Virus record (IMG/VR): IMGVR_UViG_3300019854_000029
Coordinates: 32,001-96,000 of that record
From: a virus
DNA: 64,000 nucleotides
Reading direction: 5' to 3' (one strand)
Numbering within the stretch: the stretch's first letter is position 1; every line of letters starts with the position of its first letter. The notes below the pieces were generated by a model. It ran no database searches and was not told the DNA's origin. It saw nothing but the letters and a program-made list of their open reading frames with translations. This document shows, piece after piece, positions 1-64,000 of this stretch. The translations under genes and the position numbers were made by a program.

Positions 1-406
1 CGCAACATGTTTCGCTGAAACCTGCCTCGTCCCCGTCACTTTCGACAACGGAAACAAGCCCGCATACGCCTTGTTCAGCATCTACGACTCGTGGGCAGGG
101 GGAGTGTTCGTCCCCGTCGAGGACGCAGCCCAAGTTCTCACGCCCAAAGTCATCTTCTCCTACGTGCCAAACGGAGACGCTTCCCCAGACCCCGACATCG
201 CACAAGCAACCCCTACAAGGCTCAAGATCGACGGGAAAACCTACGTTGGGTTCCTCCCATACGCAGCCACTTACTGTGGGGAAACAACCAGCGAATGTCA
301 ACACAACCGGGAAGCAGACCGCTCTAAAGTCACCCCCACCGGCACTACGCATATCCTCTCCCCAGCGGAAGTACACGTGACCACGAAAAGCCCCACCAAC
401 AAGTAG
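1..406 (+). CDS. hypothetical protein, 5' end outside window
   Basis: Frame 2 is open from base 2 to TAG 404-406. The listed ORF 71..406 begins at an internal TTG. No motif recognised. Confidence 0.5.
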   Translation, partial: ATCFAETCLVPVTFDNGNKPAYALFSIYDSWAGGVFVPVEDAAQVLTPKVIFSYVPNGDASPDPDIAQATPTRLKIDGKTYVGFLPYAATYCGETTSECQHNREADRSKVTPTGTTHILSPAEVHVTTKSPTNK

Positions 407-448
407 CTCCAAACCAACAAGCACCAACTAGAAAAGACCAGACCCGAA

Positions 449-1618
449 ATGACTCCACTCATCCTGATCGACACCGATGGACACATGTTCGTCGCCCCCG
501 GCTCACAGGCAGCTATCCCGTTCATCGCTGAAGTCATTGAACGCACCGAGGACGGGTACGACCTCGCGGACGCTCTCTTGATCGCAGAAAGCCTCTACGA
601 CCTCCACGAGGACGGGAATATCCCGTACATCAACCCCTACGACCTTTCACCCGAGGACACTCTGGCAGTCACCCGCCACATCAGCGCGTTCCGTTTCCGC
701 ACGCGCTTCCTCGCATACCAGCCCACATGGCAGGTCTACGTGGACGAAGCTCCCGTCCGCTTCACCCTCGAAGATGTCTTTAACGACGAGTACTCCTGTG
801 AGCGCATCGCCCGCGTTCTCGACAATCACGGCGTACACGTCCCCGAGGGTGAAGAAACCAACTTTGACTACGAGAACAAGAAACAGCGAGCACTCCTGTG
901 GTGCGTCGCAGCCACATGCGCGCTCCTCCTCGGAAACAACCGGTCGTTGGAAGCCCGTGACCGGCTCAACCGGGAAATGTTCGGCGGCAGTCAAGCTCTC
1001 GTCGGCCCTGTCCCGATGAAAATGTATTGCGATACGGTGAATGAGTACGCGCTCACCATGCCCCGCAGTCTCGCTGTCGCCACACGCCTCCTAGTGGACA
1101 GTTACCTGTACGAGAACACTCCTTATCGTCTCCTCGACGATACGGAACTCATGCACCTACGCATGGCCGACAAGTCCTATGAATGGCTCGCACCCCGCTA
1201 CACGCTCTCAGGGAACGTCCTCACCTACGAGTGGTACAAGGACACCAACACGTACACGTATCTCGCAGGCAGGCTCTCCATCCCCCGAAGGTTCCTAGAA
1301 GGCGGCGTAGACGAAGTACAAGAACTCACCATGATCGCCCGCGATACCCTCGCAGAACATATGCGAGACCAGCCCGAAACATTCCAGCACGGCTTCTTGT
1401 TGGGCACTCGCGGGGACGAGTGCGTTACCCAAGGACAGATCGCCTACATTGACGGCCACGAGGTCCCCGCATACACGTACCCGCCGTTCATTCCGGGATT
1501 CGACTACGACATTTGCAGACTTCTACGCACGGTGCCCGGTGGCTACTATGCAGGCACTTTTACCACCGTCATCGACGAAAACTTTGGCGTTTACTACCAG
1601 CCAAAAGAAACCGATTAA
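449..1618 (+). CDS. hypothetical protein (389 aa)
   Basis: Long ATG ORF co-directional with its neighbours, with C-ending two-fold codon bias. No motif recognised. Confidence 0.7.
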   Translation: MTPLILIDTDGHMFVAPGSQAAIPFIAEVIERTEDGYDLADALLIAESLYDLHEDGNIPYINPYDLSPEDTLAVTRHISAFRFRTRFLAYQPTWQVYVDEAPVRFTLEDVFNDEYSCERIARVLDNHGVHVPEGEETNFDYENKKQRALLWCVAATCALLLGNNRSLEARDRLNREMFGGSQALVGPVPMKMYCDTVNEYALTMPRSLAVATRLLVDSYLYENTPYRLLDDTELMHLRMADKSYEWLAPRYTLSGNVLTYEWYKDTNTYTYLAGRLSIPRRFLEGGVDEVQELTMIARDTLAEHMRDQPETFQHGFLLGTRGDECVTQGQIAYIDGHEVPAYTYPPFIPGFDYDICRLLRTVPGGYYAGTFTTVIDENFGVYYQPKETD

Positions 1619-1630
1619 GGAGGCGTGCTC

Positions 1631-3055
1631 ATGGCTGCCAGCGTGTTCCCCGTCCTTGTTGTCATCAACCATGAAGGGTTCTATGTCGCAAGCCGTAAAG
1701 ACTTAGAGGACGGCGTATTTGACAACCTACAGTTCTCAGAAGAAAAGCTCGCGCGAGTAGCGGAGTTAGGCAATTATGCGCAGGAAGTCTACGGTACGGA
1801 CGAGAAGTTCTGTGACGACGAGATCAAGAAAGCTATCACGCGGGACTTTGTAGGCTGGCTCGCGGACATGATCGACTCCGGTAGTCCTAGCGACTTGGTT
1901 ACCGCCATCAAAGACCTTGATATGCCCGGCAGGTTCATCCCTCTGCTTGGACACGCTTCCTATGTTGAAACGCTGCACGCCCCGTATAAGTGGGACGAAG
2001 AAGTTGGCTACAAGACACGCAGGGGACTGCACCTTACGGGAATCAAGCTCGCAGACTTAATCAACGACCGCTTGTACGAAGATCGCCTAATTCAGAGCAT
2101 CGAGCAGTGTATTGACGAGCGAGAAATTAAGGACCCGTCCTGTCGCAGAGACTTCTGCTCCACGGTGCATTTCCTACACTTTACGGACGGGGTGAGCGCG
2201 ATTAACGCTTGTGCTGTCCTTAAAGGCAATCCAACAGCGCGTGAAAAGCTCACCGAGGAAATGAATCTTTCCATAGAGAAACTGGGCTTACTGAAGGGCA
2301 TGACCTTAGAAGGCTGCACAATCGGCTCCGATGGGCGAGTAATGGAGGACGTGCAAGAACACTGCCCTTACCCCGCTTTAGTGTCGATTGATGGAGACGC
2401 GGTTTTCCTCGCTTGTGACGAGGATATTGATGTCGCTTCTGACGTGTTCCTCTCTAATGTTGATGAGGACGAAATGGTTAGGGTTTTTGGCCCAGAATGC
2501 GAGGACCGAACATACGGACACCGCTACGACGAAGAACTTCAGGAACGCATCGGAGACTATCTAAACGACGCGCTGATCGAACTTTCTTGTGCGCTCGGGT
2601 TCGCGGGTGAAACTAAAACCGGCAAACCCAACGGTGAATACGAAACCGAGGTCGTAGACTACAAAATCAACCGCGTTCTCGGTATCTCCAAGGAATACGA
2701 CGCGGCCCTACCCATCGTGGGACTATGGCAACCCGCCGAGCTTGCGTTCACCCCTAAGACGTGGCTGTATTTCATTGACAGCAAGGGGCGCGAAATGGAA
2801 CTTCCTCTCGACGGCTTTATCGCTCACTACGTGACTGATGAAGAGATCAACAAAGTTGCCGAACGATTCCACAAAACACATGCCGACATCCCTGCGCGCA
2901 AAAAGTTCGCATCAGTGACAATGGACCTCCACAGCGGCATTGACGCATTGAACATGCTCACCCTCCTATACGGGAGCCGTGAGATCGCGACACTAGCGTT
3001 GGTAGACGCAGCCGCTAAGCGTGGAATCACGATCGCCGGAGTGGCGTTCCGTTAG
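1631..3055 (+). CDS. hypothetical protein (about 474 aa)
   Basis: ORF 1625..3055. AAGGAGG at 1617-1623 sits 7 nt before ATG 1631, so ATG is preferred over GTG 1625. Confidence 0.7.
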   Translation: MAASVFPVLVVINHEGFYVASRKDLEDGVFDNLQFSEEKLARVAELGNYAQEVYGTDEKFCDDEIKKAITRDFVGWLADMIDSGSPSDLVTAIKDLDMPGRFIPLLGHASYVETLHAPYKWDEEVGYKTRRGLHLTGIKLADLINDRLYEDRLIQSIEQCIDEREIKDPSCRRDFCSTVHFLHFTDGVSAINACAVLKGNPTAREKLTEEMNLSIEKLGLLKGMTLEGCTIGSDGRVMEDVQEHCPYPALVSIDGDAVFLACDEDIDVASDVFLSNVDEDEMVRVFGPECEDRTYGHRYDEELQERIGDYLNDALIELSCALGFAGETKTGKPNGEYETEVVDYKINRVLGISKEYDAALPIVGLWQPAELAFTPKTWLYFIDSKGREMELPLDGFIAHYVTDEEINKVAERFHKTHADIPARKKFASVTMDLHSGIDALNMLTLLYGSREIATLALVDAAAKRGITIAGVAFR

Positions 3056-3062
3056 GCAACAA

Positions 3063-4274
3063 ATGATTACAGTCAACCAAGCCCATCACGCGCTCATCGC
3101 GCGCTTGGCCCTAGTAGCTTGCCTCATCGTCATGCTGCTAGGGCTAGGCGGCGTTCGCGGCGCATACGCTCTACCCGCTAATCCCACTGTCTCTGATGAG
3201 GCTATTGAGGCGAACTGGAACAGTCTTGACGACGACCATAAGAAGATCGCGCAGGATGTCGTATCAGCCGCGCAAGCCCAAGGGTTCAGTAAGGAAGCGG
3301 CAGCAGCTATCGCAGGGAACTTCTGGCGCGAGTCAGGGTTCAGTTTGGACGCACAAAACCCCTCTAGTGGCGCGTGTGGCCTGTATCAGGCTCTCGGCTC
3401 AAGGCGCACCTCGCTACTCGCTAAGAACGGCGTGAACTCCTGTAGCGGGCTGAAAGCCGACAAGACAATGGAAGCTGCCATTGAGGACGGGCGCTTAGAG
3501 TGGGTGGGTTGGAAAACCACCGCGAGTATTTACCCGTCAATGGCCCAGTATGCGCTCACCGACGCTGACAAGTACGGCGTGAAGGGCGCGACCGTCCCGT
3601 CTGGGGAAGATAAGTTCGACAACGTAGACGCATTCAAGAAAACCGACAATTGGTATTTCGCGACGTGGATTTGGATGACGAACTGGGAAGCGCCCGGCGG
3701 CGCGGAAGCCGGGTTCATGAAGCGCGTCTCCTACACGGCGACAATCCTCAAGAAAGTCAACGGCGGCTCTGTTTCTTCATCGTCCGCGTCTGCCGGTACA
3801 GATAAGGGCGGCGGGGGAATTAAGGACGACTGGGAACTACCGGGTATGCCCAAGAAACCGAGCATCACGGAAGGACAAGCCGTCTCACTGGCTGAAGGTT
3901 CTCAGTTGTCCCAGCAGCAGAAAGACAACCTGTACGACATTCTCGCCCAACGGGAACTTGAGTCTCAGTCCGCGCTCGATAGGGCTGTCGCAGTGGGCTG
4001 TTCGGTGTTCGGTGTCTTGTTGATCGTCTGGGCGGTCATGCAGTTCGCTGGCTTAGCTGTCAGTCTTGTTTCCCCACAGTTGCACGCCTACCGGCTTGTC
4101 ATGCTTGGGAACCTTGAATACGCGCCCACCCCGGAAGAAGCAACAAGCGACAAGTACGTGACCTTGAAGGGCGCGATAGGTATTGCTGTTGCGACGCTCA
4201 TCATGGCCGCGCTCCTCCTAACAGCAGCCCTACAAGACGCAATCACCTCACTTTTAAGCTATTTCATTTCCTAA
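3063..4274 (+). CDS. secreted phage-tail-lysozyme-like cell-wall hydrolase with C-terminal two-TM anchor module
   Basis: From ATG 3063 there is a signal-like N-terminus (LVACLIVMLLGLGGVRGAYA). Motif AGNFWRESGFSLDAQNPSSGACGLYQA resembles the Phage_lysozyme2 family signature. The C-terminus (DWELPGMP, coiled segment, two hydrophobic helices) is homologous to the C-terminus of 10229..11563. Confidence 0.7.
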   Translation: MITVNQAHHALIARLALVACLIVMLLGLGGVRGAYALPANPTVSDEAIEANWNSLDDDHKKIAQDVVSAAQAQGFSKEAAAAIAGNFWRESGFSLDAQNPSSGACGLYQALGSRRTSLLAKNGVNSCSGLKADKTMEAAIEDGRLEWVGWKTTASIYPSMAQYALTDADKYGVKGATVPSGEDKFDNVDAFKKTDNWYFATWIWMTNWEAPGGAEAGFMKRVSYTATILKKVNGGSVSSSSASAGTDKGGGGIKDDWELPGMPKKPSITEGQAVSLAEGSQLSQQQKDNLYDILAQRELESQSALDRAVAVGCSVFGVLLIVWAVMQFAGLAVSLVSPQLHAYRLVMLGNLEYAPTPEEATSDKYVTLKGAIGIAVATLIMAALLLTAALQDAITSLLSYFIS

Positions 4275-4292
4275 CCACGAAAGGACAAAACT

Positions 4293-5021
4293 ATGCCCAT
4301 CAAAGAGGAACTTCCTCAAGAACACGCAGAAGCAACCCGGATTATAGAAGCCTGCCAAGAAGCCTACGGGCCACTATTTACCAGTTTCGTTGCGGCCTTG
4401 TTCCCCTCTCTCAAGCTCGAAACACCCGTATGCTGCTGCTCAGAAGCGAACTATGAGAACATTTTCAGTCTTACCGGAGACGAAATCCCGCTGCCTCGTA
4501 AGGTTACCCACTACGCGCTGGTCGGAAACGATGTAAAGCCTGTATCGGAAGGCGATGCTTTATTTACATTTTTCCCGGTGAAATCTGGCCTACTCCTGAC
4601 AGTAGACAAGAAACAGTTGATGTCTAAACTCGCCCCCATTGTCCCTGAGTATGCGGCGCGGGTGATAGATGACGTGCAAGAGGACCGACTGCAAATGTTG
4701 AGCAGGTGGCGCTACTTGCTTTCTCGTAAGCTCCAATCTCTCCTGTTCGGCTACTACAGCGTCAACACAAGCGGCATTATCACAAGGAATGATGAGAGTT
4801 ACCCCGCTTTTAACCTGTCTCTACGGGAACTCATGCAGAACGTGAGCGGCGAATATGGGGACTATGTGCTCGTGTCAGGCGGGCGAGCATATACGCCAGA
4901 GGAAGCCGCACACAATGAAGCCTTAATTCTGTCTCAAGCGCAACTCGCACCCTCGGAGAATGCTCTCATTGGGGCGCTCCAAACCCGCGCCGCATACGAG
5001 GCAACCGTGAAGGGACTGTGA
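4293..5021 (+). CDS. hypothetical protein (242 aa)
   Basis: ATG ORF preceded by GAAAGGA. No motif recognised. Confidence 0.7.
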   Translation: MPIKEELPQEHAEATRIIEACQEAYGPLFTSFVAALFPSLKLETPVCCCSEANYENIFSLTGDEIPLPRKVTHYALVGNDVKPVSEGDALFTFFPVKSGLLLTVDKKQLMSKLAPIVPEYAARVIDDVQEDRLQMLSRWRYLLSRKLQSLLFGYYSVNTSGIITRNDESYPAFNLSLRELMQNVSGEYGDYVLVSGGRAYTPEEAAHNEALILSQAQLAPSENALIGALQTRAAYEATVKGL

Positions 5022-5025
5022 CCCC

Positions 5026-5403
5026 GTGTTCATCGAAACCACGCGCCCAGACGTGAAAGAAACCATCCTCGTCCCTAGCCGCGAGTGGGACGAGGCGTGT
5101 AAGCCGATCACTGAAGCTATCCGCGAGCGCGGCTATGTCGATGTCGTGCGCACAACCCTCGGTAGGAACCCGCAAACACAATGGGTTTCATTGGCCGGGG
5201 ACGCAGACGGAAGCATCGTGCTTGACGACGTTGAAGCCCCATATTGCGGCGAGGTCACACTTAACGTCCCGCAGGCTCCCATGCCAGTTGTTGCAGTGAA
5301 GATGGGCGATGGGCCGGTCGAGTGGCGGCAGGAAGGTGATGAGATTGTGCCTCATCAAGACGAAACCGCATACCCGATTGATATAATTGCCATACTCTCA
5401 TAA
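5026..5403 (+). CDS. hypothetical protein (125 aa)
   Basis: GTG ORF with GAAGGGA about 10 nt upstream, packed 4 nt after the previous stop. Confidence 0.6.
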   Translation: MFIETTRPDVKETILVPSREWDEACKPITEAIRERGYVDVVRTTLGRNPQTQWVSLAGDADGSIVLDDVEAPYCGEVTLNVPQAPMPVVAVKMGDGPVEWRQEGDEIVPHQDETAYPIDIIAILS

Positions 5404-5420
5404 TTTATGTACACCATAGG
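5388..5420 (+). promoter_or_regulatory. conserved promoter-like element, copy F
   Basis: tGCCATACTCTCATAATTTATGTACACCATAGG. Reads as TTGCCA-N17-TACACC. Lies 10 nt upstream of ATG 5430 and overlaps the stop of the previous gene. Confidence 0.6.
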
Positions 5421-5429
5421 AAGCTAAAC

Positions 5430-7331
5430 ATGGACCCGGAAAACACCCCAGACTTTGTGACCACCATCTTGAATGTTGGCACTCACTTCGCAGACGATGA
5501 AGCTCTCAAGGCCCTCTATAGCGCCTATGGGAGCACAAGCATCCCCGAAGAGTTCGCTATCGTGCGCAACGAGGACGGTAGTTACGACGTTATCCGCGCA
5601 GACGAAGTAGACGACCCCTCTAGCGTCGTCACCGAGCCTCCTTTCATGGCCGACGAAGCTGACACCCCCGCACGCGCGGTAGACGGGGAAGAGGAACCAG
5701 AAGAAGGCGATGAGCCGATCATTGTCCACTGGGACGAAGATGAGGACGAGGACGAAGAAGAAGCCTCTAGCATCACCGTAAAACCGGAAGCTCTGGCCGA
5801 AGCCTCCGAAACCGTAGCTCTCACCACTGAAGCCACTCCGCGTAAGAGCGAGAACGTGACGAGCCTCCTTGAAAGCGCCTCCAATATCGCGAACATTACT
5901 CCCGGCGACTACACGATCACCTACGGGGAAACCGTCAACATTAACCAGATCGACGCGCTCCTCCCGTTACGCGAATACCGTAAGGAAACCCGCAGGGGCC
6001 TGAACAATATCGTCAAAGACCTCGGCATCCTCAACCCCATTGTCGTGACCCTCACTGAGGAATACCAGAAGTACCTCGACGCTCACGGGTTCACGACCGC
6101 AGTAGAAGCAGACGCAGCCGGATACGCGGGAGCACGCTACAAGCTCCTCGACGGCTTCCGACGCATGTCCGCAGCCCTGACCTACAACCTTGAAGATGTC
6201 CCCGCGACGATCATCCGCTTCCGCGACCCCCAGCAGTCCAGCGAACTAGCAATATTCTTCCATCTCGTCCTCAACCGCCACCAAAAGCACACGTGGCCCG
6301 AAATCTGGAAGATGCTCCAAACCGTAGACCGCTCCTACACGGTCGAAGCCACAGCCCTCGACTGGCTCCTTGGCATCGACTTGGGCGACAGTATGCGCCT
6401 ACGCGACGTAATGGAATGCGAATACCCCGAAATCATTGACGAGTTCACCAGCGGGAAGCGCTCACTCCTCAAGAGCTACAACAGCTTGCAGAAAGCACGC
6501 CGAGACGAACAAAACCCGCGCGCAATCGACGACACTCGCAGCGTCAACGACGTTGAAGAGGCAAAAGACCTCGCAAACGACGAGGAACAAGCCCCATTGC
6601 CCGATGAGGAAGTCCAAAAGCTCCTCGGCATGGGTGAAGAACTCATCAGCGTCCGCGACGAACTCAACACTGAAGCAAACCTTTTCGCCGGGCTAACCGA
6701 CGAGGACCGTGAAAACTTGGAGAACACGCTCCTCCAAGACGAACTCAGTGGCCTGAAAGACGAGGACTTTCTCGACGAAGGCGAAGTCGTCCCGATCTTC
6801 AACAAGCCTTTCAGTCAGGGCGACGACCTTGACGACCGGTTCCCCGGCCTCGGTAAAGACGTTATCCAAGACCCCAAGAACCGCCAGCCGCTCCCGCCCG
6901 AAACCCGTGCAGCTATCCTCATGCGCGACGGCGCGAAGTGTCAGGCGTGTGGGTTCGGTGAAGGCTATAAGGACAACATTCACCTCGGACTGTTGGAATG
7001 CCACCACATCACCGCCGTGTACCTTGGTGGCGCTGACACTGCCAGTAACTTTGTGACCCTATGTAACCGCTGCCACGCAGCCGTTCACATTTTCGCTGGC
7101 GTTGGTGGACGTATCTACATGGATAAGGAACAGTTCAAGACCGTTCCCGCAGCTCAGAGGCGCACCGACGCTATCTGCTTGCACTACGCGAAGATTCTCC
7201 TACGCGCCGAAGCTGAAACCGGTAAGCGCCTCCGCAAGTACAAGCCTGCCCGCAACCCGTTCTGGGTGGCTCAGGCAATTGCAGAACGCGACGTAAAAAC
7301 CGTTGAAGCACTGACAGGTAGCGCAGCATGA
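5430..7331 (+). CDS. ParB/Srx-like N-terminal domain protein fused to a C-terminal HNH endonuclease
   Basis: ParB-type box KLLDGFRRMSAAL after LPLREYRKETRRGL. Acidic run DEDEDEDEEE. C-terminal HNH signature CQACGF...LECHHITAVYLGG...NFVTLCNRCHAAVH. Confidence 0.8.
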   Translation: MDPENTPDFVTTILNVGTHFADDEALKALYSAYGSTSIPEEFAIVRNEDGSYDVIRADEVDDPSSVVTEPPFMADEADTPARAVDGEEEPEEGDEPIIVHWDEDEDEDEEEASSITVKPEALAEASETVALTTEATPRKSENVTSLLESASNIANITPGDYTITYGETVNINQIDALLPLREYRKETRRGLNNIVKDLGILNPIVVTLTEEYQKYLDAHGFTTAVEADAAGYAGARYKLLDGFRRMSAALTYNLEDVPATIIRFRDPQQSSELAIFFHLVLNRHQKHTWPEIWKMLQTVDRSYTVEATALDWLLGIDLGDSMRLRDVMECEYPEIIDEFTSGKRSLLKSYNSLQKARRDEQNPRAIDDTRSVNDVEEAKDLANDEEQAPLPDEEVQKLLGMGEELISVRDELNTEANLFAGLTDEDRENLENTLLQDELSGLKDEDFLDEGEVVPIFNKPFSQGDDLDDRFPGLGKDVIQDPKNRQPLPPETRAAILMRDGAKCQACGFGEGYKDNIHLGLLECHHITAVYLGGADTASNFVTLCNRCHAAVHIFAGVGGRIYMDKEQFKTVPAAQRRTDAICLHYAKILLRAEAETGKRLRKYKPARNPFWVAQAIAERDVKTVEALTGSAA

Positions 7332-8215
7332 GATGGCATGAAGCATCATTCATGGGCGCTCGCGGCTACGGGGCAACATTCCCCGACGCTGACGGCACTC
7401 TACGCGGCCTGATCGCAGCCTACATGCCCCTTGTGGGGGAGTTCTTTTGGGTTGCCCTCCCAAAGCCTACGGTCGGTGGCCCGGCGCTCTCAGGGGCGTT
7501 CCTGCTGTCCCGCGTGAACGTGACGCGCCTCGCTCGTCTCATCATCGAGTCGAACGGGGCGCGCGCCCTGTCTGAAACTGACCTTGTGTCCATGTATGAG
7601 ACCGTGATGGAAGAAGGCGCGCCATTCAAGCCCGAGAGCGCAGACAGGCAAACTCTCATGGTGTTCCAAACACCCCGCGCACTCATCTACGCGGACGAAG
7701 AAAACGGAAGCGTCCTCGTGACACTAGGGAAACCGGGCGAGGACGAAAAGATCAACGCTCAACCCACCTTGAAAGTCCTATGCGGCCTCTACTCGCCAGA
7801 CCAGACGCGCCTCCACGAAGGACTCTGGAAATACGCGGCAGAACGCGGGGCCACGCTCCCTAAGCAGTTCGAGGCGGGCGGCTACATGTGGATGCTCAAA
7901 ACCCGTAGCGGACAGTGGGCTTCCCTCGAAAACGACTTAGGGTACATAAAGACCCCTAGTGCGGCGATCAAACTAGAAGATGACACGGAAACCAAGTTGC
8001 AGAACATCCTCGACGAGTATCCCGCGACAGGAAACAACTTCATGTTCGACCTCGGTGTTCACGCGCAGAACATGTACATCGTGCGGCGTGCAATCGGATA
8101 CATGAAAGACCAACCCGCGCTTCCCGTGTTTGAGTTCGACCGCGAGGCGGCTATTATCCGTACCGCGAAAGCCTTACAACGCATGAAAAAACGAGCCGCT
8201 AGGCTCGCGCAGTAG
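7328..8215 (+). CDS. hypothetical protein (295 aa)
   Basis: ATGA start-stop overlap with the upstream gene. No motif recognised. Confidence 0.65.
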   Translation: MRWHEASFMGARGYGATFPDADGTLRGLIAAYMPLVGEFFWVALPKPTVGGPALSGAFLLSRVNVTRLARLIIESNGARALSETDLVSMYETVMEEGAPFKPESADRQTLMVFQTPRALIYADEENGSVLVTLGKPGEDEKINAQPTLKVLCGLYSPDQTRLHEGLWKYAAERGATLPKQFEAGGYMWMLKTRSGQWASLENDLGYIKTPSAAIKLEDDTETKLQNILDEYPATGNNFMFDLGVHAQNMYIVRRAIGYMKDQPALPVFEFDREAAIIRTAKALQRMKKRAARLAQ

Positions 8216-8275
8216 CGTTAAAGACAGGCAACAAACTCGCGCTTACCCCATCAACCAACAGGAGAGAAAATACTG

Positions 8276-10219
8276 ATGCGTCCGTCGCTTATCACTTCAT
8301 CGTGTGCCCTTGCGGTACTGTTCGCTGTAGGTGTCGCACCGACCGCGTTCGCTGACGTAACCAGCGGGACACCCTCACCGTCCCCGTCCGTGACCGCCAC
8401 TGAAACGACCCCTACGCCGTCACCCACGCCCTCGGCAAGCAGCACGCCCAGCGCAACAACACCTAGTGAAGCAACGCCCACAGTCTCACCAACCCCCACC
8501 GCCGCACCTACCACAGCGACACCCACTCCAACCCCCACCGCCACCACGCCTGCCGCAGCCGACTTCATCCGCCAACATTGGCAAGAAATGGGCGGCGAGA
8601 ACGGTGTCCTCGGCTCTGCTACGTCTGGGCTAGTCCCATTGCGTGACGGCGCGTTCATTCAGTTCTATCGTGGTGGTCAAATCTACTGGACCGCCCAGTA
8701 TGGTGCTCATGCTTCACGCGGTGGAATCCACGGGGCCTACGGCTCCTACAAGTGGGAGAACGGGCCTCTCGGGTTCCCCACGTCCGATGAAGTAAACCGG
8801 ACGATTGCAGGTGTCCCCGGCGCGGTACAGACCTATGAGAACGGTCAGATCAGTTGGAGTAGCAGGGGAGGCGCGCACCCTATTTGGGGCAAAATCCTTG
8901 AACGCTACCAGAGCGCAGAAGCAGAAGGCCGTTCGCTGGGTTGGCCGCTGAATGACGAGATGAAGGACGCGGCCAACGGTGGCGCATATCAGCATTTCAC
9001 TGGTGGCTCGATCTACTTCCACCCATCTACCGGCGCACACCGAGTGACCGGGGGTATCCGCAACATGTGGGAAGCTCAGGGCTGGGAACGCGGCCAGATG
9101 GGCTACCCGACGGGCGAAGAAACTGCCACGGCTAATGGTGGCGTGTATCAGACTTTCCAAGGCGGAACCGCATACTGGCACCCGCGTACAGGCACTTACT
9201 ACGTGCATGGTGCGATGCTGGGAGCATACGGGCGCGCAGGATACGAATGGGGACGTTTCGGCTACCCGACCAGTAACGAAACCCCGTCCGCTAACGGCGG
9301 CGTGTTCCAGATTTTCCAAGGCGGCACAGCCTACTGGCATCCCGGTTCGGACTCTTATTTCGTCCACGACGCGATCATGGGCACTTATCGCTATTACAAC
9401 TGGGAACGAGGGGAACTCGGATACCCGCTGAGCGACGAAACCGGCACGGCGAACGGTGGCGTGTACCAGCGTTTCCAAGGCGGCACCGCATACTGGTCGC
9501 CGCGTACCGGCTCTCACGCGGTCACAGGCGAATTGCTCGGTGAATACGGTAACCACGGTTACGAGCACGGACACTTGGGCTACCCGACTTCCGAACCCTA
9601 TTGGGACGGTAACCGTCATAAGCAGAACTTTGAGCACGGTGTCCTCGAAAAAGCCCACGATTTCAACGTCGCATGGGCCGGTCAGCCGAACAACTATTTC
9701 TGTGGCCCGACGAGCGGTTGGATGGTTCTTAACGCTATCGGCGCTCACCGCTCCGCACAAGGCGTTCCCTTGAGCATTAACGCGCTCGCAAGCCGCGATT
9801 ACATGAACACCGTCGGATACGGGTACACGAGCTTCCATGACCGTCGTTTCGAGTACGGCATGAACAAGTGGCTGGGATACGACGCTTACACGACGATTCA
9901 CACGCCCACGGTCGATCAAGTCCGTGAAGCTGTGAAGAACTCCTTCCGTAAGGGGATACCCACTGTCGTTGACGCGCAAGAACGACGCGGAGGACCGCAC
10001 TACAACGGCCACCCGAACAGCACGTTCTCTCACATCATGGTTGTCACGTCCTACGACCCGAACACTGACTCTATGCGTATCGCTGACCCCGGTGTCCACT
10101 ACCTGTGGGGCGGCGAAGAGCAGTTCTGGTATCACCTGCCCTCGTTCACTCAACGGTTCCTCCAAACTGAGGTTGAGCGTGACGGGCGTGAGCATATCGG
10201 TATTTACACGGCTCGATGA
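8276..10219 (+). CDS. secreted LGFP-repeat protein with C-terminal papain-like (C39-like) cysteine peptidase domain
   Basis: Signal peptide, Thr/Pro-rich linker, then about seven repeats ending LGFP/LGWP/MGYP/FGYP/LGYP. C-terminal domain has Cys in YFCGPTSGWMVLNAI and His in FSHIMVVTSYDP. Confidence 0.75.
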   Translation: MRPSLITSSCALAVLFAVGVAPTAFADVTSGTPSPSPSVTATETTPTPSPTPSASSTPSATTPSEATPTVSPTPTAAPTTATPTPTPTATTPAAADFIRQHWQEMGGENGVLGSATSGLVPLRDGAFIQFYRGGQIYWTAQYGAHASRGGIHGAYGSYKWENGPLGFPTSDEVNRTIAGVPGAVQTYENGQISWSSRGGAHPIWGKILERYQSAEAEGRSLGWPLNDEMKDAANGGAYQHFTGGSIYFHPSTGAHRVTGGIRNMWEAQGWERGQMGYPTGEETATANGGVYQTFQGGTAYWHPRTGTYYVHGAMLGAYGRAGYEWGRFGYPTSNETPSANGGVFQIFQGGTAYWHPGSDSYFVHDAIMGTYRYYNWERGELGYPLSDETGTANGGVYQRFQGGTAYWSPRTGSHAVTGELLGEYGNHGYEHGHLGYPTSEPYWDGNRHKQNFEHGVLEKAHDFNVAWAGQPNNYFCGPTSGWMVLNAIGAHRSAQGVPLSINALASRDYMNTVGYGYTSFHDRRFEYGMNKWLGYDAYTTIHTPTVDQVREAVKNSFRKGIPTVVDAQERRGGPHYNGHPNSTFSHIMVVTSYDPNTDSMRIADPGVHYLWGGEEQFWYHLPSFTQRFLQTEVERDGREHIGIYTAR

Positions 10220-10228
10220 GGAAGAAGG

Positions 10229-11563
10229 ATGAGTTCGCTGCAATTGTCTGCCACACGTTTTAAGGGATTGTCGAGGCGATACCTCGCAGTCGTCGTACTG
10301 CTCATGGTGTCGGTGCTTGCGCTTGCGTTCTCGGGGCCGTCATACGCTTATGACGAGTCCTCGTCTCCGCATAACCAGAAAGATAAGCCTTCCACGTGGT
10401 GTCAGTATTGCGCGGACTCTGACTTCAACTACAACCCCAAAGAAAACAAGGGAATGTCGCAGCAAGACTCATACGATCTTGGTGCGGCTGGGTGTGGTAA
10501 TTTCGCGTTCACTGCAATGGAAGTGCGCGCGGGAGTGAAAGCACGCGGATACACGGTTCTCGATATGCGTTCTGAAGCGAAGAAACTCCAAGACGCAGAC
10601 AAGGACTCGCCGTTCGACGGCCAAGGCTGGCTCTACCAGAACAACTCGCAGGGCTTTAAGCAGGGCGTGGAGAACATTACCAACGGTGAACTCACTCTCG
10701 CCGGTATTGACGGGGACACGAATGGTGCCGGGCGTGGAAGCAACCAGTTCAGTGAAGATGACGTGCGTAACGCCATGAACGAAGGGTATTTCGTGGTCAT
10801 CATGGTCCAAATGGCTGGAAGCACGTCCCGCCACTGGATTGCGGGCGACTACGTTGAAGGCAACACGGTCCACACTATCGACTCCGGCGCGAAAGTCACC
10901 ACCCTTGACCGCACGCGCTACCCCGGTGGTATTGGCCCGATCTTGAAGTTCTCCCGTAAAGACGGGAAGAAACTCCAAGACCTCCCGCACATCGACGAAG
11001 CCGCCACGAACCTTGCCTCCAACAGTGGGGACTCGAACGTCGTCAACACGGGAATGTTGTCTGATTTTGACTTGCCCGGTATGCCTCCACGCACGCAGGG
11101 TGAAACCAAGCGCATGTCCTCTCAAGACATGGAAGAACTCGCGGGCGTTCAGCTTGCTAGTGCCAGTTTCGACAAGCTCAGTCAAACCGAGCGCGACAAC
11201 ATTGTGCAGATCAAGGAACAAAAGCAGCTAGAGGACGCGGCGAGCCTCGACGGCACGTTCTCGCTGGCTATCTCTGTTGTCGGTTTGCTCCTCATCGTGT
11301 GGGATGTTCTTCTTGCAGGCGCATACGCTATCGACCTTGTTTTCTCTGGGGTAGGGGCGTTCACGTTCTTGACGTTCGGCGGGTATGCGGTTCCTCCGGG
11401 CGGTCACGCGGATGAAGCCCTCGGAAGCCCCGACCGTGCGCGTAAGTGGCTCCCTATCCCCAAGGCTATTGGGGTGATGGTGTTGATTTTGCTTGCATCC
11501 GCCCTGTTGACGACGGGTATTTTGGCCGCTGGGATTCACAATCTAGTCACTAAAGTCGTATAG
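10229..11563 (+). CDS. secreted papain-like (C39-like) cysteine peptidase with C-terminal two-TM anchor module
   Basis: Signal-like N-terminus. Candidate catalytic Cys in GAAGCGNFAFTAMEV and His in SRHWIAGDYVEGNTVHTIDSG. C-terminal DFDLPGMP...LLLIVWDVLL module parallels that of 3063..4274. Confidence 0.6.
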   Translation: MSSLQLSATRFKGLSRRYLAVVVLLMVSVLALAFSGPSYAYDESSSPHNQKDKPSTWCQYCADSDFNYNPKENKGMSQQDSYDLGAAGCGNFAFTAMEVRAGVKARGYTVLDMRSEAKKLQDADKDSPFDGQGWLYQNNSQGFKQGVENITNGELTLAGIDGDTNGAGRGSNQFSEDDVRNAMNEGYFVVIMVQMAGSTSRHWIAGDYVEGNTVHTIDSGAKVTTLDRTRYPGGIGPILKFSRKDGKKLQDLPHIDEAATNLASNSGDSNVVNTGMLSDFDLPGMPPRTQGETKRMSSQDMEELAGVQLASASFDKLSQTERDNIVQIKEQKQLEDAASLDGTFSLAISVVGLLLIVWDVLLAGAYAIDLVFSGVGAFTFLTFGGYAVPPGGHADEALGSPDRARKWLPIPKAIGVMVLILLASALLTTGILAAGIHNLVTKVV

Positions 11564-11595
11564 GCCATACTGCTACTATTTGGGTACCCTATGGT
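11563..11595 (+). promoter_or_regulatory. conserved promoter-like element, copy A
   Basis: GGCCATACTGCTACTATTTGGGTACCCTATGGT, 30 nt upstream of ATG 11626. Confidence 0.6.
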
Positions 11596-11625
11596 ATTCT
11601 TTTGTGTAACAACAGAGGAGAACAC

Positions 11626-12213
11626 ATGCCGTCCGTATCGTCCCTACAAAACGCCACAATCCCACTGCCAGAGGTGAACGCAGCAGCCCGCAAGCTCCCC
11701 GCCGTCTGCCCTGAATGCGGGTGGGCTACGCAAATCAGAGTGGACTATACGCGCCTCGAATGCACCAACCCTTACTGCACGGCAAAAATCGTTGAACGAG
11801 CCTACAAGCTCACCCGATACTGCGGGGTAGAAACCCTCTCATGGGACGACGTTAATTCTCACGTGCGCTCTCTTAACGTGAAGAACCCGCTCCGGCTCCT
11901 TGACCCCATGAGCCGCCAGAAGCTCTCGGACCTCATCATCGCAAGCCCCCGGCTAGTTCTCCCAAACTACGTCACAGCCGCGTTCCTCCCGCATGTGGGA
12001 CACAGTGAAGCCCGAGCCTTATTCGCCCCCGAGCAGACGTTAGAGGAAGCCTACGAGGGTGTTCTCACGGGTGGCGTGGGATACATCAAGAACAAGCTCG
12101 CCATTCCAGACGACACATACAGCTCCCGAGCAGGGCGAATCTACGAAAGCCTCCTCGAATACAAGACCACCCTCGAAGATACGAAGCACCTCATCGAAAG
12201 CAGCCAGAAATGA
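11626..12213 (+). CDS. stand-alone Zn-finger/HhH protein resembling the C-terminal part of NAD-dependent DNA ligase LigA
   Basis: ATG 11626 follows AGAGGAG. CPECGW-x13-CTNPYCTAK four-Cys pattern, then NPLRLL and AAFLPHVGHSEARALF, which parallel the LigA Zn-finger and HhH segments. No adenylation or OB domain is present. Confidence 0.5.
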   Translation: MPSVSSLQNATIPLPEVNAAARKLPAVCPECGWATQIRVDYTRLECTNPYCTAKIVERAYKLTRYCGVETLSWDDVNSHVRSLNVKNPLRLLDPMSRQKLSDLIIASPRLVLPNYVTAAFLPHVGHSEARALFAPEQTLEEAYEGVLTGGVGYIKNKLAIPDDTYSSRAGRIYESLLEYKTTLEDTKHLIESSQK

Positions 12214-12716
12214 CCAGCAACGAGACTCATAAGGATTACACGGTGGTCGCATACGTCTCCCCACTGTTCGCCAGAGTGGGAGGCCGCACATGCACAATCA
12301 TGTTGAAAGCGGACAATGAAACCGTGCTTTGGGAGAAAGAAACACCCCTAGCGGAAGGCGTGAACGCGACATCAGTTATCCTCACGCTCCTCGCAGAAGC
12401 CCTCCCAGCTTTAGCGCCAAAGATCACGAACCCTGACGCTACGCTCACGTTCGAGGTGTACAAGGACACGATCTATTCAATCCTGAAAGACGGATACGTG
12501 AACCGCCGTTACCGTGAGGAAATCAAAACCCTCATGGGTAGTGCGGTAAACGTTATCCCTAACCGTAAAGTCAAGGTTGAGATGCTGAATGGGCGCTCAA
12601 AAATGCGTTCACTCAAACTGCTCGCAGAACACGAAAGCCCCGCTCCTGAAACGAAGCCCCTCGTTGACATGCTCCTTGAGGACTTTTTCGACGAACTCCA
12701 AGACCAAACCAAATGA
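12210..12716 (+). CDS. hypothetical protein (168 aa)
   Basis: ATGA overlap with the upstream gene. No catalytic motif recognised. Confidence 0.65.
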   Translation: MTSNETHKDYTVVAYVSPLFARVGGRTCTIMLKADNETVLWEKETPLAEGVNATSVILTLLAEALPALAPKITNPDATLTFEVYKDTIYSILKDGYVNRRYREEIKTLMGSAVNVIPNRKVKVEMLNGRSKMRSLKLLAEHESPAPETKPLVDMLLEDFFDELQDQTK

Positions 12717-12883
12717 CAACCAGCCAGAAAGACCAAGCCATGTTCCACATCAAGCGGCAACGCAAACGCAAGCCCCGCCACGCGCCCTACACGCAATCCG
12801 GCAAGCCGCCGGTCGTGAAAGAGTGCGACAAACCCAAGCGTGACCAGTTCACGCCGCCCATGTGGCCGTCAACGCCCCGCTAA
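12713..12883 (+). CDS. small basic protein (56 aa), absent from the ORF track
   Basis: ATGA overlap with the stop of 12210..12716. Translates to MTTSQKDQAMFHIKRQRKRKPRHAPYTQSGKPPVVKECDKPKRDQFTPPMWPSTPR. All F/H/Y/D/I/C codons end in C, as in neighbouring genes. Confidence 0.4.
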   Translation: MTTSQKDQAMFHIKRQRKRKPRHAPYTQSGKPPVVKECDKPKRDQFTPPMWPSTPR

Positions 12884-12905
12884 AACCGTGCGGTACTTCA
12901 GTAGA

Positions 12906-13472
12906 ATGAGGCTCGCTGACCCGGCGGGCCTGTGGCAAACGTTCGCGTCCATTAAGGAAGTCGCTCGACGCTACGACGTACCCACGTTGGAAATTATTCG
13001 AGCCGTACAAAACGACCCTGATAAGGACGCTTCACGCTATAACCTGTATGCGACGAGCGCAGCCGCAGCAGCTAACGACAAGAGACGCGAACAAACCCAC
13101 CAGTACCGGAACATCCCACTGTTAGAGGCAACGTCTAGCACCATTGAAGGCGTAAAAGACGGCTCCCTAGCTGGGACACTCGACGATGGGTTCCTCGCAT
13201 ACCGTGCCTACCAAGAAACCGTCGATATCGACAGTGACATCCCGTTCGAGGAAGCCGTTAAAGACCTCGACGCTCTCACGCTGAAATACGTTGAGGACGG
13301 CATCAACCTCAAGGCCATGATCGACGCTGCCCCCATCGTGAAGAGCGCGGCCCGTAATCTTGAAGAGTTCCTAGCCGCTCACCCCAGTGTCCGGGGGAGC
13401 GTTTTAGGGTATATCGCGTCCGCACCATCGTGGAAACAAACTAGGGACGCACTCACTCACGCAAATGAATGA
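12906..13472 (+). CDS. hypothetical protein, possible N-terminal HTH
   Basis: In frame with listed ORF 12840..13472. ATG 12906 is preferred because the GTG 12840 start would overlap the better-biased small ORF. N-terminus ASIKEVARRYDVPTLEIIRAV looks HTH-like. Confidence 0.6.
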   Translation: MRLADPAGLWQTFASIKEVARRYDVPTLEIIRAVQNDPDKDASRYNLYATSAAAAANDKRREQTHQYRNIPLLEATSSTIEGVKDGSLAGTLDDGFLAYRAYQETVDIDSDIPFEEAVKDLDALTLKYVEDGINLKAMIDAAPIVKSAARNLEEFLAAHPSVRGSVLGYIASAPSWKQTRDALTHANE

Positions 13473-13486
13473 ATATGCGTCCCTAG
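13441..13486. terminator. hairpin between convergent genes
   Basis: Perfect 11-bp arms CTAGGGACGCA / TGCGTCCCTAG with a 24-nt loop that contains the stop codon, followed by GTTTTAG. Confidence 0.4.
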
Positions 13487-13502
13487 CAGGGTTTTAGTGG
13501 TC

Positions 13503-14009
13503 TCAGCCCCGTGTATTTAGGGCCTTTTGTGCATAATCAACGACGCGAGTGAATGAATCTGCACCGAGAATGCGGTCAATAGCAGCCTGATCGCGAGTCA
13601 AAATCTCCCGAACAAGCGCACTCTGAGAGGCCAGTTCCTCAATCTCCTCCAACGAACGCACCTCACCGCCCTTATTGACGGCAAGCAACGCGAGTTCAGC
13701 GGCAGCAAGCGGGAGATACTGCTTACGGTCCTTACGGCCCGCGAGCGCGCGACGCATAGAGAACGACTGGTGAGCGACCTGCGAGCGGGAAATACGGAAC
13801 TGCTTGATGTACGAGTTAGCAACCTTATCGGCATTGTCGATGAACATGCGCGGGTGCATGTCGGCAAGCTGGCGAGTGAGTTCTTCTGCTGCTTGAGCGT
13901 ACTTCTCGTCCCACCCGCAGTATTCGGTGATGAGACGCGCGTAGCGTGGGGCCTTCCCAGCGGCAGTGTCGTCAATAACGGGTGCGGGGATGAAAATGCG
14001 TTGAGTCAT
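13503..14009 (-). CDS. hypothetical protein
   Basis: ORF 13503..14060. Internal ATG 14009 is preceded by ACCGAAAGACAAACCAATC, the leader/RBS style seen at other genes here. Confidence 0.6.
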   Translation of the reverse strand: MTQRIFIPAPVIDDTAAGKAPRYARLITEYCGWDEKYAQAAEELTRQLADMHPRMFIDNADKVANSYIKQFRISRSQVAHQSFSMRRALAGRKDRKQYLPLAAAELALLAVNKGGEVRSLEEIEELASQSALVREILTRDQAAIDRILGADSFTRVVDYAQKALNTRG

Positions 14010-14099
14010 GATTGGTTTGTCTTTCGGTTTGGTGCCTATCAGCGGTGTTTGTACGCTCATAATCGTACTAAAACCGCCACAAAACGCAAAATCTATTTC

Positions 14100-14765
14100 C
14101 TATTTAGGTGCTTTCTGTTTCGTCACAGTCAGAATCTCCTCTAAAGACACGGGTTTCAAGCCCCACACGTCCACGCCGACATTCACTGCCACGCCCTCAT
14201 CCCCACCGAGGAACGGTGTTTTCGCGTGAGTATGCCCATACAAGTAGACGCGCCTCCACACTCCGGCGGACTTCACTAGCGGACGCGACCACCGGAACCG
14301 GGGAAGAGGCGAGGCCATTGCTTCACCGTCGCGCACGTGACAGCGCGTCCGGTTACACGCATCAACGAATTGGAGAGGCGGATAGTGACAGACATCGACC
14401 TCCACGGGGCCGAAACCGTCAACGTCAGCGAAAAAGTTCAACATCGGCGTGAGCGTTGAAAACACCGTGCAATACAAGGCGTTCTCGCGCGCCGTGTTCG
14501 CCTCATGGTTCCCGCGTACCAAGTGCATACGCCGGTATCCCACGCGGTTCTTCAACGGGGCCAACAGTTCGACGGCATGTTCAACGCTACGAGCGCCCCC
14601 ACTGGTCACGTCACCAACAATGAACACCTCGTCGCCTTGACGGACTTTCCCCAAGAGGCCACTCATGATCGCATCGTCATGCGCCGCAATATCCTTACGG
14701 AAGCCGCGCTGTTTGGTGAGCTGCGGGCTACCCAAATGCAGGTCGCTAGTGAACCAATACGTCAC
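14100..14765 (-). CDS. metallophosphoesterase (calcineurin-like phosphoesterase family)
   Basis: Ordered motifs SDLHLG, VGDVTSGG, RGNHE, CHYP and YGHTH. Confidence 0.85.
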   Translation of the reverse strand: MTYWFTSDLHLGSPQLTKQRGFRKDIAAHDDAIMSGLLGKVRQGDEVFIVGDVTSGGARSVEHAVELLAPLKNRVGYRRMHLVRGNHEANTARENALYCTVFSTLTPMLNFFADVDGFGPVEVDVCHYPPLQFVDACNRTRCHVRDGEAMASPLPRFRWSRPLVKSAGVWRRVYLYGHTHAKTPFLGGDEGVAVNVGVDVWGLKPVSLEEILTVTKQKAPK

Positions 14766-14792
14766 CGAAACTTACCTTCCACGACGCTTACG

Positions 14793-14807
14793 TTAGAAAC
14801 GTTCTAA
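14793..14807. promoter_or_regulatory. inverted repeat in a divergent promoter region
   Basis: TTAGAA-ACG-TTCTAA, perfect 6-bp arms, between divergent genes 14765(-) and 14880(+). Confidence 0.3.
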
Positions 14808-14879
14808 ACCGATATCTAAACAATCGCAGCCAACAGGCAATAGCCTCGCTTAAAACACCGGAACGGAGAAAAACAAGCC

Positions 14880-15557
14880 ATGCTGATCTATCCCGCGAAC
14901 CTTGAAATCGCACGCTTTGAGGAAACACCACAGGTCGAGCGATACGAGTTCAGGTCGAAAACAATCCGCTCATTCAGAGTGTTTCTCCAAGCCGCCACAG
15001 CCAAGAAAGAAAACGGCATCGTCTACACACAGTTCGCCCTATACGACAAGCACGGGGAAACAGCCGCGTGGAACGTTGTCGGCCCGTGGACCGGAGCCGT
15101 GCCCATCCGCCGCGTAGCAGCAAGCCTCCTCGCCACCGTAGACGAGCACGCACCAAATCGGAAAGACTACGAGAACATTGCGCGGCGCATCCGCGTAGAA
15201 ACAACGAAAGAAGGCGGATTCCCGAGGCAAGGCCGCACCTGCGACCTGTTCGGTGAACCACTAGCCGTCAACCCGCCATACAGCCGCTACGGGTTCATTC
15301 GCATCCCCCAAGAATACGAGGAAAAGACCGACGAAAACCGGCGTAAGATCAGGGAAACCGTCAACGCCTCATGGGTTGCCCACCGTGCGGCTGTGAGCGC
15401 GACGCTCACTGCGGCTGACAGTATGTTCGAGGGAGCGTACCGAGACACGTACCTGTCTGTCCTCAGACAGTGCATGTTCGCTTACTCCTACCAGACTGGT
15501 GTTATTCCGCCCGAAATTGCCGACTCCATGCAGGAAAATAGACTGTACATGTTCTAG
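14880..15557 (+). CDS. hypothetical protein (225 aa)
   Basis: ATG ORF preceded by GGAGAAAAA. No motif recognised. Confidence 0.65.
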   Translation: MLIYPANLEIARFEETPQVERYEFRSKTIRSFRVFLQAATAKKENGIVYTQFALYDKHGETAAWNVVGPWTGAVPIRRVAASLLATVDEHAPNRKDYENIARRIRVETTKEGGFPRQGRTCDLFGEPLAVNPPYSRYGFIRIPQEYEEKTDENRRKIRETVNASWVAHRAAVSATLTAADSMFEGAYRDTYLSVLRQCMFAYSYQTGVIPPEIADSMQENRLYMF

Positions 15558-15581
15558 ACCTAGCGAGGAAGGGACAAGATC

Positions 15582-15818
15582 ATGCCGTACTACGGATTCT
15601 CAATGGAAACGCGGGGGCGTTGGGTGAAACTCCCAGACGGTACTTTCGGCGTGAAAACAGACGGGGCAGCCCAGCGCGGCATGGTCATCGAAGTGCAAGC
15701 ACGCAGTGGAAACATTCAACAGCGCCGACTCACGCAACAGGTCGGCTTTAACCTCTGGAAAACTGTTCCCGCTGACGGGCCGAACCGTTACGGTGGCATG
15801 GAGTGCTGGGACTACTGA
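15582..15818 (+). CDS. hypothetical protein (78 aa)
   Basis: ATG ORF preceded by GAGGAAGGGA. Confidence 0.55.
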   Translation: MPYYGFSMETRGRWVKLPDGTFGVKTDGAAQRGMVIEVQARSGNIQQRRLTQQVGFNLWKTVPADGPNRYGGMECWDY

Positions 15819-15835
15819 TTTAGGTGCAAAAAATG

Positions 15836-15886
15836 TTTTTCCCGGCCCTGGGTGAACCTGTCAAAGCCACCAGAGCCGGGAAAAAA
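15836..15886. terminator. bidirectional intrinsic terminator
   Basis: TTTTT-CCCGGCCCTGG...CCAGAGCCGGG-AAAAAA. An 11-bp stem with one mismatch, flanked by T5 and A6, between convergent genes. Confidence 0.7.
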
Positions 15887-15934
15887 CCCTCCAGAAAGCC
15901 GTTAAAACCAGTGTAATAAAGGCTTTCTCTGAAA

Positions 15935-16207
15935 CTATACGTTATCGGTGTTCTGTGCGTCTACCAGTTCTCGTATTCGCACCGTGCTCACTTTCCTGCC
16001 GGTGTCAGCTAGGGAGAGGAGCGTTAGGAACTCGGGCATTGTGGGAGCGCGGTTCCCGCTGTTGATGTTCGCTAGGCGAGTGGTGCCGATGCCGAGGGCT
16101 TGAGCGATGTCCTTGTTTGTGCAGCCGCGTTGTTCTTTGACTCGCAGTAGGGTCTCGGTCCATAAGGCTAGGCTTTTGTAGGAGTTCTGTAGTGGTGTTC
16201 GGGCCAC
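15935..16207 (-). CDS. XRE-family helix-turn-helix transcriptional regulator
   Basis: CTNKDIAQALGIGTTRLANINSGNRAPTMPEFLTLL is a typical HTH_XRE pattern. Confidence 0.75.
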   Translation of the reverse strand: MARTPLQNSYKSLALWTETLLRVKEQRGCTNKDIAQALGIGTTRLANINSGNRAPTMPEFLTLLSLADTGRKVSTVRIRELVDAQNTDNV

Positions 16208-16211
16208 GGTT

Positions 16212-16760
16212 TCACCTCGCTTCTTCTAGGTTATGTTCCCCGTTGAGGGCAATGATCTGGTAGTAGGCCGCGAACTTACGCGGGGAAAGAACCCTCAGCC
16301 CGTCTTGGGCTTTGATAATCCAATCTCCCGCGTGTGCGATTCTCACGTGTTTGACGGCTTGCCTTGTTGTTGGGTCGTTTCCACGCGCATACACGCACAG
16401 GGTGGTCCCGATCATGTATGCGTGGTCTCTTCCGAGCCACGTGAGGATACGCCCCTTGGGGACGGGACCGACCATTGCCGCGATATACAGGTTTTCTGGG
16501 TTCTGTTTTGACGACACGAGAACAGCCGCTACGGGCGTTGGCCTAGTCTCAGGCGGGCTGACGACTTTCATGCCGTCATTGAAAGGTAGGTAACAGTACG
16601 TGGGGGGAATGAGGTTTTCCCGTTCCGTGCGTTGCCTGTTTCGCCTAGCAAGTTCTTGCCGCTGTTGTTCTTTCCGGTTGATGCACATTGCGCGCCGCTC
16701 GCAGGCGGGTAGCGTGGCTGCGCTACGAGCGGCGGCAATGATCTCGCTTGCGGTAGGCAT
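16212..16760 (-). CDS. hypothetical protein (182 aa)
   Basis: Its start overlaps the SSB stop by 1 nt. No motif recognised. Confidence 0.6.
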   Translation of the reverse strand: MPTASEIIAAARSAATLPACERRAMCINRKEQQRQELARRNRQRTERENLIPPTYCYLPFNDGMKVVSPPETRPTPVAAVLVSSKQNPENLYIAAMVGPVPKGRILTWLGRDHAYMIGTTLCVYARGNDPTTRQAVKHVRIAHAGDWIIKAQDGLRVLSPRKFAAYYQIIALNGEHNLEEAR

Positions 16761-17197
16761 TAGAACGGGGGCTGGGGGTTGTATTCGTCCGAGTAGTCTA
16801 CGGAAGCCGGGGGAGCGTCATACTGGCGCGGAGCGCCCGTTTCCGTGGCCTTGTAGGTCTTGAACAACAGGGACGGGCCAACTTCTTCAACGCGCATTTC
16901 CGTGGAGGTTCGCTTATTGCCGTCACGGTCAGTGTAGGAAGAGGCAACGAGCGTGCCGGTCGCGATCACGCGGTCACCCTTACGGAGCGTTTCAGCGACG
17001 TTTTCAGCGGCCTTGCCCCACAAGACGCAACGCATGTACAGCGTGGACTTTTCCACCCACTCGTTGCGCTCGCGGTCATAGCTGCGCTCACTGCTCGCAA
17101 TCGTGAACGTTGCCATAGCCTTACCGTTCGTGTTGAAACGAACCTCGGGGTCAGCGGTGAGGCCACCGACGATAGTGAACGTGTTCAGAGTAGCCAT
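16760..17197 (-). CDS. ssb: single-stranded DNA-binding protein
   Basis: OB-fold N-terminus MATLNTFTIVGGLTADPEVRF...LYMRCVLWGKAAENV, and a C-terminal tip DYSDEYNPQPPF. Confidence 0.9.
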   Translation of the reverse strand: MATLNTFTIVGGLTADPEVRFNTNGKAMATFTIASSERSYDRERNEWVEKSTLYMRCVLWGKAAENVAETLRKGDRVIATGTLVASSYTDRDGNKRTSTEMRVEEVGPSLLFKTYKATETGAPRQYDAPPASVDYSDEYNPQPPF

Positions 17198-17257
17198 AGT
17201 TGGCCTGCTTTCTGTTGGTTGTTTTGGTGGTTTGTTGTAGCCAAAATGAGGTGTCTG

Positions 17258-18379
17258 TCAGCGGTGTCCGCCCTCAGTCCAACGACCGTTCGCGTTGCCG
17301 TTAGACCACTGGCCGTCCTTGTAAATCTGGTTGCCGCTATTGTCATGGCAAGTGGTAGAACCGTTGGTCTTGAGGGTGCAGTTGTAACCAAGACTGGGGT
17401 CTGATTCCTCGCTGTAAGTCCAGTAGCTCTCGCCGGTAGCGCGGCCCTGAGAACCGCCAGTAGAACCGGCTGAATGCGAGGCGGAGCCGCCACCATTGCT
17501 GTATGAGCGGCCACCAGTAGAACCTGCGGAGCGAGAGTACGAGCCGCCACCGTTGCTGTAGGAAGAACCACCAGCATTGGACGAAGAAGCGGCAGCAGCA
17601 GCCTGAGCAGCCTGCTCAGCTTCCCACTGACCATGCGAGTCACGAACCTGATTCGACTTCTCACCCAAAGCGTTCACAGCATCGGTCAGCTTCTTTTCCT
17701 CATCGACGTTCCACTTGCGGTCATCGCCCACGTGCGAACGATTCTTCACAGCCTCGCGTGCTTCATCAAGGGTCTTAGCAGTGTCGTCGATGGTGGACTG
17801 TAAGCCGTCACGGGTCGCATTGTCCTTGACCTTCCCATCGGTTTCACCCATGAGATTCTTCGCGTCATTCACGGCTTGATCTGCCTTGTTAGCGGCTTCG
17901 TCGAGCTTCTTAATGGTCAGGTCATCAAGCTCGCCCGCAATAGGAGTCATAGCAGCGTTGAGCTTGTTCGTGGAGGTCTTAGCCTGATCGAGAACCTTCT
18001 TCAAGGACTCGATCTTCTCGTTACTGGCCTTCGCGTTGTTGGGAGCCTCAGTCAGAGCGGTAACAGTCGCGTCCGAATCAGCGTAAATAGCCTTGAGAGC
18101 AGTCACGTTCTCGGAAGTAAGACCGTATTCGTCGGCCAGAGCGATAGAGGACTGTGCGGACGTGCGGGCAGTACCGAACGCGGTCTCGGCTTCAACGAGT
18201 TCAGCCTGAACCTTCTCAACGCCGGAGACTACGTGACGGTTATTGACGTAGGCGTAAGAGCCGCCAGCGATACCTGCGATAACAACGGATGCTGCGGCAA
18301 CGAGCGCTACGAGCGCCTTTGCGTTGGGCTTGGGGGGATTGGTTTCCTCAGCGGCGGTGTTAACGGTTTCAGTGTTCAT
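17258..18379 (-). CDS. membrane-anchored coiled-coil protein with Gly/Ser/Tyr repeat region and Cys-containing C-terminal domain
   Basis: ORF 17258..18421. ATG 18379 has an AGAAAGAAA RBS. One TM (LVALVAAASVVIAGIAGG), a long Ala/Lys/Asp/Glu-rich helical region, then SNGGGSYSRSAGSTGG repeats. Confidence 0.6.
   Translation of the reverse strand: MNTETVNTAAEETNPPKPNAKALVALVAAASVVIAGIAGGSYAYVNNRHVVSGVEKVQAELVEAETAFGTARTSAQSSIALADEYGLTSENVTALKAIYADSDATVTALTEAPNNAKASNEKIESLKKVLDQAKTSTNKLNAAMTPIAGELDDLTIKKLDEAANKADQAVNDAKNLMGETDGKVKDNATRDGLQSTIDDTAKTLDEAREAVKNRSHVGDDRKWNVDEEKKLTDAVNALGEKSNQVRDSHGQWEAEQAAQAAAAASSSNAGGSSYSNGGGSYSRSAGSTGGRSYSNGGGSASHSAGSTGGSQGRATGESYWTYSEESDPSLGYNCTLKTNGSTTCHDNSGNQIYKDGQWSNGNANGRWTEGGHR
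17445..17580 (-). repeat. imperfect ~48-nt in-frame tandem repeat encoding the Gly/Ser/Tyr-rich segment
   Basis: The peptide unit GGSYSRSAGSTGGRSYSN is followed by GGGSASHSAGSTGGSQG. At DNA level CCACCAGTAGAACC...GAGCCGCCACC recurs. Confidence 0.5.
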
Positions 18380-18420
18380 GGGAAGTGTTTCTTTCTGTGT
18401 GACAGGTTTGCTTGATGACA

Positions 18421-18453
18421 CCCACTGTAATACCTATTTAGGTACATTGCAAG
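18421..18453 (+). promoter_or_regulatory. conserved promoter-like element, copy E (weaker 5' half)
   Basis: CCCACTGTAATACCTATTTAGGTACATTGCAAG. The TTTAGGTACA core is in register with the other copies. Points toward ATG 18591. Confidence 0.45.
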
Positions 18454-18485
18454 TCTGTTTTCGTAGTGTTCGCCACACAAACACG

Positions 18486-18518
18486 CGAAATGATTTCCTA
18501 AATAGGGACTCTATGGTG
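18486..18518 (-). promoter_or_regulatory. conserved promoter-like element, copy G (degenerate)
   Basis: Minus strand reads CACCATAGAGTCCCTATTTAGGAAATCATTTCG. CCATAG and TTTAGG are in register with copy D, but the -10 position is poor. Points toward gene 17258..18379. Confidence 0.3.
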
Positions 18519-18590
18519 TAACATATACACGTATCCAAACAACAATCCCCCTTATTCCAGACCAAAACACAAACCGAAAGGCACCCCATC

Positions 18591-19883
18591 ATGCCAAACG
18601 AACAAGTAAAAGGAACCCTCCTCGCCGTAGGCGTAACAGCCGCGTCAACAGCACTCCTTGTTGGGGGAATCATCGGCATTCACAACACTTACGAAAGCGC
18701 TACAGGCGTAGACCCCTCAACGGTGATCGACTTCCGCGCAAAGCAAGCCTCTGACGCGGCAGCAGGCGGTACCGGAGAGTTCAGCGATCACTGCCTCGTC
18801 ATGCGAGAGGGCTACATGATCGCCGTTCCATCCGCGAGCTGGACGACAGACGAGCAAGGTAACCCCGTCATGGACGCTCTGCCCCAAACCCTAAACTGGC
18901 AGTGGGTTAATACGACGCGCCAAAGCCCCGGTTGGAGCACGTTCCTCGACCCACTCACAGTTGGAAACACGTATCCCAAGGTTGCGACCCCTGACGGACG
19001 CACGCAAGACAATCTGAACGAATGGTTCGATGTCATTAAGAAGCACGTCCCCGGTTCGTACCCCGTGCCCGGAATGCTTCAAGTCGGCTATAAAGCAGAT
19101 TCTCGCCCCCAGCATGTTCTCGCCGCACACTGCGAATGGGATATGACTGTCTCTAGTCATGCAGACACGAACGTTGACGGCCCAACGCTTAGCGACAATG
19201 TGACTATCGGCGCAGCAGGGCAGGAGCGAGACGAAAGCGCCTCGTGGCTCGTTGTGAATGGCGAGAAAGCTCAAGTAACGGTTCATGGCCGCGCTTACCG
19301 AACGGCAGACAAGCCCGTTAAAGGCAACGACGTTCCGGCAGACGCGCAGCTCATCGGGGAAACAACCCTTGACTTCGCCGCACCCGGAACTAAGACCGCG
19401 ACCATCAACAAGCCGTCCAATCTTGACGGAGGCTACGTCACTTGGGTTTGGACTGTTGAAAAGAACAACCAGCCTGAAGAATGGGGTAAGTACCTCATTA
19501 ACGATGCTGTTTCTGACGGGTGGGCCGCTGAAAACGAGGTCGTTGAAATCCCTGAGACCCCTAAGCCCACGCCGAGCGTAACGCCTACACCTAGTGTTGT
19601 CACGCCGTCTCCTGAACCGAGCGTAACAACACCGTCCCCCAAACCGAGCGTAACAACGCCAGCCCCATCACCGAGCGAGTCCTCAACGCTGCCACCAGCA
19701 CCCGTCGAGAACAACACTCCCACCACTCCTCCGCAGTCAACTCCTGTTACTACGCCTAAGACACCCGAAACCCAAGCGAGCCTTGCGCATACAGGTTCTA
19801 TGGCCGCGCCACTCATCGAAGCAAGCGTTGTGATACTGGCAGGTGGTTTGACCATCGCGTTCAGGAAACGCAACGCAATCTGA
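18591..19883 (+). CDS. LAxTG (LAHTG) cell-wall-anchored surface protein
   Basis: N-terminal TM/signal. Pro/Thr/Ser linker PKPTPSVTPTPSVVTPSPEPSV. C-terminal LAHTG, hydrophobic helix and RKRNAI tail. Shares the VPADAxxIG...VTWVWxVxKNNQ domain with 23542..25854. Confidence 0.8.
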   Translation: MPNEQVKGTLLAVGVTAASTALLVGGIIGIHNTYESATGVDPSTVIDFRAKQASDAAAGGTGEFSDHCLVMREGYMIAVPSASWTTDEQGNPVMDALPQTLNWQWVNTTRQSPGWSTFLDPLTVGNTYPKVATPDGRTQDNLNEWFDVIKKHVPGSYPVPGMLQVGYKADSRPQHVLAAHCEWDMTVSSHADTNVDGPTLSDNVTIGAAGQERDESASWLVVNGEKAQVTVHGRAYRTADKPVKGNDVPADAQLIGETTLDFAAPGTKTATINKPSNLDGGYVTWVWTVEKNNQPEEWGKYLINDAVSDGWAAENEVVEIPETPKPTPSVTPTPSVVTPSPEPSVTTPSPKPSVTTPAPSPSESSTLPPAPVENNTPTTPPQSTPVTTPKTPETQASLAHTGSMAAPLIEASVVILAGGLTIAFRKRNAI

Positions 19884-19973
19884 ATATCCCGCCCATCGCA
19901 CGGAGCGCGGCGGCTCGTAACACTGTTTTTGTGGTGCGAGCCGTCGCCTTCCCCTAAAGGACTTAAGAAGAAA

Positions 19974-20912
19974 ATGATTCGTTCACCGTTTAAGCGAGCC
20001 TCACAAGCCGTCGATAACATCGACTATTCAACCGATGAGGGCAAAGACAAGGGCGCGCGCGTAGCCGTCATTCTCACACCTATCGCTATCGTGCTCACTG
20101 TCCTAGCGATAGTGGGGATTTGGCTGTTCGCGTCGGGGCGTTTCAACCCTGAGAAAGACGCTTTCCAAGAGGCCCAGAAGCAGCTTCAAGAAAACACTGA
20201 ACGGTCAGAAAAAGGCGTAGCAAACGCGGGAGTGGCCCGGCCCGTTAACACTGGCACAACGAACTGGACACTGTTCCCCGCTCTGCCCAGTGGCGCGTCG
20301 TGGGATACGTCTAACGTCGCGTATGACGACGGGTGCTTGAACCTCACCCAGCCCATTAAGAGCGATCTAGCGTCCGCATATAAGACCCTCGACGGCGCGG
20401 AAATGTACGCCGTCGCCTACAGCAAAGACCTCAACACCACTCCGGGCGGCTGCACAACCTCGACGCTAGAGGCTGGCTACTACTTCCTCTCAGACGGCGC
20501 ATCAAGCGTCTTGTACGTCGCTCATGTTGGTGACGCTAAGCGCGTGGACGCGGATAACGCGATCAACATGCAAACAGCGAACGGCTCATATGCGATCTGG
20601 GAACAGTTGTTCCGCAAGAGCGACGACGCGGGAAACCCCGTTGTCCGTAATCTCCCCGACGGATGGGATAGCGCGGCTCTCGTCGTCGGCTGGCATGATA
20701 CTCCCAGTAAGCAAGCCGCAACAATGTTCTCGGTTGCGCCATCGACGCTGTACGTCGCGTCCTATTCCACTCCGGTAGACGGTGGGACGGCGTTTGCTGC
20801 CGCGTGGCAGAGCGTGTCCACCTCACCAGCCCCGAAGGTTGTCCTGTTGAAGAACAGCCAGTCGGAAGGGCTTTTAACGGGTTCTCCCATGTGGTTTGTG
20901 AGTGTTGACTAG
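19974..20912 (+). CDS. N-terminally membrane-anchored extracellular protein, unknown function
   Basis: ORF 19929..20912 with internal ATG 19974. TM segment VAVILTPIAIVLTVLAIVGIWLF. Confidence 0.6.
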   Translation: MIRSPFKRASQAVDNIDYSTDEGKDKGARVAVILTPIAIVLTVLAIVGIWLFASGRFNPEKDAFQEAQKQLQENTERSEKGVANAGVARPVNTGTTNWTLFPALPSGASWDTSNVAYDDGCLNLTQPIKSDLASAYKTLDGAEMYAVAYSKDLNTTPGGCTTSTLEAGYYFLSDGASSVLYVAHVGDAKRVDADNAINMQTANGSYAIWEQLFRKSDDAGNPVVRNLPDGWDSAALVVGWHDTPSKQAATMFSVAPSTLYVASYSTPVDGGTAFAAAWQSVSTSPAPKVVLLKNSQSEGLLTGSPMWFVSVD

Positions 20913-20942
20913 CAACAACATGTCGGTGTTTTAAGGACCACA

Positions 20943-21536
20943 ATGAGTATTGGTATTTCTATAGGCGATCTGCAAGCAACAGCAGCTTCTATCCCGCACC
21001 AGATTCCCGCAACCCCCATGCACTTGTATAACGGGGTGACGATGCACAGTTATTGCGCGAGCGAACTAGCGCCCATTCTTCTCGCTAACAAGTACGGGGA
21101 CCCGTCGGTTAGTGACGACATGGTTCTCCAAGGTGGGGGCAGCGGTATTGCAAGCGTGAGGCTCCGTAACGGACTCGTGTCCATGCTGTGCAATCGCGGG
21201 CTGAACGTCGAAGCGGGTAGTGGCCGGTATCCGATGGTGAAGTACGGGGATTTTTATTTCACGCTCATCATCGAGTCCAGCAAGCCCATGTTCCGTCCAT
21301 ACATTGACAGCAAACTCCTGCTCCTGCGTTCGGGGAATAGTGTTTTACGTAAGCAAGTGCGCTCACTACTACGTGAGGCGGGGCGCTCAGGCGGTAAGAC
21401 ACGTTCGGACACTATGCGTCTCCTCGCGTCGATCTGTCGCGACGGGGTTCTCGCCCCACTTGAAGTCCAGTCCCTTGCTTCCCCTGAATTATGGGAACGT
21501 GCAAATATTCGCAGCGGTTTAACCGTAGACGCATAA
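20943..21536 (+). CDS. hypothetical protein (197 aa)
   Basis: ATG ORF. No motif recognised. Confidence 0.6.
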   Translation: MSIGISIGDLQATAASIPHQIPATPMHLYNGVTMHSYCASELAPILLANKYGDPSVSDDMVLQGGGSGIASVRLRNGLVSMLCNRGLNVEAGSGRYPMVKYGDFYFTLIIESSKPMFRPYIDSKLLLLRSGNSVLRKQVRSLLREAGRSGGKTRSDTMRLLASICRDGVLAPLEVQSLASPELWERANIRSGLTVDA

Positions 21537-21564
21537 GCAGCGTTGTAACGAAAGGAAAACGATC

Positions 21565-21789
21565 ATGGCATACAACCGCCCCATAGACGATTCTGGTTTT
21601 AGGAACTGGTGGGCTGAGCCTAATGTCGCGTTCGAGCAGGCAGACCCCCAGAAAGCATGGTTGTGGTACTGCCGTAACCGGCACACGTTCAAGACGACCG
21701 GCGTTGCCGCGTATGAAACGTACATGACTTACGGTTACCTGATCTGCGCTGAATGCGAAGATGGTGGCGCAGCAATCCGCCGCTACTGA
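21565..21789 (+). CDS. hypothetical small protein (74 aa)
   Basis: ATG preceded by GAAAGGAAAA. Contains C-x3-H...C-x2-C, a possible zinc-binding pattern. Confidence 0.5.
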   Translation: MAYNRPIDDSGFRNWWAEPNVAFEQADPQKAWLWYCRNRHTFKTTGVAAYETYMTYGYLICAECEDGGAAIRRY

Positions 21790-21803
21790 ACGAAGGAACC
21801 GTG

Positions 21804-22394
21804 ATGCGCGGGAGAGGATACCTGTCCAACCGGTCGATGAGTGTTAACGCGGCTATCGCTTACGAGAACGGCGAGAGGCCGATCAGTAAGTGGCGTAAAG
21901 ACGACATCTTGAACGGCTTAGGTCGTGAGCTTGTCGCCGCGTTAAACCTCGACCGGTATCCCGCTGCATTCTTGAAAGAAATGTACCTACAGCCTGTCGC
22001 TTGGCATCACACGAGCCGCCACTACAACGTGACGGACTTCTATGCGCTCAGGCAGACAGGTTCCATTCCTCAAGAACAAGCCTTACTTGCTTCCAGATAC
22101 CCAGAATGGGCGGAAGAGCAAGCTCGCATGAAGGCCGCGAAAGCGGTTAGGGAAGAGCCTGTTAAGGCCCTTGTCCGCTATCTCGTATGGCCTAAGACCG
22201 GCGGGAGTAAGAAGAAGCGCCCCTTGGTTCGTGAGGAGTACGCGATTTTGTTTCCGCCGTTCGCCTACCTTGCTTCCGGTACTCGCAAGAGGCTGGACGG
22301 TTCTCATTTCGAGGTGGTCCAGCGGTTTGAGGCTGCTCCTAGTGGGGCGGGTGAGGTTTTTGCGTTCATCGAGTCCCGACTCCCAAGAAAGTGA
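21804..22394 (+). CDS. hypothetical protein
   Basis: ORF 21753..22394. GTG 21801 / ATG 21804 follow GAAGGAA. Confidence 0.55.
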   Translation: MRGRGYLSNRSMSVNAAIAYENGERPISKWRKDDILNGLGRELVAALNLDRYPAAFLKEMYLQPVAWHHTSRHYNVTDFYALRQTGSIPQEQALLASRYPEWAEEQARMKAAKAVREEPVKALVRYLVWPKTGGSKKKRPLVREEYAILFPPFAYLASGTRKRLDGSHFEVVQRFEAAPSGAGEVFAFIESRLPRK

Positions 22395-22403
22395 CACACA
22401 CCA

Positions 22404-22436
22404 TGCCATAGTGCGACTATTTGTGTACAGCATGTG
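22404..22436 (+). promoter_or_regulatory. conserved promoter-like element, copy I
   Basis: tGCCATAGTGCGACTATTTGTGTACAGCATGTG, 70 nt upstream of ATG 22507. Confidence 0.5.
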
Positions 22437-22506
22437 TTATTGTTGCCTTGTACAAAACAGGAGCACCCACACGGGTGCGTACAACCGTAAAGGGAGGCAT
22501 AGACAA

Positions 22507-22815
22507 ATGCCCGCAACAATCAAACGCGCATGGACGCACGTCAAGAACTTCATCGAACGCCACGAACTCGCTTTCCTCACCCCATTCTTGGTCTTGTCGT
22601 TCCTCATGTACAAAGCCGAAGCAGGATACCCGGCAGACGGATACTCGTTTGGTGTCACAATCTTCTTCTTCGTAATGGTCTGCCTATACGCGGGTGCCAT
22701 CGCTGACCGCCTTGGGGTTTTCCCCGAAGAAGAAGAGGAAAAGGAAGAAGAATCGGCCAGCGACAAACCTGTTGAAAAAATCACTACACGAGGCCACTAC
22801 ACGTGGCGCGCGTAA
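22507..22815 (+). CDS. small two-TM membrane protein with acidic C-terminus
   Basis: Internal ATG of ORF 22171..22815, preceded by AAGGGAGG. Hydrophobic segments LAFLTPFLVLSFLMY and VTIFFFVMVCLYAGAI, then an EEEEEKEEE run. Confidence 0.6.
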   Translation: MPATIKRAWTHVKNFIERHELAFLTPFLVLSFLMYKAEAGYPADGYSFGVTIFFFVMVCLYAGAIADRLGVFPEEEEEKEEESASDKPVEKITTRGHYTWRA

Positions 22816-22877
22816 ACTTACCTAAAGAAACCAAACATTAGACGCACACAGCTCTGAAACCAGAAAGAAACCCAATC

Positions 22878-23537
22878 ATGTTCACCGCAGTAAAGCATTC
22901 GACCAACAAGCCCTATGGGCCTGTTGTAGGTTTCGTATGCGCACTTACTGTGGCGTTCGGTTTGCTTTTAGGTTCAGGGAGCCAGTCGGTAGCCGCCCAA
23001 GCGACCCCCAATGGGGATGAAAACGCATCCCTTAAAGGAACTGTCTCAGGTCTTTATAGTCTCGACGAAGCTGGACATGCGGTTGCCGGTGTTCCGATTC
23101 ATGTTGAACTCACGGGAAACGCTGTATTCACTGAGACTGCAACTAATGTTTGGGAAGGGGAGACGACGCTTGAGCCGCTTTCTCTTCAATGGGAAAGTGA
23201 CGGAACACAGCCTGTCTCCTATAAGGTCTATTTCGATTCGGCTAAGGAGATTCGCAGCCCGCTTTCCCGTTCAGAAGGGGTAGTTGCTCGTGAGGCTCAG
23301 AAAGTCTCGCAGTCGGTTCCTGTAGCTACAGCAGCGCAGTCTTACCCCGAGCATGATTATGCGACAGTGAAAACTGTTTCTCACACGCTCTTGATTATGC
23401 CGACGATTATGCTGCTGTTAGTTATTTCCATCTTGGGAGTAGCCCTAAGCTATTCCCGCACCAAGCCCCCGGTAGGGCAAAACGGTTTACATGCCTTACC
23501 GGTTTGTTTGCAAACAAGTACAACACGAAAGGAATGA
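22878..23537 (+). CDS. secreted protein with C-terminal TM, related to a domain of the downstream adhesin
   Basis: Signal peptide. VPIHVELTGNAVFTETATNVWEGETTLEPLSLQW parallels IPLRVELTGPAVFDETGSKTWTGVSTTAPETLHW in 23542..25854. Confidence 0.65.
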   Translation: MFTAVKHSTNKPYGPVVGFVCALTVAFGLLLGSGSQSVAAQATPNGDENASLKGTVSGLYSLDEAGHAVAGVPIHVELTGNAVFTETATNVWEGETTLEPLSLQWESDGTQPVSYKVYFDSAKEIRSPLSRSEGVVAREAQKVSQSVPVATAAQSYPEHDYATVKTVSHTLLIMPTIMLLLVISILGVALSYSRTKPPVGQNGLHALPVCLQTSTTRKE

Positions 23538-23541
23538 TGTT

Positions 23542-25854
23542 TTGACTACATCACCTACCCATGCGCGGCCCGCTCAGTCGAGCCGCTTCCGCCGAGCACT
23601 TTGGTCCCTTGGTGCTTGCGCGATTGTTGCTGGCAGTGCTTTCGGTGCTGCAAGCTCCATTCCATCAGTACAGCAGGCCGCGAACGCTGCCCCCGTCGGC
23701 GGTGGCCTGTACATCAACATCGGTGACGGCCACCAGTCGTGGATGGGTGGCTATCAGGCCCCCTCGAACGCCGATCAGGAATACCCCGTTTACTGTGTGC
23801 AGATGTGGCTCCCGAACCCCACGCCCGCTGACGTGGTAACGAAGGACACCCTGCATGAGTCTCGTATGCTCGGCCCCGAAGAGCTGCACTTGAACACTCA
23901 GCAGATGGCTTTCGTGTTCAGTCAGCACGCGAAGGACCAAGAGTCCGTGAATCAGGCCGCTGTTTCGCTTCTTGTTCACACGAACTTTGAGCAGAATCAG
24001 GCCGGACGCGACATTCAGGAGTCCGTGAACCACTACGTGAATCAGGTGAAGGCTCAGCGTATGGACGTGTACAACCGTGCAGTCCAGTACGCTGCTGAGG
24101 CTCGCTCTATCGCAACCAGCGGGTACACCGAAGGTGACGTTACTGGCGATAATGATCGTCATGGTCTCATTAAGGACATCAAGGGATACAACGAGCGCGG
24201 CGAGGCCGTTGCGAACATCCCACTCCGCGTCGAACTGACTGGTCCCGCAGTCTTTGACGAAACCGGTTCTAAGACTTGGACCGGCGTGAGCACCACTGCT
24301 CCCGAGACTCTTCACTGGACCGCAACCGGCAACGGTGAAGTTCAGGCCAAGATTTACTACACCTCCGGCATTCGTCGCACGTTCACGAAGTACGTTGTCG
24401 GCTGGGGCGTGCAGGAAACACTGTCCTACGGTGACCGTAACGCTGCTGCCGACCCCGAAGAGGTTGAGAAGCCTACTCGCAAGTGGAACGTCATCTTTGA
24501 CTTCCAGCCCGAAGGCACCTCGAACGTCGGTGAATCAAAGTACACCGACGGCAAGAACATTTCCGACACCCTGACCGCTTCCGCTAAGAAGGATTACGGT
24601 GACGGTAAGTGGCTCAAGATCGACGGCAAGAACGTCCCCGTCAAGTACGAAGGCACTGCCTACTACACTGGCGAGAACGCTCCCACCGCCGCTAACGAGG
24701 TTCCCGCCGACGCTAAGGCCATTGGTACCGCAACCCTGACGTTCGACGGTGAAGGCACCCAGACCGCCACCGTCACCCCCACCGAAGAACTCAAGCCCGG
24801 TTTCGTCACTTGGGTTTGGAAGGTCACCAAGAACAATCAGGGCGACTACTCGAAGTACATCCACGAGGACTGGACTGACGGTTACGCTGCCGCCAACGAG
24901 ACGAACAGCTTCCGCCACAAGGCCAAGATCAACACTGCTGCGTCTATCCGCACCACTCAGGGCGGCACCTACATGGTGGACGACATGTGGGTTGACGGCC
25001 TGCCCACCAACCACGGTGAGTTCACCGGCAACGCCGAGTTCGATAAGGACGGCGCAACCCTGAAGCAGGACCTCTTGTTCTTCCCCAAGGGCACTGAGGT
25101 TAAGGAAGCCAACAAGGACAAGGCCGAGGTCATTTCCTCGACCACCATCCCCGCCAAGAACGGTTTCTACCCGTCGATTGGCACCAACGGCTTCAAGCTG
25201 AAGGAAGGCGCTTCCGGCACTTACGTGTTCGTCACCTCGTTCGAGGGCGACAGCCGCGTTGAGGCTTACACCTCTAGCGTTGAGGACGTGACCGAACAGT
25301 ACACGGTCGATACCCCCGAAGAGACCCCGACCATCGGAACCACCGCCACCGACACCAAGGATGGCGACAAGGAAATCAACCCCACCGGCCCCGTGTCGAT
25401 CACTGACCGCGTGTGCTACGAGAACCTGAAGCCCGGTAAGGAATACACCCTGACCGGCACTCTGATGGACAAGACCACTGGTGAGGCTTTCCGTAACGAG
25501 AAGGGTGAGGACATTTCGTCCTCGACCACTTTCACCGCTAAGGAAGCTAAGGGCTGTGAGAACGTTGTTTTCGAGACCACTGGTGAGACCCTGAAGGGCC
25601 ACGACACTGTTGTTTTCGAGAACATGTTCTCTGACAACAAGCGCATCGCTGTCCACGCTGACATCAACGACGAGGGCCAGACCGTTCACCCGAAGGTCAC
25701 CCCCTCGACCACTGCTCCTGCTGCTCCTGCCCCCAAGGGCGGTAAGCTCGCACACACTGGTGCTATCACTGGTGGCGTGCTCGCTGTTGCGGGTGCCTCC
25801 GCTATTGGTGGTGGCGTTCTGCTCATGAAGCGTCGCCGCAACGAGGAGGACTGA
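23542..25854 (+). CDS. LAxTG-anchored adhesin with thioester-like (TQXA-type) domain and Thr-Gln ester-bond (VaFE repeat) domain
   Basis: ORF 23491..25854. TTG 23542 follows GAAAGGAA. Cys in EYPVYCVQMW and Gln in SVNQAAVSLLV fit a thioester pair. TIGTTATD...TVVFENM...HADINDEGQTVH fits the ester-bond domain signature HxDxxDxxQ. C-terminal LAHTG, TM helix and KRRRNEED. Confidence 0.8.
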   Translation: MTTSPTHARPAQSSRFRRALWSLGACAIVAGSAFGAASSIPSVQQAANAAPVGGGLYINIGDGHQSWMGGYQAPSNADQEYPVYCVQMWLPNPTPADVVTKDTLHESRMLGPEELHLNTQQMAFVFSQHAKDQESVNQAAVSLLVHTNFEQNQAGRDIQESVNHYVNQVKAQRMDVYNRAVQYAAEARSIATSGYTEGDVTGDNDRHGLIKDIKGYNERGEAVANIPLRVELTGPAVFDETGSKTWTGVSTTAPETLHWTATGNGEVQAKIYYTSGIRRTFTKYVVGWGVQETLSYGDRNAAADPEEVEKPTRKWNVIFDFQPEGTSNVGESKYTDGKNISDTLTASAKKDYGDGKWLKIDGKNVPVKYEGTAYYTGENAPTAANEVPADAKAIGTATLTFDGEGTQTATVTPTEELKPGFVTWVWKVTKNNQGDYSKYIHEDWTDGYAAANETNSFRHKAKINTAASIRTTQGGTYMVDDMWVDGLPTNHGEFTGNAEFDKDGATLKQDLLFFPKGTEVKEANKDKAEVISSTTIPAKNGFYPSIGTNGFKLKEGASGTYVFVTSFEGDSRVEAYTSSVEDVTEQYTVDTPEETPTIGTTATDTKDGDKEINPTGPVSITDRVCYENLKPGKEYTLTGTLMDKTTGEAFRNEKGEDISSSTTFTAKEAKGCENVVFETTGETLKGHDTVVFENMFSDNKRIAVHADINDEGQTVHPKVTPSTTAPAAPAPKGGKLAHTGAITGGVLAVAGASAIGGGVLLMKRRRNEED

Positions 25855-25889
25855 GCTGAGGTAATCTCAGTTCTGAGAATCAGTTAAAG

Positions 25890-25927
25890 GGAACGCCCCG
25901 CTTACGTCTTTGTGAGCGGGGCGTTCC
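25890..25927 (+). terminator. hairpin terminator after the adhesin gene
   Basis: Perfect 13-bp stem GGAACGCCCCGCT / AGCGGGGCGTTCC with a 12-nt loop. The downstream T-tract is weak. Confidence 0.6.
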
Positions 25928-26027
25928 TGTATCTTCATTAAACCACTGGTTGTTGCGCGCGCACCCATAGAGGGAACGGCCCCCGCGAGTGGCCTACTGC
26001 GCGGGCAAACCCTACGTGACACGCTCG

Positions 26028-26060
26028 GGCCATACTGCTACTATTTAGGTACAACACAAA
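26028..26060 (+). promoter_or_regulatory. conserved promoter-like element, copy B
   Basis: GGCCATACTGCTACTATTTAGGTACAACACAAA. The first 25 nt match copy A except one base. Followed by a C/A-rich leader to ATG 26156. Confidence 0.6.
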
Positions 26061-26155
26061 CCCGTAGGGCGCACCAACATCAACACAAACCCTTAAAACG
26101 CGCCACCAACACGCATTCCTTAAACACATCACACCCAACAGGACAGGACACGGCA

Positions 26156-27013
26156 ATGAACGTTTCGTTCCAGTTAGTACACTTCTCAGGCCACCGCGTA
26201 GACGCGGAAGCCGCAATCACCGCTAACGCGCTCAATGCAAGAGTCGATAAAGAGATCGTCCTACAAGGCACCATTGACTCGATAGCCTGCCGTAGTGACG
26301 GGGAGTTCGTAGACTCTCCCGTGCCGTTCACCGTGCAATACGTTGAGATCGCCGCCGTCATCCCCGCATACATCATCCGCGTCTATGACAACGAACACCG
26401 CATTCTCCTCAAAGACCTGCAAGACGGGCGGCTCACAACAGGCTCAGAAGAACACCTAGTGCGCCTGCTCGTAGAACGCGCGGGAGAAACGTATCTACAG
26501 TGGGCCGACGACCCGCGTAAGCATCACTACTACAGGGGACTGCCCTACAAGGACACTTACCGGGTACTTGATGGTAAGCTCGCGCAGGCGTGCCTCGTGC
26601 GCTACGGGAAGTCATTGCACCGCACTCTACGAGCCAACACGGGACTACACCATCAGGTCGTCACATGCCTGCTCACTATCCATAACCTCATGAGCGGCAC
26701 GAAGAGTGACCTAGAGAAAGAACGCTACTGCCTGAGCCTCGTGCGCATCTACCAAGGCAAAGCACAAGTCATCCCCTACGGGAGCCGCGCCTACAACAAC
26801 CCGCCAGCCGGTTCCATCGACATCGACTACGCGCTCATTCACACGCTGCCAATCCTGAAATACTCCGCGCCAGTTGACCCACACGAACGCGGAACAGTCT
26901 CGATCATCCACAAGTACAAAGCACTCGGATACTCCAAGACCGATATCGCTTTCATCCTCGGCCTAGACGAAACCAGCGTCGAAAACGCGCTCAAAGAACA
27001 ACCACGCTACTGA
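26156..27013 (+). CDS. C-terminal-HTH protein, paralog 1 of 3
   Basis: C-terminus SIIHKYKALGYSKTDIAFILGLDETSVENAL aligns with the C-termini of the next two genes. Confidence 0.6.
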   Translation: MNVSFQLVHFSGHRVDAEAAITANALNARVDKEIVLQGTIDSIACRSDGEFVDSPVPFTVQYVEIAAVIPAYIIRVYDNEHRILLKDLQDGRLTTGSEEHLVRLLVERAGETYLQWADDPRKHHYYRGLPYKDTYRVLDGKLAQACLVRYGKSLHRTLRANTGLHHQVVTCLLTIHNLMSGTKSDLEKERYCLSLVRIYQGKAQVIPYGSRAYNNPPAGSIDIDYALIHTLPILKYSAPVDPHERGTVSIIHKYKALGYSKTDIAFILGLDETSVENALKEQPRY

Positions 27014-27043
27014 CCAAACCCAACCACAACAACAGGAAAAACA

Positions 27044-27907
27044 ATGCAAACACAAACCACAAGCACGCCGTATGACCTCTATATGACGCTCTCCGAAATA
27101 GAGCTTTATTCAATAAGGGGGCAAATCCATTCATTCGTCAATCTCCGCACTGGCGTAAGGTCTCGACCTAAGCGCAACCTATACTTCACAGCTCGACGGG
27201 AAGATCGTTATGGGTTTACAACATGGGTTGTATCCTTGCGCACAGAAACCCCTCACTCAAAGACATTCTGGCGCATGAGCTTCAGTCCTCACCCCGGACA
27301 CATGTATGAGCCGAGTAGCTACGAATCCCTCCAAGAGGCAAAAACGGCAGTTACCAAAGCATTTTCAGCGTTCATGGACATGGGTGACCATACTGCCACC
27401 GGACACGCAAAGTGGGGCCTGTGCTACACCAACGTCCGAGTGCTCCTTAAAGCCAAGATTTTGCAGATGATTGCCCCTCAAGATGAGGTCGCAGCAAACA
27501 TCAACAGCTCGATAGTTCAGCGCCTTAGAGAAGATGCTCTCTCTGAAATTGTTGAAAAGCTCGAACAAGTAGCGCGCTACACCAGAGAACCATCAGGGCT
27601 TCCCACCCGGAAGGCTATGTACCGTGCGCTGGGAGTACGCATTACAGCCGACGGCAAAATCTCCGTCATCGGGGCCAGCCAACAGCAAACAAGAAATAAG
27701 AAACTTGGAATCGACTTCCGTTACGGCGAAGTCATGGACACGCCTATATATGCACTAGGCTGCTCTGACACCGACACAAGCATTTGGGCGTACACAAAAG
27801 AAGGGTATGCCGCGTCAGATATCTCCGCCGTACTCGGCCTCCCTACCGTGGCGGAAGTGAAGCGCATACAAAAACTTCCCGGCCTCACATGGAAGATGGG
27901 GGAGTGA
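27044..27907 (+). CDS. C-terminal-HTH protein, paralog 2 of 3
   Basis: RPKRNLYFTARREDRYGFTTWVVSL and IWAYTKEGYAASDISAVLGLPTVAEVKRI parallel paralog 3. Confidence 0.65.
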   Translation: MQTQTTSTPYDLYMTLSEIELYSIRGQIHSFVNLRTGVRSRPKRNLYFTARREDRYGFTTWVVSLRTETPHSKTFWRMSFSPHPGHMYEPSSYESLQEAKTAVTKAFSAFMDMGDHTATGHAKWGLCYTNVRVLLKAKILQMIAPQDEVAANINSSIVQRLREDALSEIVEKLEQVARYTREPSGLPTRKAMYRALGVRITADGKISVIGASQQQTRNKKLGIDFRYGEVMDTPIYALGCSDTDTSIWAYTKEGYAASDISAVLGLPTVAEVKRIQKLPGLTWKMGE

Positions 27908-27911
27908 AACC

Positions 27912-28727
27912 GTGATTCGCATTGAAGATACTCAACGCTACACGTGCCAGCTCGGCCCTATCGCGCAACGCTGCGGGCTTTACGAAGCGCCTATTGAAAG
28001 TTTCTGCGATACAGAAACCGGACTCAACGTCCGCCCCAATCAGAACAACACGCTATCGCTTGTCGCTAAGAGAAACGACCGATTCGGGTTCACAACATGG
28101 GTAATCACTATTAAGCGGAACAGAAAAATAGCGTTCCGAATGGGAGTCACCCCTCAGTTCCTAAGTGCGGTCAGCGACAAGAGACCCACCCTCGCAGAAA
28201 ACGCCGATACCCTGCACCAGTGCGTGAACTTTGTGTTCAACACATACGTTCACGTAGCAAGTCGTGGAGAACTGAAAGCGATTCTTCTTTACGAAAACCC
28301 GCAGCTCCTATGGGAAGAAAAAGTACGCGCATATAGCACTCCCCGATATGCGCACCTCTTAGACGCTCCCCTCGGTGATTCCACCCCGCTAGAACAAATC
28401 GCCACGATCATGCGCGAAACGGCTGATGCGCTCTCAAACACCCCGAGAAGCAGGAACACAAAGAAGCGCGCCACGCTACTAAGCGCCGGATGTGCTTTAG
28501 GGATAGACGGTTCACTGCTCCGTATTTTCAATCCCCTCACCCCCACAAGTAACGCACACCTTGGCATCTACCAATACGGGCATGTTGTACGTGCTCCCAT
28601 CCTTGCTGTGGGGTGCCCGAACGCTAAAGCAAGTGTCTTTGCGTTCGCAAAAGAAGGCTACGGAAGAAGAATGATCTCTACACTAACCGGTATTCCTCTT
28701 AGCACTATCAGCGATTTCCTGCGTTAG
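27912..28727 (+). CDS. C-terminal-HTH protein, paralog 3 of 3
   Basis: RPNQNNTLSLVAKRNDRFGFTTWVITI and VFAFAKEGYGRRMISTLTGIPLSTISDFL. Confidence 0.65.
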   Translation: MIRIEDTQRYTCQLGPIAQRCGLYEAPIESFCDTETGLNVRPNQNNTLSLVAKRNDRFGFTTWVITIKRNRKIAFRMGVTPQFLSAVSDKRPTLAENADTLHQCVNFVFNTYVHVASRGELKAILLYENPQLLWEEKVRAYSTPRYAHLLDAPLGDSTPLEQIATIMRETADALSNTPRSRNTKKRATLLSAGCALGIDGSLLRIFNPLTPTSNAHLGIYQYGHVVRAPILAVGCPNAKASVFAFAKEGYGRRMISTLTGIPLSTISDFLR

Positions 28728-28739
28728 GCTAAGCGAAAT

Positions 28740-28769
28740 GGCCCTACTGCTTTTCGTTGCAGTGGGGCC
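28740..28769 (+). terminator. intrinsic terminator
   Basis: GGCCCTACTGC / GCAGTGGGGCC stem with one mismatch and an 8-nt loop, followed by GTTTTGGTTTATTT. Confidence 0.6.
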
Positions 28770-28811
28770 GTTTTGGTTTATTTCGGCCTAGTTTTTCGGC
28801 GTTTTCAACGC

Positions 28812-29099
28812 CTTGGTCATGAACATTTTTCTTGGTCATATAGTTGTGTTTCTTGGTTATGGAAATCGCGTTCCTTGGTTATGGGAATTATTTCCTTGGT
28901 TATATAGTTTCCATTTTTCACGCGGTCGTGTTTTTGGGGCGTGTTTTACGGCTTGGTCATGAAGTTTCACTTCTTGGTCATGAAGATTCATTCCTTGGTC
29001 ATATAGTTTCCGGTTTGTAGCACGATGCTTCGGTTGGTCACGTTTTGAGCGTCTAGTCCACGTTTTGAGACGCTATAGCACGCTCGGCGGCTTGGTCAC
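28812..29099 (+). repeat. iteron array: ten direct copies of CTTGGTYAY
   Basis: Copies start at 28812, 28831, 28852, 28874, 28895, 28952, 28973, 28994, 29033 and 29091. Spacing is mostly 19-22 nt. Interleaved are CACGTTTTGAG x2 and (T/C)AGCACG x3. Confidence 0.7.
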
Positions 29100-29167
29100 G
29101 GTCTCCCTTTTACAGCACGCTACCCCTAGAGACCTGTTTCGTTGGGAACACTAGCATCCCGGCGTGT

Positions 29168-29336
29168 TGATGACGTTTTTTGATGACTGATGTAAACTGA
29201 TGTAAGAAAACTGATGAAAAACACCATCAGAAAACCCCCGCAACGACTTCCCAAACACCGGAGGTCTCCGAAAACACGGGGGTAAGACCAAACACCCGCC
29301 CCCGGTTGATGTGTTTTGACGACGAAAACCATCAAC
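29168..29336 (+). repeat. A-rich segment with TGATG direct repeats and two CATCA-type inverted repeats
   Basis: TGATG at 29168, 29181, 29188, 29198 and 29212. Inverted repeat CTGATG-N8-CATCAG (29211-29230) and interrupted inverted repeat GTTGATGtGTTTT...AAAACCATCAAC (29305-29336). Confidence 0.55.
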
Positions 29337-29364
29337 AAAATAGGCTACGAAAGACGCAAAACCC

Positions 29365-29763
29365 ATGAGTGAAGAGCTAGAAGAAACACCTGAGTACGGT
29401 TACATCGTCGGTTCGGGGGACGCGCGGCAAGAGCTGCGCTGGCGGTTCATCGTCGCTTTGGGCGCGTCCATGTCTAAAAACCCGCGTCGAGAACTAGCTG
29501 CCTACTGTCGCACGGTCGTTAAGAACGGGGAAGAGGCATTGACTGGTTCGAGCACGTTGCGTCTCCACCTGCTTGCTAGTGGCGTGGATGTTCTGCGTGA
29601 GTGTTTAGCCGATGAGGTCGATAGCGTGGAGACGTTAACTGGGGTCCTCATGGAAGCGATGCCCGGTGGGCCGGAGTGTTGGAAGGCGTGGGATAAGACT
29701 GCGACAGGTGTTGACGGGGCGCGTAGCGTGGTCCCGTTGCTTTTGCGTGCGTTGCTTTTGTGA
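29365..29763 (+). CDS. hypothetical protein (132 aa)
   Basis: ATG ORF directly after the non-coding repeat region. Confidence 0.55.
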   Translation: MSEELEETPEYGYIVGSGDARQELRWRFIVALGASMSKNPRRELAAYCRTVVKNGEEALTGSSTLRLHLLASGVDVLRECLADEVDSVETLTGVLMEAMPGGPECWKAWDKTATGVDGARSVVPLLLRALLL

Positions 29764-29850
29764 CCGGCCTCGTTCGGCTGGCGCGTGGTGAGCGTTTAAC
29801 TTAACTGTCGTGCGCGCGCGTAGTAAATGTTTCTTATCCAGTGAGGCTAA

Positions 29851-30693
29851 GTGTCGTTAGATCATGGAAGGACTTTTACTGTGTCGAGCGCGAATGTCAT
29901 GCCGCCGTATATGCAGATGCAAGAGTGGGACCTTGATGAGCAAGACAAGGTTATTAAGCGCGCGTTTCGCGTGTGGAAGGAAACTCGTCCCTCAAGGTAC
30001 TTGCAGAGCTTGTCGATGATTGTCCCGCAAGTGACACCGGAGGTGTTGCCTCCTGATATGCGTCACCCGCGTGTGGAGATTAAAGAGACGTGGGATGAGT
30101 CCATTCACCCGGACTATAAGAAACTACTCGGTGCTCCTGCCGTGCTGTATGACGGGCCACTGCTGCGCCCTAAGTTCAATGAGTATCGGAAGTACTTGGG
30201 GGATGAGGAAGTCCGTTGCCCGTCTGGTAGCGTCGCTGTACTGTCTGTTGATATTGGGCTTTCGCCCGAACAGTTTAAGAACCCGCCCGAGGGATACATG
30301 TATGTTCGCGCGGTCGGCCCGAACGCTGAGTATCCCGGTGGCGGCTGGGTGTACTGTATTCCGAAAGTTTTCGTGAAAGAACAACCCCAGTACGCACTGT
30401 TCTTGTCTCGCCACACTCTGTCGGACACTGTTGACTCCTACAAGGTGTATATCGACGGGTATAGCGAGATGGTGTACTTGTCTATTGTCCGACAGTCCCC
30501 ATACACAACTCGTTATGCGACTAAAGCTCCTATCGCTATTGCTGGGAGCTACGATCCGAACGTTGTTCTCGCTTACGCTGAGGAAGTTCTACGCGGTTGG
30601 GAAGCGCATGGGATTATCCCCCCGCGAGCGCGATACACGCTTTCCACGCAAGAGTGCTTGTCGGTGTCTCACGCGAAACAGTTGGACGCTTGA
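29851..30693 (+). CDS. hypothetical protein (280 aa)
   Basis: GTG ORF. Start uncertain. No motif recognised. Confidence 0.6.
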   Translation: MSLDHGRTFTVSSANVMPPYMQMQEWDLDEQDKVIKRAFRVWKETRPSRYLQSLSMIVPQVTPEVLPPDMRHPRVEIKETWDESIHPDYKKLLGAPAVLYDGPLLRPKFNEYRKYLGDEEVRCPSGSVAVLSVDIGLSPEQFKNPPEGYMYVRAVGPNAEYPGGGWVYCIPKVFVKEQPQYALFLSRHTLSDTVDSYKVYIDGYSEMVYLSIVRQSPYTTRYATKAPIAIAGSYDPNVVLAYAEEVLRGWEAHGIIPPRARYTLSTQECLSVSHAKQLDA

Positions 30694-30720
30694 TGCAAGA
30701 CGGCTTCTAGTTTCCTGAGA

Positions 30721-30757
30721 AAACCCGCTAGTGGTGGCATACGCGGCTGGCGGGTTT
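30721..30757 (+). terminator. intrinsic terminator
   Basis: AAACCCGC...GCGGGTTT stem followed by TTTAT. Confidence 0.5.
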
Positions 30758-30937
30758 TTATACTAATTAACAGGCACATGGGTAATGCCCTCCTTTCTGG
30801 TTGTTGTGCTTTTGGTTTGGAGCATGTGGCGCTGTCCTCTCAAGGGATAGCGCCACAGCTGTTTATGCGGCAGTGTGGTCGCGAGGTGGCGTTCTAAGCG
30901 TGAGTGTTGTTCCAAGCCGAGGAAGGAAAAGAGAAAA

Positions 30938-32047
30938 ATGGAACTGCTGATGATGGTTGTTCACCCGACTGCCACTAAGGATTACTTGGCTGTGTGGCGA
31001 CTGTCGGGCGTTAACGCCTCGAAAGAGATCACGCCTGACAACGTGAGGGCTGCTGCGCTCAAGCACAAGGATGAGGCTTCTGGTGACGCGAAGAAAGTGA
31101 TTGACGTTGTTGCTGACATTGAGGGCGCGGAAAGTGAAGTGCTTGGTGCCGGAGTACTGTTCACGCCTCAAGCTGTTAAGGGCATTGCCGAGAGCCACTT
31201 GAAGGAGCGCCCCGACTACGAGGAGTGCGTCGTCGTTGACTACTGTTCTTCCACGCTCCTTTGGGGCAAGGACGGCGAGTGGGAGACCATGCCGCTATTC
31301 ACGGACGACGCGGGTAACGCGGACGACGCATCGGACACGCCCCTCGCTGAGCTATTGAAGCGCGTCGAGGTCTCAGACCTGACCGCGTTCACTGGCGAGA
31401 AGGCTCGTATTCGCACAGAACGATCAGTGAAGCGCCACTGGCCTTACGTGTTGAAGGTCAAGAAGGTCCGCGAGGTTCCCGATGAGGAACTTACCGGCCT
31501 GCGTAAAGACATTAAGGGCCTGCGCCTGTTGGATATTGCGCTTGAGACCGGCGTTGTTCACCTGCTTGTCCCTAACTGTAAGGACGTGCGCGGGGGAGAG
31601 GCGCAACGTTACTTGTGGCATAAGCAACTGGCGCGCGCCATCTACGCTTTCGAGCGAGATAGGGTTGCTCAAAAGAAGATGCAAGCCGGTCAGGAGAAAA
31701 TCTTGATTCGCTACGGTGAGTCAGAAAACCCGGTGTGTGTGGCGATCACAGCGGAAGCGTTGAAGCGGGAGCTTACTATCGACGGCGAACCCGAAAAGGG
31801 CGCTACGAAGCACGTCTACACGGCAGATGGCATCACGATCATTCGCTACGGTGAGCGTGGCTGGGAATGGAGTTACTTCGATATTGGGGAGGGGAAGCAC
31901 CTAGTGCAGCGCACCGGCCAGAACGGTGAAGGGATATTCGTTCTCAAACAGAGCGCATGGTGTCTGCTACGGGATGCCGTGGACTTCAAGGCCCCCGCAA
32001 CCGAGGAAGAAATGCTCGCCTACATTCTCCGGTCGTTGAACAGCTAA
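30938..32047 (+). CDS. hypothetical protein (369 aa)
   Basis: ORF 30875..32047. ATG 30938 follows GGAAGGAAAAGAG. Confidence 0.65.
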   Translation: MELLMMVVHPTATKDYLAVWRLSGVNASKEITPDNVRAAALKHKDEASGDAKKVIDVVADIEGAESEVLGAGVLFTPQAVKGIAESHLKERPDYEECVVVDYCSSTLLWGKDGEWETMPLFTDDAGNADDASDTPLAELLKRVEVSDLTAFTGEKARIRTERSVKRHWPYVLKVKKVREVPDEELTGLRKDIKGLRLLDIALETGVVHLLVPNCKDVRGGEAQRYLWHKQLARAIYAFERDRVAQKKMQAGQEKILIRYGESENPVCVAITAEALKRELTIDGEPEKGATKHVYTADGITIIRYGERGWEWSYFDIGEGKHLVQRTGQNGEGIFVLKQSAWCLLRDAVDFKAPATEEEMLAYILRSLNS

Positions 32048-32097
32048 TAAGGCCACTACAGCGCCTTGTCGTAAAGCAAGAGGCGGCGAGTAAAAGA

Positions 32098-32148
32098 GAG
32101 CGGGCCGAGACAGTCTGTGGTGACTGGTCTCGGCCCGCTCGTTTTTTG
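32098..32148. terminator. strong intrinsic terminator between convergent genes
   Basis: Perfect 14-bp stem GAGCGGGCCGAGAC / GTCTCGGCCCGCTC followed by GTTTTTTGTG. Confidence 0.85.
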
Positions 32149-32160
32149 TGTCTGCACGGT

Positions 32161-32460
32161 CTAGCTTGCAATGAGTTCTTGCCTACGAGCAAGAGTTTCA
32201 CGCATTTCCTTGCGCTCCTTCATGGTGGTTCCACCCCAAATACCGCGTTCCTCGTCCTCTGAGGTGAGTGCGGCTTCTAGGCACTCGATACGCACGGGGC
32301 ACTGTGAGCACAGTTCGATTGCCAGTCTGGCTTGTGCGGTCTGTCCCGCGCCGGGGAACCAAATGTCCGGGTCAGTTTGGGAGCAGATTCCTTGCTGCCG
32401 CCATGATTCTTTGCTGTTGGTGATGATGATGTCGTTAACGAACTTGCGCATTGGTCGCAT
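32161..32460 (-). CDS. whiB: WhiB-family Fe-S transcriptional regulator
   Basis: Four Cys in C-x26-CSQCPVRIEC, then GIWGG. ATG 32460 follows an A/C-rich leader with AGAAAG. The listed ORF extends to 32508. Confidence 0.85.
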   Translation of the reverse strand: MRPMRKFVNDIIITNSKESWRQQGICSQTDPDIWFPGAGQTAQARLAIELCSQCPVRIECLEAALTSEDEERGIWGGTTMKERKEMRETLARRQELIAS

Positions 32461-32494
32461 AATGGTGGGCTTTCTGGTTTGGGTTTGGTTTGGT

Positions 32495-32872
32495 TTACGC
32501 GAGTGCAATGTACGTGTAGGAGCCGTCCGGGAACAGGAAGCGCGGCCCGTCCGGGTAGGAGACGGGAATATCAGCGGGGTCAGACCATTGGGAGACGGCC
32601 CACCCGTGCTCTCGGGCTTCTTCCCGGTGGGTTTCCACGTACCCGTGACATCCGGTGGTGCCGCTTCCGCATAGGACGATGAGGTTCACGGGACTGTTGA
32701 TTTCTTCGTCTTTCGTGCCGCCCATGCCACGCGCTTTACGGTGCTGGATAGAGGACTGAATGTAGGTGATGTCTTTCCCGCACCGTGCGCACCGCCACCC
32801 GTCACGGTTGTACACCAACATGCGGGTTTCAGGGCTGGGGCCGGTAGACCTGTGAGACTTACGTGAGGCCAT
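32495..32872 (-). CDS. HNH endonuclease
   Basis: RDGWRCARCGK...IQHRKARGMGG...NLIVLCGSGTTGCHGYVE. Confidence 0.8.
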   Translation of the reverse strand: MASRKSHRSTGPSPETRMLVYNRDGWRCARCGKDITYIQSSIQHRKARGMGGTKDEEINSPVNLIVLCGSGTTGCHGYVETHREEAREHGWAVSQWSDPADIPVSYPDGPRFLFPDGSYTYIALA

Positions 32873-32873
32873 G

Positions 32874-34157
32874 TCAGATCAGTCCTTCTTCGCCGTCAAG
32901 CTCGTTCTCGTCGAGAGCGTCCTCGGGCATGTCTACGCCACCAAAGCCCAAGCGCTCGTGAATGTTGAGGAGCATCCGGCGCACTGTGTCGTCGTCGAGA
33001 GTGTGGACGGGCACGGGGTGTGCGAACCCAAAGTCGGCGTAGAGGTTTTCGGTTTCTACGTAGTCGAGGCGCTGATCGAGGAGCTGGGCGAGTTCACGCT
33101 GTGCTGCGCTCAAAAGCGGGGGACGCTGCTGCTCGGGAGCTGGGGCGGGCTGGGGTGCGGGCTGCTGCATGACAGGAGCGGGAGTGGGCATGTTGCGCGG
33201 AGGTTGAGGCGCATACCCCTGAACGGGCGCGGGAGCATTGTCTTGCTTTACGGGGACGCTTTGCGCGTGAGCGCGCTGCTTTTCCATTTCCCTGAGCAAT
33301 GCTGTTGCTTCACTGGGGCGCATCGTCTCATACGTGCGAGAAGGCGCGACGCACTTCTTAATGAGCGCGCGCTTAGCGCCGGGGGACATGCCGGTCAACG
33401 CTGCGGAGAGCGCTTCAATCTCGGCCTTAATGTCAACGGTTTCCGCCGCGTTGCGCTCGTGCTCGTAAGAGACAAGGGTGGGGAGGATTTCGGTTGCGAG
33501 TTCTTCTGCGGTGCGAGATTGCAGGTCGTCGAGCGTGAACCCGGTGAGGTTTTTGAGGGTTTCGTCGTCCAACTTGAGGTAGTCGATTTCAGCTTTCACG
33601 GGAGCAAATGCGTGCGCGAACTTCTTCTCGTGGTCGGAGGAGACTTCTTCGGGAGTGTAGATGAGGCCGTTCAGCACGTCGGCTGCGTGACGGCGGCACA
33701 CTTCAGCGACAGCGCGGTTGGTGAGCATTTCCTGTGTGTGCTGAATCCAGAACGTGCTGGAACCCCACAAGTGAGCGCGGCGGGCGCGCTGTTCGTCCCA
33801 CACGCTCGTGTAGGTCTGCTTCTTGGTGCCTGTCGCTGCGGGGCGAGTGAGAGTAACGGTCGCCGTGTGTGTGGCTTCGTCGTAGGTTTCTTCGAGCGTG
33901 AACCCGTGTTTGAGGACTGCTGCGGTCATCATGTTCACGCTGATAGTGGGCTTCACGTCGCCGGAAGAATCAGGGATGAGGTGGATGCCGTTAAGGACTG
34001 CGGAGATGTTAGCGAGTCCGGCGGCTTCGCCCATTTCCATTGCAAAGAGGATTGCGCCCGCGTTGTGGCGGTAAGCGGTGGGTAGGACGGTGTTGGTGTC
34101 TGCGAGAGCGAGGGCGTAGGCGAGACGCTGGTCGAAAGTGAGCTGCGAGAAGTCCAT
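32874..34157 (-). CDS. recT: RecT-family single-strand annealing recombinase
   Basis: N-terminal half (AILFAMEMGEAAGLANISAVLNGIHLIPD...ISVNMMTAAVLKHG) resembles RecT and is followed by a Pro/Gln-rich tail. ATG 34157 lies behind an A/C-rich leader with AGGA. The listed ORF extends to GTG 34247. Confidence 0.6.
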   Translation of the reverse strand: MDFSQLTFDQRLAYALALADTNTVLPTAYRHNAGAILFAMEMGEAAGLANISAVLNGIHLIPDSSGDVKPTISVNMMTAAVLKHGFTLEETYDEATHTATVTLTRPAATGTKKQTYTSVWDEQRARRAHLWGSSTFWIQHTQEMLTNRAVAEVCRRHAADVLNGLIYTPEEVSSDHEKKFAHAFAPVKAEIDYLKLDDETLKNLTGFTLDDLQSRTAEELATEILPTLVSYEHERNAAETVDIKAEIEALSAALTGMSPGAKRALIKKCVAPSRTYETMRPSEATALLREMEKQRAHAQSVPVKQDNAPAPVQGYAPQPPRNMPTPAPVMQQPAPQPAPAPEQQRPPLLSAAQRELAQLLDQRLDYVETENLYADFGFAHPVPVHTLDDDTVRRMLLNIHERLGFGGVDMPEDALDENELDGEEGLI

Positions 34158-34254
34158 TGTTTCTGGTCCTAGTGGTTGTTGTGGTTTGGTGTGTGAAAGT
34201 TTTGGGGCGGCGGGCGCGCTTTTGGTTTGGGAGAGCACGCCCGCCACAGTGGGT

Positions 34255-34803
34255 TTACTTGGTGGGGAGTTCGTCGTCGCCCATCTTGAGAGTGGTCAGG
34301 AGGGACTTGACGGTGACGGCGGTGTCGAGTGCGTGAGCGCGCTGTTCCTCAGTGAGAGAGACGCGGAGCGTGCCGCGCATGGCTTCTTCGGACTTGACAG
34401 ACACGCCTGCGGGGAGTTCCCCGCCTTCGCGTTCGATGATCGAGTCAAGTTCACGGTATGCCTTAGATGCTGCGGGGAACGTTACGGTCATGACTGCGCC
34501 ATGATCGTAAATCTCATGTTCTTCGCACCACGTGGCGAATGCTGCTGCGTCGTCGATCTTGTACGCGCTTCCGGGGCGAACCCACGTGATCGTGCCGGAG
34601 GTTCCCATTCCGTCGCCGCCGAACTTGTAGCCGCCCTTCTGCTTGGTTCCTGCGAAACGCTCGTCAAGATTGTCGAGGATATAGCCGGAGGCCATAGCGC
34701 GCGCGTTCTTCAATGCCTTTTCGAGGACGCTAACGATGATGAGAACCTTGGGTGCGAGGATGTCCCACTTCTTAGAGGGACGGAGCTTCTTCACATCGGC
34801 CAT
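34255..34803 (-). CDS. Mu Gam-like / Gp157-like protein (tentative)
   Basis: GTSGTITWVRPGSAYKIDDAAAFATWCEEHE and ELPAGVSVKSEE parallel the Gam-like pattern GTVxFRxxPPSVxIxDxxAVIxWL...IPGVxI. Good GAAAGGAAA RBS. Confidence 0.45.
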   Translation of the reverse strand: MADVKKLRPSKKWDILAPKVLIIVSVLEKALKNARAMASGYILDNLDERFAGTKQKGGYKFGGDGMGTSGTITWVRPGSAYKIDDAAAFATWCEEHEIYDHGAVMTVTFPAASKAYRELDSIIEREGGELPAGVSVKSEEAMRGTLRVSLTEEQRAHALDTAVTVKSLLTTLKMGDDELPTK

Positions 34804-34866
34804 GATGATGTTTCCTTTCGATTGAACCGATACAGGTAAACGTATGGGTGTGGGGGAGGTTGGGAG

Positions 34867-35001
34867 CTAGTTCTTGCCGCCGCGTCGTACTGCGTGGGCT
34901 TCGGTCTTGTAAGCCTGAGCTTTCTTGCGGGCAATTGCGATCATGTGTCGCGCTTTTTCTCGCTCGTAGCGTTCTTGTGCTTTGGTTTGCGTGGTGGTCA
35001 T
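34867..35001 (-). CDS. small basic helical protein (44 aa), absent from the ORF track
   Basis: MTTTQTKAQERYEREKARHMIAIARKKAQAYKTEAHAVRRGGKN. ATG preceded by ACCGAAAGACCAAACCA. First ORF downstream of promoter-like copy D. Confidence 0.35.
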   Translation of the reverse strand: MTTTQTKAQERYEREKARHMIAIARKKAQAYKTEAHAVRRGGKN

Positions 35002-35043
35002 TGGTTTGGTCTTTCGGTTTTTATTGGTGGCGTTGCAACCACC

Positions 35044-35076
35044 CTTATAGTGTACCTAAATTATGCGACTATGGCT
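35044..35076 (-). promoter_or_regulatory. conserved promoter-like element, copy D
   Basis: Minus strand reads aGCCATAGTCGCATAATTTAGGTACACTATAAG. It overlaps the stop of the nuclease gene and heads the Gam/RecT/HNH/WhiB block. Confidence 0.6.
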
Positions 35077-35821
35077 AGTCGGTCAGGCCGCATTTTTGGA
35101 GCGTGTCAGCCAAGGCTTTCTTCTCAGCACTCGTCACGCTCAGCCCATACTTGGCTTTCACTGCGACCTGCCTAGAGGCGTATGTGCAAGCGAACGCCTC
35201 GTTGGGGGGCATCCATTGGCTTGCGTCCTTGGAGCCTTTAGCTTGGTTGTCGCTGCCGTTTACTGCGAGCAGGTTCTCGGGGTCGTTTGCGAGGGCTTCG
35301 CGCTGGCCTTGGGTGAGCTTGTCAGCGCCACTACGCCATGCGTTCTCTAGAGCAACAACATGGTCGATTTGGACCTTGGAAGCGTTCTTCTTGGAGAAAA
35401 CGATTTGGGTGCCCGAGTAGGGGTCTGCGAGGCTACCGGAGACGATGACGCACTTGTTTGCTTTCTTCGCTTCGTCTGTCCGGTAGGAGATGTTGGTTAG
35501 GTCGCGGGCGAGAATGTCATTGCGAGTGTCACACCCGTTGTGGTCTACGTCTTTCCATGCGGGGCCAAAGTCGGCTACGCGGTCGTATTTCCCGTTTGTT
35601 TTGGGGTTGTCTACGACTTTGAGGGAGTCGAGGGTTGAGAGTGTCCCGCCCTGTGCGGGGGTCGCTTGGATACTGACCGCATTGGTCGGGTTTGCCGTGG
35701 GGGTAGGCGAGTGGTGCTCCACTCCGATAGCCCAAAAGATTGCAAGCACGATGATGGCTGCGAGAGTGAAAACAAGCATTGCTTTCACATTGGACGCGGC
35801 AGGGCTTTTCTTTTTGCGCAT
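35075..35821 (-). CDS. membrane-anchored/secreted DUF1524 (GmrSD C-terminal-like, HNH-type) nuclease
   Basis: N-terminal TM. GCDTRNDILARDL, VQIDHVVALENAWRSGA and LLAVNGSDNQAKGSKDASQWMPPN. AGGAG RBS. Confidence 0.8.
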   Translation of the reverse strand: MRKKKSPAASNVKAMLVFTLAAIIVLAIFWAIGVEHHSPTPTANPTNAVSIQATPAQGGTLSTLDSLKVVDNPKTNGKYDRVADFGPAWKDVDHNGCDTRNDILARDLTNISYRTDEAKKANKCVIVSGSLADPYSGTQIVFSKKNASKVQIDHVVALENAWRSGADKLTQGQREALANDPENLLAVNGSDNQAKGSKDASQWMPPNEAFACTYASRQVAVKAKYGLSVTSAEKKALADTLQKCGLTD

Positions 35822-35937
35822 TGCTTATGCTCCTATGTGGTTGTTGGTTGGTTTGGTGCCTTTAGACTAACAACCGTGACTGGCAGTTGCGTACAGTTTG
35901 AGACGGTTTCTACTGTCTGATATTTCATCCACGTGAT

Positions 35938-36468
35938 GTGCAGCACGCTTTCAGGGATGGTCCATACTCTGAGCACATGGTCCCACCACTTGAACTGGAA
36001 AAGTCTCCCCTCGACTTCCTCTCCCACACGTGCGCCGCACTGTCCGGCGATAGTGACACGCTCATTCACTCTGAGGACGAATCCAGCCCAGAATGGCTGT
36101 GGCTACGCCTCATCAACGCTTCACCCTCCCCAATCGGGCGGACAGACTTCGCGCCCATGCTCATACAACAGCTCTGCGATGCTCCCACGGGTAATCCGCT
36201 TGGCTTCTACCGTGTCCGTATTCATGGCGGGTCCGTGTACTTCACGTGCGACACCACTAAGGGAGAAAGCGTCCCACGTCGTGCGGCTGCTGCTATCCGC
36301 AAAATGGTGGAAGCCGTAGACAAGGGACTCCCAAATCCTTTTTGGCCCGCTGAGTGGGACCACCTTCTCACTCGCGGGGGAATAACGTTCACCCCGTGGG
36401 GAGAGTGCGCGCCACGCATGACACAAACATGGGAAGAAGCCATGCAAGACATGACACGGTGTGCCTAA
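35938..36468 (+). CDS. hypothetical protein (176 aa), lone plus-strand gene inside a minus-strand block
   Basis: F/Y/H/D/C codons are strongly C-ending, unlike the overlapping minus ORF, which uses CAT/TGT. A terminator with a plus-strand T-tract lies at 36575-36620. Start codon uncertain. Confidence 0.45.
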   Translation: MQHAFRDGPYSEHMVPPLELEKSPLDFLSHTCAALSGDSDTLIHSEDESSPEWLWLRLINASPSPIGRTDFAPMLIQQLCDAPTGNPLGFYRVRIHGGSVYFTCDTTKGESVPRRAAAAIRKMVEAVDKGLPNPFWPAEWDHLLTRGGITFTPWGECAPRMTQTWEEAMQDMTRCA

Positions 36469-36485
36469 AAGGTACATTTTTGGCC
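36453..36485 (-). promoter_or_regulatory. conserved promoter-like element, copy H
   Basis: Minus strand reads GGCCAAAAATGTACCTTTTAGGCACACCGTGTC. GGCCA and TTTAGGcACAC are in register with the other copies. It points antisense through 35938..36468 toward the nuclease gene. Confidence 0.4.
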
Positions 36486-36574
36486 AGGTGTGCTATTCTT
36501 GCGTTTAGTGGACATCCCCCGTCCACTCACACTGGTCTTTATGTCTAGTGGAACATTGTGATGTGATTGAACTA

Positions 36575-36620
36575 GAAACGGGGCCGTGACGCTTTCCTGT
36601 TGTCGTCATGGCCCCGTTTC
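36575..36620. terminator. strong hairpin terminator between convergent genes
   Basis: 17-bp stem GAAACGGGGCCGTGACG / CGTCATGGCCCCGTTTC with one G-T pair and a 12-nt loop, followed by TTTATGCCCATTTT on the plus strand. Confidence 0.75.
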
Positions 36621-36643
36621 TTTATGCCCATTTTCCGCTAGTT

Positions 36644-36913
36644 CTAGGCTTTCACGGCCTCGTAGTATTCCTCAATCACGGCCTGTAAAAGATCGTTGTA
36701 GAACTTCTTATCGGTGGGGTGGAACAGTTCGTATTGTTTCCCGTCCGCACTGCGGCCCGTGGGCATTCTCAGGGAGTATCCGCCTGCGGTGAGTACCAGG
36801 CGCACGCCGGTGAGGAGCATGATTCCACTGACGTACACGCACGCTTCGCATAGGTAGTCACTGGGGTCGGGGCTGACGTGGGCGATTTTGACTCGTTCAA
36901 TGGCTGCGCTCAT
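36644..36913 (-). CDS. SpoVG-family protein
   Basis: IERVKIAHV...GVRLVLTAGGYSLRMPTGRSADGKQYELFHPTDKKFYNDLLQAVIEEY matches the SpoVG pattern V.[RK][LI]..V...[IV]R[VL]...G....MP..R..DG.....HP.......AV..EY. ATG 36913 forms an ATGA overlap with the upstream stop. Confidence 0.65.
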   Translation of the reverse strand: MSAAIERVKIAHVSPDPSDYLCEACVYVSGIMLLTGVRLVLTAGGYSLRMPTGRSADGKQYELFHPTDKKFYNDLLQAVIEEYYEAVKA

Positions 36914-37494
36914 AGGTTGAGTCGCCCCTTGCTCCATCGGACGCGACCGAGTTTGATTTCTTTCTCAATGGCCCTGCGGGGGAAGAACTGTTCGGCTTCT
37001 TGGATGGTTGCTCCGGGGTGTTCTTCTAGGAACGCTCTGAGCGTCGTAGGGGCCGTGTACACGCTCTCGGTGACCTTCCGGGCCTCCGGGCGTTCTACGG
37101 GCTTCCTAGCGGGCATGTGAGGCTCTGTAGAGGCTTTACGTGCCACTTGCTCTACCGCGCGCGGTTGGATAGCTGGACGCGGCTTCGACGCTTCCGCCAC
37201 AAGCTCATCTTCCGACAGTTCCCCAAGGAGCATTGTCAGCATGTCAGGAGTCAACAACTGTTCTTCTTGAGCCAGACGCAACGGCTTAAGGTACTTACTG
37301 CGATCAGCGGGGGTAATGCGACGCGGGTGGGAGAGGAAACTGAACCCTTGGGCGCGTTCCTTCGCCTCGAACTCAGCGAAAAACGCTGCTTTCACCTCGT
37401 CATAGTTCCATGTGCCGATCACGCGGCCCAGATGATACGGGCCTTGAAGATCGTTCAAGCGCTTACCCACCGTAGGGTCGAGTTCAAGATTCAT
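36910..37494 (-). CDS. hypothetical protein
   Basis: ORF 36910..37509. ATG 37494 forms an ATGA overlap with the stop of the coupling-protein gene. Confidence 0.6.
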   Translation of the reverse strand: MNLELDPTVGKRLNDLQGPYHLGRVIGTWNYDEVKAAFFAEFEAKERAQGFSFLSHPRRITPADRSKYLKPLRLAQEEQLLTPDMLTMLLGELSEDELVAEASKPRPAIQPRAVEQVARKASTEPHMPARKPVERPEARKVTESVYTAPTTLRAFLEEHPGATIQEAEQFFPRRAIEKEIKLGRVRWSKGRLNL

Positions 37495-39647
37495 TGCAGG
37501 AGTCCCCAAATGCTAGACGAGTCCAGTTTTTCTGCGTCCGAGGCGCTGATCGCTGCCTCTTCCGTGGTCTCAGTGGTTTCTTCGACCAACAGGTCATCTT
37601 CTTCTTCCTCATCGTCGTCTGCCATGTCGTAGAACGTTGGCACGGTCATCGGCTGGTTGGAAGCAGGCTCAAAGCCGAGCTTTTCCCAGTAGGAGGAAAT
37701 GTAGTCAGAGATCGCCGTGGTCTCGCTCTGGTCGGCTGCGAGCATCGCGGCTTTAATGAACGTCGGCGCACCGTCTTGAACGAATGGGAACTTCGCTCCC
37801 ATGTCGCCGGGATGCGACAAAGCGTAGGGGAACTCGCTTGCCGTGCGAATACCCAAAGCGCGTACAACGTCCTCAGCAACGTTCGTCCGCAATACTGCTG
37901 CTGCGCGTATCTGCTTAATAGCATCAGCGGGGAGGTGAGAGTTCACTGCGCGCTGCGGGGTCACAATGATGTAGATACCCAGCGACGCGAACGTGTTCGT
38001 CACCTTCTTGAACAATGCTTCATACTCAGACAGGTCACTGCCCATGCCGTCACTGATCGTGGAAAGCTCATCGAAAAGCATGTAAATGAACGGCAACTCC
38101 ACATCCGGGTTGAGCTTCTTAAAGTCCAGAATGTTCACCTGACCAGACTCAGCAAACATCTTGGAACGGCGGGGAACCTCAACGTTGGCAATGAACCGTA
38201 GAGTCTCCAAAATATCGCTCGACGTAAACGCCTTGCGGCGAATGTGCGGCAGGTTCAACGACGCATAGTCAGAGGCTTCGCCCTTCGCGTCGCAAATAGC
38301 GAACTGAATCTCCGTCGGAGGCACATACGCTGCCATCTGGCACACGAGGTTCTTCGCGAACACTGACTTACCTGAACGGGTAGGGCCAGCGACAAGAATC
38401 GAGTTCAACCCATACAGGGAGCCGTACTGTGGCTTGCCCATACTGTCTACGCCGATCACGACAGGGAGCTTGTTTTGGGGGTTGAGAATAAAGTCTCGCA
38501 CGCCCTTGTCCTGATACAGGTCGCCGGTTGAGAGCATGATTCCACCATCACCCTTGTACAGGTGAATGAATGCTTTCGAGCCGGACTTGAAGCCAACGGC
38601 GCGCGCGTTCGGGTGTTCTTCCACGCCTCGCTCGTCGTAGCGGTAGATGTCTGCGAGTTCTTCTGCGAGCTTGTCATGAGACAGTCGAGAGCCGCGCGAC
38701 ACGGTGAACACGTACATGAACTGGTTTTCTTGCGCGCTCAGTAGTTCGGGCATTGAATCTTCTGGCGTGTTGATCTGCTTTGCTGCGCCGTAAATCATTT
38801 CAGCGAAGATGGCCCACTGTGACGTGTCCTTCTGGTAGGTCGTCCACGCGCTGATCGACGGGTTGATGCGGGGGAGGATGGCCGAGAACTTCTCAAAGAG
38901 GAACCCGCGCGTGTACATGCCTTTCATGCCCTCGGGCACGTCGGCTTCGCGGGGGATTCCCGTTGAGACGGGCTGAGCGGGCAGGAGGTCACCCCAGCCC
39001 AAGTCCTCTTCCTCTGCTTCCACCGTGGGGGCGGCTTCTACTACCGGCTCACTGCTGAAAGCAGGCTCAACCGGGGCGGGCTGCGGCAAGGGAGCGGGGG
39101 TCTCGACAACCGGCTCGGGGGCGGGACGGTTCTTGCGCGCGCGCAATGTGCTTAGCGAGAACCCGCCAGTGAACAAGAGCGCGCCACACATGGCAGAAAA
39201 CATGCCGCCCAAGAGGACATACGCGCCAAAAGACAAGACGGGAACAAAGATGCTGAGCAGCGTGAGGAGAGTGCCCGCAACGCACGTGCCCGCCGAGAAC
39301 TTGAGCGCACTCAGCCCGGTCTCGGCAACGGTGTCAGCCGTATGGTCCTTGGAAGCCTTCACGGCTTCTTTCGTGAACTGCCATGAGGCTTGACCTGCTG
39401 CCATTGCCGCACGCTCTGCCGTGGACTGTGCGCTCGCGGTCTGGTCTTGCCCAATATGAGCAAAAGACATGCCGCCGGGTTGCCCTAAGCCGCTGGACGC
39501 ATAGGGGGCAAGCTGAGGGCCGCTGATAGTCCGCTCAGGCATACCCCAATCCAAGTTACTGTCACCCATTCCCGGAGCAAACGTCGGCTGGTGCGTGCGC
39601 TGCTGGTAGCGTCGCAACGCTTCATCATCATCAGAGTTAAAAGCCAC
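37491..39647 (-). CDS. FtsK/SpoIIIE-family ATPase (type IV coupling protein-like, TcpA-type)
   Basis: N-terminal TM helices. Walker A VAGPTRSGKSVF. Walker B-like FIYMLFDELS. Confidence 0.85.
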   Translation of the reverse strand: MAFNSDDDEALRRYQQRTHQPTFAPGMGDSNLDWGMPERTISGPQLAPYASSGLGQPGGMSFAHIGQDQTASAQSTAERAAMAAGQASWQFTKEAVKASKDHTADTVAETGLSALKFSAGTCVAGTLLTLLSIFVPVLSFGAYVLLGGMFSAMCGALLFTGGFSLSTLRARKNRPAPEPVVETPAPLPQPAPVEPAFSSEPVVEAAPTVEAEEEDLGWGDLLPAQPVSTGIPREADVPEGMKGMYTRGFLFEKFSAILPRINPSISAWTTYQKDTSQWAIFAEMIYGAAKQINTPEDSMPELLSAQENQFMYVFTVSRGSRLSHDKLAEELADIYRYDERGVEEHPNARAVGFKSGSKAFIHLYKGDGGIMLSTGDLYQDKGVRDFILNPQNKLPVVIGVDSMGKPQYGSLYGLNSILVAGPTRSGKSVFAKNLVCQMAAYVPPTEIQFAICDAKGEASDYASLNLPHIRRKAFTSSDILETLRFIANVEVPRRSKMFAESGQVNILDFKKLNPDVELPFIYMLFDELSTISDGMGSDLSEYEALFKKVTNTFASLGIYIIVTPQRAVNSHLPADAIKQIRAAAVLRTNVAEDVVRALGIRTASEFPYALSHPGDMGAKFPFVQDGAPTFIKAAMLAADQSETTAISDYISSYWEKLGFEPASNQPMTVPTFYDMADDDEEEEDDLLVEETTETTEEAAISASDAEKLDSSSIWGLLQ

Positions 39648-39650
39648 GGT

Positions 39651-39803
39651 TCACCTCACCAAAAATAGAGACACAAGCACGGTCACAACAGCAATGAGCA
39701 CGGCGACCACGTAAAAGCTATTCTTCGTGGACTCGTTCATATCAAGAGACTTCACCCACGAGATCGACAGGATTAAAAACATCGTGATAAGCGTGACTAA
39801 CAT
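39651..39803 (-). CDS. small two-TM membrane protein (50 aa), absent from the ORF track
   Basis: MLVTLITMFLILSISWVKSLDMNESTKNSFYVVAVLIAVVTVLVSLFLVR. Its ATG shares one base with the upstream TGA, and it fills the gap between two transfer genes. Confidence 0.45.
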   Translation of the reverse strand: MLVTLITMFLILSISWVKSLDMNESTKNSFYVVAVLIAVVTVLVSLFLVR

Positions 39804-40756
39804 CAGCGCGCCCAATCCTTGTACTGGTCAATGATGTAGGACGCGGGGTCAACACCATCAGAGTCTTTCAGGAGATTGTCGAGGTCCTTGTCGATAGAGA
39901 CAAGCCACCCGGTGTCTTGCGCGGGGTAACGCTGCACGGTGATATCGAACGACACCTCACGCATGGGCACGTCACTATCACTCGTCGTACCGGTCTGAAG
40001 ATGGTCAATGGACTGCTGGTAAGCGTTCGTCACGTACTGGTAAGCGATCTGCTGGCCTTTAGCCGAGTCAGCCTCACCCTTCATCGCGTCCTTGAGCTGC
40101 GCAAAGAGCTTGTCTTTGTCCTTGAGCCAGAAACTCTTATTGCTCATGTCGATCATCTTTGCGCGCACCGTGTATGACTCTTTATCGCCCGTAAAGTTCG
40201 CGCTACGAGACACGCTCTGCACCTGCAAGGACAGCAAACCAAGACGGTAGCGTTCCCGCTTGTACTGGTCCTTAAAGTCCGACGTTGACGCGGTAGAAGA
40301 ATCAAAATAGTCCGCGTAAGTTGTCACGACGCTACTACGACGCGAATAGAACTGCGCGGTCGAAAAATCCAGCGTATTCAACGCGCGCATGTACGTGTAC
40401 ACGACCTCATCAGGAGCCGTGTCCTTGTTCCCCAACGACAGGGGCGTGCCGTCGGTGTCCCAAATGAACCCGTCCTTGGGGGTTCCGTACTTTTCGCGTA
40501 GTTTGTCTTGCTGGCGCATGAGAACTTGGTCTACGCCTTCGGGGCCGCTCGACGCGGAAGCATTGCTTTTCGCTGATGCGGACGCTGCGACTTCTGCGCG
40601 TACTTTATCGACGTTCGCTTGTGCGCTGCGTGACCTTACGAGACCGTATGTGCCGATCAACAGTGCGATCACTAATGCGACGGCAATGCCCGCCGTGGTG
40701 CCCCGGTGGGTTTTCACCCACTGACCTACATTGTTTGGCTTTAGTTTCTCGTCCAC
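39803..40756 (-). CDS. bitopic membrane protein, possible TcpC/VirB8-like transfer component
   Basis: Single N-terminal TM (AGIAVALVIALLIGTYGL) and a ~270-aa extracytoplasmic domain. The role is inferred only from topology and position between the two ATPases. Confidence 0.5.
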   Translation of the reverse strand: MDEKLKPNNVGQWVKTHRGTTAGIAVALVIALLIGTYGLVRSRSAQANVDKVRAEVAASASAKSNASASSGPEGVDQVLMRQQDKLREKYGTPKDGFIWDTDGTPLSLGNKDTAPDEVVYTYMRALNTLDFSTAQFYSRRSSVVTTYADYFDSSTASTSDFKDQYKRERYRLGLLSLQVQSVSRSANFTGDKESYTVRAKMIDMSNKSFWLKDKDKLFAQLKDAMKGEADSAKGQQIAYQYVTNAYQQSIDHLQTGTTSDSDVPMREVSFDITVQRYPAQDTGWLVSIDKDLDNLLKDSDGVDPASYIIDQYKDWAR

Positions 40757-40788
40757 TCCCTTAACCTTTCTAGGACCGTCTGAGATTT

Positions 40789-43065
40789 TTACTCGATGCC
40801 ATTAAAGAAATCATCAGCACTCGGCTCACTATCGGCCTTATTTGGCATTGCCGCGTGCTTACCGCGCCCCAAAGCGGAGGGCAGTGTCGGTTCACTTGCG
40901 AGAATCTTATCGACTTCGCTTTCCAGAATCGTTGTCTCAAGGTGCGGGCCGTCGTCCACGCTTTGCGAGAGTACGCCGTCGAGGACTGTTTCTTCAGGGT
41001 CTCGGCTCGTACCGGTCTTGAACAAGCTGCTCTCGGCAATGTAATCGGGGAGCATGACTTTACCGACCGTGAGGACAGCTTGATTCAGGCAGATGAGGAA
41101 CGCGCGGTTATACGCACTCGATAGTTCACTGCTGAGACCGTTGTAGGCTTCAGCGGTGTTTGAGCTTGCTGCGATACGTTCAAGTTCACGTTCGATCACG
41201 TCTTGACTGAACCCGTTCTCACCACTGGACAGGGCGTGAGCAAGTCCCTTACGGTCCTCACTACTACCCAAGTAACCGATAGCCCACGACTGGATGTTGC
41301 CGAGAATATCGAGACCGTTCGCCTTGTCGAGGAACTGGCCCGGCTCGTTGGAAACAATGAGGTTAATGTCGCCCATCTTTCGGCCACCCGTGAGGGCCGT
41401 GCCGATAATTTCCTTCGCACCGGGAATACGCGCCCAACGCTGCAATTCTTCCCACACTGTCGCGTTGAACTTGCCAGCGGCTTTACACGCCACAGAGCGA
41501 GCGTGGTGAACGACCGCCGTGGACAGGTGCGCGATCTGAACGCTGATGTCGTCCATCGTGTTTGAGGTTCGCGATGCCATACCCAAAGCGACAGACACGA
41601 ACCGCGCGTCCTTCACGCTCTTGATCGACACTCGGTGGGAGAAGATGTGTCGGCTCGCGCCGTCTGGCTCAAAGAACTCTGCGAGCTGAGCGCGAATGAA
41701 CGTGAGTGTTTGAGCGAACGCCGGGTCGGTGAGACGGTAGTCGTCACTGTGACCGCCCACGATCATCTCGTGCTGCTGCTTAATGACCGCATACACGTCG
41801 AACAGGCTCAACCCTTCACTGCGATGCCACGTGTGCGGTTCAAGGGAGGACACCCCCGCGCGAGAGTAAGTCGTGGACACCGCGCTTTGGAGAATCTGCC
41901 GCGCCCACTCGCTCTCGGAGCCGCGCCCGACGAGTGCTGACAGGTATGCGAGCGTGTACTGTGCGGACACGTCGTACATGGACATGTCGTCTGCGATACG
42001 GTCCTCAGAAACAGCGATTTCGAGGGGGTCAAAGTACTTCCCGTCATGCCCGCCCATATCGACGATCACGACATCTTCCGGGTTTTGCGCGGCATATAGG
42101 GCGGCGATTGGTTCGTATTCGCTGCCTTCAACGTCGTTGACGGTGATGCGGATACGCGGGTCGTTGAGGAACCCGATCAGCCACGTTTTCACGATGTAGG
42201 ACTTACCGCCACCGGTCTGCGCGATCACGAGAACGTTCTCAGCGCTCATGCCCGAGGCGTGGAAGAGCTTCAGAATCGGGTAGAGCGTGGAAATATCCGT
42301 CGCAATGTACATGCCACGGCTACCGATAATGCCTTGGTCGTAGCCGGAGAAACGGGAAATGATCTCATCGGGGAGCGTCATCTTCCCGGTCCTACGGCCA
42401 ATGCCACGCGACGCGGGACGCAACGCGCTTGAAGCCGACAGGAACGAGGCGATGTCATCTTCCACGCGGCTAATGTGAAGCCCGCACTCTGCGGCTTCCT
42501 TCACGATTGCTTCAAGAGCGCGATCAAAACCTTCCCCACGCGGCCCAGAAAGAGCCATGTAGGACTGGAACGTAAACACGCTGCGCCCGGCTTCGGTTTC
42601 TTCCTTGAAGAATCGCGTGCTGTGTGCGCGGCGGAGCTTACGGGCAACGTCTTGGGCTTCCTTCTCGGGAAGATTGTTCGTAGACGTTGGCATGTCTACT
42701 TTCCCGCTGAGGAGGTTGTCGCTCTGCGTGAGGAGGTTCTTCAATTTGCCTTTAGTCCAGTCCGCGTCAAACGGCGTGGCGGTCGTGAAGAACGCGAGCG
42801 TGTACTGCGAGGAGCCGAGACGCGCGCGGAGCCTGCTGCGCATGAACAGGGGCACCTCATGGTCGTATGCGTCAATCGTGTAGAAAACGGTGACGTTTTG
42901 GGGGCCGGACATGAGAGCAAGATCGTCCGTGTACAAGGAGTGGTTGCGTGCGGGGAACCGCCCGGAAATATTACGGTTCGTCGAGCGTTGAATCATCCAC
43001 TGCCAGAGCTTCCAAAACGGGATTTCTTGGACTTTCTTACGGCGCTTAGGGGTTTTGGTTGGCAT
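40789..43065 (-). CDS. VirB4-like type IV secretion ATPase
   Basis: Walker A VIAQTGGGKSYIV. NATVWEELQRW resembles the DEAW-type Walker B region. Size (758 aa) fits VirB4/TcpF-type proteins. Confidence 0.8.
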   Translation of the reverse strand: MPTKTPKRRKKVQEIPFWKLWQWMIQRSTNRNISGRFPARNHSLYTDDLALMSGPQNVTVFYTIDAYDHEVPLFMRSRLRARLGSSQYTLAFFTTATPFDADWTKGKLKNLLTQSDNLLSGKVDMPTSTNNLPEKEAQDVARKLRRAHSTRFFKEETEAGRSVFTFQSYMALSGPRGEGFDRALEAIVKEAAECGLHISRVEDDIASFLSASSALRPASRGIGRRTGKMTLPDEIISRFSGYDQGIIGSRGMYIATDISTLYPILKLFHASGMSAENVLVIAQTGGGKSYIVKTWLIGFLNDPRIRITVNDVEGSEYEPIAALYAAQNPEDVVIVDMGGHDGKYFDPLEIAVSEDRIADDMSMYDVSAQYTLAYLSALVGRGSESEWARQILQSAVSTTYSRAGVSSLEPHTWHRSEGLSLFDVYAVIKQQHEMIVGGHSDDYRLTDPAFAQTLTFIRAQLAEFFEPDGASRHIFSHRVSIKSVKDARFVSVALGMASRTSNTMDDISVQIAHLSTAVVHHARSVACKAAGKFNATVWEELQRWARIPGAKEIIGTALTGGRKMGDINLIVSNEPGQFLDKANGLDILGNIQSWAIGYLGSSEDRKGLAHALSSGENGFSQDVIERELERIAASSNTAEAYNGLSSELSSAYNRAFLICLNQAVLTVGKVMLPDYIAESSLFKTGTSRDPEETVLDGVLSQSVDDGPHLETTILESEVDKILASEPTLPSALGRGKHAAMPNKADSEPSADDFFNGIE

Positions 43066-43067
43066 GG

Positions 43068-44270
43068 TTAGTCTTTCTGGTGGTGGAGTGAAGCAGCATC
43101 AATGCGTCTGTACATGTCGGTCCATTTTGCATAAGCAACGCGGCGCAATTGTTCGTTCGCCGGGTATTCGACGAGGGCGGGGACTGACAGGAGGAGACTG
43201 GGTGCCGCGCCCACGGACGTGAATGTGCGGGATTTGTCGAGTTTCGCGAGCCGGTTTGCGGTTCCTTCGCTTTCTAGCGCGTACAGGACCTTGCGGCGGT
43301 GTGGGCCGACGTGTTCAACGACATGCCAGTTCGCGTGGGTCGTGTAGTCCACGATGATAGCCGCGTCGAACGCGGTGGATGCGAGGAGCATGTCGTTAAT
43401 GACGTTGCTTGTCGGGTGCTGGGTGAATACGACGCGGGCCGCGAGTTCGGGGGCTGCGACTTCGGTTTCCGGCGTAACCCACGCATAGTTTTTGTACAGG
43501 GCCTTGTACGTGATTCCGGGAGGCATGACAAAGATGAGTCTGCATCGCACGTGTTCAGCGGACTCTAGGTAGTTCTGGAAGCCCATCATGAATGACTTGA
43601 GGTACTTCATGGAGCCGAGAACTTTCACGCGGTACAGGGTTTTCGCGCCCGAGTATTCGACACGGGGGAATACCTTCACAGACACGGAAGAGTCCGCTGC
43701 GCGACCGGTTTTCGTTCGCTTCGCGCTCTGCCTCAGAACAGCGTTTTCTTTTGAGAAGCGCGCGTATCCGGCTGCGAGTTCAAGAACAGCGTCTAATGCT
43801 GCGCTCCCGTCCTCTGTTTGAGTGTCGTCGAGTTTCTTGTATTCGCTGATGAGGGTTTGGGCTGCGCGTGACAGGTGGGGGGCGATGTCTGTAGCGCCGT
43901 TGAGGACGCTGATAGCGCCGTCTGCGGGGCTTTCATTACCGAATAGGGTGACAGCCTCAAGGAACCCGTTAAGAGCGTCCTCAGAGTCCATGTAGGAGCC
44001 GTTAGTGACGATTCCCCCACACGTGGACACGGCGATACGCACCAACGGTGATGGAGTGTCCGACGGGTAGATGATCGTCGCATCGGGGGCTTCTTTACGC
44101 GCGTCGCGCACGAACTGGGCGATGGTTACGGGAGCGTCGTCACTGTGGTGGATGACAAGTGCGTCCAATGACAGGGAACCCAAGGCGCGTCGCGCGTCCT
44201 CCACGTTCGTGTACGTCACCCATGAGGGGAACCCTCTCGCGGGGGCTGTGTTTGAGATGAGCATTTTCAT
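43068..44270 (-). CDS. receiver-like N-terminal domain plus degenerate ParA/MinD-like domain (TadZ/CpaE-like architecture, tentative)
   Basis: MKMLISN...LDALVIHHSDD has a receiver-like beta-alpha pattern. The C-terminal half has RVKVLGSMKYLKSF (no GKT/S) and FDAAIIVDYT (Walker B-like). Confidence 0.4.
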   Translation of the reverse strand: MKMLISNTAPARGFPSWVTYTNVEDARRALGSLSLDALVIHHSDDAPVTIAQFVRDARKEAPDATIIYPSDTPSPLVRIAVSTCGGIVTNGSYMDSEDALNGFLEAVTLFGNESPADGAISVLNGATDIAPHLSRAAQTLISEYKKLDDTQTEDGSAALDAVLELAAGYARFSKENAVLRQSAKRTKTGRAADSSVSVKVFPRVEYSGAKTLYRVKVLGSMKYLKSFMMGFQNYLESAEHVRCRLIFVMPPGITYKALYKNYAWVTPETEVAAPELAARVVFTQHPTSNVINDMLLASTAFDAAIIVDYTTHANWHVVEHVGPHRRKVLYALESEGTANRLAKLDKSRTFTSVGAAPSLLLSVPALVEYPANEQLRRVAYAKWTDMYRRIDAASLHHQKD

Positions 44271-45592
44271 GCCGATACCTCGGTGGGTTGTGCGAGGAAG
44301 CGGAGCTGGCGGAACATCGGGTCACGGTTCCACACGAACTTTTGCCCAAGCCGCGTAGCGTTCATTGCGAGTTCTTCACTCGGTTCGCCCGCATACAGCC
44401 AGCCATTAGAGGCGACGATTTCTTGGAGGTCGTCGTCAAAGCGCTCGCGTGACACGAAATTGTTCAGCATCGTGGCGATTGCTTTAACTCGCGGGGAAGC
44501 GTCAAGGAACGCGGTTCCGCTCACCCAGTGGATAGACGCGGGGAACGCTTTAGAGATCGCTTTGATCTGCGTCGCATAGTCGTTGTCTCCACTGAGGAAC
44601 ACGGGAATGATCGTGTAGTCGAAACGGGGGATGAGGCCGGTGAGTTCATCGAGGCCACCGGGGGTGAGTGTTTCTCCCGCGTTGGGGCTGGTCACGTACA
44701 GGGTTTGTGTCTGCTGGTATGGGGTGCTGATGGGGAGTGAGCGGTGGAACTCGGTGTAAAAGTCCGGGTTGCTCGTCACGTGGGACAGGAATGCTTCATT
44801 GTTGACGGTACTGGCGATGAGCGTGCTGTAACCGCGCTGCGAGTAGTAGTCAGCGAGAGTGCGCGTGTAGGTGAAGAGCCGGTTCGGTGTGGAGCCGATG
44901 ATGATGTTGACGCGCGCCCCGGTGTTGAGCACGGGGAACGCCCCGCCTTGGGCTTCAACGTAGGTGGGGAACGCTTCAGACAACGCGGGGAAATCGTTGA
45001 GCTTTAGTTGCGGGTATTCGCTCAGTTCCGCACTGTCCTCGTCGTCGGAGTCAAAGTACATCGTGTCCGAGTGGGCCACACCCAATGATGCGAAATCCTG
45101 CTCTGCGACCATTGTGGGGGCCGCGTACTGGCGGGTTTCTTCGGGGGCCTGCGAGGTGATGGTGGGCAGCTCGTTACTGTAGGTCTTGTGTGCGTCTTGG
45201 AACTCGACGAACGACATTGACCCCGCGTCCTTGAAGAACTGGGGCCACGACAATGCGGTGGACTCCAACGCGCACGCCAGCGGGTAGGTGATGCCACGGA
45301 CGAAACCTAGTGCAACCTGCTCGTTCTGTGCGAAACAGATCACGTCGATCTGCTGGACGACGTTTTCACGCTGCGCGTCTGCGAGGTACGTGTCGAGGAG
45401 GCGTAGTTCGCTTGCTGCGATTTCCTTGTTTGCGAGGACAAGAATACGGTCGAAAGACTCGTTCTTGATCGCAATGGTCTCGTAGAACTCTTTGATGGTG
45501 TGGTATGCGGAAAACTCTGCTGCGTCAGCGTTGCCGCGCGCAAAGTTGAGTACCTTTTCGGGCGACATGTCCGCGATGATGCAAATCTTCAC
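44267..45592 (-). CDS. receiver-like N-terminal domain plus degenerate ParA/MinD-like domain, architectural paralog of 43068..44270 (tentative)
   Basis: MKICIIADMS...FDRILVLANKE. The C-terminal half has RVNIIIGSTPNRLF (no GKT/S) and FDYTIIPVFLSGD. ATGA overlaps on both sides. Confidence 0.4.
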   Translation of the reverse strand: MKICIIADMSPEKVLNFARGNADAAEFSAYHTIKEFYETIAIKNESFDRILVLANKEIAASELRLLDTYLADAQRENVVQQIDVICFAQNEQVALGFVRGITYPLACALESTALSWPQFFKDAGSMSFVEFQDAHKTYSNELPTITSQAPEETRQYAAPTMVAEQDFASLGVAHSDTMYFDSDDEDSAELSEYPQLKLNDFPALSEAFPTYVEAQGGAFPVLNTGARVNIIIGSTPNRLFTYTRTLADYYSQRGYSTLIASTVNNEAFLSHVTSNPDFYTEFHRSLPISTPYQQTQTLYVTSPNAGETLTPGGLDELTGLIPRFDYTIIPVFLSGDNDYATQIKAISKAFPASIHWVSGTAFLDASPRVKAIATMLNNFVSRERFDDDLQEIVASNGWLYAGEPSEELAMNATRLGQKFVWNRDPMFRQLRFLAQPTEVSA

Positions 45593-46584
45593 TTTGTAAC
45601 CCTTCCTTGTGAAGTTTCGTCACCGGTATAACGTTTTTGGCCGCTTGCTGTTTCCACGTAAATCGGGTGAATGCTCCCAGAGTAGGAAGCGGAAACGGAG
45701 CTGTTGAGAGCGTCTGCGACAGAGAAGTTGTCAATCCCGTAGATCGTTTCGGTGAGCTGACCGAGGAGCGTGCGATCAAGGGGTTGGACGCTCATCCAGT
45801 TACCCCGGCTGATGAGGATAGAAGAGAACGCTCGGTAGCCTTCGATGAGGGCTTCTGCGGACGCGCGGGAAGCGTCCATTGATAGACAGAACACGTCACT
45901 GGGGGTGCGGGAGGCGCGTTGCTCTTCTTCGAGGTTCGCGATGATCGCGGTCCCGATGTTACGGAAGTCCTCATTGGGGGCTTGTGCGAGGTCGGTGTAC
46001 ATGCGCTCAAAGCGTGGCCGGTCGTCGAGGGTACCCATGAAGTCGATGTGTCGGACGGCGATGTTGCGTTTACCGGCTTCTTGGTATGCATCGGCTAGTC
46101 CGTCCCAGTTCGCGCTCACGTCTCTGCCTTGCGTGCGGCCCACGGTCATGCCTTTGTGGGCGAGGAGGTAGATGCCGATTTGACCACCTACGAAATAGCA
46201 AATGTAGGGAGCGTCGTCGTCGATACGGTAAATGCCCCAGAGTCTACCTTCGGGCATGATGAGGTCTCGTTCGTTCATGCCTTTCCATGCGCGGCGCACG
46301 GTGCGTTCGTCGAGGAGGAGGAACCGGCAAGCGTAGAGAACAGCGAGGGGAATGATTGCGAGGAACAAGGGGACTTTAATGAGCGCGGCCATCGGAACCC
46401 ACGCGAGGCAGGCGAGGCAGACAACGGCGGTCACAGGCATTGCGATCATTGCTGCGATGCGGCGCTGGTGTTTTGAGTCAGCCATTGTGACTGCTGGCTG
46501 AAACTCTAGGCCAAGGGGGATGCGTAGGGTTTCGTCCCCGGTGCGGGGATGGTAGTCGTATTGGTCTGTGAGGTTGTCGCTCAT
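45589..46584 (-). CDS. two-TM membrane protein with large cytoplasmic domain, first gene of the ATPase operon
   Basis: Hydrophobic hairpin IAAMIAMPVTAVVCLACLAWVPMAALIKVPLFLAIIPLAVLYACRFLLL. Lies about 50 nt downstream of promoter-like copy C. Confidence 0.65.
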   Translation of the reverse strand: MSDNLTDQYDYHPRTGDETLRIPLGLEFQPAVTMADSKHQRRIAAMIAMPVTAVVCLACLAWVPMAALIKVPLFLAIIPLAVLYACRFLLLDERTVRRAWKGMNERDLIMPEGRLWGIYRIDDDAPYICYFVGGQIGIYLLAHKGMTVGRTQGRDVSANWDGLADAYQEAGKRNIAVRHIDFMGTLDDRPRFERMYTDLAQAPNEDFRNIGTAIIANLEEEQRASRTPSDVFCLSMDASRASAEALIEGYRAFSSILISRGNWMSVQPLDRTLLGQLTETIYGIDNFSVADALNSSVSASYSGSIHPIYVETASGQKRYTGDETSQGRVTK

Positions 46585-46636
46585 TCTTATGCTTTCGGTT
46601 GATGTGATGGTTCGTTGAGTCTATGTAACATACTAA

Positions 46637-46669
46637 CCTATAGTGTACCTATTTTATAGGAGTATGGCC
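46637..46669 (-). promoter_or_regulatory. conserved promoter-like element, copy C
   Basis: Minus strand reads GGCCATACTCCTATAAAATAGGTACACTATAGG. Reads as cGGCCA-N17-TACACT. Confidence 0.6.
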
Positions 46670-46809
46670 GGGTGCGTAGCAGTGGGTTTCCTTTGGGGGC
46701 TTCGATGCGGGACGGGATGAACTCTGCGCGTAACTATGCACCATATATGCGCTATCCAAGGTCTCGGCCCCGTGCATTTTGAGCCTTTTATGCATCTGCG
46801 CCTCCATTC

Positions 46810-46825
46810 GCGTATAGCTATACGC
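46810..46825. promoter_or_regulatory. perfect 16-bp palindrome
   Basis: GCGTATAGCTATACGC, 10 nt past the NlpC/P60 stop, inside a 250-bp intergenic gap. Could be a hairpin or an operator. Confidence 0.4.
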
Positions 46826-46834
46826 TTCTAGTGG

Positions 46835-47728
46835 TCACTCAAACCGGAGATAATGCGTCACCCACTGCGTCAAATACCCCTGCTGGAAGCCAACATCGGA
46901 AATATCCTCAGAGTCAGCCGAGGGGCCTTTCTTCACGTGAGCGCCTTGCGTGGAAGCGTGGCTAATCCACCCGTCACCAATGTAGACACCCACGTGGCCG
47001 GGGCCGCTGATAATGTCTCCCGGCTTCAGGGAGTTCACGTCACCGTTGAACGGGCGGGACACCGCGCGGAATGTGCCAGACGACGCTGAGAGCTTGCTTG
47101 TCACTTGGTCGGCGCTCGACTTGCCGACGATAACGCGGTCTTGGTCAGCGGGAAGCTGCACGGCTTTACCGGAGCCGTCCATCGTCCACCCGCTCATGAG
47201 GAGAAGGGCGGACACCCAGCCGGAACAGTCGTAACCGTTTGGCCCGCGAGCGCCCCAGTCGTAGGTGTAGTTTTTCTGGCTGCTTGCCCATTTCGCGTTA
47301 GCGGCAATCGCTGAGCCAATCTGATTGGGGGAGGCTGCGACAGCGGGTACGCCTTGCCCACTGGAATACTCTCCGCCTTGGTTCCCGCCCTTCTGGCTGC
47401 TCTTTACGCCAGCCGACGTGGAACCAAGCTGTTTGAGTACTTCAGGGTCTTGTGTCAGGAGGAAAACGCTTGTGTTCACTGCGAGGAGCGCTGCCATGAC
47501 AGCGGCAACGAACGTAAGCCACGAGGCGACAATCAGAGCGTTCAGGGCATCCACGAGGCGCGAAAAGAACCGTAGGAGCTTCCACACGCCCGCACGAGCA
47601 CTTCGCAGCACGCCGCTAGGGGCTTGCTCGCCCCCAGCCGCCAAAGCGACGTTAAACGCCGCTCTGGAAGCTAGGGACGCGCATTTAAGCCCCAGCGACA
47701 GGATGAACAATAAGAACGCGATCAGCAC
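46835..47728 (-). CDS. membrane-anchored NlpC/P60 (C40) peptidoglycan endopeptidase
   Basis: N-terminal TM helices. Catalytic Cys in NGYDCSGWVSALL and His in GPGHVGVYIGDGWISHAS. Confidence 0.85.
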   Translation of the reverse strand: MLIAFLLFILSLGLKCASLASRAAFNVALAAGGEQAPSGVLRSARAGVWKLLRFFSRLVDALNALIVASWLTFVAAVMAALLAVNTSVFLLTQDPEVLKQLGSTSAGVKSSQKGGNQGGEYSSGQGVPAVAASPNQIGSAIAANAKWASSQKNYTYDWGARGPNGYDCSGWVSALLLMSGWTMDGSGKAVQLPADQDRVIVGKSSADQVTSKLSASSGTFRAVSRPFNGDVNSLKPGDIISGPGHVGVYIGDGWISHASTQGAHVKKGPSADSEDISDVGFQQGYLTQWVTHYLRFE

Positions 47729-47730
47729 GG

Positions 47731-50700
47731 TTACGCCTTCTTAAAATCAGCGTTCGACTGAATGGTCCTACGACCCTTAGAAATACTCGATTCGATGACC
47801 TGCTTCTTTTCCTTCTTCTTCGCCGGGTCGTTCGCACTGTCGCCCTTAAGGGTCTGCTTATTGAAGTCAGCGGCCTTCGTCTTATCGCGAGGCTCTTCCG
47901 ACTCAGCTTGGACAGCGGTAGCGGCCTTCACGCGGCTAGAAACACCCTGAGCGCCACGAACCGCCGCGCTACCGGCACCACGGCCCGCCGCGACAGCAAC
48001 GCCAGCGCCAGCCGCCATGCCACCACCGAACGAACGCATACGGCTCATGCCGCTACGTGCCATGTCAGCGAGGCTTGAACCCGCAGCCGCAAGGCTGGAA
48101 CCAATGACCTTAGCGGACGCGACAATTTCCTTCGTAGACGCGCGTAGCAGGATGAAATAGACGATAGAGATAGCCACGTTCAGCGCAGCGACCGTGAGCA
48201 GGAGCAACACCGGGTCACCGACAGCGATACTGCTACCCAACTGGCCGGTCACGCCACTCGCGGGACTACCGATCAGGAGGGAAATAATGCCGACGTGAAT
48301 GAAACCAATCACGCCGATAGCGAGGATAGGCCGCAACACGTGCTTCCACAGTCCACTTGTTGCCTTCTCGTCACTCACGCGGCACGCAGAGGCCATAGAC
48401 CGCAGGATCGCCACCAAAACAATCGCGATGATCGCACCGTACTTGAGGAGCGGAACCACGTAGATACTGGTCACGTCCACCGCGAGGAGCATGATAACGG
48501 TCGTAATCGACGACTCTTGCATGACCTGTTGGTAGAAGTTCGTATCATTCGACGACAGCAATGCGGGCTTTTGCAGCGAGTTCGCCAGCATCAGGCGCAT
48601 GTAAGCGTCGAAACTGAAGTTCTTCAACTCATATGCCTGCGGGTAGAGCTGGCTACCGGTCTGAACGCCCAAAACAGTAGCGTCTGAGAACACTTGATTG
48701 AACTCGAACGTGGTCATCATCGCGGCAGACGAATTGAGCACGTTGTCTTGGAACGTGTAGTAGTTCAACAGGTCCAAGAACGGGGTCTTAGTGTTCCGCA
48801 AGACGCGCATGATGCGAGACTCAACGGGAGTCAGGTCAGACTCGGTAAGACCGTAAGCAGTCATCTCGGAGGGGGAGAACACCATCGGACGCTCAGCCGG
48901 GTAGGAAGCGGGGTCCAAGGGGTCTTTCACCGTGTAGGTCACGCCGTTCGCGTAAACCTTCGTCGGGGCCGCGTAACCGGCCTCGTACATTTGGTCTACC
49001 CACGGACTGTACATCGCCGCGAGCTGCGAGACGTTCACGTTCTGCCAGTACTTTTGACGGTTCTCGGGATTGTCCTTGTACTCATCGTCGTGGCCCGGCT
49101 CGAACGGGAGGTTACTGTAGGTGCGCAGACTGTACTTCTTGTCGTATTCGACAACGACATTGTTAGCGGCCTTCAGGTAAGGAATCGTGTAGGTGAACAG
49201 TTCCTTCATACCGAGGTAGTCTTTCAACTCCCCGTTATTGTCGATGGTCGCGTCCGCGTCCTTATCGCCGGACTTGTTGTTGTAGAAGTACCCCTGATCT
49301 GGGGCAGACAGCAGCATGTCTTTCCAGCCGTTAGAGGCGTTCGGTGCGGCTGACAGCCCGTGGTCGAAGTTGTACCACGAGAAGTGGTAGTACGGGGACT
49401 CGGTGAACAATCCGAACGCGCCGAGACTGTTGTAGTCAGCGTCCGTATATGGCTCGTTGTCCGGGTTGTAGCCAGCGGGGTTTTGTTCCTTGATCTGGTC
49501 GCGCGCGCTCTTGCCTTGCGTGTACACGCCGAGGCTGAACTGGTATGCGCCGGTGGGGATACCCACGTTCTGACCATACGTGAGGTTGTCGAGCTTCGAT
49601 GCGTCACCGATGTGGTCGTTGACGATCTTGGAAGCCATGACGGGCGTGATGTACGACAGGGTGGTGGGGTCACTGTTACCGGAGGGCTTGTTCGCGTATC
49701 CAGTGCCCGCGTATGCGGTCAACGTGTCCGGGTACTTGTCGTAAGCGTCCTTCATGCTTTCAGTCCACGTACTCATGTCAGGAGTCTTGTTGTACGCGGC
49801 TTTACCGTCACCACGGGTCTTAGAGAGTCCGAGGTACGTGTAGCGGGACTGGTTAGCGATATCCACGTAGGAGCGGTACAGGTACGTCGAGTTCGGGTCA
49901 CTCAGGAACGTTTCACCGCCGTATGCGCTCTGCGTGGAGGACTTCAACAGGCGAGACAGGGAGTCAGAGGAAGCGACAGCGCGGCTCAGGTCAGAACCGA
50001 ACTCGACAGCGGTGCGCTTCTTCGGGGACTGCCACTTGAGGAGAATGTTCTCCCCACCACGGTTAGAAATCTCGTTTTCTTTCCCGTCGCTACCGTCACT
50101 CACCCAGCCGGACATGTCGGCTGCGTTATTGAACACGGTTTGCAGGTAGTTCCCGTAATCGTCACCGGTAGCGGCCTTGTCGATTTCAGATGAATACGCT
50201 TGATGGGTGACGAGCGCCCAGTAGGTGAACTTCTCGCTGAGAACCTTACCGCTGTAAGCGTTCGTCTGGTCGATCACGTAGTTCAACGTGGGGATAGCGC
50301 CCGCTGCGACGATGAAGAAAATGATGAAGCTCATGACCGCTCGCCGGATGGAAACCATCTGCACGAGAGCGAACACGCCGAGCATCGCTGCGACGAACAC
50401 GAGCATGTACGACAAGTATCGGTTGTACAGGGTCACAATCGAGTCAGTCCACGACAAGTCATGCAGGTTCGGCGTGGACACGTAGCCAGCGAAACCGACG
50501 TATTTCGTGGTTCCCTGATTCACGCCGATAGTCTGCGTTCCGGTCATGTCCGAGTGCCAGCGGAGCATGAAGCTACCGGCGATCATCGTGAGGAGCTGCG
50601 ACTTGTAGGCCGTGTGGCTCCAATTCGGAGACAACAGGGCAAGCGAGTAGTCAGTCAAGTTCGCCAGCTTCTCATTCGCTGCGGTCTGCTCATCGACAGT

Positions 50701-52521
50701 GAGCTTCAAGTTCGACTGCACGGGAGGCAGGTCACTGTTGTACTTCCAACCGAGCTTCTGCAAAGCGCTGGTGTCACCAAACGCTGCGAGCACGTAAGAC
50801 GAGTAGAGGCTGACAGCGGTCGGCTTAGGCATAGCCGATGCGGTTTGCGTGAGATTCGACGAGGGGTCAAGAACCTTCTCCCACGCGCTAGACACAGCCT
50901 TAGAGTCAATGTCCCTAGCCTTCGCGAACGGCTTCCCGTCGCTACCGATAGCGTCTTGATACATGCCGTCAGCGGGGACATCACCCTTGAACGCTTGGAT
51001 ATCGTCGAGGACGATCATCTTGTTCACGGTTTTCACGGGGTCCGAGTTGTTCCCCGGATGCGCGCCAACCCACATGATGTCAGAGGGAGTCGTCGAGGAC
51101 GCACCAGCGCTGGGGGTGAGGACTTCACCGCCGACGCGCAGCATGGTCATAGTGTTGCGCTTGCCATTAAAAAGGCCGCTAGAAACGTCGTTGAGGCCAG
51201 CCTTCTTAAGCTGCTCACCCCAGCCGGTTTTAACTCCGTCCAAGAACGTGTCCCACGAGTCAGCGCCTTGGAAGAACCACTTATCGTTCGGGAAGTTCCA
51301 TTCGCTTGTCCCGACCTGAACAGTGGAGTGGAACGCGCCGAAAGGCTTGTATGAGGGCGCGTCAATGAGGCTTTCCGTAATGCGCTTTTGCGCGTACTCA
51401 AGGTTGAACGTGCTCTGCCCACTCGATGCGCTTACCAACTGGATAGCTTGGTTTGAGAGCACGAGGTTTTGGAAACTGACGGTGTTGTATGCGCCGCCCG
51501 GCTTGGAGATGTTCGAGCCTTCCACCTTCATCCACGTGGAGGGGTTCATGGACGCGGGGATAGCAACCCACGTGTGGTTGGGGCCGCGATACACGAGGTC
51601 ACCGAACGGGCTGATCGCCATTTTCCCGCTGTATGCGGTGAGCGCCACGGCTTTGCTTGCGTCTTGGAAAGCGCTCTTGACAGCTTCAATGTCAATACTG
51701 TCGCTCTGCTGGTCTGCGCCCTTCGTGAAGTCGAGGTCACTCTGGTACAAGTCAACGAGGGAAGAACCATATCCCTGCTTGAGGTTCGCCATAGAGAGCG
51801 CCTGATAGAGGGCGATCACGCTGGGGGTGAGGTTCTTACCCGAGGGGTCCCACACGAACGCGGGGATGGTCTTACCGCCAGCGTTGTAGACGAGAGCATT
51901 CCACTTTGCCTTGTAAGCGGGGGAGTTCTTAGGAAGCACGGTATCTTCCATGACATCCTCGCCGCCAGCGCCACCGGACACCATAGCGAGGAACGTGCGC
52001 CAGTCAGTCGGGTAGTTCTCGGTCGTCCAGTTTGCGTCTGACGCATAGTCTCCGTTCGTGTAAGCGAACTGTAGGTCTGCGCCGCCCTTCCAGACGTTCC
52101 CGATCACATAGTTCGCGACGCTTTCCGCCGCGTCCTTACTCATGCCCACAGTGTTCTGTAGGGCAGTGGTCATGTTTTCTTTGGTCTTGTCCTGCTGTTC
52201 CTTGTCCTTCTTTTGGATACTGCCGTTGTAGTTGAACTGCGACTGGAACGGGACGTAGAAGTTAGACACGTAAGTGCCGAGAATGCGTAGTTCTTCGGGC
52301 TTGAGGTTCGCGACACCGGAGTCAGCGAGGCTCTTATTCTTCGCAAGGTTAATGACCGCTGCGGTACGGCTCGACGCGCTACCGCCCGTGGGGGCATCGT
52401 CCGCGAGCGCGCCGGGGACGATCACCATTCCCAGTGCGATAACTGTTGCGGTTGTTGCGGTCACCATGCGCACAGCGCCCTTACGGGCCATGCGTAGAGC
52501 ATTTTTTGCGGTGATATTCAT
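47731..52521 (-). CDS. 1596-aa polytopic membrane protein (candidate channel/scaffold, VirB6/TcpH-like role inferred)
   Basis: Signal peptide, a ~680-aa soluble region, two TM helices, a second ~700-aa soluble region, a C-terminal cluster of TM helices, then a Gly/Ala-rich and Lys-rich tail. Confidence 0.75.
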   Translation of the reverse strand: MNITAKNALRMARKGAVRMVTATTATVIALGMVIVPGALADDAPTGGSASSRTAAVINLAKNKSLADSGVANLKPEELRILGTYVSNFYVPFQSQFNYNGSIQKKDKEQQDKTKENMTTALQNTVGMSKDAAESVANYVIGNVWKGGADLQFAYTNGDYASDANWTTENYPTDWRTFLAMVSGGAGGEDVMEDTVLPKNSPAYKAKWNALVYNAGGKTIPAFVWDPSGKNLTPSVIALYQALSMANLKQGYGSSLVDLYQSDLDFTKGADQQSDSIDIEAVKSAFQDASKAVALTAYSGKMAISPFGDLVYRGPNHTWVAIPASMNPSTWMKVEGSNISKPGGAYNTVSFQNLVLSNQAIQLVSASSGQSTFNLEYAQKRITESLIDAPSYKPFGAFHSTVQVGTSEWNFPNDKWFFQGADSWDTFLDGVKTGWGEQLKKAGLNDVSSGLFNGKRNTMTMLRVGGEVLTPSAGASSTTPSDIMWVGAHPGNNSDPVKTVNKMIVLDDIQAFKGDVPADGMYQDAIGSDGKPFAKARDIDSKAVSSAWEKVLDPSSNLTQTASAMPKPTAVSLYSSYVLAAFGDTSALQKLGWKYNSDLPPVQSNLKLTVDEQTAANEKLANLTDYSLALLSPNWSHTAYKSQLLTMIAGSFMLRWHSDMTGTQTIGVNQGTTKYVGFAGYVSTPNLHDLSWTDSIVTLYNRYLSYMLVFVAAMLGVFALVQMVSIRRAVMSFIIFFIVAAGAIPTLNYVIDQTNAYSGKVLSEKFTYWALVTHQAYSSEIDKAATGDDYGNYLQTVFNNAADMSGWVSDGSDGKENEISNRGGENILLKWQSPKKRTAVEFGSDLSRAVASSDSLSRLLKSSTQSAYGGETFLSDPNSTYLYRSYVDIANQSRYTYLGLSKTRGDGKAAYNKTPDMSTWTESMKDAYDKYPDTLTAYAGTGYANKPSGNSDPTTLSYITPVMASKIVNDHIGDASKLDNLTYGQNVGIPTGAYQFSLGVYTQGKSARDQIKEQNPAGYNPDNEPYTDADYNSLGAFGLFTESPYYHFSWYNFDHGLSAAPNASNGWKDMLLSAPDQGYFYNNKSGDKDADATIDNNGELKDYLGMKELFTYTIPYLKAANNVVVEYDKKYSLRTYSNLPFEPGHDDEYKDNPENRQKYWQNVNVSQLAAMYSPWVDQMYEAGYAAPTKVYANGVTYTVKDPLDPASYPAERPMVFSPSEMTAYGLTESDLTPVESRIMRVLRNTKTPFLDLLNYYTFQDNVLNSSAAMMTTFEFNQVFSDATVLGVQTGSQLYPQAYELKNFSFDAYMRLMLANSLQKPALLSSNDTNFYQQVMQESSITTVIMLLAVDVTSIYVVPLLKYGAIIAIVLVAILRSMASACRVSDEKATSGLWKHVLRPILAIGVIGFIHVGIISLLIGSPASGVTGQLGSSIAVGDPVLLLLTVAALNVAISIVYFILLRASTKEIVASAKVIGSSLAAAGSSLADMARSGMSRMRSFGGGMAAGAGVAVAAGRGAGSAAVRGAQGVSSRVKAATAVQAESEEPRDKTKAADFNKQTLKGDSANDPAKKKEKKQVIESSISKGRRTIQSNADFKKA

Positions 52522-52573
52522 TAGGTTTATGCCTTTGCTGGTTTAGAGGTTTGTCGCGCGGAAACTTCTACGT

Positions 52574-53374
52574 TTAGAACATTCCCATGAAAGCGTCGAA
52601 CATCTTTAATACCCATCCCATGACGGTCAGGAGGCCACCGGATACGAGGAGCGCGGTGACGAAGAATGCTGCCATGAGGACCGGGAGGCGTTTCATCGCC
52701 CAGTAGGCCATTGGGTTGCGTCCGTTTGCTGCGCCTTCACTGGCCGCGTTGATCGCGGCGCTACTGAATAGTTTCGACCTGATTTTCCCGCCGTTTTCCC
52801 GGTAGGACTGTACGCCGGGGAAAGTCAGATAAGCCATGTCGAGGAGTGCTGACAGGTAGATGAGGGCTTCAACGACTAGCGCGATAGCGCCGAGTAGGAC
52901 TCCGACGGGAGCGAGCCACGGGCGAGCCAGCGTGAGGGCTTGATCTTGGTTGCCGGAGGCTTCTGCTTTAACGGTGTCAATGCTCTTCGTGATCTTCGTG
53001 TCTTGCTGCTTGATGAAGTTGTAGAGCTTTGCTTTGCGGGGGGTTGCGAGGCCGCTTTGTGCTGTGGCGTTGAGAGCGGTCTGCATGAACTTTGTTTTGT
53101 CAGTGTTCGTGAGCTGGTTGTAGGTCGCGTAGTCGAAACTGACGGTACCGGCTTTAGCGTCGTATTCGAGGATGTTGATGCTGCGCTTTTTCAGCGAGTC
53201 GTTACTGATAGAGACGATGCCTTGAATGTTTGCGTCGTTTTGGGCGATAGCGACCACTGATTTCACTGCGTCATCAGCGTGTGCGGGGACGCTGGACATG
53301 AGGAAGCCGCCCACCATGAGGAGGAGGGCGAGAATGATGCGGGGGAATCGTTGCACTTTGGTTTGTGTGTTCAT
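52574..53374 (-). CDS. secreted/membrane protein with C-terminal TM cluster
   Basis: Signal peptide (ILALLLMVGGFLMSSVPAHA), a soluble region, then three hydrophobic helices. Confidence 0.65.
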   Translation of the reverse strand: MNTQTKVQRFPRIILALLLMVGGFLMSSVPAHADDAVKSVVAIAQNDANIQGIVSISNDSLKKRSINILEYDAKAGTVSFDYATYNQLTNTDKTKFMQTALNATAQSGLATPRKAKLYNFIKQQDTKITKSIDTVKAEASGNQDQALTLARPWLAPVGVLLGAIALVVEALIYLSALLDMAYLTFPGVQSYRENGGKIRSKLFSSAAINAASEGAANGRNPMAYWAMKRLPVLMAAFFVTALLVSGGLLTVMGWVLKMFDAFMGMF

Positions 53375-53410
53375 GGGATTTGTGGAGCTTTCACCTACAT
53401 GCGGGTAGCC

Positions 53411-53454
53411 GCATGGCTTCCCCAGTTTCCTGTGCTAAACCGGGGAAGCCATGC
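53411..53454 (-). terminator. perfect 13-bp hairpin between two transfer genes
   Basis: GCATGGCTTCCCC / GGGGAAGCCATGC with an 18-nt loop. A shorter alternative hairpin ATGCGG/CCGCAT at 53399-53414 shares bases with it. Confidence 0.4.
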
Positions 53455-53462
53455 GAGGAAAA

Positions 53463-54335
53463 TCAGCCGATACCCTGACCGATTGAAGTAATCACGTCGA
53501 TTGCCCAAGCGAAGAACTTGGAGAACATTCCGCTGGTCACGCCAGTGACAATGAAGATCACAACGAACGTGGTGATACCCATTTCCTTCACGAGAATCAG
53601 GAGGGGGTTCTTGCTGTTCTGGTTGCCCTTCTCGAATGCGCGGGTAGCGAAGTAGCCGACCTTCGACACTGCTGTGCCGACCTTGCCGCCGCTACCAATG
53701 AAGCCCGAGAGGACAAGGAGGATAGCGAGGTTCCATACCCACAGGAACGACACAAGAGCCATGACGAAATACACGAGGGCACCCGAACCGGTTGAGATAC
53801 CACCGAGGAGCGGGAAGATCGCGTTACGACCGTTCTCCAAGTCAACGGGGTTGTAGGAGCTATTGATCGCGTTCGTCCACGCGGTTGCCATACCGGAAGT
53901 GTTCTTCAACTGGCTAATCCAGTTGGACGCGGTTTCCTTGGTCACGCCGTCGCTCTTAGAAAGCGAGTCATCGTAGCCACGTGCCTGCGGGTTCGTGTAA
54001 ACCTCAGTGCGAGCGCGGAGGTCACCTGCGAACTTGGTACGAGCATCGCCAGTGAGCCTGCCAAACATGGCTTCGTTGACGTTGCCTTCAGTGTCAATCA
54101 GGTCGCTACCGTTAACGGTTCCGCCACCTTCGAGCGCGTACTTGTTGCCCTGAACTTCCTTACTGACCGTAGTGCGAAGAGCCTGGTCGGCCTGATCGGA
54201 AGCATCCTTGTTGGCTGCGAACGCGCCAACACTGGTCAGGAGAGTGAGGACAATCGCGAGGATTGTCGTCAGAATCATGGAACGGTAGAGCGCACGAGAC
54301 TGGTCTCGCCTACTCACCGCAAGAGTCGTAGTCAT
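53463..54335 (-). CDS. membrane protein, same layout as 52574..53374
   Basis: N-terminal TM/signal, a soluble region and C-terminal hydrophobic helices. GGAAAGGAAA RBS. Confidence 0.65.
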   Translation of the reverse strand: MTTTLAVSRRDQSRALYRSMILTTILAIVLTLLTSVGAFAANKDASDQADQALRTTVSKEVQGNKYALEGGGTVNGSDLIDTEGNVNEAMFGRLTGDARTKFAGDLRARTEVYTNPQARGYDDSLSKSDGVTKETASNWISQLKNTSGMATAWTNAINSSYNPVDLENGRNAIFPLLGGISTGSGALVYFVMALVSFLWVWNLAILLVLSGFIGSGGKVGTAVSKVGYFATRAFEKGNQNSKNPLLILVKEMGITTFVVIFIVTGVTSGMFSKFFAWAIDVITSIGQGIG

Positions 54336-54358
54336 TTTCGTTTGGTTTCCTTTCCGGT

Positions 54359-55120
54359 TCAGACCACTAGAGATGGGAGAGCAAAGCCCGTGAGCTTAGC
54401 TACAGTCACAATTAAAAGAACTATGTTGATTGCATGTAACGCATTAAAAACGATCTTTGTTTCCCACGTGCCGCCCGTTGAGAAAAATCCGGGCTTTCCC
54501 TTTTGTGTTGGAGGGACGTGGGGAATGATCTTGATGCGTTCGGGGAGCACATGCTTACGCAAGATGAACTTGTTGATGAACAAGCCGGTTGCGAACGGTA
54601 GTCCTTCTGGTGTGAGTAAATCCAGAATAAGGTGCGCGACGAGACCAAAGCCAATACCCATGAGTATGAGCTGCGTCAAAGCCGAGCTGAGGTTCCCCGT
54701 TGTTGGGTCGAGTTTTGATAGGAAATAGAGGATTACAGCGAGGGGGAGTTCACTGTGTGTCTGCCACGAGCGGTGCTTACAGTCGAGGACGCTCACCACT
54801 TGGCTTACGCGGCTTCCTTTGGGGAATACGCCGCGTAGGGGCTTAGTGGCGTGGAGGACGTGACTGATTGCGCGTGACACTACGTCTTGTGAGGGGAGGG
54901 ACTGGCCGGAGCGCTGCCCGATGGGCTTGAGTTCGTCCCACAGTCCGCCGGGAGCGTGGTCGAGGTCTGAGGCTGTTGCTCCCCATACTGCGAACGGGTA
55001 GAGGCACGCGAGGGAGGCTACGGGGGCTGCTGCGACGAGCGGGGAGCCAGTGTAGACGAGGAGTGAGTAGCCTGCGAGGCACGCGGTTACGCCGCCCGCG
55101 CGGTGTGTTACACCCTGCAT
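54359..55120 (-). CDS. YdjM/DUF457-like membrane-bound metal-dependent hydrolase
   Basis: MQGVTHRAGG N-terminus, HRSWQTHSELP and GLVAHLILDLLTPEGLPF resemble DUF457 His/Asp motifs. Confidence 0.55.
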   Translation of the reverse strand: MQGVTHRAGGVTACLAGYSLLVYTGSPLVAAAPVASLACLYPFAVWGATASDLDHAPGGLWDELKPIGQRSGQSLPSQDVVSRAISHVLHATKPLRGVFPKGSRVSQVVSVLDCKHRSWQTHSELPLAVILYFLSKLDPTTGNLSSALTQLILMGIGFGLVAHLILDLLTPEGLPFATGLFINKFILRKHVLPERIKIIPHVPPTQKGKPGFFSTGGTWETKIVFNALHAINIVLLIVTVAKLTGFALPSLVV

Positions 55121-55123
55121 GTG

Positions 55124-55606
55124 CTATTCACCGTCCTCTTCTTCGTTGCGGGCCGTGTTGTAGCGCTGCCGAATACCCTTGTTAACTTCACAACGGTAGT
55201 CGTAGCCTTCCTGCCCATGAACAGCACTGCGGAGGAACCTGAGCGCCCCATCGTCGGTAATCCTAAAGACACCAACACCACGCAAGACGAGCTTCTTCTC
55301 AGCTTCTAGGGCCTCTAGGCAGGTCTGCGCATAGTAGGAGAGCACCGTTTCCGCCTTGTGGACGTTGTAGCCGTTTTCGCGGGCGAACTGCTTGTACTGG
55401 GCCGCGAGAGGCTGACGATGCGCCAGACCATAGTTCGCTGGGCCGCAAGACATTTCAACCAGCCCAAGATAAGAAACGGTTTCCCCACCCTTGAGCACCC
55501 TATCGAGCGTCCACTGGGTGTAGGTGGTCAACATGTCCTCAACTTGGACGATGGGGACACCCGTTTTCTGGGCTGTTTCCCGCATGTTTAGGTTAATGAA
55601 ACTCAA
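55124..55606 (-). CDS. protein with two HU/IHF-like half-domains (tentative)
   Basis: MRETAQKTGVPIVQVEDMLTTYTQWTLDRVLKGGETVSYLGLVEM and HKAETVLSYYAQTCLEALEAEKKLVLRGVGVFRI each resemble the HU N-terminal helices plus first strand. No beta-arm is evident. Confidence 0.4.
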   Translation of the reverse strand: MSFINLNMRETAQKTGVPIVQVEDMLTTYTQWTLDRVLKGGETVSYLGLVEMSCGPANYGLAHRQPLAAQYKQFARENGYNVHKAETVLSYYAQTCLEALEAEKKLVLRGVGVFRITDDGALRFLRSAVHGQEGYDYRCEVNKGIRQRYNTARNEEEDGE

Positions 55607-55878
55607 AGTAGTTCCCTTGTTTGTACAAGAAACTCAGTAGGGTCGTTTTCGCTTTGCTCGATAATGTAGTTCTGCGTGATTACAGGGTCGTAGAACGCTT
55701 CAATCGCATAAGCGAGAACGTCTCGGTCGATACGGATATGCAACGTGTCGCCGGGCTTAATGTTGGCTTCTTGGAAGGTTTTCAGAAGGTCAGCGACGAT
55801 AGCAGCAGCTTTCTGTGCGTCAGCACTGACCGTGGAGACTCGGAAGAATCGGTCTTTAACATAATCGACAATCCACAC
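55603..55878 (-). CDS. hypothetical protein (91 aa)
   Basis: ATGA overlap with the downstream gene. Confidence 0.5.
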   Translation of the reverse strand: MWIVDYVKDRFFRVSTVSADAQKAAAIVADLLKTFQEANIKPGDTLHIRIDRDVLAYAIEAFYDPVITQNYIIEQSENDPTEFLVQTRELL

Positions 55879-55881
55879 GGC

Positions 55882-56724
55882 TTAGTGTCCAATCGTGACT
55901 TCGACGAGGTAGTCAACGAGGTTCGCGAGGACCGCACCAAGGTTAAGACCGAGGTCTTGCACGTAGCTGCCAATCACGAACAGGACGATGACAACAACCG
56001 TGGCAATAATCGTCTTAAAACGCTTCCGCGCGTAGATCATTGCCGCACTCTTAGCGGAGCCGTTAGCGCGAGCACCCGGCATTTGCACTTGTCCGCCGGT
56101 TTCTGCGAGGTCCACTGCACTGATTGCGTCTGAGGTCACCCACGTAATGCCCTGCTTGCCGCCAGGTGATGAGGACATTGGCGCGGGGCCACCCATACCG
56201 CCAATACCGCCAACGGGCATGGGTGAACCGCCGGAGGCGTTGTGCCCGCCACCAAGGAACGAGCGCGTAAAGCCAAAGTTGATGTACACGAGGTCGATCA
56301 TCGTAATGAGCGCGAACGAGCCAAAGACGAGCGCGACGAGCCAGCCAACGACGTAGCTAATCCGCCACAGGGTAGCGTTTCCGCCCGCATAACCTTCGTG
56401 GAACTTCTGCTTGTCAATCGCCCCGCCCTTCAGGAACTCTAAGTCCTTCTTGTACTTGTCGTCGGTCTTAACAAGCGGGGTACGTGAGGGGTTTGAGCGC
56501 AGGTCAACGCTCATAGGGCTGCGGCTCGACTGTGGGGTCGCCTGCTGGGTGGGGGCCTGCGGGGCGGGTGTCGTGTCAGCGTCGCTCGTGTAGTCCACTC
56601 GGACAATCCCCGCGTCAACGGGAGTTTGTGCCGCGTAGGACGTTTGAGCGAGACCAACGAACGCTGTTAGGGCAATGCCCGCCGACAGCATGGGAGCTGC
56701 CACCTTGTGCATGATGGTTTTCAC
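55882..56724 (-). CDS. membrane protein with Gly-rich loop
   Basis: Signal peptide, TM helices, and GGHNASGGSPMPVGGIGGMGGPAP. Confidence 0.6.
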   Translation of the reverse strand: MKTIMHKVAAPMLSAGIALTAFVGLAQTSYAAQTPVDAGIVRVDYTSDADTTPAPQAPTQQATPQSSRSPMSVDLRSNPSRTPLVKTDDKYKKDLEFLKGGAIDKQKFHEGYAGGNATLWRISYVVGWLVALVFGSFALITMIDLVYINFGFTRSFLGGGHNASGGSPMPVGGIGGMGGPAPMSSSPGGKQGITWVTSDAISAVDLAETGGQVQMPGARANGSAKSAAMIYARKRFKTIIATVVVIVLFVIGSYVQDLGLNLGAVLANLVDYLVEVTIGH

Positions 56725-56770
56725 GGCTGTGCCTTTCGTGGAAGAACTCGGTTACTGGTGAAACGTTTGG

Positions 56771-57448
56771 TCAGTCAACGTCTGGGAGGGTAATCCCCAA
56801 AGTGTTGCGCGTATAGTCAGCGAGCTTATTGGCTGCTTCTTCCGCGAGCGCGCGCCGACGCTCTTCGGGGGTGCGTGCGGAACCAGCCGAGTAGGGGCCG
56901 CGTCGAAGAGCGAGAGGAGCGAACTTCGTGCCCTCAAACTCGGGGGCGAGATCGCGCTTCACGCGCATGTTAACTGCGCCCACAGCATCATCGAGGGGGA
57001 TGCGCTCACAGGTGAGAACGTTGATCTTCGGGTAGGTGGAGCGCACAGACCGGAATACACTGCCGCGTGCGGGAGCGAGCTTCACGGCGGGGATGCCGCC
57101 GCGTTCACGCAACACGACAGACAAGTGCTGTTCTACGCCGATCTCAGGGTTCTGGCCGTCGATAGAGCAACTGATTTCAGGCAGGGACGCAAAGATGATG
57201 AGTTCATACAAGGTGAGGTCAAAATCTTCGCCCGCGTTGACGGTGCGCCACTGGTCTTGATTCTCGTAGTCGTACAGGTTGTTGAGGCTGAACGCGCCAG
57301 TGGTCCCAAAGTTGGGGACTCGGGGGAGGTCTCGGATTGCGTGGAAGCGGTATCCAACGATGTTGGGTTCTGCTCCGCGTCGCGCGCGTGAGGGGTCCAC
57401 AAGGAGGGCCTTCAAGTACACGCTGTCAGAGAGTGCGAACTTTTCCAT
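56771..57448 (-). CDS. hypothetical protein (225 aa)
   Basis: ATG ORF. No TM and no motif recognised. Confidence 0.6.
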   Translation of the reverse strand: MEKFALSDSVYLKALLVDPSRARRGAEPNIVGYRFHAIRDLPRVPNFGTTGAFSLNNLYDYENQDQWRTVNAGEDFDLTLYELIIFASLPEISCSIDGQNPEIGVEQHLSVVLRERGGIPAVKLAPARGSVFRSVRSTYPKINVLTCERIPLDDAVGAVNMRVKRDLAPEFEGTKFAPLALRRGPYSAGSARTPEERRRALAEEAANKLADYTRNTLGITLPDVD

Positions 57449-57495
57449 GTCTTAACTTGATGCTTTCTTTCTTACAGGCAGGTGGTGTGCCTGAA

Positions 57496-58323
57496 TTATC
57501 GGATAATGGCAATGTTACCGTGCTGGTCTACTCGGTAGGTGACTTCAATGAGGTCCCCGGACTTATAGCCGTCGTATTGGCCCTTGGGGATGACGTAGTT
57601 AATCGTTGGCCGATTGCTGTCTGGGACAGACAGGTGGACGGTGAACATGAGGTTCCCGCCGGTTTCCATGATCGACTTTGATACCACGAGGCCCGTAACT
57701 GTCTTAGGTTCAGAGAACTGTAGCGAGTCGGGGTCGATGGTGGCCCGGTCGGTCGGGGATGCGGGCTGTGGGGACGTGCTCACGGTCGGAGTTGCCGCCT
57801 GCGTAGTGGGGGCCGCTGTAGTGGTTTCTACCGGCTTAGGAGTAGGAGTCGGGGTAGTTGCGGGGGCTTGCGTCGTAGGAGACGCACACTCGGTGACAAC
57901 AACACTCGGAGTCGCGTCTTGTGTTGCCTGATGGTTCTTCACGGCGACAAAACATGTTGCGAGGAGCGCGCACACTGCGATCACACCCAAGCTCCCAGCG
58001 ATAACCTTGCCCGGTTCGTTCGGTTGGGACTGGTCTACTGCTGGGGCGGGTTCTGCCGTGGGCTGTGGGGCCTGTGACTGGGGTGCCGCACTGGCCTGCG
58101 GGGCTTCTTCCGCGTAGTAGCGGGGCCGGTAGGGTTCATCGTCCTCGCCGTACCCGGCGCGCTCAGCGTAACGCCTGCGACGCATAGGGCTTTCGCGGGG
58201 AAAATAGGGTTCGTCCCCGCCAGAGTCGTCGGTATCGTCTGAAAAGCCGGGTTCAGAGAACGTTTCTTCGTCGTCACCGTCGTCAGAGATTCCCGAAACC
58301 TTGTTCCAAAAATCGTCATCCAT
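57496..58323 (-). CDS. bitopic membrane protein with acidic N-terminus, Pro/Thr linker and small C-terminal beta-rich domain
   Basis: DDGDDEETF...TM (LGVIAVCALLATCFVAV)...TTPTPTPKPVETTTAAPTT. Confidence 0.6.
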   Translation of the reverse strand: MDDDFWNKVSGISDDGDDEETFSEPGFSDDTDDSGGDEPYFPRESPMRRRRYAERAGYGEDDEPYRPRYYAEEAPQASAAPQSQAPQPTAEPAPAVDQSQPNEPGKVIAGSLGVIAVCALLATCFVAVKNHQATQDATPSVVVTECASPTTQAPATTPTPTPKPVETTTAAPTTQAATPTVSTSPQPASPTDRATIDPDSLQFSEPKTVTGLVVSKSIMETGGNLMFTVHLSVPDSNRPTINYVIPKGQYDGYKSGDLIEVTYRVDQHGNIAIIR

Positions 58324-58598
58324 CAGTGGCTCACTTTCACTCGCGTGGCTTGGGTGGGCTTGGGGGTGAGTCGCCCGTATCTACGTTGTTTGCGGCTTTC
58401 TTCGAGGTATTCTTCCCACGCTTTGTCGCGTAGCTGCGCTCGCGGGTCGATGCGCGCTTCAGGGGAGAGAACTTCGAGGGCTTCCACGAGTTCTGGGACG
58501 CTGCCTTGTTCTTCGGCTGCGATTCCCGGTAGGTCATGTTCGACGAGGCGTGCGACGTATAGTGACGCGGTTTGTTTCTTCAATTCCTCTGGTGTCAT
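58323..58598 (-). CDS. hypothetical protein (91 aa)
   Basis: Internal ATG 58598 of ORF 58323..58817, preceded by AAGGA and lying 5 nt after the upstream stop. Confidence 0.5.
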   Translation of the reverse strand: MTPEELKKQTASLYVARLVEHDLPGIAAEEQGSVPELVEALEVLSPEARIDPRAQLRDKAWEEYLEESRKQRRYGRLTPKPTQATRVKVSH

Positions 58599-58602
58599 GG
58601 GG

Positions 58603-59367
58603 TTAGTCCTTCCTGTATTCGGTGATCGCCATTTGGGTTTGCAAGAATCGAATGACTTGCTCGCTTGTCGTGTAGTCACGGTGAGACAGTGCGATAGCGG
58701 CGAGGATGGGCAGGGGGATAGGTCGTTCCCCGGTGGACATTCCTTCCACCCATGCGCTGAACGTGTACTCTTCCCTGCGGTAGTACGCCAAGCTGAGGAC
58801 TTCCCGGTCTGTGGCATCTTCTAGCGTCGCGCACCTGACTCCACTCTCGATGAGCGCGTTGAGTTGGCCTTGGAGAGACTGGGCAACGATTTCGCGTCGC
58901 TTTGAGGACATGAACGCCCACTTCAGCAAGTCGCGTTCTAATGCGAGGACTGGTTCAGCCATGTCCGCCCACGTGAACAACCCGGCGTAGGTTCCTTCCA
59001 ATACTTGGCCGAGGAGCGCGCTCATGGCTTCGTGGTAGTAGGAGCCGACGGGCGCGGTGGCTCGGGGGACAAACCCGGTTGGGAGTCCAACGAGGCTTCC
59101 GCTGTTGCGTTCAAGGAAGTAGAACTCGCCGCGTAGGAGTGCTGTTGCTTCACCGTAGGGGCGTGCTTGAACGTCGAGGACGGCTTCTTGGGCTTTGAGG
59201 AGCGCCTGAGTGTCCTTCTTGTCGTTGTGGGCCGCTGCGGGCGTTAGGAGGCGCTTAGAGGCCGTGTCGCTCACCTTGAGGGCCGGGAGCTGGGTGTCAG
59301 TAGTTAAGGGACGCATACTGCCTCTCTGTTGCTTCAACGGGCATCGTGTAAACGATGATTCTGTCAT
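58603..59367 (-). CDS. hypothetical protein (start may be ATG 59316)
   Basis: Long ORF. No motif recognised. Confidence 0.6.
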   Translation of the reverse strand: MTESSFTRCPLKQQRGSMRPLTTDTQLPALKVSDTASKRLLTPAAAHNDKKDTQALLKAQEAVLDVQARPYGEATALLRGEFYFLERNSGSLVGLPTGFVPRATAPVGSYYHEAMSALLGQVLEGTYAGLFTWADMAEPVLALERDLLKWAFMSSKRREIVAQSLQGQLNALIESGVRCATLEDATDREVLSLAYYRREEYTFSAWVEGMSTGERPIPLPILAAIALSHRDYTTSEQVIRFLQTQMAITEYRKD

Positions 59368-60364
59368 CCTCAGACTGAGGGGGAACAGTGACCTGTCGGA
59401 ACTCGATAGGTAGATCGTCTACCGGTTCCGCGTCACCGCTTTCCCCCGTTAAATCGAGGTCTTTAACGGATACTTCTAAATTGCCAAGTTCTAGTGAAAT
59501 AGGGCCTAAACTCAGGTTTCCCACGAGGCCCATGTTGACGAACGGGGGTTCTCCAAACAGGTCAGCCGAGGGGAGTGTGGACGCGCGGGCGGGGAACGCT
59601 ACGAGTTCGCGTCCCCGCGTGGGGTCAATCTGCCAGTAGCCGCCCGTCGTGTACCAGCAGCCCTCTGGGGTGAGGTTACCGAGTTGGAGGTCACGATTTT
59701 GGTAGTAGGCTTCCACCCATTTGGTCCACGACTTACCGGTGAGGTTCATCCATTCGACAGAGGCCCGCGTCACCGGGTGGTCGAGGCCCATGTTGTACTC
59801 TCCGTCGAGACTGTTCCACATGTCCCACTTGGGGTGGGCGTTCACCCAGTCTTGGAGAGACTGATTGTCTTTACCGATAGTGTCAAAGAACAAGGCTTGG
59901 ATGTCTGGAATGTCCCACATGGAGTGGAACACGGGCATTCCTTCCCCGAACGTGCGGTTTTCAGTAACCCAGATCAGGTTCGCGTCGTTTTCCGTATAGC
60001 GTTTGAGCCTGCTCTTTTCCCCGGCTTCATCTTCGAGGGTTTCAACGAGGAGTTCACGCCAAAAAGCCGCTTCGCAAATGTAGGTGAGAATGTCTTTGTT
60101 TTCCCCGTCTATGGGGAACATTTCGTCGAGTGCTGCTCGCGCGGTGAGTCGGAGGTGGCGGGGGTTAAGTGTTGCGGTGCCGTCGAGCTTCCATGCGCAG
60201 ACGGGCGCTAGGTCATTGAGTGTTTGGTATAGGGCCGCTTCATCCCACGCATAGGGGAGAGCCTGAACGTAATGGGAGTACAAGCGCGTCAACGCGAGCT
60301 TGTAACGCCCGATATACGTCAGGGTGCTGATTGTGCGCTTTTCGCGCACCTGCGGGGTAAGCAT
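59297..60364 (-). CDS. hypothetical protein (355 aa), Trp-rich
   Basis: ATG preceded by AGGAAAC. No motif recognised. Confidence 0.65.
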   Translation of the reverse strand: MLTPQVREKRTISTLTYIGRYKLALTRLYSHYVQALPYAWDEAALYQTLNDLAPVCAWKLDGTATLNPRHLRLTARAALDEMFPIDGENKDILTYICEAAFWRELLVETLEDEAGEKSRLKRYTENDANLIWVTENRTFGEGMPVFHSMWDIPDIQALFFDTIGKDNQSLQDWVNAHPKWDMWNSLDGEYNMGLDHPVTRASVEWMNLTGKSWTKWVEAYYQNRDLQLGNLTPEGCWYTTGGYWQIDPTRGRELVAFPARASTLPSADLFGEPPFVNMGLVGNLSLGPISLELGNLEVSVKDLDLTGESGDAEPVDDLPIEFRQVTVPPQSEDDRIIVYTMPVEATERQYASLNY

Positions 60365-60407
60365 CGTTTCCTATGGTCTGCGTTATTGGTTTGGTTTGGT
60401 ATGAGTT

Positions 60408-60451
60408 GAGGCAGGTACCGGCTGGACTTGCTGGTTGCCGGTACCTGCCTC
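60408..60451 (-). terminator. perfect 15-bp hairpin after the giant surface-protein gene
   Basis: GAGGCAGGTACCGGC / GCCGGTACCTGCCTC with a 14-nt loop and no clear U-tract. Confidence 0.55.
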
Positions 60452-60554
60452 ACTTCGTAGCCTACCATAGGCATGAGCATGGTGTATGCGGTTACATCAT
60501 GTTTTTATCGTCTAAAACACGATGTTACGCGATGCGCACGCATGTACTTCACGC

Positions 60555-63500
60555 TCATTCTTCGTCATCACCACGCTTCTTGCGGGCCGCAAGGAGAATC
60601 CAACCCGCAACGAGGGCCATCACGCCGAACAATCCGCCCGCGACGATACCGATGTGGCGACCAGTCCAGTTAAGGGCCTGACGGAACCACGAGGCGTTCA
60701 CGTACACGTCCTTCACGGTGACCTCGCTGACGTTGCCAGCCTGATCGGTTGCCTTGAAGTGGACGTTATGCGCGGATGCGGACTGAGGAATGATGAGCGT
60801 GTACGTGTCATCCCCGCTCTTGGTTGCCTTCACGTCCTTACCGTCAAGGGTTGCAATGAGTTCCGTTGCGGTCATGTCACGCAAAGTCACTGTGGCAGTA
60901 ACCTGAGTCTTACGGTACGAGCCGCCGTCAGTGATTCCACTGACCTGAATCTCAGGCTTCACGCTATCGACAACGAACGAGTAGGACAGGCGCGAAAGCT
61001 GGTCTTTGCCGCCCTCGGTTTGGGAGAACACCTGAACCGTGTAGGCACCGTCCTCCTTGAACACGCTCTTGTCCACGTGGTAGTGGTACACGTAATCCCC
61101 GTTTTCGCCTCCGGTGACGGTGACGCTCACGGCGTTCTTGGGTACCTCAATGGTCTTACCGTTCAAGGTGACGCGGATTTCGAGCTTGTCATCGCGGAGT
61201 TTTTCAACGGTGATTTCGCTCAGGTCCACGTCGATAGGGGCCTTCACGTACTTGCCTTGGTAGGACGTTCCTTCAACGTCCACGGTGGAGCCGAAACGGT
61301 TCAAGATGAACTGGACTTTAGCGGTGTTACTGTTGCCCGCGAGGTCGGATACGGCTGCGTCCATCGTGTAGAGGTCGTCGGACTTGGCTTCATTGGGAAT
61401 GACAGACAAGTCGAGGTGGCCGTTGACGACGGGGACCTTGAATGTGGTGCCTTTACGTCCCGTGAGAGTGACCGAGAGGCTACCGAGATCAAGGTTCGTA
61501 TCCGAGTAGGACAAGCGAATCTCAGGGGTCTGGTAGTAGGCCGCTCCCTGAGTCACGCCTTCGATAGACAGCTCGGGCTTCGTCGTATCGACAACGAACT
61601 CTGGTTCGTTCACCGCGTTCGACTCATTGCCAGCCTGATCGGAGCTTGTTACGGCGAACGTGTTCACTCCCTCGGGGAATGAAACGGTGGCCGTGTGAAT
61701 GTTGCCCGCGTGCGACCAGCCGGAGACGAGGCCGGTGCCCGTGAAGCGCACGAGCGAGGGGTCAAAGTGGTCCTCAGTGATGGTCACTGTCGCACTGCGG
61801 GGCTGGTTGTAGTAGCGGCCCGAACGCGCGTCGTAGGTGTTCCACGATACTGCGATAACCGGGGGAACCTTATCGACCGTGAACTGCTCAGAGTGGAAGC
61901 CCTGCGCCGCGTGTCCAACGGTGTCGGAAGCGTCCAGAGAGAACTCGTAGTCACGGTTGTCTGCGAACGTCATGGTGTTGGTCCACATGTCGCCGGTCTG
62001 GGTCCATGCGCCAAGCTCACCGGCCTGCCCGCTGATCTTGAACAGGTCGGGGCTGAAGTTCGCGTCCAAGACCTTGATCGTCGCGTGGCGGTCGGTGTTG
62101 TACATGTTGTTCGCGTTGTTCACGTCGAACGTGACGCTCATTTCGGGGGCGGTAGCGTCGATAGAGAACTGGACTCGCTTCTCAGCGGAGCCGCCAGCGT
62201 TATCTTCTACGCGCACCCATGCTTCAGTGTTCTCGTGGTCGCCGTTCACTTCGAGGGGGATAGTGATGCCGGTGACGAGGTTCTTGTCTGTGCGAGTGAC
62301 GTGTACTTGCGGGTTGGACACGTGGCCGTCAATGTCTACGGTCGCGTCCCCGAGAGTGTCAGCGCCAATACCCCAAGCGACGTGACGTAAACCGGAGTGG
62401 CCTGCGCTCGCTTCGAGGTTTGCCTTCACACTGTCGCGGTACAAGCCAAGCCCACTGCGGGTGTGAGTAACCGGCTCGGGGAGGGCAATGTTCACGTCGT
62501 TAGCGGTGATGGTCGTGTTCCCGTTTTCAGACACGAGACCGTCAGGCTGGGCGACGAGAGACAGGTTGCGCGCCTTGTCGGAGGCCACTGCTGAAACGAA
62601 TCCCTTGAACCCGTCAGGAATGTCGATAGTGGCACCTTCGGCGGCTTCCACAGTGTGAGTCGTGCCGTCCGAGGAGCGGAGCGTGTAGGTGATCTTGTCT
62701 ACGCCGGAACCGGTTTCAGTAACGTGCGCTGCGACCTTCATTTTTCCGGTGACAAAGAACCCGTAACGAGAATCAGAGCCGCCGATGGTCTTACCGGGCG
62801 CATACGTCGGGTCAGTGATCGTGAACCCAGAGACAACGGGAGGAGTGCTGTCAATGGTGACGGTGGCGATACTGGTCGAGGTTGAGCCAGCAAGGTTAGT
62901 GACATCAAACGTGATCTGGTACGTGCCGTCGGGCAGTCCCGCTGCACGCGCATAATCCAAAGTGACCTGCTTGACAGGGACAGGCTTGTTTTCTTCCGCA
63001 CTGGGCTTACCTTCAGCGAGGGTAATACCGTTGACGGACACCTTGAACTTCTTGATGCCCTTCGCGTCACGCATGGTCGCCGTCTTAGGGGCGAAATCCA
63101 CGAGGGACTTCGCATACGGGAGGTAACTGTCACTATCGAGGCTGAACGTGGGAGCGTTCGACGAGTAAATGAACTTGTGGGGCCAGCCGAGAATGTCACC
63201 AATGTTGAGGCGCTTTTCGCGTCCCACAGCGTCACGGACAGTAACCTCAACATTGTCCACGTCCCCGTTATGGATGGTGAGCGTGTTCCCACTGATGTCA
63301 AGGTTTGCGCCCTGATTCTTCACGCCGCTCGCGTCTTTCAGCGTGTACGGCATGGGGGAACCGTCAGTGGGAGTGAACGTCACGCTAATGCCCTTCTTGT
63401 TCGTGTACACGCCCCACGGGGTAGGGGTGAACACGTCACTAGAGCCTGTCGTGAGCTTGTAGTCCGACTGTGCGGGCGAGTACGCGAGGTTCGCGCTCCA

Positions 63501-64000
63501 TGAGACAGTGTTTCCCGCACGATCATGGCCGGTGAATGAGAGCACGTGAGCGTGCTTATCTTCCAGCGTGGACTGGGGAACCTTGAACTTGTACTCGGTT
63601 GCACTTGCTCGCTCGGGGGTGAGGGCAACACCGTCAAGGGTGAACGTCATGTACGAGGGCTTGAGGGCACCATCGTCGTGGAACTTGAACTCAAGGTCGC
63701 CAGTGAGCTGGTCGGTAATGTACTTCACGCCGTCAATTTCGCGTGCGCCAGCGACCTGCGCGGGCAAGTCGAGAACGGGGTTCACTGCGTCCGGGGGAAT
63801 GACTTGGCCTTGCGGGAAGTCGATGGTGGATTCCTTACCCGCGTTGTCGAATGCTCGGACCTTGTAGGAGCCGGGAGCGGTGATGGACAGGCTTGTGACC
63901 TTATCAGTGTTGCCAGACAGGTCTACGGTCTGGACAACGTTCCCGTCTTTCAAGAGTTCGGCTCGGGCGAGGCCAGATGAGCCGGTGGTTGATGCGTCGT
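60555..64000 (-). CDS. giant Ig-like-repeat surface protein with C-terminal TM anchor, 5' end outside window
   Basis: The frame stays open to base 64000. It has many ~100-aa beta-rich repeats ending in D.AGN-type motifs (DRAGNTVSW, DQAGNESNAV, DLAGNSNTA, DQAGNVSEV). C-terminal helix IVAGGLFGVMALVAGWILLAA plus RKKRGDDEE. Confidence 0.75.
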   Translation of the reverse strand, partial: DASTTGSSGLARAELLKDGNVVQTVDLSGNTDKVTSLSITAPGSYKVRAFDNAGKESTIDFPQGQVIPPDAVNPVLDLPAQVAGAREIDGVKYITDQLTGDLEFKFHDDGALKPSYMTFTLDGVALTPERASATEYKFKVPQSTLEDKHAHVLSFTGHDRAGNTVSWSANLAYSPAQSDYKLTTGSSDVFTPTPWGVYTNKKGISVTFTPTDGSPMPYTLKDASGVKNQGANLDISGNTLTIHNGDVDNVEVTVRDAVGREKRLNIGDILGWPHKFIYSSNAPTFSLDSDSYLPYAKSLVDFAPKTATMRDAKGIKKFKVSVNGITLAEGKPSAEENKPVPVKQVTLDYARAAGLPDGTYQITFDVTNLAGSTSTSIATVTIDSTPPVVSGFTITDPTYAPGKTIGGSDSRYGFFVTGKMKVAAHVTETGSGVDKITYTLRSSDGTTHTVEAAEGATIDIPDGFKGFVSAVASDKARNLSLVAQPDGLVSENGNTTITANDVNIALPEPVTHTRSGLGLYRDSVKANLEASAGHSGLRHVAWGIGADTLGDATVDIDGHVSNPQVHVTRTDKNLVTGITIPLEVNGDHENTEAWVRVEDNAGGSAEKRVQFSIDATAPEMSVTFDVNNANNMYNTDRHATIKVLDANFSPDLFKISGQAGELGAWTQTGDMWTNTMTFADNRDYEFSLDASDTVGHAAQGFHSEQFTVDKVPPVIAVSWNTYDARSGRYYNQPRSATVTITEDHFDPSLVRFTGTGLVSGWSHAGNIHTATVSFPEGVNTFAVTSSDQAGNESNAVNEPEFVVDTTKPELSIEGVTQGAAYYQTPEIRLSYSDTNLDLGSLSVTLTGRKGTTFKVPVVNGHLDLSVIPNEAKSDDLYTMDAAVSDLAGNSNTAKVQFILNRFGSTVDVEGTSYQGKYVKAPIDVDLSEITVEKLRDDKLEIRVTLNGKTIEVPKNAVSVTVTGGENGDYVYHYHVDKSVFKEDGAYTVQVFSQTEGGKDQLSRLSYSFVVDSVKPEIQVSGITDGGSYRKTQVTATVTLRDMTATELIATLDGKDVKATKSGDDTYTLIIPQSASAHNVHFKATDQAGNVSEVTVKDVYVNASWFRQALNWTGRHIGIVAGGLFGVMALVAGWILLAARKKRGDDEE

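Follow-up and report, generated by a model that had tools for sequence, protein, structure and literature searches.

A conserved 26-nt promoter-like module repeated across a widespread oral plasmid

The DNA considered here, a stretch of 64,000 nucleotides called the window (positions 32,001 to 96,000 of IMG/VR record IMGVR_UViG_3300019854_000029), belongs to an element of ~120 kb that is plasmid-like and conjugative and is widespread in human-associated metagenomes. Its individual proteins are found in 200–800 near-identical copies on contigs of 117–133 kb in public metagenomes. The element is essentially without annotation and is classed as a virus in IMG/VR; phage structural genes are absent from it. 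Coding sequence makes up 93% of the window, and includes genes for a ParB_N-HNH protein, adhesins, three HTH paralogs, a RecT/HNH/WhiB block, and a transfer cluster.

A short sequence recurs among these genes. The pattern GCCATANTNNNANNATTTNNGTAC with up to three mismatches is matched seven times in the window, while shuffled sequences gave 0.20 matches on average and two at the maximum. In a position weight matrix scan, six near-identical copies (5389+, 11564+, 22405+, 26029+, 35075-, and 46668-) score 41–47 bits against 15.6 bits for the best shuffle, confirming that the promoter-like repeat described in an earlier note on this DNA is real. The coordinates given there also hold, since the one-base offset comes solely from one extra leading base. 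Its count of nine copies survives only in part: the six strong ones stand, but its copy at 36485- (36484- here) is weak at about 14 bits, and the pair at 18421+ and 18518- (18422+ and 18518- here) carries the right-hand part CCTATTTAGG only. Furthermore, a seventh good copy, 57510-, had been missed; it scores 21.8 bits, or 35 bits with an enlarged matrix, and is thus better than 36484-. The copies in the window are listed below with their predicted promoter features, "G" denoting site groups.

5389..5414, + strand: G0, GCCATACTCTCATAATTTATGTACAC; predicted -10 CATAAT at 5399-5404 and predicted start at A 5411; leader of 19 nt to the ParB_N-HNH gene 5430-7331 (Pfam); overlaps the stop of the upstream ORF 5026-5403
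11564..11589, + strand: G7, GCCATACTGCTACTATTTGGGTACCC; TGn and TACTAT, no -35-like hexamer; predicted start 11586; ATG 11626 behind a GAGGAG ribosome-binding site; starts directly after the stop of 10229-11563
22405..22430, + strand: G11, GCCATAGTGCGACTATTTGTGTACAG; GTGACA at 22391-22396, spacer of 18 nt, TGn and GACTAT; predicted start 22427; downstream a 102-aa ORF 22507-22815, 22878-23537, then the LPXTG/TQ adhesin gene 23491-25854 (Pfam)
26029..26054, + strand: G3, GCCATACTGCTACTATTTAGGTACAA; GTGACA at 26016-26021, spacer of 17 nt, TG, TACTAT at 26039-26044; predicted start 26051; leader of 105 nt to the first of the three HTH paralogs (26156-28727)
35050..35075, - strand: G2, GCCATAGTCGCATAATTTAGGTACAC; predicted start 35053; begins at the stop codon of the GmrSD_C nuclease gene 35075-35821; operon of a 44-aa ORF 34867-35001, a 182-aa ORF, a RecT-like gene 32874-34247, an HNH gene 32495-32872 and WhiB 32161-32508
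46643..46668, - strand: G4, GCCATACTCCTATAAAATAGGTACAC; predicted start 46646; in a 250-nt gap (46585-46834); leader of 62 nt to the transfer operon 45589-46584, 44267-45592, 43068-44270 and the VirB4-like gene 40789-43065 (Pfam)
57485..57510, - strand: G9, GCCATTATCCGATAATTCAGGCACAC; predicted start 57488; overlaps the 3′ end of 57496-58323; ATG 57448 opens a 225-aa ORF with no function assigned
36459..36484, - strand: G14 (weak), GCCAAAAATGTACCTTTTAGGCACAC; central TACCTT still fits TAnnnT; kept in 6 related contigs; antisense to the + strand ORF 35938-36468; next co-oriented gene is the nuclease gene, 641 nt away
18422..18518: partial pair in a divergent gap, the two facing each other; 18422+ is CCACTGTAATACCTATTTAGGTACA and 18518-, read on the - strand, is ACCATAGAGTCCCTATTTAGGAAA; only the CCTATTTAGG part is common, the GCCATA box and a clean -10 being absent

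All seven good copies begin either in an intergenic gap or in the last ~15 nt of the upstream gene, and all are co-oriented with the gene that follows, whose start codon, equipped with a ribosome-binding site, lies 19–105 nt past column 23 of the module on the same strand. For these copies, the earlier description of promoter-like elements set before genes is borne out; 36484- is the exception, aiming into the 3′ end of a convergent ORF. The designation "operon head" given to every copy is inferred, and several copies sit within long co-directional gene arrays.

Taken together, the window and 8 related IMG/VR contigs contain 14 site groups (G0–G13) sharing the same 26-nt block with unrelated flanks; counting G5, G6, and G10 as one, there are 12 independent sites. 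Beyond those in the window, the related contigs contribute six distinct groups, situated in front of tRNA-Ser and tRNA-Lys, a ParM-like gene, and an array of iterons. The best copies of all have tRNA-Ser ~100 nt and tRNA-Lys ~340 nt downstream. Each full-length related contig (100–123 kb) has 5–7 exact matches to the pattern. In 185,579 species-representative genomes, the strict pattern occurs without excess over the ~35 matches that we estimate for chance. The motif is also absent from PLSDB plasmids and GenBank phages, as well as from three metagenomic sequences distantly related to the transfer cluster, in which no site scores above 8.5 bits. It is restricted to this element family; the same short site is found at many promoter-like positions of one element and not elsewhere in these collections.

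Conservation across the independent sites covers 26 columns, GCCATAcTssnAyAATTTaGGTACAc, rather than the ~33 nt first described, with a sharp 5′ edge and a fading signal beyond column 26. The central hexamer nAyAAT at columns 11–16, formerly regarded as conserved spacer, is by its sequence a textbook -10. Indeed, A12 and A15 are present in 12/12 sites and T16 in 11/12, which gives the A at position 2 and the T at position 6 of TAnnnT, while the first position is T in 5/12 sites only. The variable columns are 7, 9–11, 13–14, and 19; they include hexamer positions 1, 3, and 4, those that are partly free in the sigma-A pattern TAnnnT. Transcription should then start at the invariant A of column 23. 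Metagenome contigs with the G0 leader (17 loci, contigs of 1 to 130 kb) include none that starts near the predicted start.

Upstream of the hexamer, the sites are diverse. A -35-like TTGCTT or GTGACA is located 17–18 nt upstream of the -10 in G1, G3, G5/6/10, and G11. Four groups (G3, G5/6/10, G7, and G11) have TGn in front of the -10. Neither an acceptable -35 (at 16–18 nt) nor TGn is present in G0, G2, G4, G9, G12, and G13, i.e., in 6/12 sites. A generic sigma-70 scan, run independently, reported GTGACA-17-TACTAT with TG at 26016-26044, which is the hexamer pair of G3. Columns -20 to -18, which immediately precede the -35 position, are also weakly A-rich. Two asymmetric boxes, GCCATAsT at about -22 to -15 and TTaGGTACA at about -6 to +3, flank the -10 and form neither a dyad nor a clear direct repeat. 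Conservation thus goes far beyond what sigma-A recognition needs, a point already made in the earlier note.

The boxes are under purifying selection. Among orthologous copies across contigs, diversity is 0.004 in columns 1–8, 0.008 in columns 12–18, and 0.023 in columns 20–26; it is also low, 0.05, in the -35 zone, and reaches 0.186 in the 4-nt stretch between this zone and the module and 0.19 further upstream. The evolutionary depth of this footprint is shallow because the family members are all about 92–99% identical. In the case of G5/G6/G10, the sequence upstream of the -35 zone is wholly different between contigs while the module and the genes behind it do not change, indicating that a module moves together with its genes.

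Which polymerase might use these sites can be approached from the gene content. The Pfam listing for the ~200 ORF clusters from the window and related loci contains no sigma-70-domain or RNA polymerase family, nor is an RNA polymerase of any kind in the Pfam and PHROG listings for the same loci. A search for the D.DGD catalytic motif gave no convincing match, and two giant ORFs have zero sequence matches in PDB. The host polymerase is therefore the default reading. Each copy would be a promoter for the host enzyme with its primary, sigma-A type factor, having the -10 at columns 11–16 and, upstream, a variable -35-like hexamer, a TGn extension, or neither. Around this ordinary core, the two boxes would be common to about a dozen otherwise unrelated promoters, presumably serving the transfer genes, adhesins, RecT/HNH/WhiB block, ParB-HNH, and HTH paralogs as well as the ParM-like gene, the iteron region, and two tRNA genes. 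Our best guess is that the boxes are the site for an element-encoded regulator, probably a repressor, and the operons are probably under this one regulator. The complete proposal, host sigma-A promoters with boxes bound by one element-encoded protein that joins the operons into a single regulon and represses them by occlusion, is put forward tentatively, its chance being somewhat short of even. Occlusion is the simplest mode because the site covers both the -10 and the start point and is found even on promoters with near-consensus -35 and -10; it would allow a global shut-off of the kind known from other large plasmids and plasmid-prophages. Two features count against repression: asymmetric boxes without a dyad are unusual for HTH-dimer repressors, and the strongest copies precede tRNA genes, for which constitutive expression might be expected.

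The absence of both a -35-like hexamer and TGn from about half of the promoters fits positive control equally well. An activator or sigma-associated factor of the element, such as an activator like Lpa immediately 5′ of the -10 or a WhiB-like protein bound to region 4 of sigma-A, would recruit or stabilize polymerase at the boxes, and the modules would form a temporally activated promoter class, e.g., after transfer or on induction. The WhiB gene inside a module-driven operon and the A-rich signal near the -35 position are in line with this. However, promoters lacking a -35 are normal in Actinobacteria, which leaves the missing hexamers with little weight, and the near-consensus TTGCTT-17/18-TAyAAT promoters keep the boxes just as faithfully. 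A right box over the start site is an odd location for an activator, and no activator was identified. Positive control is considered rather unlikely. If no dedicated factor existed, the module might be a strong host promoter optimized through further contacts in the spacer, in the discriminator, and around the start, and duplication or recombination would have spread it along with gene modules. The tRNA genes behind the best copies and the mobility of the G5/G6/G10 modules would agree with such an origin, and early promoter families of phages T5 and T4 likewise have homology outside the hexamers. Still, to our knowledge no RNA polymerase contact requires an invariant GCCATA at -22 to -17, and the chance-level occurrence of the motif in the 185,579 genomes, in a test limited by a strict pattern and by the lack of a known host, speaks against a general promoter form there; this explanation appears improbable.

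In other readings, the boxes themselves become recognition elements of a polymerase. The earlier note had read nnGCCA-N17-TACAcy as the hexamers; more broadly, GCCA(TA) could be a -35 and TACAcy or GGTACA a -10 for sigma-A or for an alternative host sigma of the group-3, SigB/SigF-like type. Promoters for SigB/SigF in Actinobacteria and Bacillus have GTTT/GGWWT at -35 and GGGTA(C/T) at -10, separated by a spacer that is not conserved. GGTAC is similar to the latter, the 12–13 nt between GCCATA and (A)GGTAC are similar to the spacing for Bacillus SigB, and both boxes are conserved. On the other hand, the last base of TACAcy is T in 3/12 sites only, the invariant A12, A15, T16, and T17 would become unexplained spacer, and the conserved -35 zone in orthologues would have no explanation; GCCATA mismatches the GTTT/GGWWT motifs. 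The sites do not belong to the group-3 class, given the mismatched left box and the invariant "spacer," the right box GGTAC fitting in part, and this reading is very unlikely altogether. Further still from acceptance is a promoter for a phage-type single-subunit RNA polymerase, suggested by the right half ATTTAGGTACACTATAG, which resembles SP6 and K11 promoters: by eye, copies 35075- and 46668- match the SP6 promoter ATTTAGGTGACACTATAG but for one missing base and the K11 promoter at 16/21 positions without gaps. Promoters of the T7/SP6 type have TATA at -4 to -1, an initiating G, and conservation limited to about -17 to +6, whereas the would-be TATA and +1 G (columns 27–33) are not conserved among the sites, conservation reaches about 14 nt too far upstream, and the listings above lack an RNA polymerase, the giant ORFs having no PDB match. 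The position frequency matrix effectively refutes such a promoter, and the likelihood left to it is minimal. A bolder idea, also to be regarded as improbable, is that a new kind of element-encoded factor recognizes the module and redirects polymerase to it. Instead of a -35 element, this factor would read DNA on either side of the -10, at -22 to -15 and -6 to +3; it could be a complex of the plasmid WhiB with sigma-A or an unrecognizable sigma-like or appropriator protein from an orphan ORF.

Returning to a regulator bound at the boxes, the element encodes several candidates, and binding by an element factor (WhiB-sigma, XRE, or the HTH paralogs), as the earlier note supposed, is plausible. 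The genes concerned are as follows.

32161..32508, - strand: WhiB-like protein (Pfam Whib, E = 2.3e-20), last gene of the G2-headed operon
15935..16207, - strand: XRE-type HTH protein of 90 aa (Pfam HTH_19/HTH_3)
36644..36937, - strand: probable member of the SpoVG family, encoded where the transfer cluster ends

The WhiB-like protein is a candidate trans factor that might act via sigma-A region 4, and the XRE-type protein is a candidate repressor. The single SpoVG match (E = 2.5e-7) pertains to the window ORFs collectively, with no specific ORF mapped; it is assigned to 36644-36937 because of the sequence of this ORF and the conserved FtsK-x-SpoVG gene order in relatives. SpoVG of S. aureus binds TAATT(T/A) (PMC3688583), and the protein here is a weak candidate factor. 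HU, a MucR-like protein, and the 44-aa ORF are encoded as well; none of these six candidates (XRE, WhiB, SpoVG, HU, MucR-like, and the 44-aa ORF) could be tied to the module. The three HTH paralogs, an orphan family for which no fold match was obtained, adjoin the iteron array, a position that suggests a different job.

The 26-nt module offers a handle on the transcription map of the element. About a dozen start sites are predicted, and candidate co-regulated operons for transfer, adhesion, recombination, partition, and tRNAs are marked. TTAGGTAC and GCCATA are the box sequences, and the 26-mer is a bait for finding the regulator. If the boxes are an operator, they would define another plasmid-wide regulon; if they are a polymerase-recognition element, they would represent a new means by which "own" promoters are marked in Actinobacteria. 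In the case of a redirecting factor, a widespread human-associated actinobacterial plasmid would possess a private promoter class.

Promoter sites shared across a whole plasmid or phage are already known from other plasmids and phages. The C1 operators of P1 are asymmetric and scattered over its genome. P1 is an extrachromosomal element of ~94 kb in which C1 is the primary repressor of early genes, and a conserved 9-bp repeat to which the activator Lpa binds is common to its 11 late promoters (PMC10695390). The likeness is that tens of transcription units are coordinated by short conserved promoter sites. However, there is no sequence similarity, P1 has an enterobacterial host as compared with a presumed actinobacterium, and the present element lacks phage structural genes; the Lpa box is an inverted repeat, unlike the asymmetric boxes on both sides of the -10. 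In IncP plasmids RK2/RP4, operators for KorA, KorB, and TrbA are located in or near the -10 and -35. These conjugative plasmids likewise have replication, partition, and transfer operons that share operators in one repressible regulon, whereas Kor operators are palindromic and dimer-bound, and the organism and promoter sequences differ. No KorA/KorB homologue was identified here, and the ParB_N-HNH gene is a target, any putative regulator role aside. Actinophages also have repeated regulatory sites. Stoperators of cluster A mycobacteriophages are 13–14 bp long and mostly outside the promoter core, those of the L5 type being asymmetric and repressor-bound, and phiC31 has conserved inverted repeats and early promoters. 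Common to these actinobacterial mobile elements are many conserved intergenic copies oriented with transcription. The module has the asymmetry and co-orientation of stoperators, but it is 26 bp long and each good copy includes a -10; the phiC31 sites differ as inverted repeats, and the actinophage systems share no sequence or protein with the element.

The closest known relative of the transfer cluster, though not of the motif, is pXO16 (pBTHD789-1) of Bacillus thuringiensis sv. israelensis. This large conjugative plasmid transfers by aggregation-mediated mating, and its T4SS-related system is atypical, with few homologues in databases (PMC6199540). Host phylum, G+C content, and size are different, yet a giant ORF, several genes, a VirB4-like gene, FtsK/SpoIIIE, and SpoVG follow in the same order in both, and the VirB4-like protein is 31% identical to its pXO16 counterpart.

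The repeated element in the window is confirmed. With at most three mismatches allowed, the core GCCATANTNNNANNATTTNNGTAC has seven matches in the window, against a mean of 0.20 and a maximum of 2 in dinucleotide-preserving shuffles. A position weight matrix made from the six strong copies gives these copies 41–47 bits, while the top score in shuffled windows is 15.6 bits. By pattern count and matrix score, the six strong copies reported in an earlier note from the sequence alone (5389+, 11564+, 22405+, 26029+, 35075−, and 46668−) are borne out. A seventh copy, GCCATTATCCGATAATTCAGGCACAC at 57510−, had been overlooked, and its matrix score is clearly above that of 36484−, which had been listed. 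Two other sites listed as weaker copies, 18422+ and 18518−, have only CCTATTTAGG in common with the rest. The window has a coding fraction of 93%, and all seven good copies start either between genes or within the final few codons of the gene before them, with a same-strand start codon and its ribosome-binding site 19 to 105 nt past column 23 of the 26-nt module. Thus, the claim that every copy is intergenic or at a gene end and co-oriented with the next gene holds for the seven good copies but not for 36484−, which points antisense into a convergent ORF; the nuclease gene proposed as its target is 641 nt distant.

Good copies in the window, genes downstream, and predicted starts (within 1–2 nt, on the reading of columns 11–16 as the −10)
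5389, plus strand: ParB_N-HNH gene; predicted start 5411
11564, plus strand: ORF without assigned function, for which the earlier label "LigA-C-like" could not be confirmed; predicted start 11586
22405, plus strand: two small ORFs, then an LPXTG/TQ adhesin gene; predicted start 22427
26029, plus strand: three HTH paralogs; predicted start 26051
35075, minus strand: 44-aa ORF, 182-aa ORF, RecT-like, HNH, and WhiB genes; predicted start 35053
46668, minus strand: transfer operon with a VirB4-like gene as its fourth gene; predicted start 46646
57510, minus strand: ORF without assigned function; predicted start 57488

When the window and related contigs are pooled, the copies form 14 site groups (G0–G13) with unrelated flanks, a gain over the earlier note of one window copy and six site groups elsewhere on the element. 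Counting the related groups G5, G6, and G10 once leaves 12 independent sites, whose frequency matrix has a sharp 5′ edge, fades past column 26, and defines the block GCCATAcTssnAyAATTTaGGTACAc; outside this block there is little information except a weak AAA at columns −20 to −18. Taken as a −10 hexamer, columns 11–16 have A at positions 2 and 5 in 12/12 sites and T at position 6 in 11/12, with variable positions 1, 3, and 4; this is just the pattern of a −10 of the sigma-70 family. TTGCTT or GTGACA is found 17–18 nt upstream of it in G1, G3, G5/6/10, and G11, and TGn precedes it in G3, G5/6/10, G7, and G11, while six sites have neither. T8, together with G at column 9 where present, would fit an extended −10. 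Independently, a generic promoter scan returned GTGACA-17-TACTAT with TG at 26016–26044. Given this −10, the start is expected at the invariant A of column 23, which would put the left box, GCCATAsT, at about −22 to −15 and the right box, TTaGGTACA, at about −6 to +3. The −10 accounts neither for the invariant GCCATA of the left box (−22 to −17) nor for the right-hand side (TTAGGTAC), where TTaGGTACA spans the discriminator and the start site.

The earlier note had placed the −10 at columns 22–27 (TACAcy), where the terminal T is present in only three of the 12 sites. The final T of the −10 is one of the two positions most needed by a sigma-70-family factor, so that the supposed conserved spacer is the true −10 and the supposed −35 and −10 are two extra boxes. 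The promoter-like character stands, with its hexamers reassigned to a central −10. When the boxes were checked for dyad and direct-repeat symmetry, pairing was limited to GCC...GG(C/T) and A6/T17. A variant in one related locus (L040), GCCGTA...TACGGC, is a perfect 6-bp inverted repeat, while the consensus is not, and the site is treated as asymmetric. In the divergent promoter gap at 18422–18590, CCTATTTAGG occurs on each strand, the two copies being inverted and some 55 bp apart, and both lack the GCCATA box, so the right-hand box may be a separate unit. The leftward operon from this gap includes the SSB and XRE genes, and a 57-bp tandem repeat of 2.2 copies (17450–17574) lies within a 387-aa ORF (17258–18421).

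For sites with orthologous copies on several contigs, nucleotide diversity was taken by column range. It is 0.19 at columns −59 to −21 (mostly the 3′ end of the upstream gene), 0.05 in the −35 zone (columns −20 to −8), and 0.186 at columns −7 to −4 between this zone and the module; within the module it is 0.004 at columns 1–8, 0.008 at columns 12–18, and 0.023 at columns 20–26, and over the first ~25 nt of the leader it is 0.023. A promoter whose core is constrained and whose −35 zone is functional, with a free stretch of spacer between the two, would be expected to leave such a footprint, and the conservation of the module argues for selection, not recent copying, as the probable cause. Paralogous sites vary at the same few columns each time, which also speaks against simple recent duplication. 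In G5, G6, and G10, contigs share the module and the genes that follow it but have wholly different sequence ahead of the −35 zone, indicating that the module travels with the genes downstream of it. A perfect hairpin, GGTGGTTGCAACGCCACC (35006–35023, minus strand), is present in the RecT/WhiB operon leader, 10 nt past the predicted start; it is kept in related contigs, one of which has a single-base change.

Outside the window, the two top-scoring site groups precede tRNA genes and have a near-consensus TTGCTT-17/18-TAyAAT: tRNA-Ser(GCT) lies ~100 nt downstream of one, and tRNA-Lys(TTT) ~340 nt downstream of the other, after a small ORF. On related contigs, genes for tRNA-Ser(GCT), tRNA-Lys(TTT), and tRNA-Tyr(GTA) are present in the half of the element that lies outside the window (L040:6550–6641; L056:9418–9492 and 12833–12920; and equivalents); inside the window, neither Rfam nor a tRNA scan gave a match. 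G8 is upstream of a ParM-like gene, and G12 and G13 are directed into an iteron array. In the window, about ten iteron-like repeats, cTTGGTyAyrkA, with a period of 21–22 bp (28800–29110) stand after three orphan HTH paralogs and a terminator with a 17-bp stem (28734–28775), forming a candidate replication origin or centromere. A module copy is directly upstream of the same iterons on related contigs (L061:8243 and L040:14379) and not in the window. Many other window gaps are without the module (14766–14879, 29764–29850, 30694–30874, 35822–35937, 39648–39802, and 60365–60554); it marks a subset of promoters, not all.

Neither a sigma factor nor an RNA polymerase encoded by the element was found in the Pfam/PHROG listings, in the PDB search with the giant ORFs (1596 and 1543 aa), or in a catalytic-motif scan, and the default is therefore the host polymerase with its primary sigma factor. 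A promoter for an SP6/K11-like single-subunit polymerase was rejected on the same searches and because the would-be TATA and +1 region are not conserved; two copies resemble SP6/K11 promoters by coincidence, through the 3′ tail, where conservation is lower. T7/SP6-type and SigB/SigF-type promoters also failed in tests on the frequency matrix. In the reading that we favor, at somewhat below an even chance, the boxes are an operator across the −10 and the start point that a putative element-encoded repressor would occupy, since the site covers both and is retained even where a promoter has consensus hexamers of its own. A site over the promoter core of many promoters is the design of the RK2 kor regulon and the P1 C1 operators. 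The boxes may instead act positively, as a site used by an activator or by a factor bound to sigma (WhiB, for instance), which we regard as unlikely; the six sites with neither −35 nor TGn point this way, as does the position of the left box, which recalls the Lpa box found at 11 late promoters of P1 (PMC10695390). An intrinsically optimized promoter without a dedicated factor is given little chance, and so is a private class of factor-dependent promoters in which −35 recognition is replaced. A plasmid-wide regulon is plausible as a hypothesis. Contig ends in the metagenome collection, taken as possible transcript 5′ ends at 17 loci (contigs of 1 to 130 kb), gave no contig-start match and no pile-up at predicted starts.

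For the favored operator, as for positive control, candidate binding proteins are XRE (15935–16207), WhiB (32161–32508), SpoVG (36644–36937), HU-like and MucR-like (outside the window) proteins, and the products of small ORFs that head operons, such as the 44-aa ORF at 34867–35001. The lead to SpoVG is weak: Staphylococcus aureus SpoVG prefers TAATT(T/A) (PMC3688583), which is present at columns 13–18 in five of the 12 sites, but SpoVG is also conserved in relatives without the motif. The three paralogous HTH proteins (26156–28727; ~280 aa, with a C-terminal HTH-like segment) have no Pfam match and only 16 relatives among 1.84 billion cluster representatives, and their confident AlphaFold model (pLDDT 80, pTM 0.80) has no PDB fold match at E < 0.001; the model may represent a new fold. 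None of this lends support to hidden sigma factors or a motif binder, and because the paralogs adjoin the iteron array, a role in replication or partition is at least as likely.

Within the collections searched, the motif is restricted to the element family: a 34-mer queried by BLAST had no real match in PLSDB or among GenBank phages. A megablast search with 24 kb of the window brought up no deposited plasmid or phage, and a literature text search with the motif strings returned unrelated primer sequences only. An exact-pattern scan of 185,579 genomes, one per species, gave 37 single matches in unrelated phyla, by our estimate about the chance number for a pattern of 17–18 specified bases, while in IMG/VR there are 46 loci, 41 of them on eight contigs of 62–123 kb with 5–7 matches each. 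By exact look-up, ten window proteins belong to clusters of 217–816 near-identical members, typically on 117–133 kb contigs, and the element thus looks like a common entity of about 120–130 kb. Only one source has a name, a metagenome-assembled genome at NCBI with the label Trueperella pyogenes; the host appears to be an actinobacterium from the WhiB gene, LGFP repeats, LPXTG adhesin, and G+C of 56%.

No capsid, portal, or terminase came up when about 200 ORF clusters of the window and related loci were scanned against Pfam and PHROG, early phage structural matches having gone after removal of five unrelated chance-match contigs. Together with the transfer cluster, a ParM-like actin gene, and tRNA genes, this led us to treat the element, filed as viral in IMG/VR, as conjugative plasmid-like. 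It also carries genes for LPXTG adhesins, a Ser/Thr kinase, PP2C, and FHA proteins, and TnpB copies (window; L038–L083). The transfer cluster has the order giant ORF, NlpC/P60, three genes, VirB4-like, one gene, FtsK/SpoIIIE, one gene, and SpoVG, common to three distant metagenomic relatives and Bacillus thuringiensis plasmid pBTHD789-1 (= pXO16); the observation covers window 36644–52521 (minus strand), L084, L085, L086, and L105, and the likeness to pXO16 is to the gene order of its tip region. The giant ORF in such clusters has 1596–1834 aa and no Pfam or PDB sequence match, and the order is also seen in elements with 33–52% G+C. Relatives of the ParB-HNH protein are all at least 92% identical, while VirB4-like homologues with 31–37% identity come from 33–52% G+C elements without the motif; hosts and elements differ together here, so comparison with distant relatives cannot separate host-specific from element-specific features. 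In one distant transfer-cluster relative from an HMP sample (52% G+C), a perfect palindrome, CTCGACTTAGCGCGCTAAGTCGAG, adjoins TATAAT ahead of the next gene (L084:20741–20856), another promoter-operator design.

Promoter or operator sites shared across a mobile element are known from C1 and Lpa of P1, Kor of RK2, the conserved repeats of phiC31, and mycobacteriophage stoperators. Neither in sequence nor in protein is the module related to any of these, and its layout, with asymmetric boxes flanking the −10, differs from theirs. It is probably best filed as a further case of this general kind.
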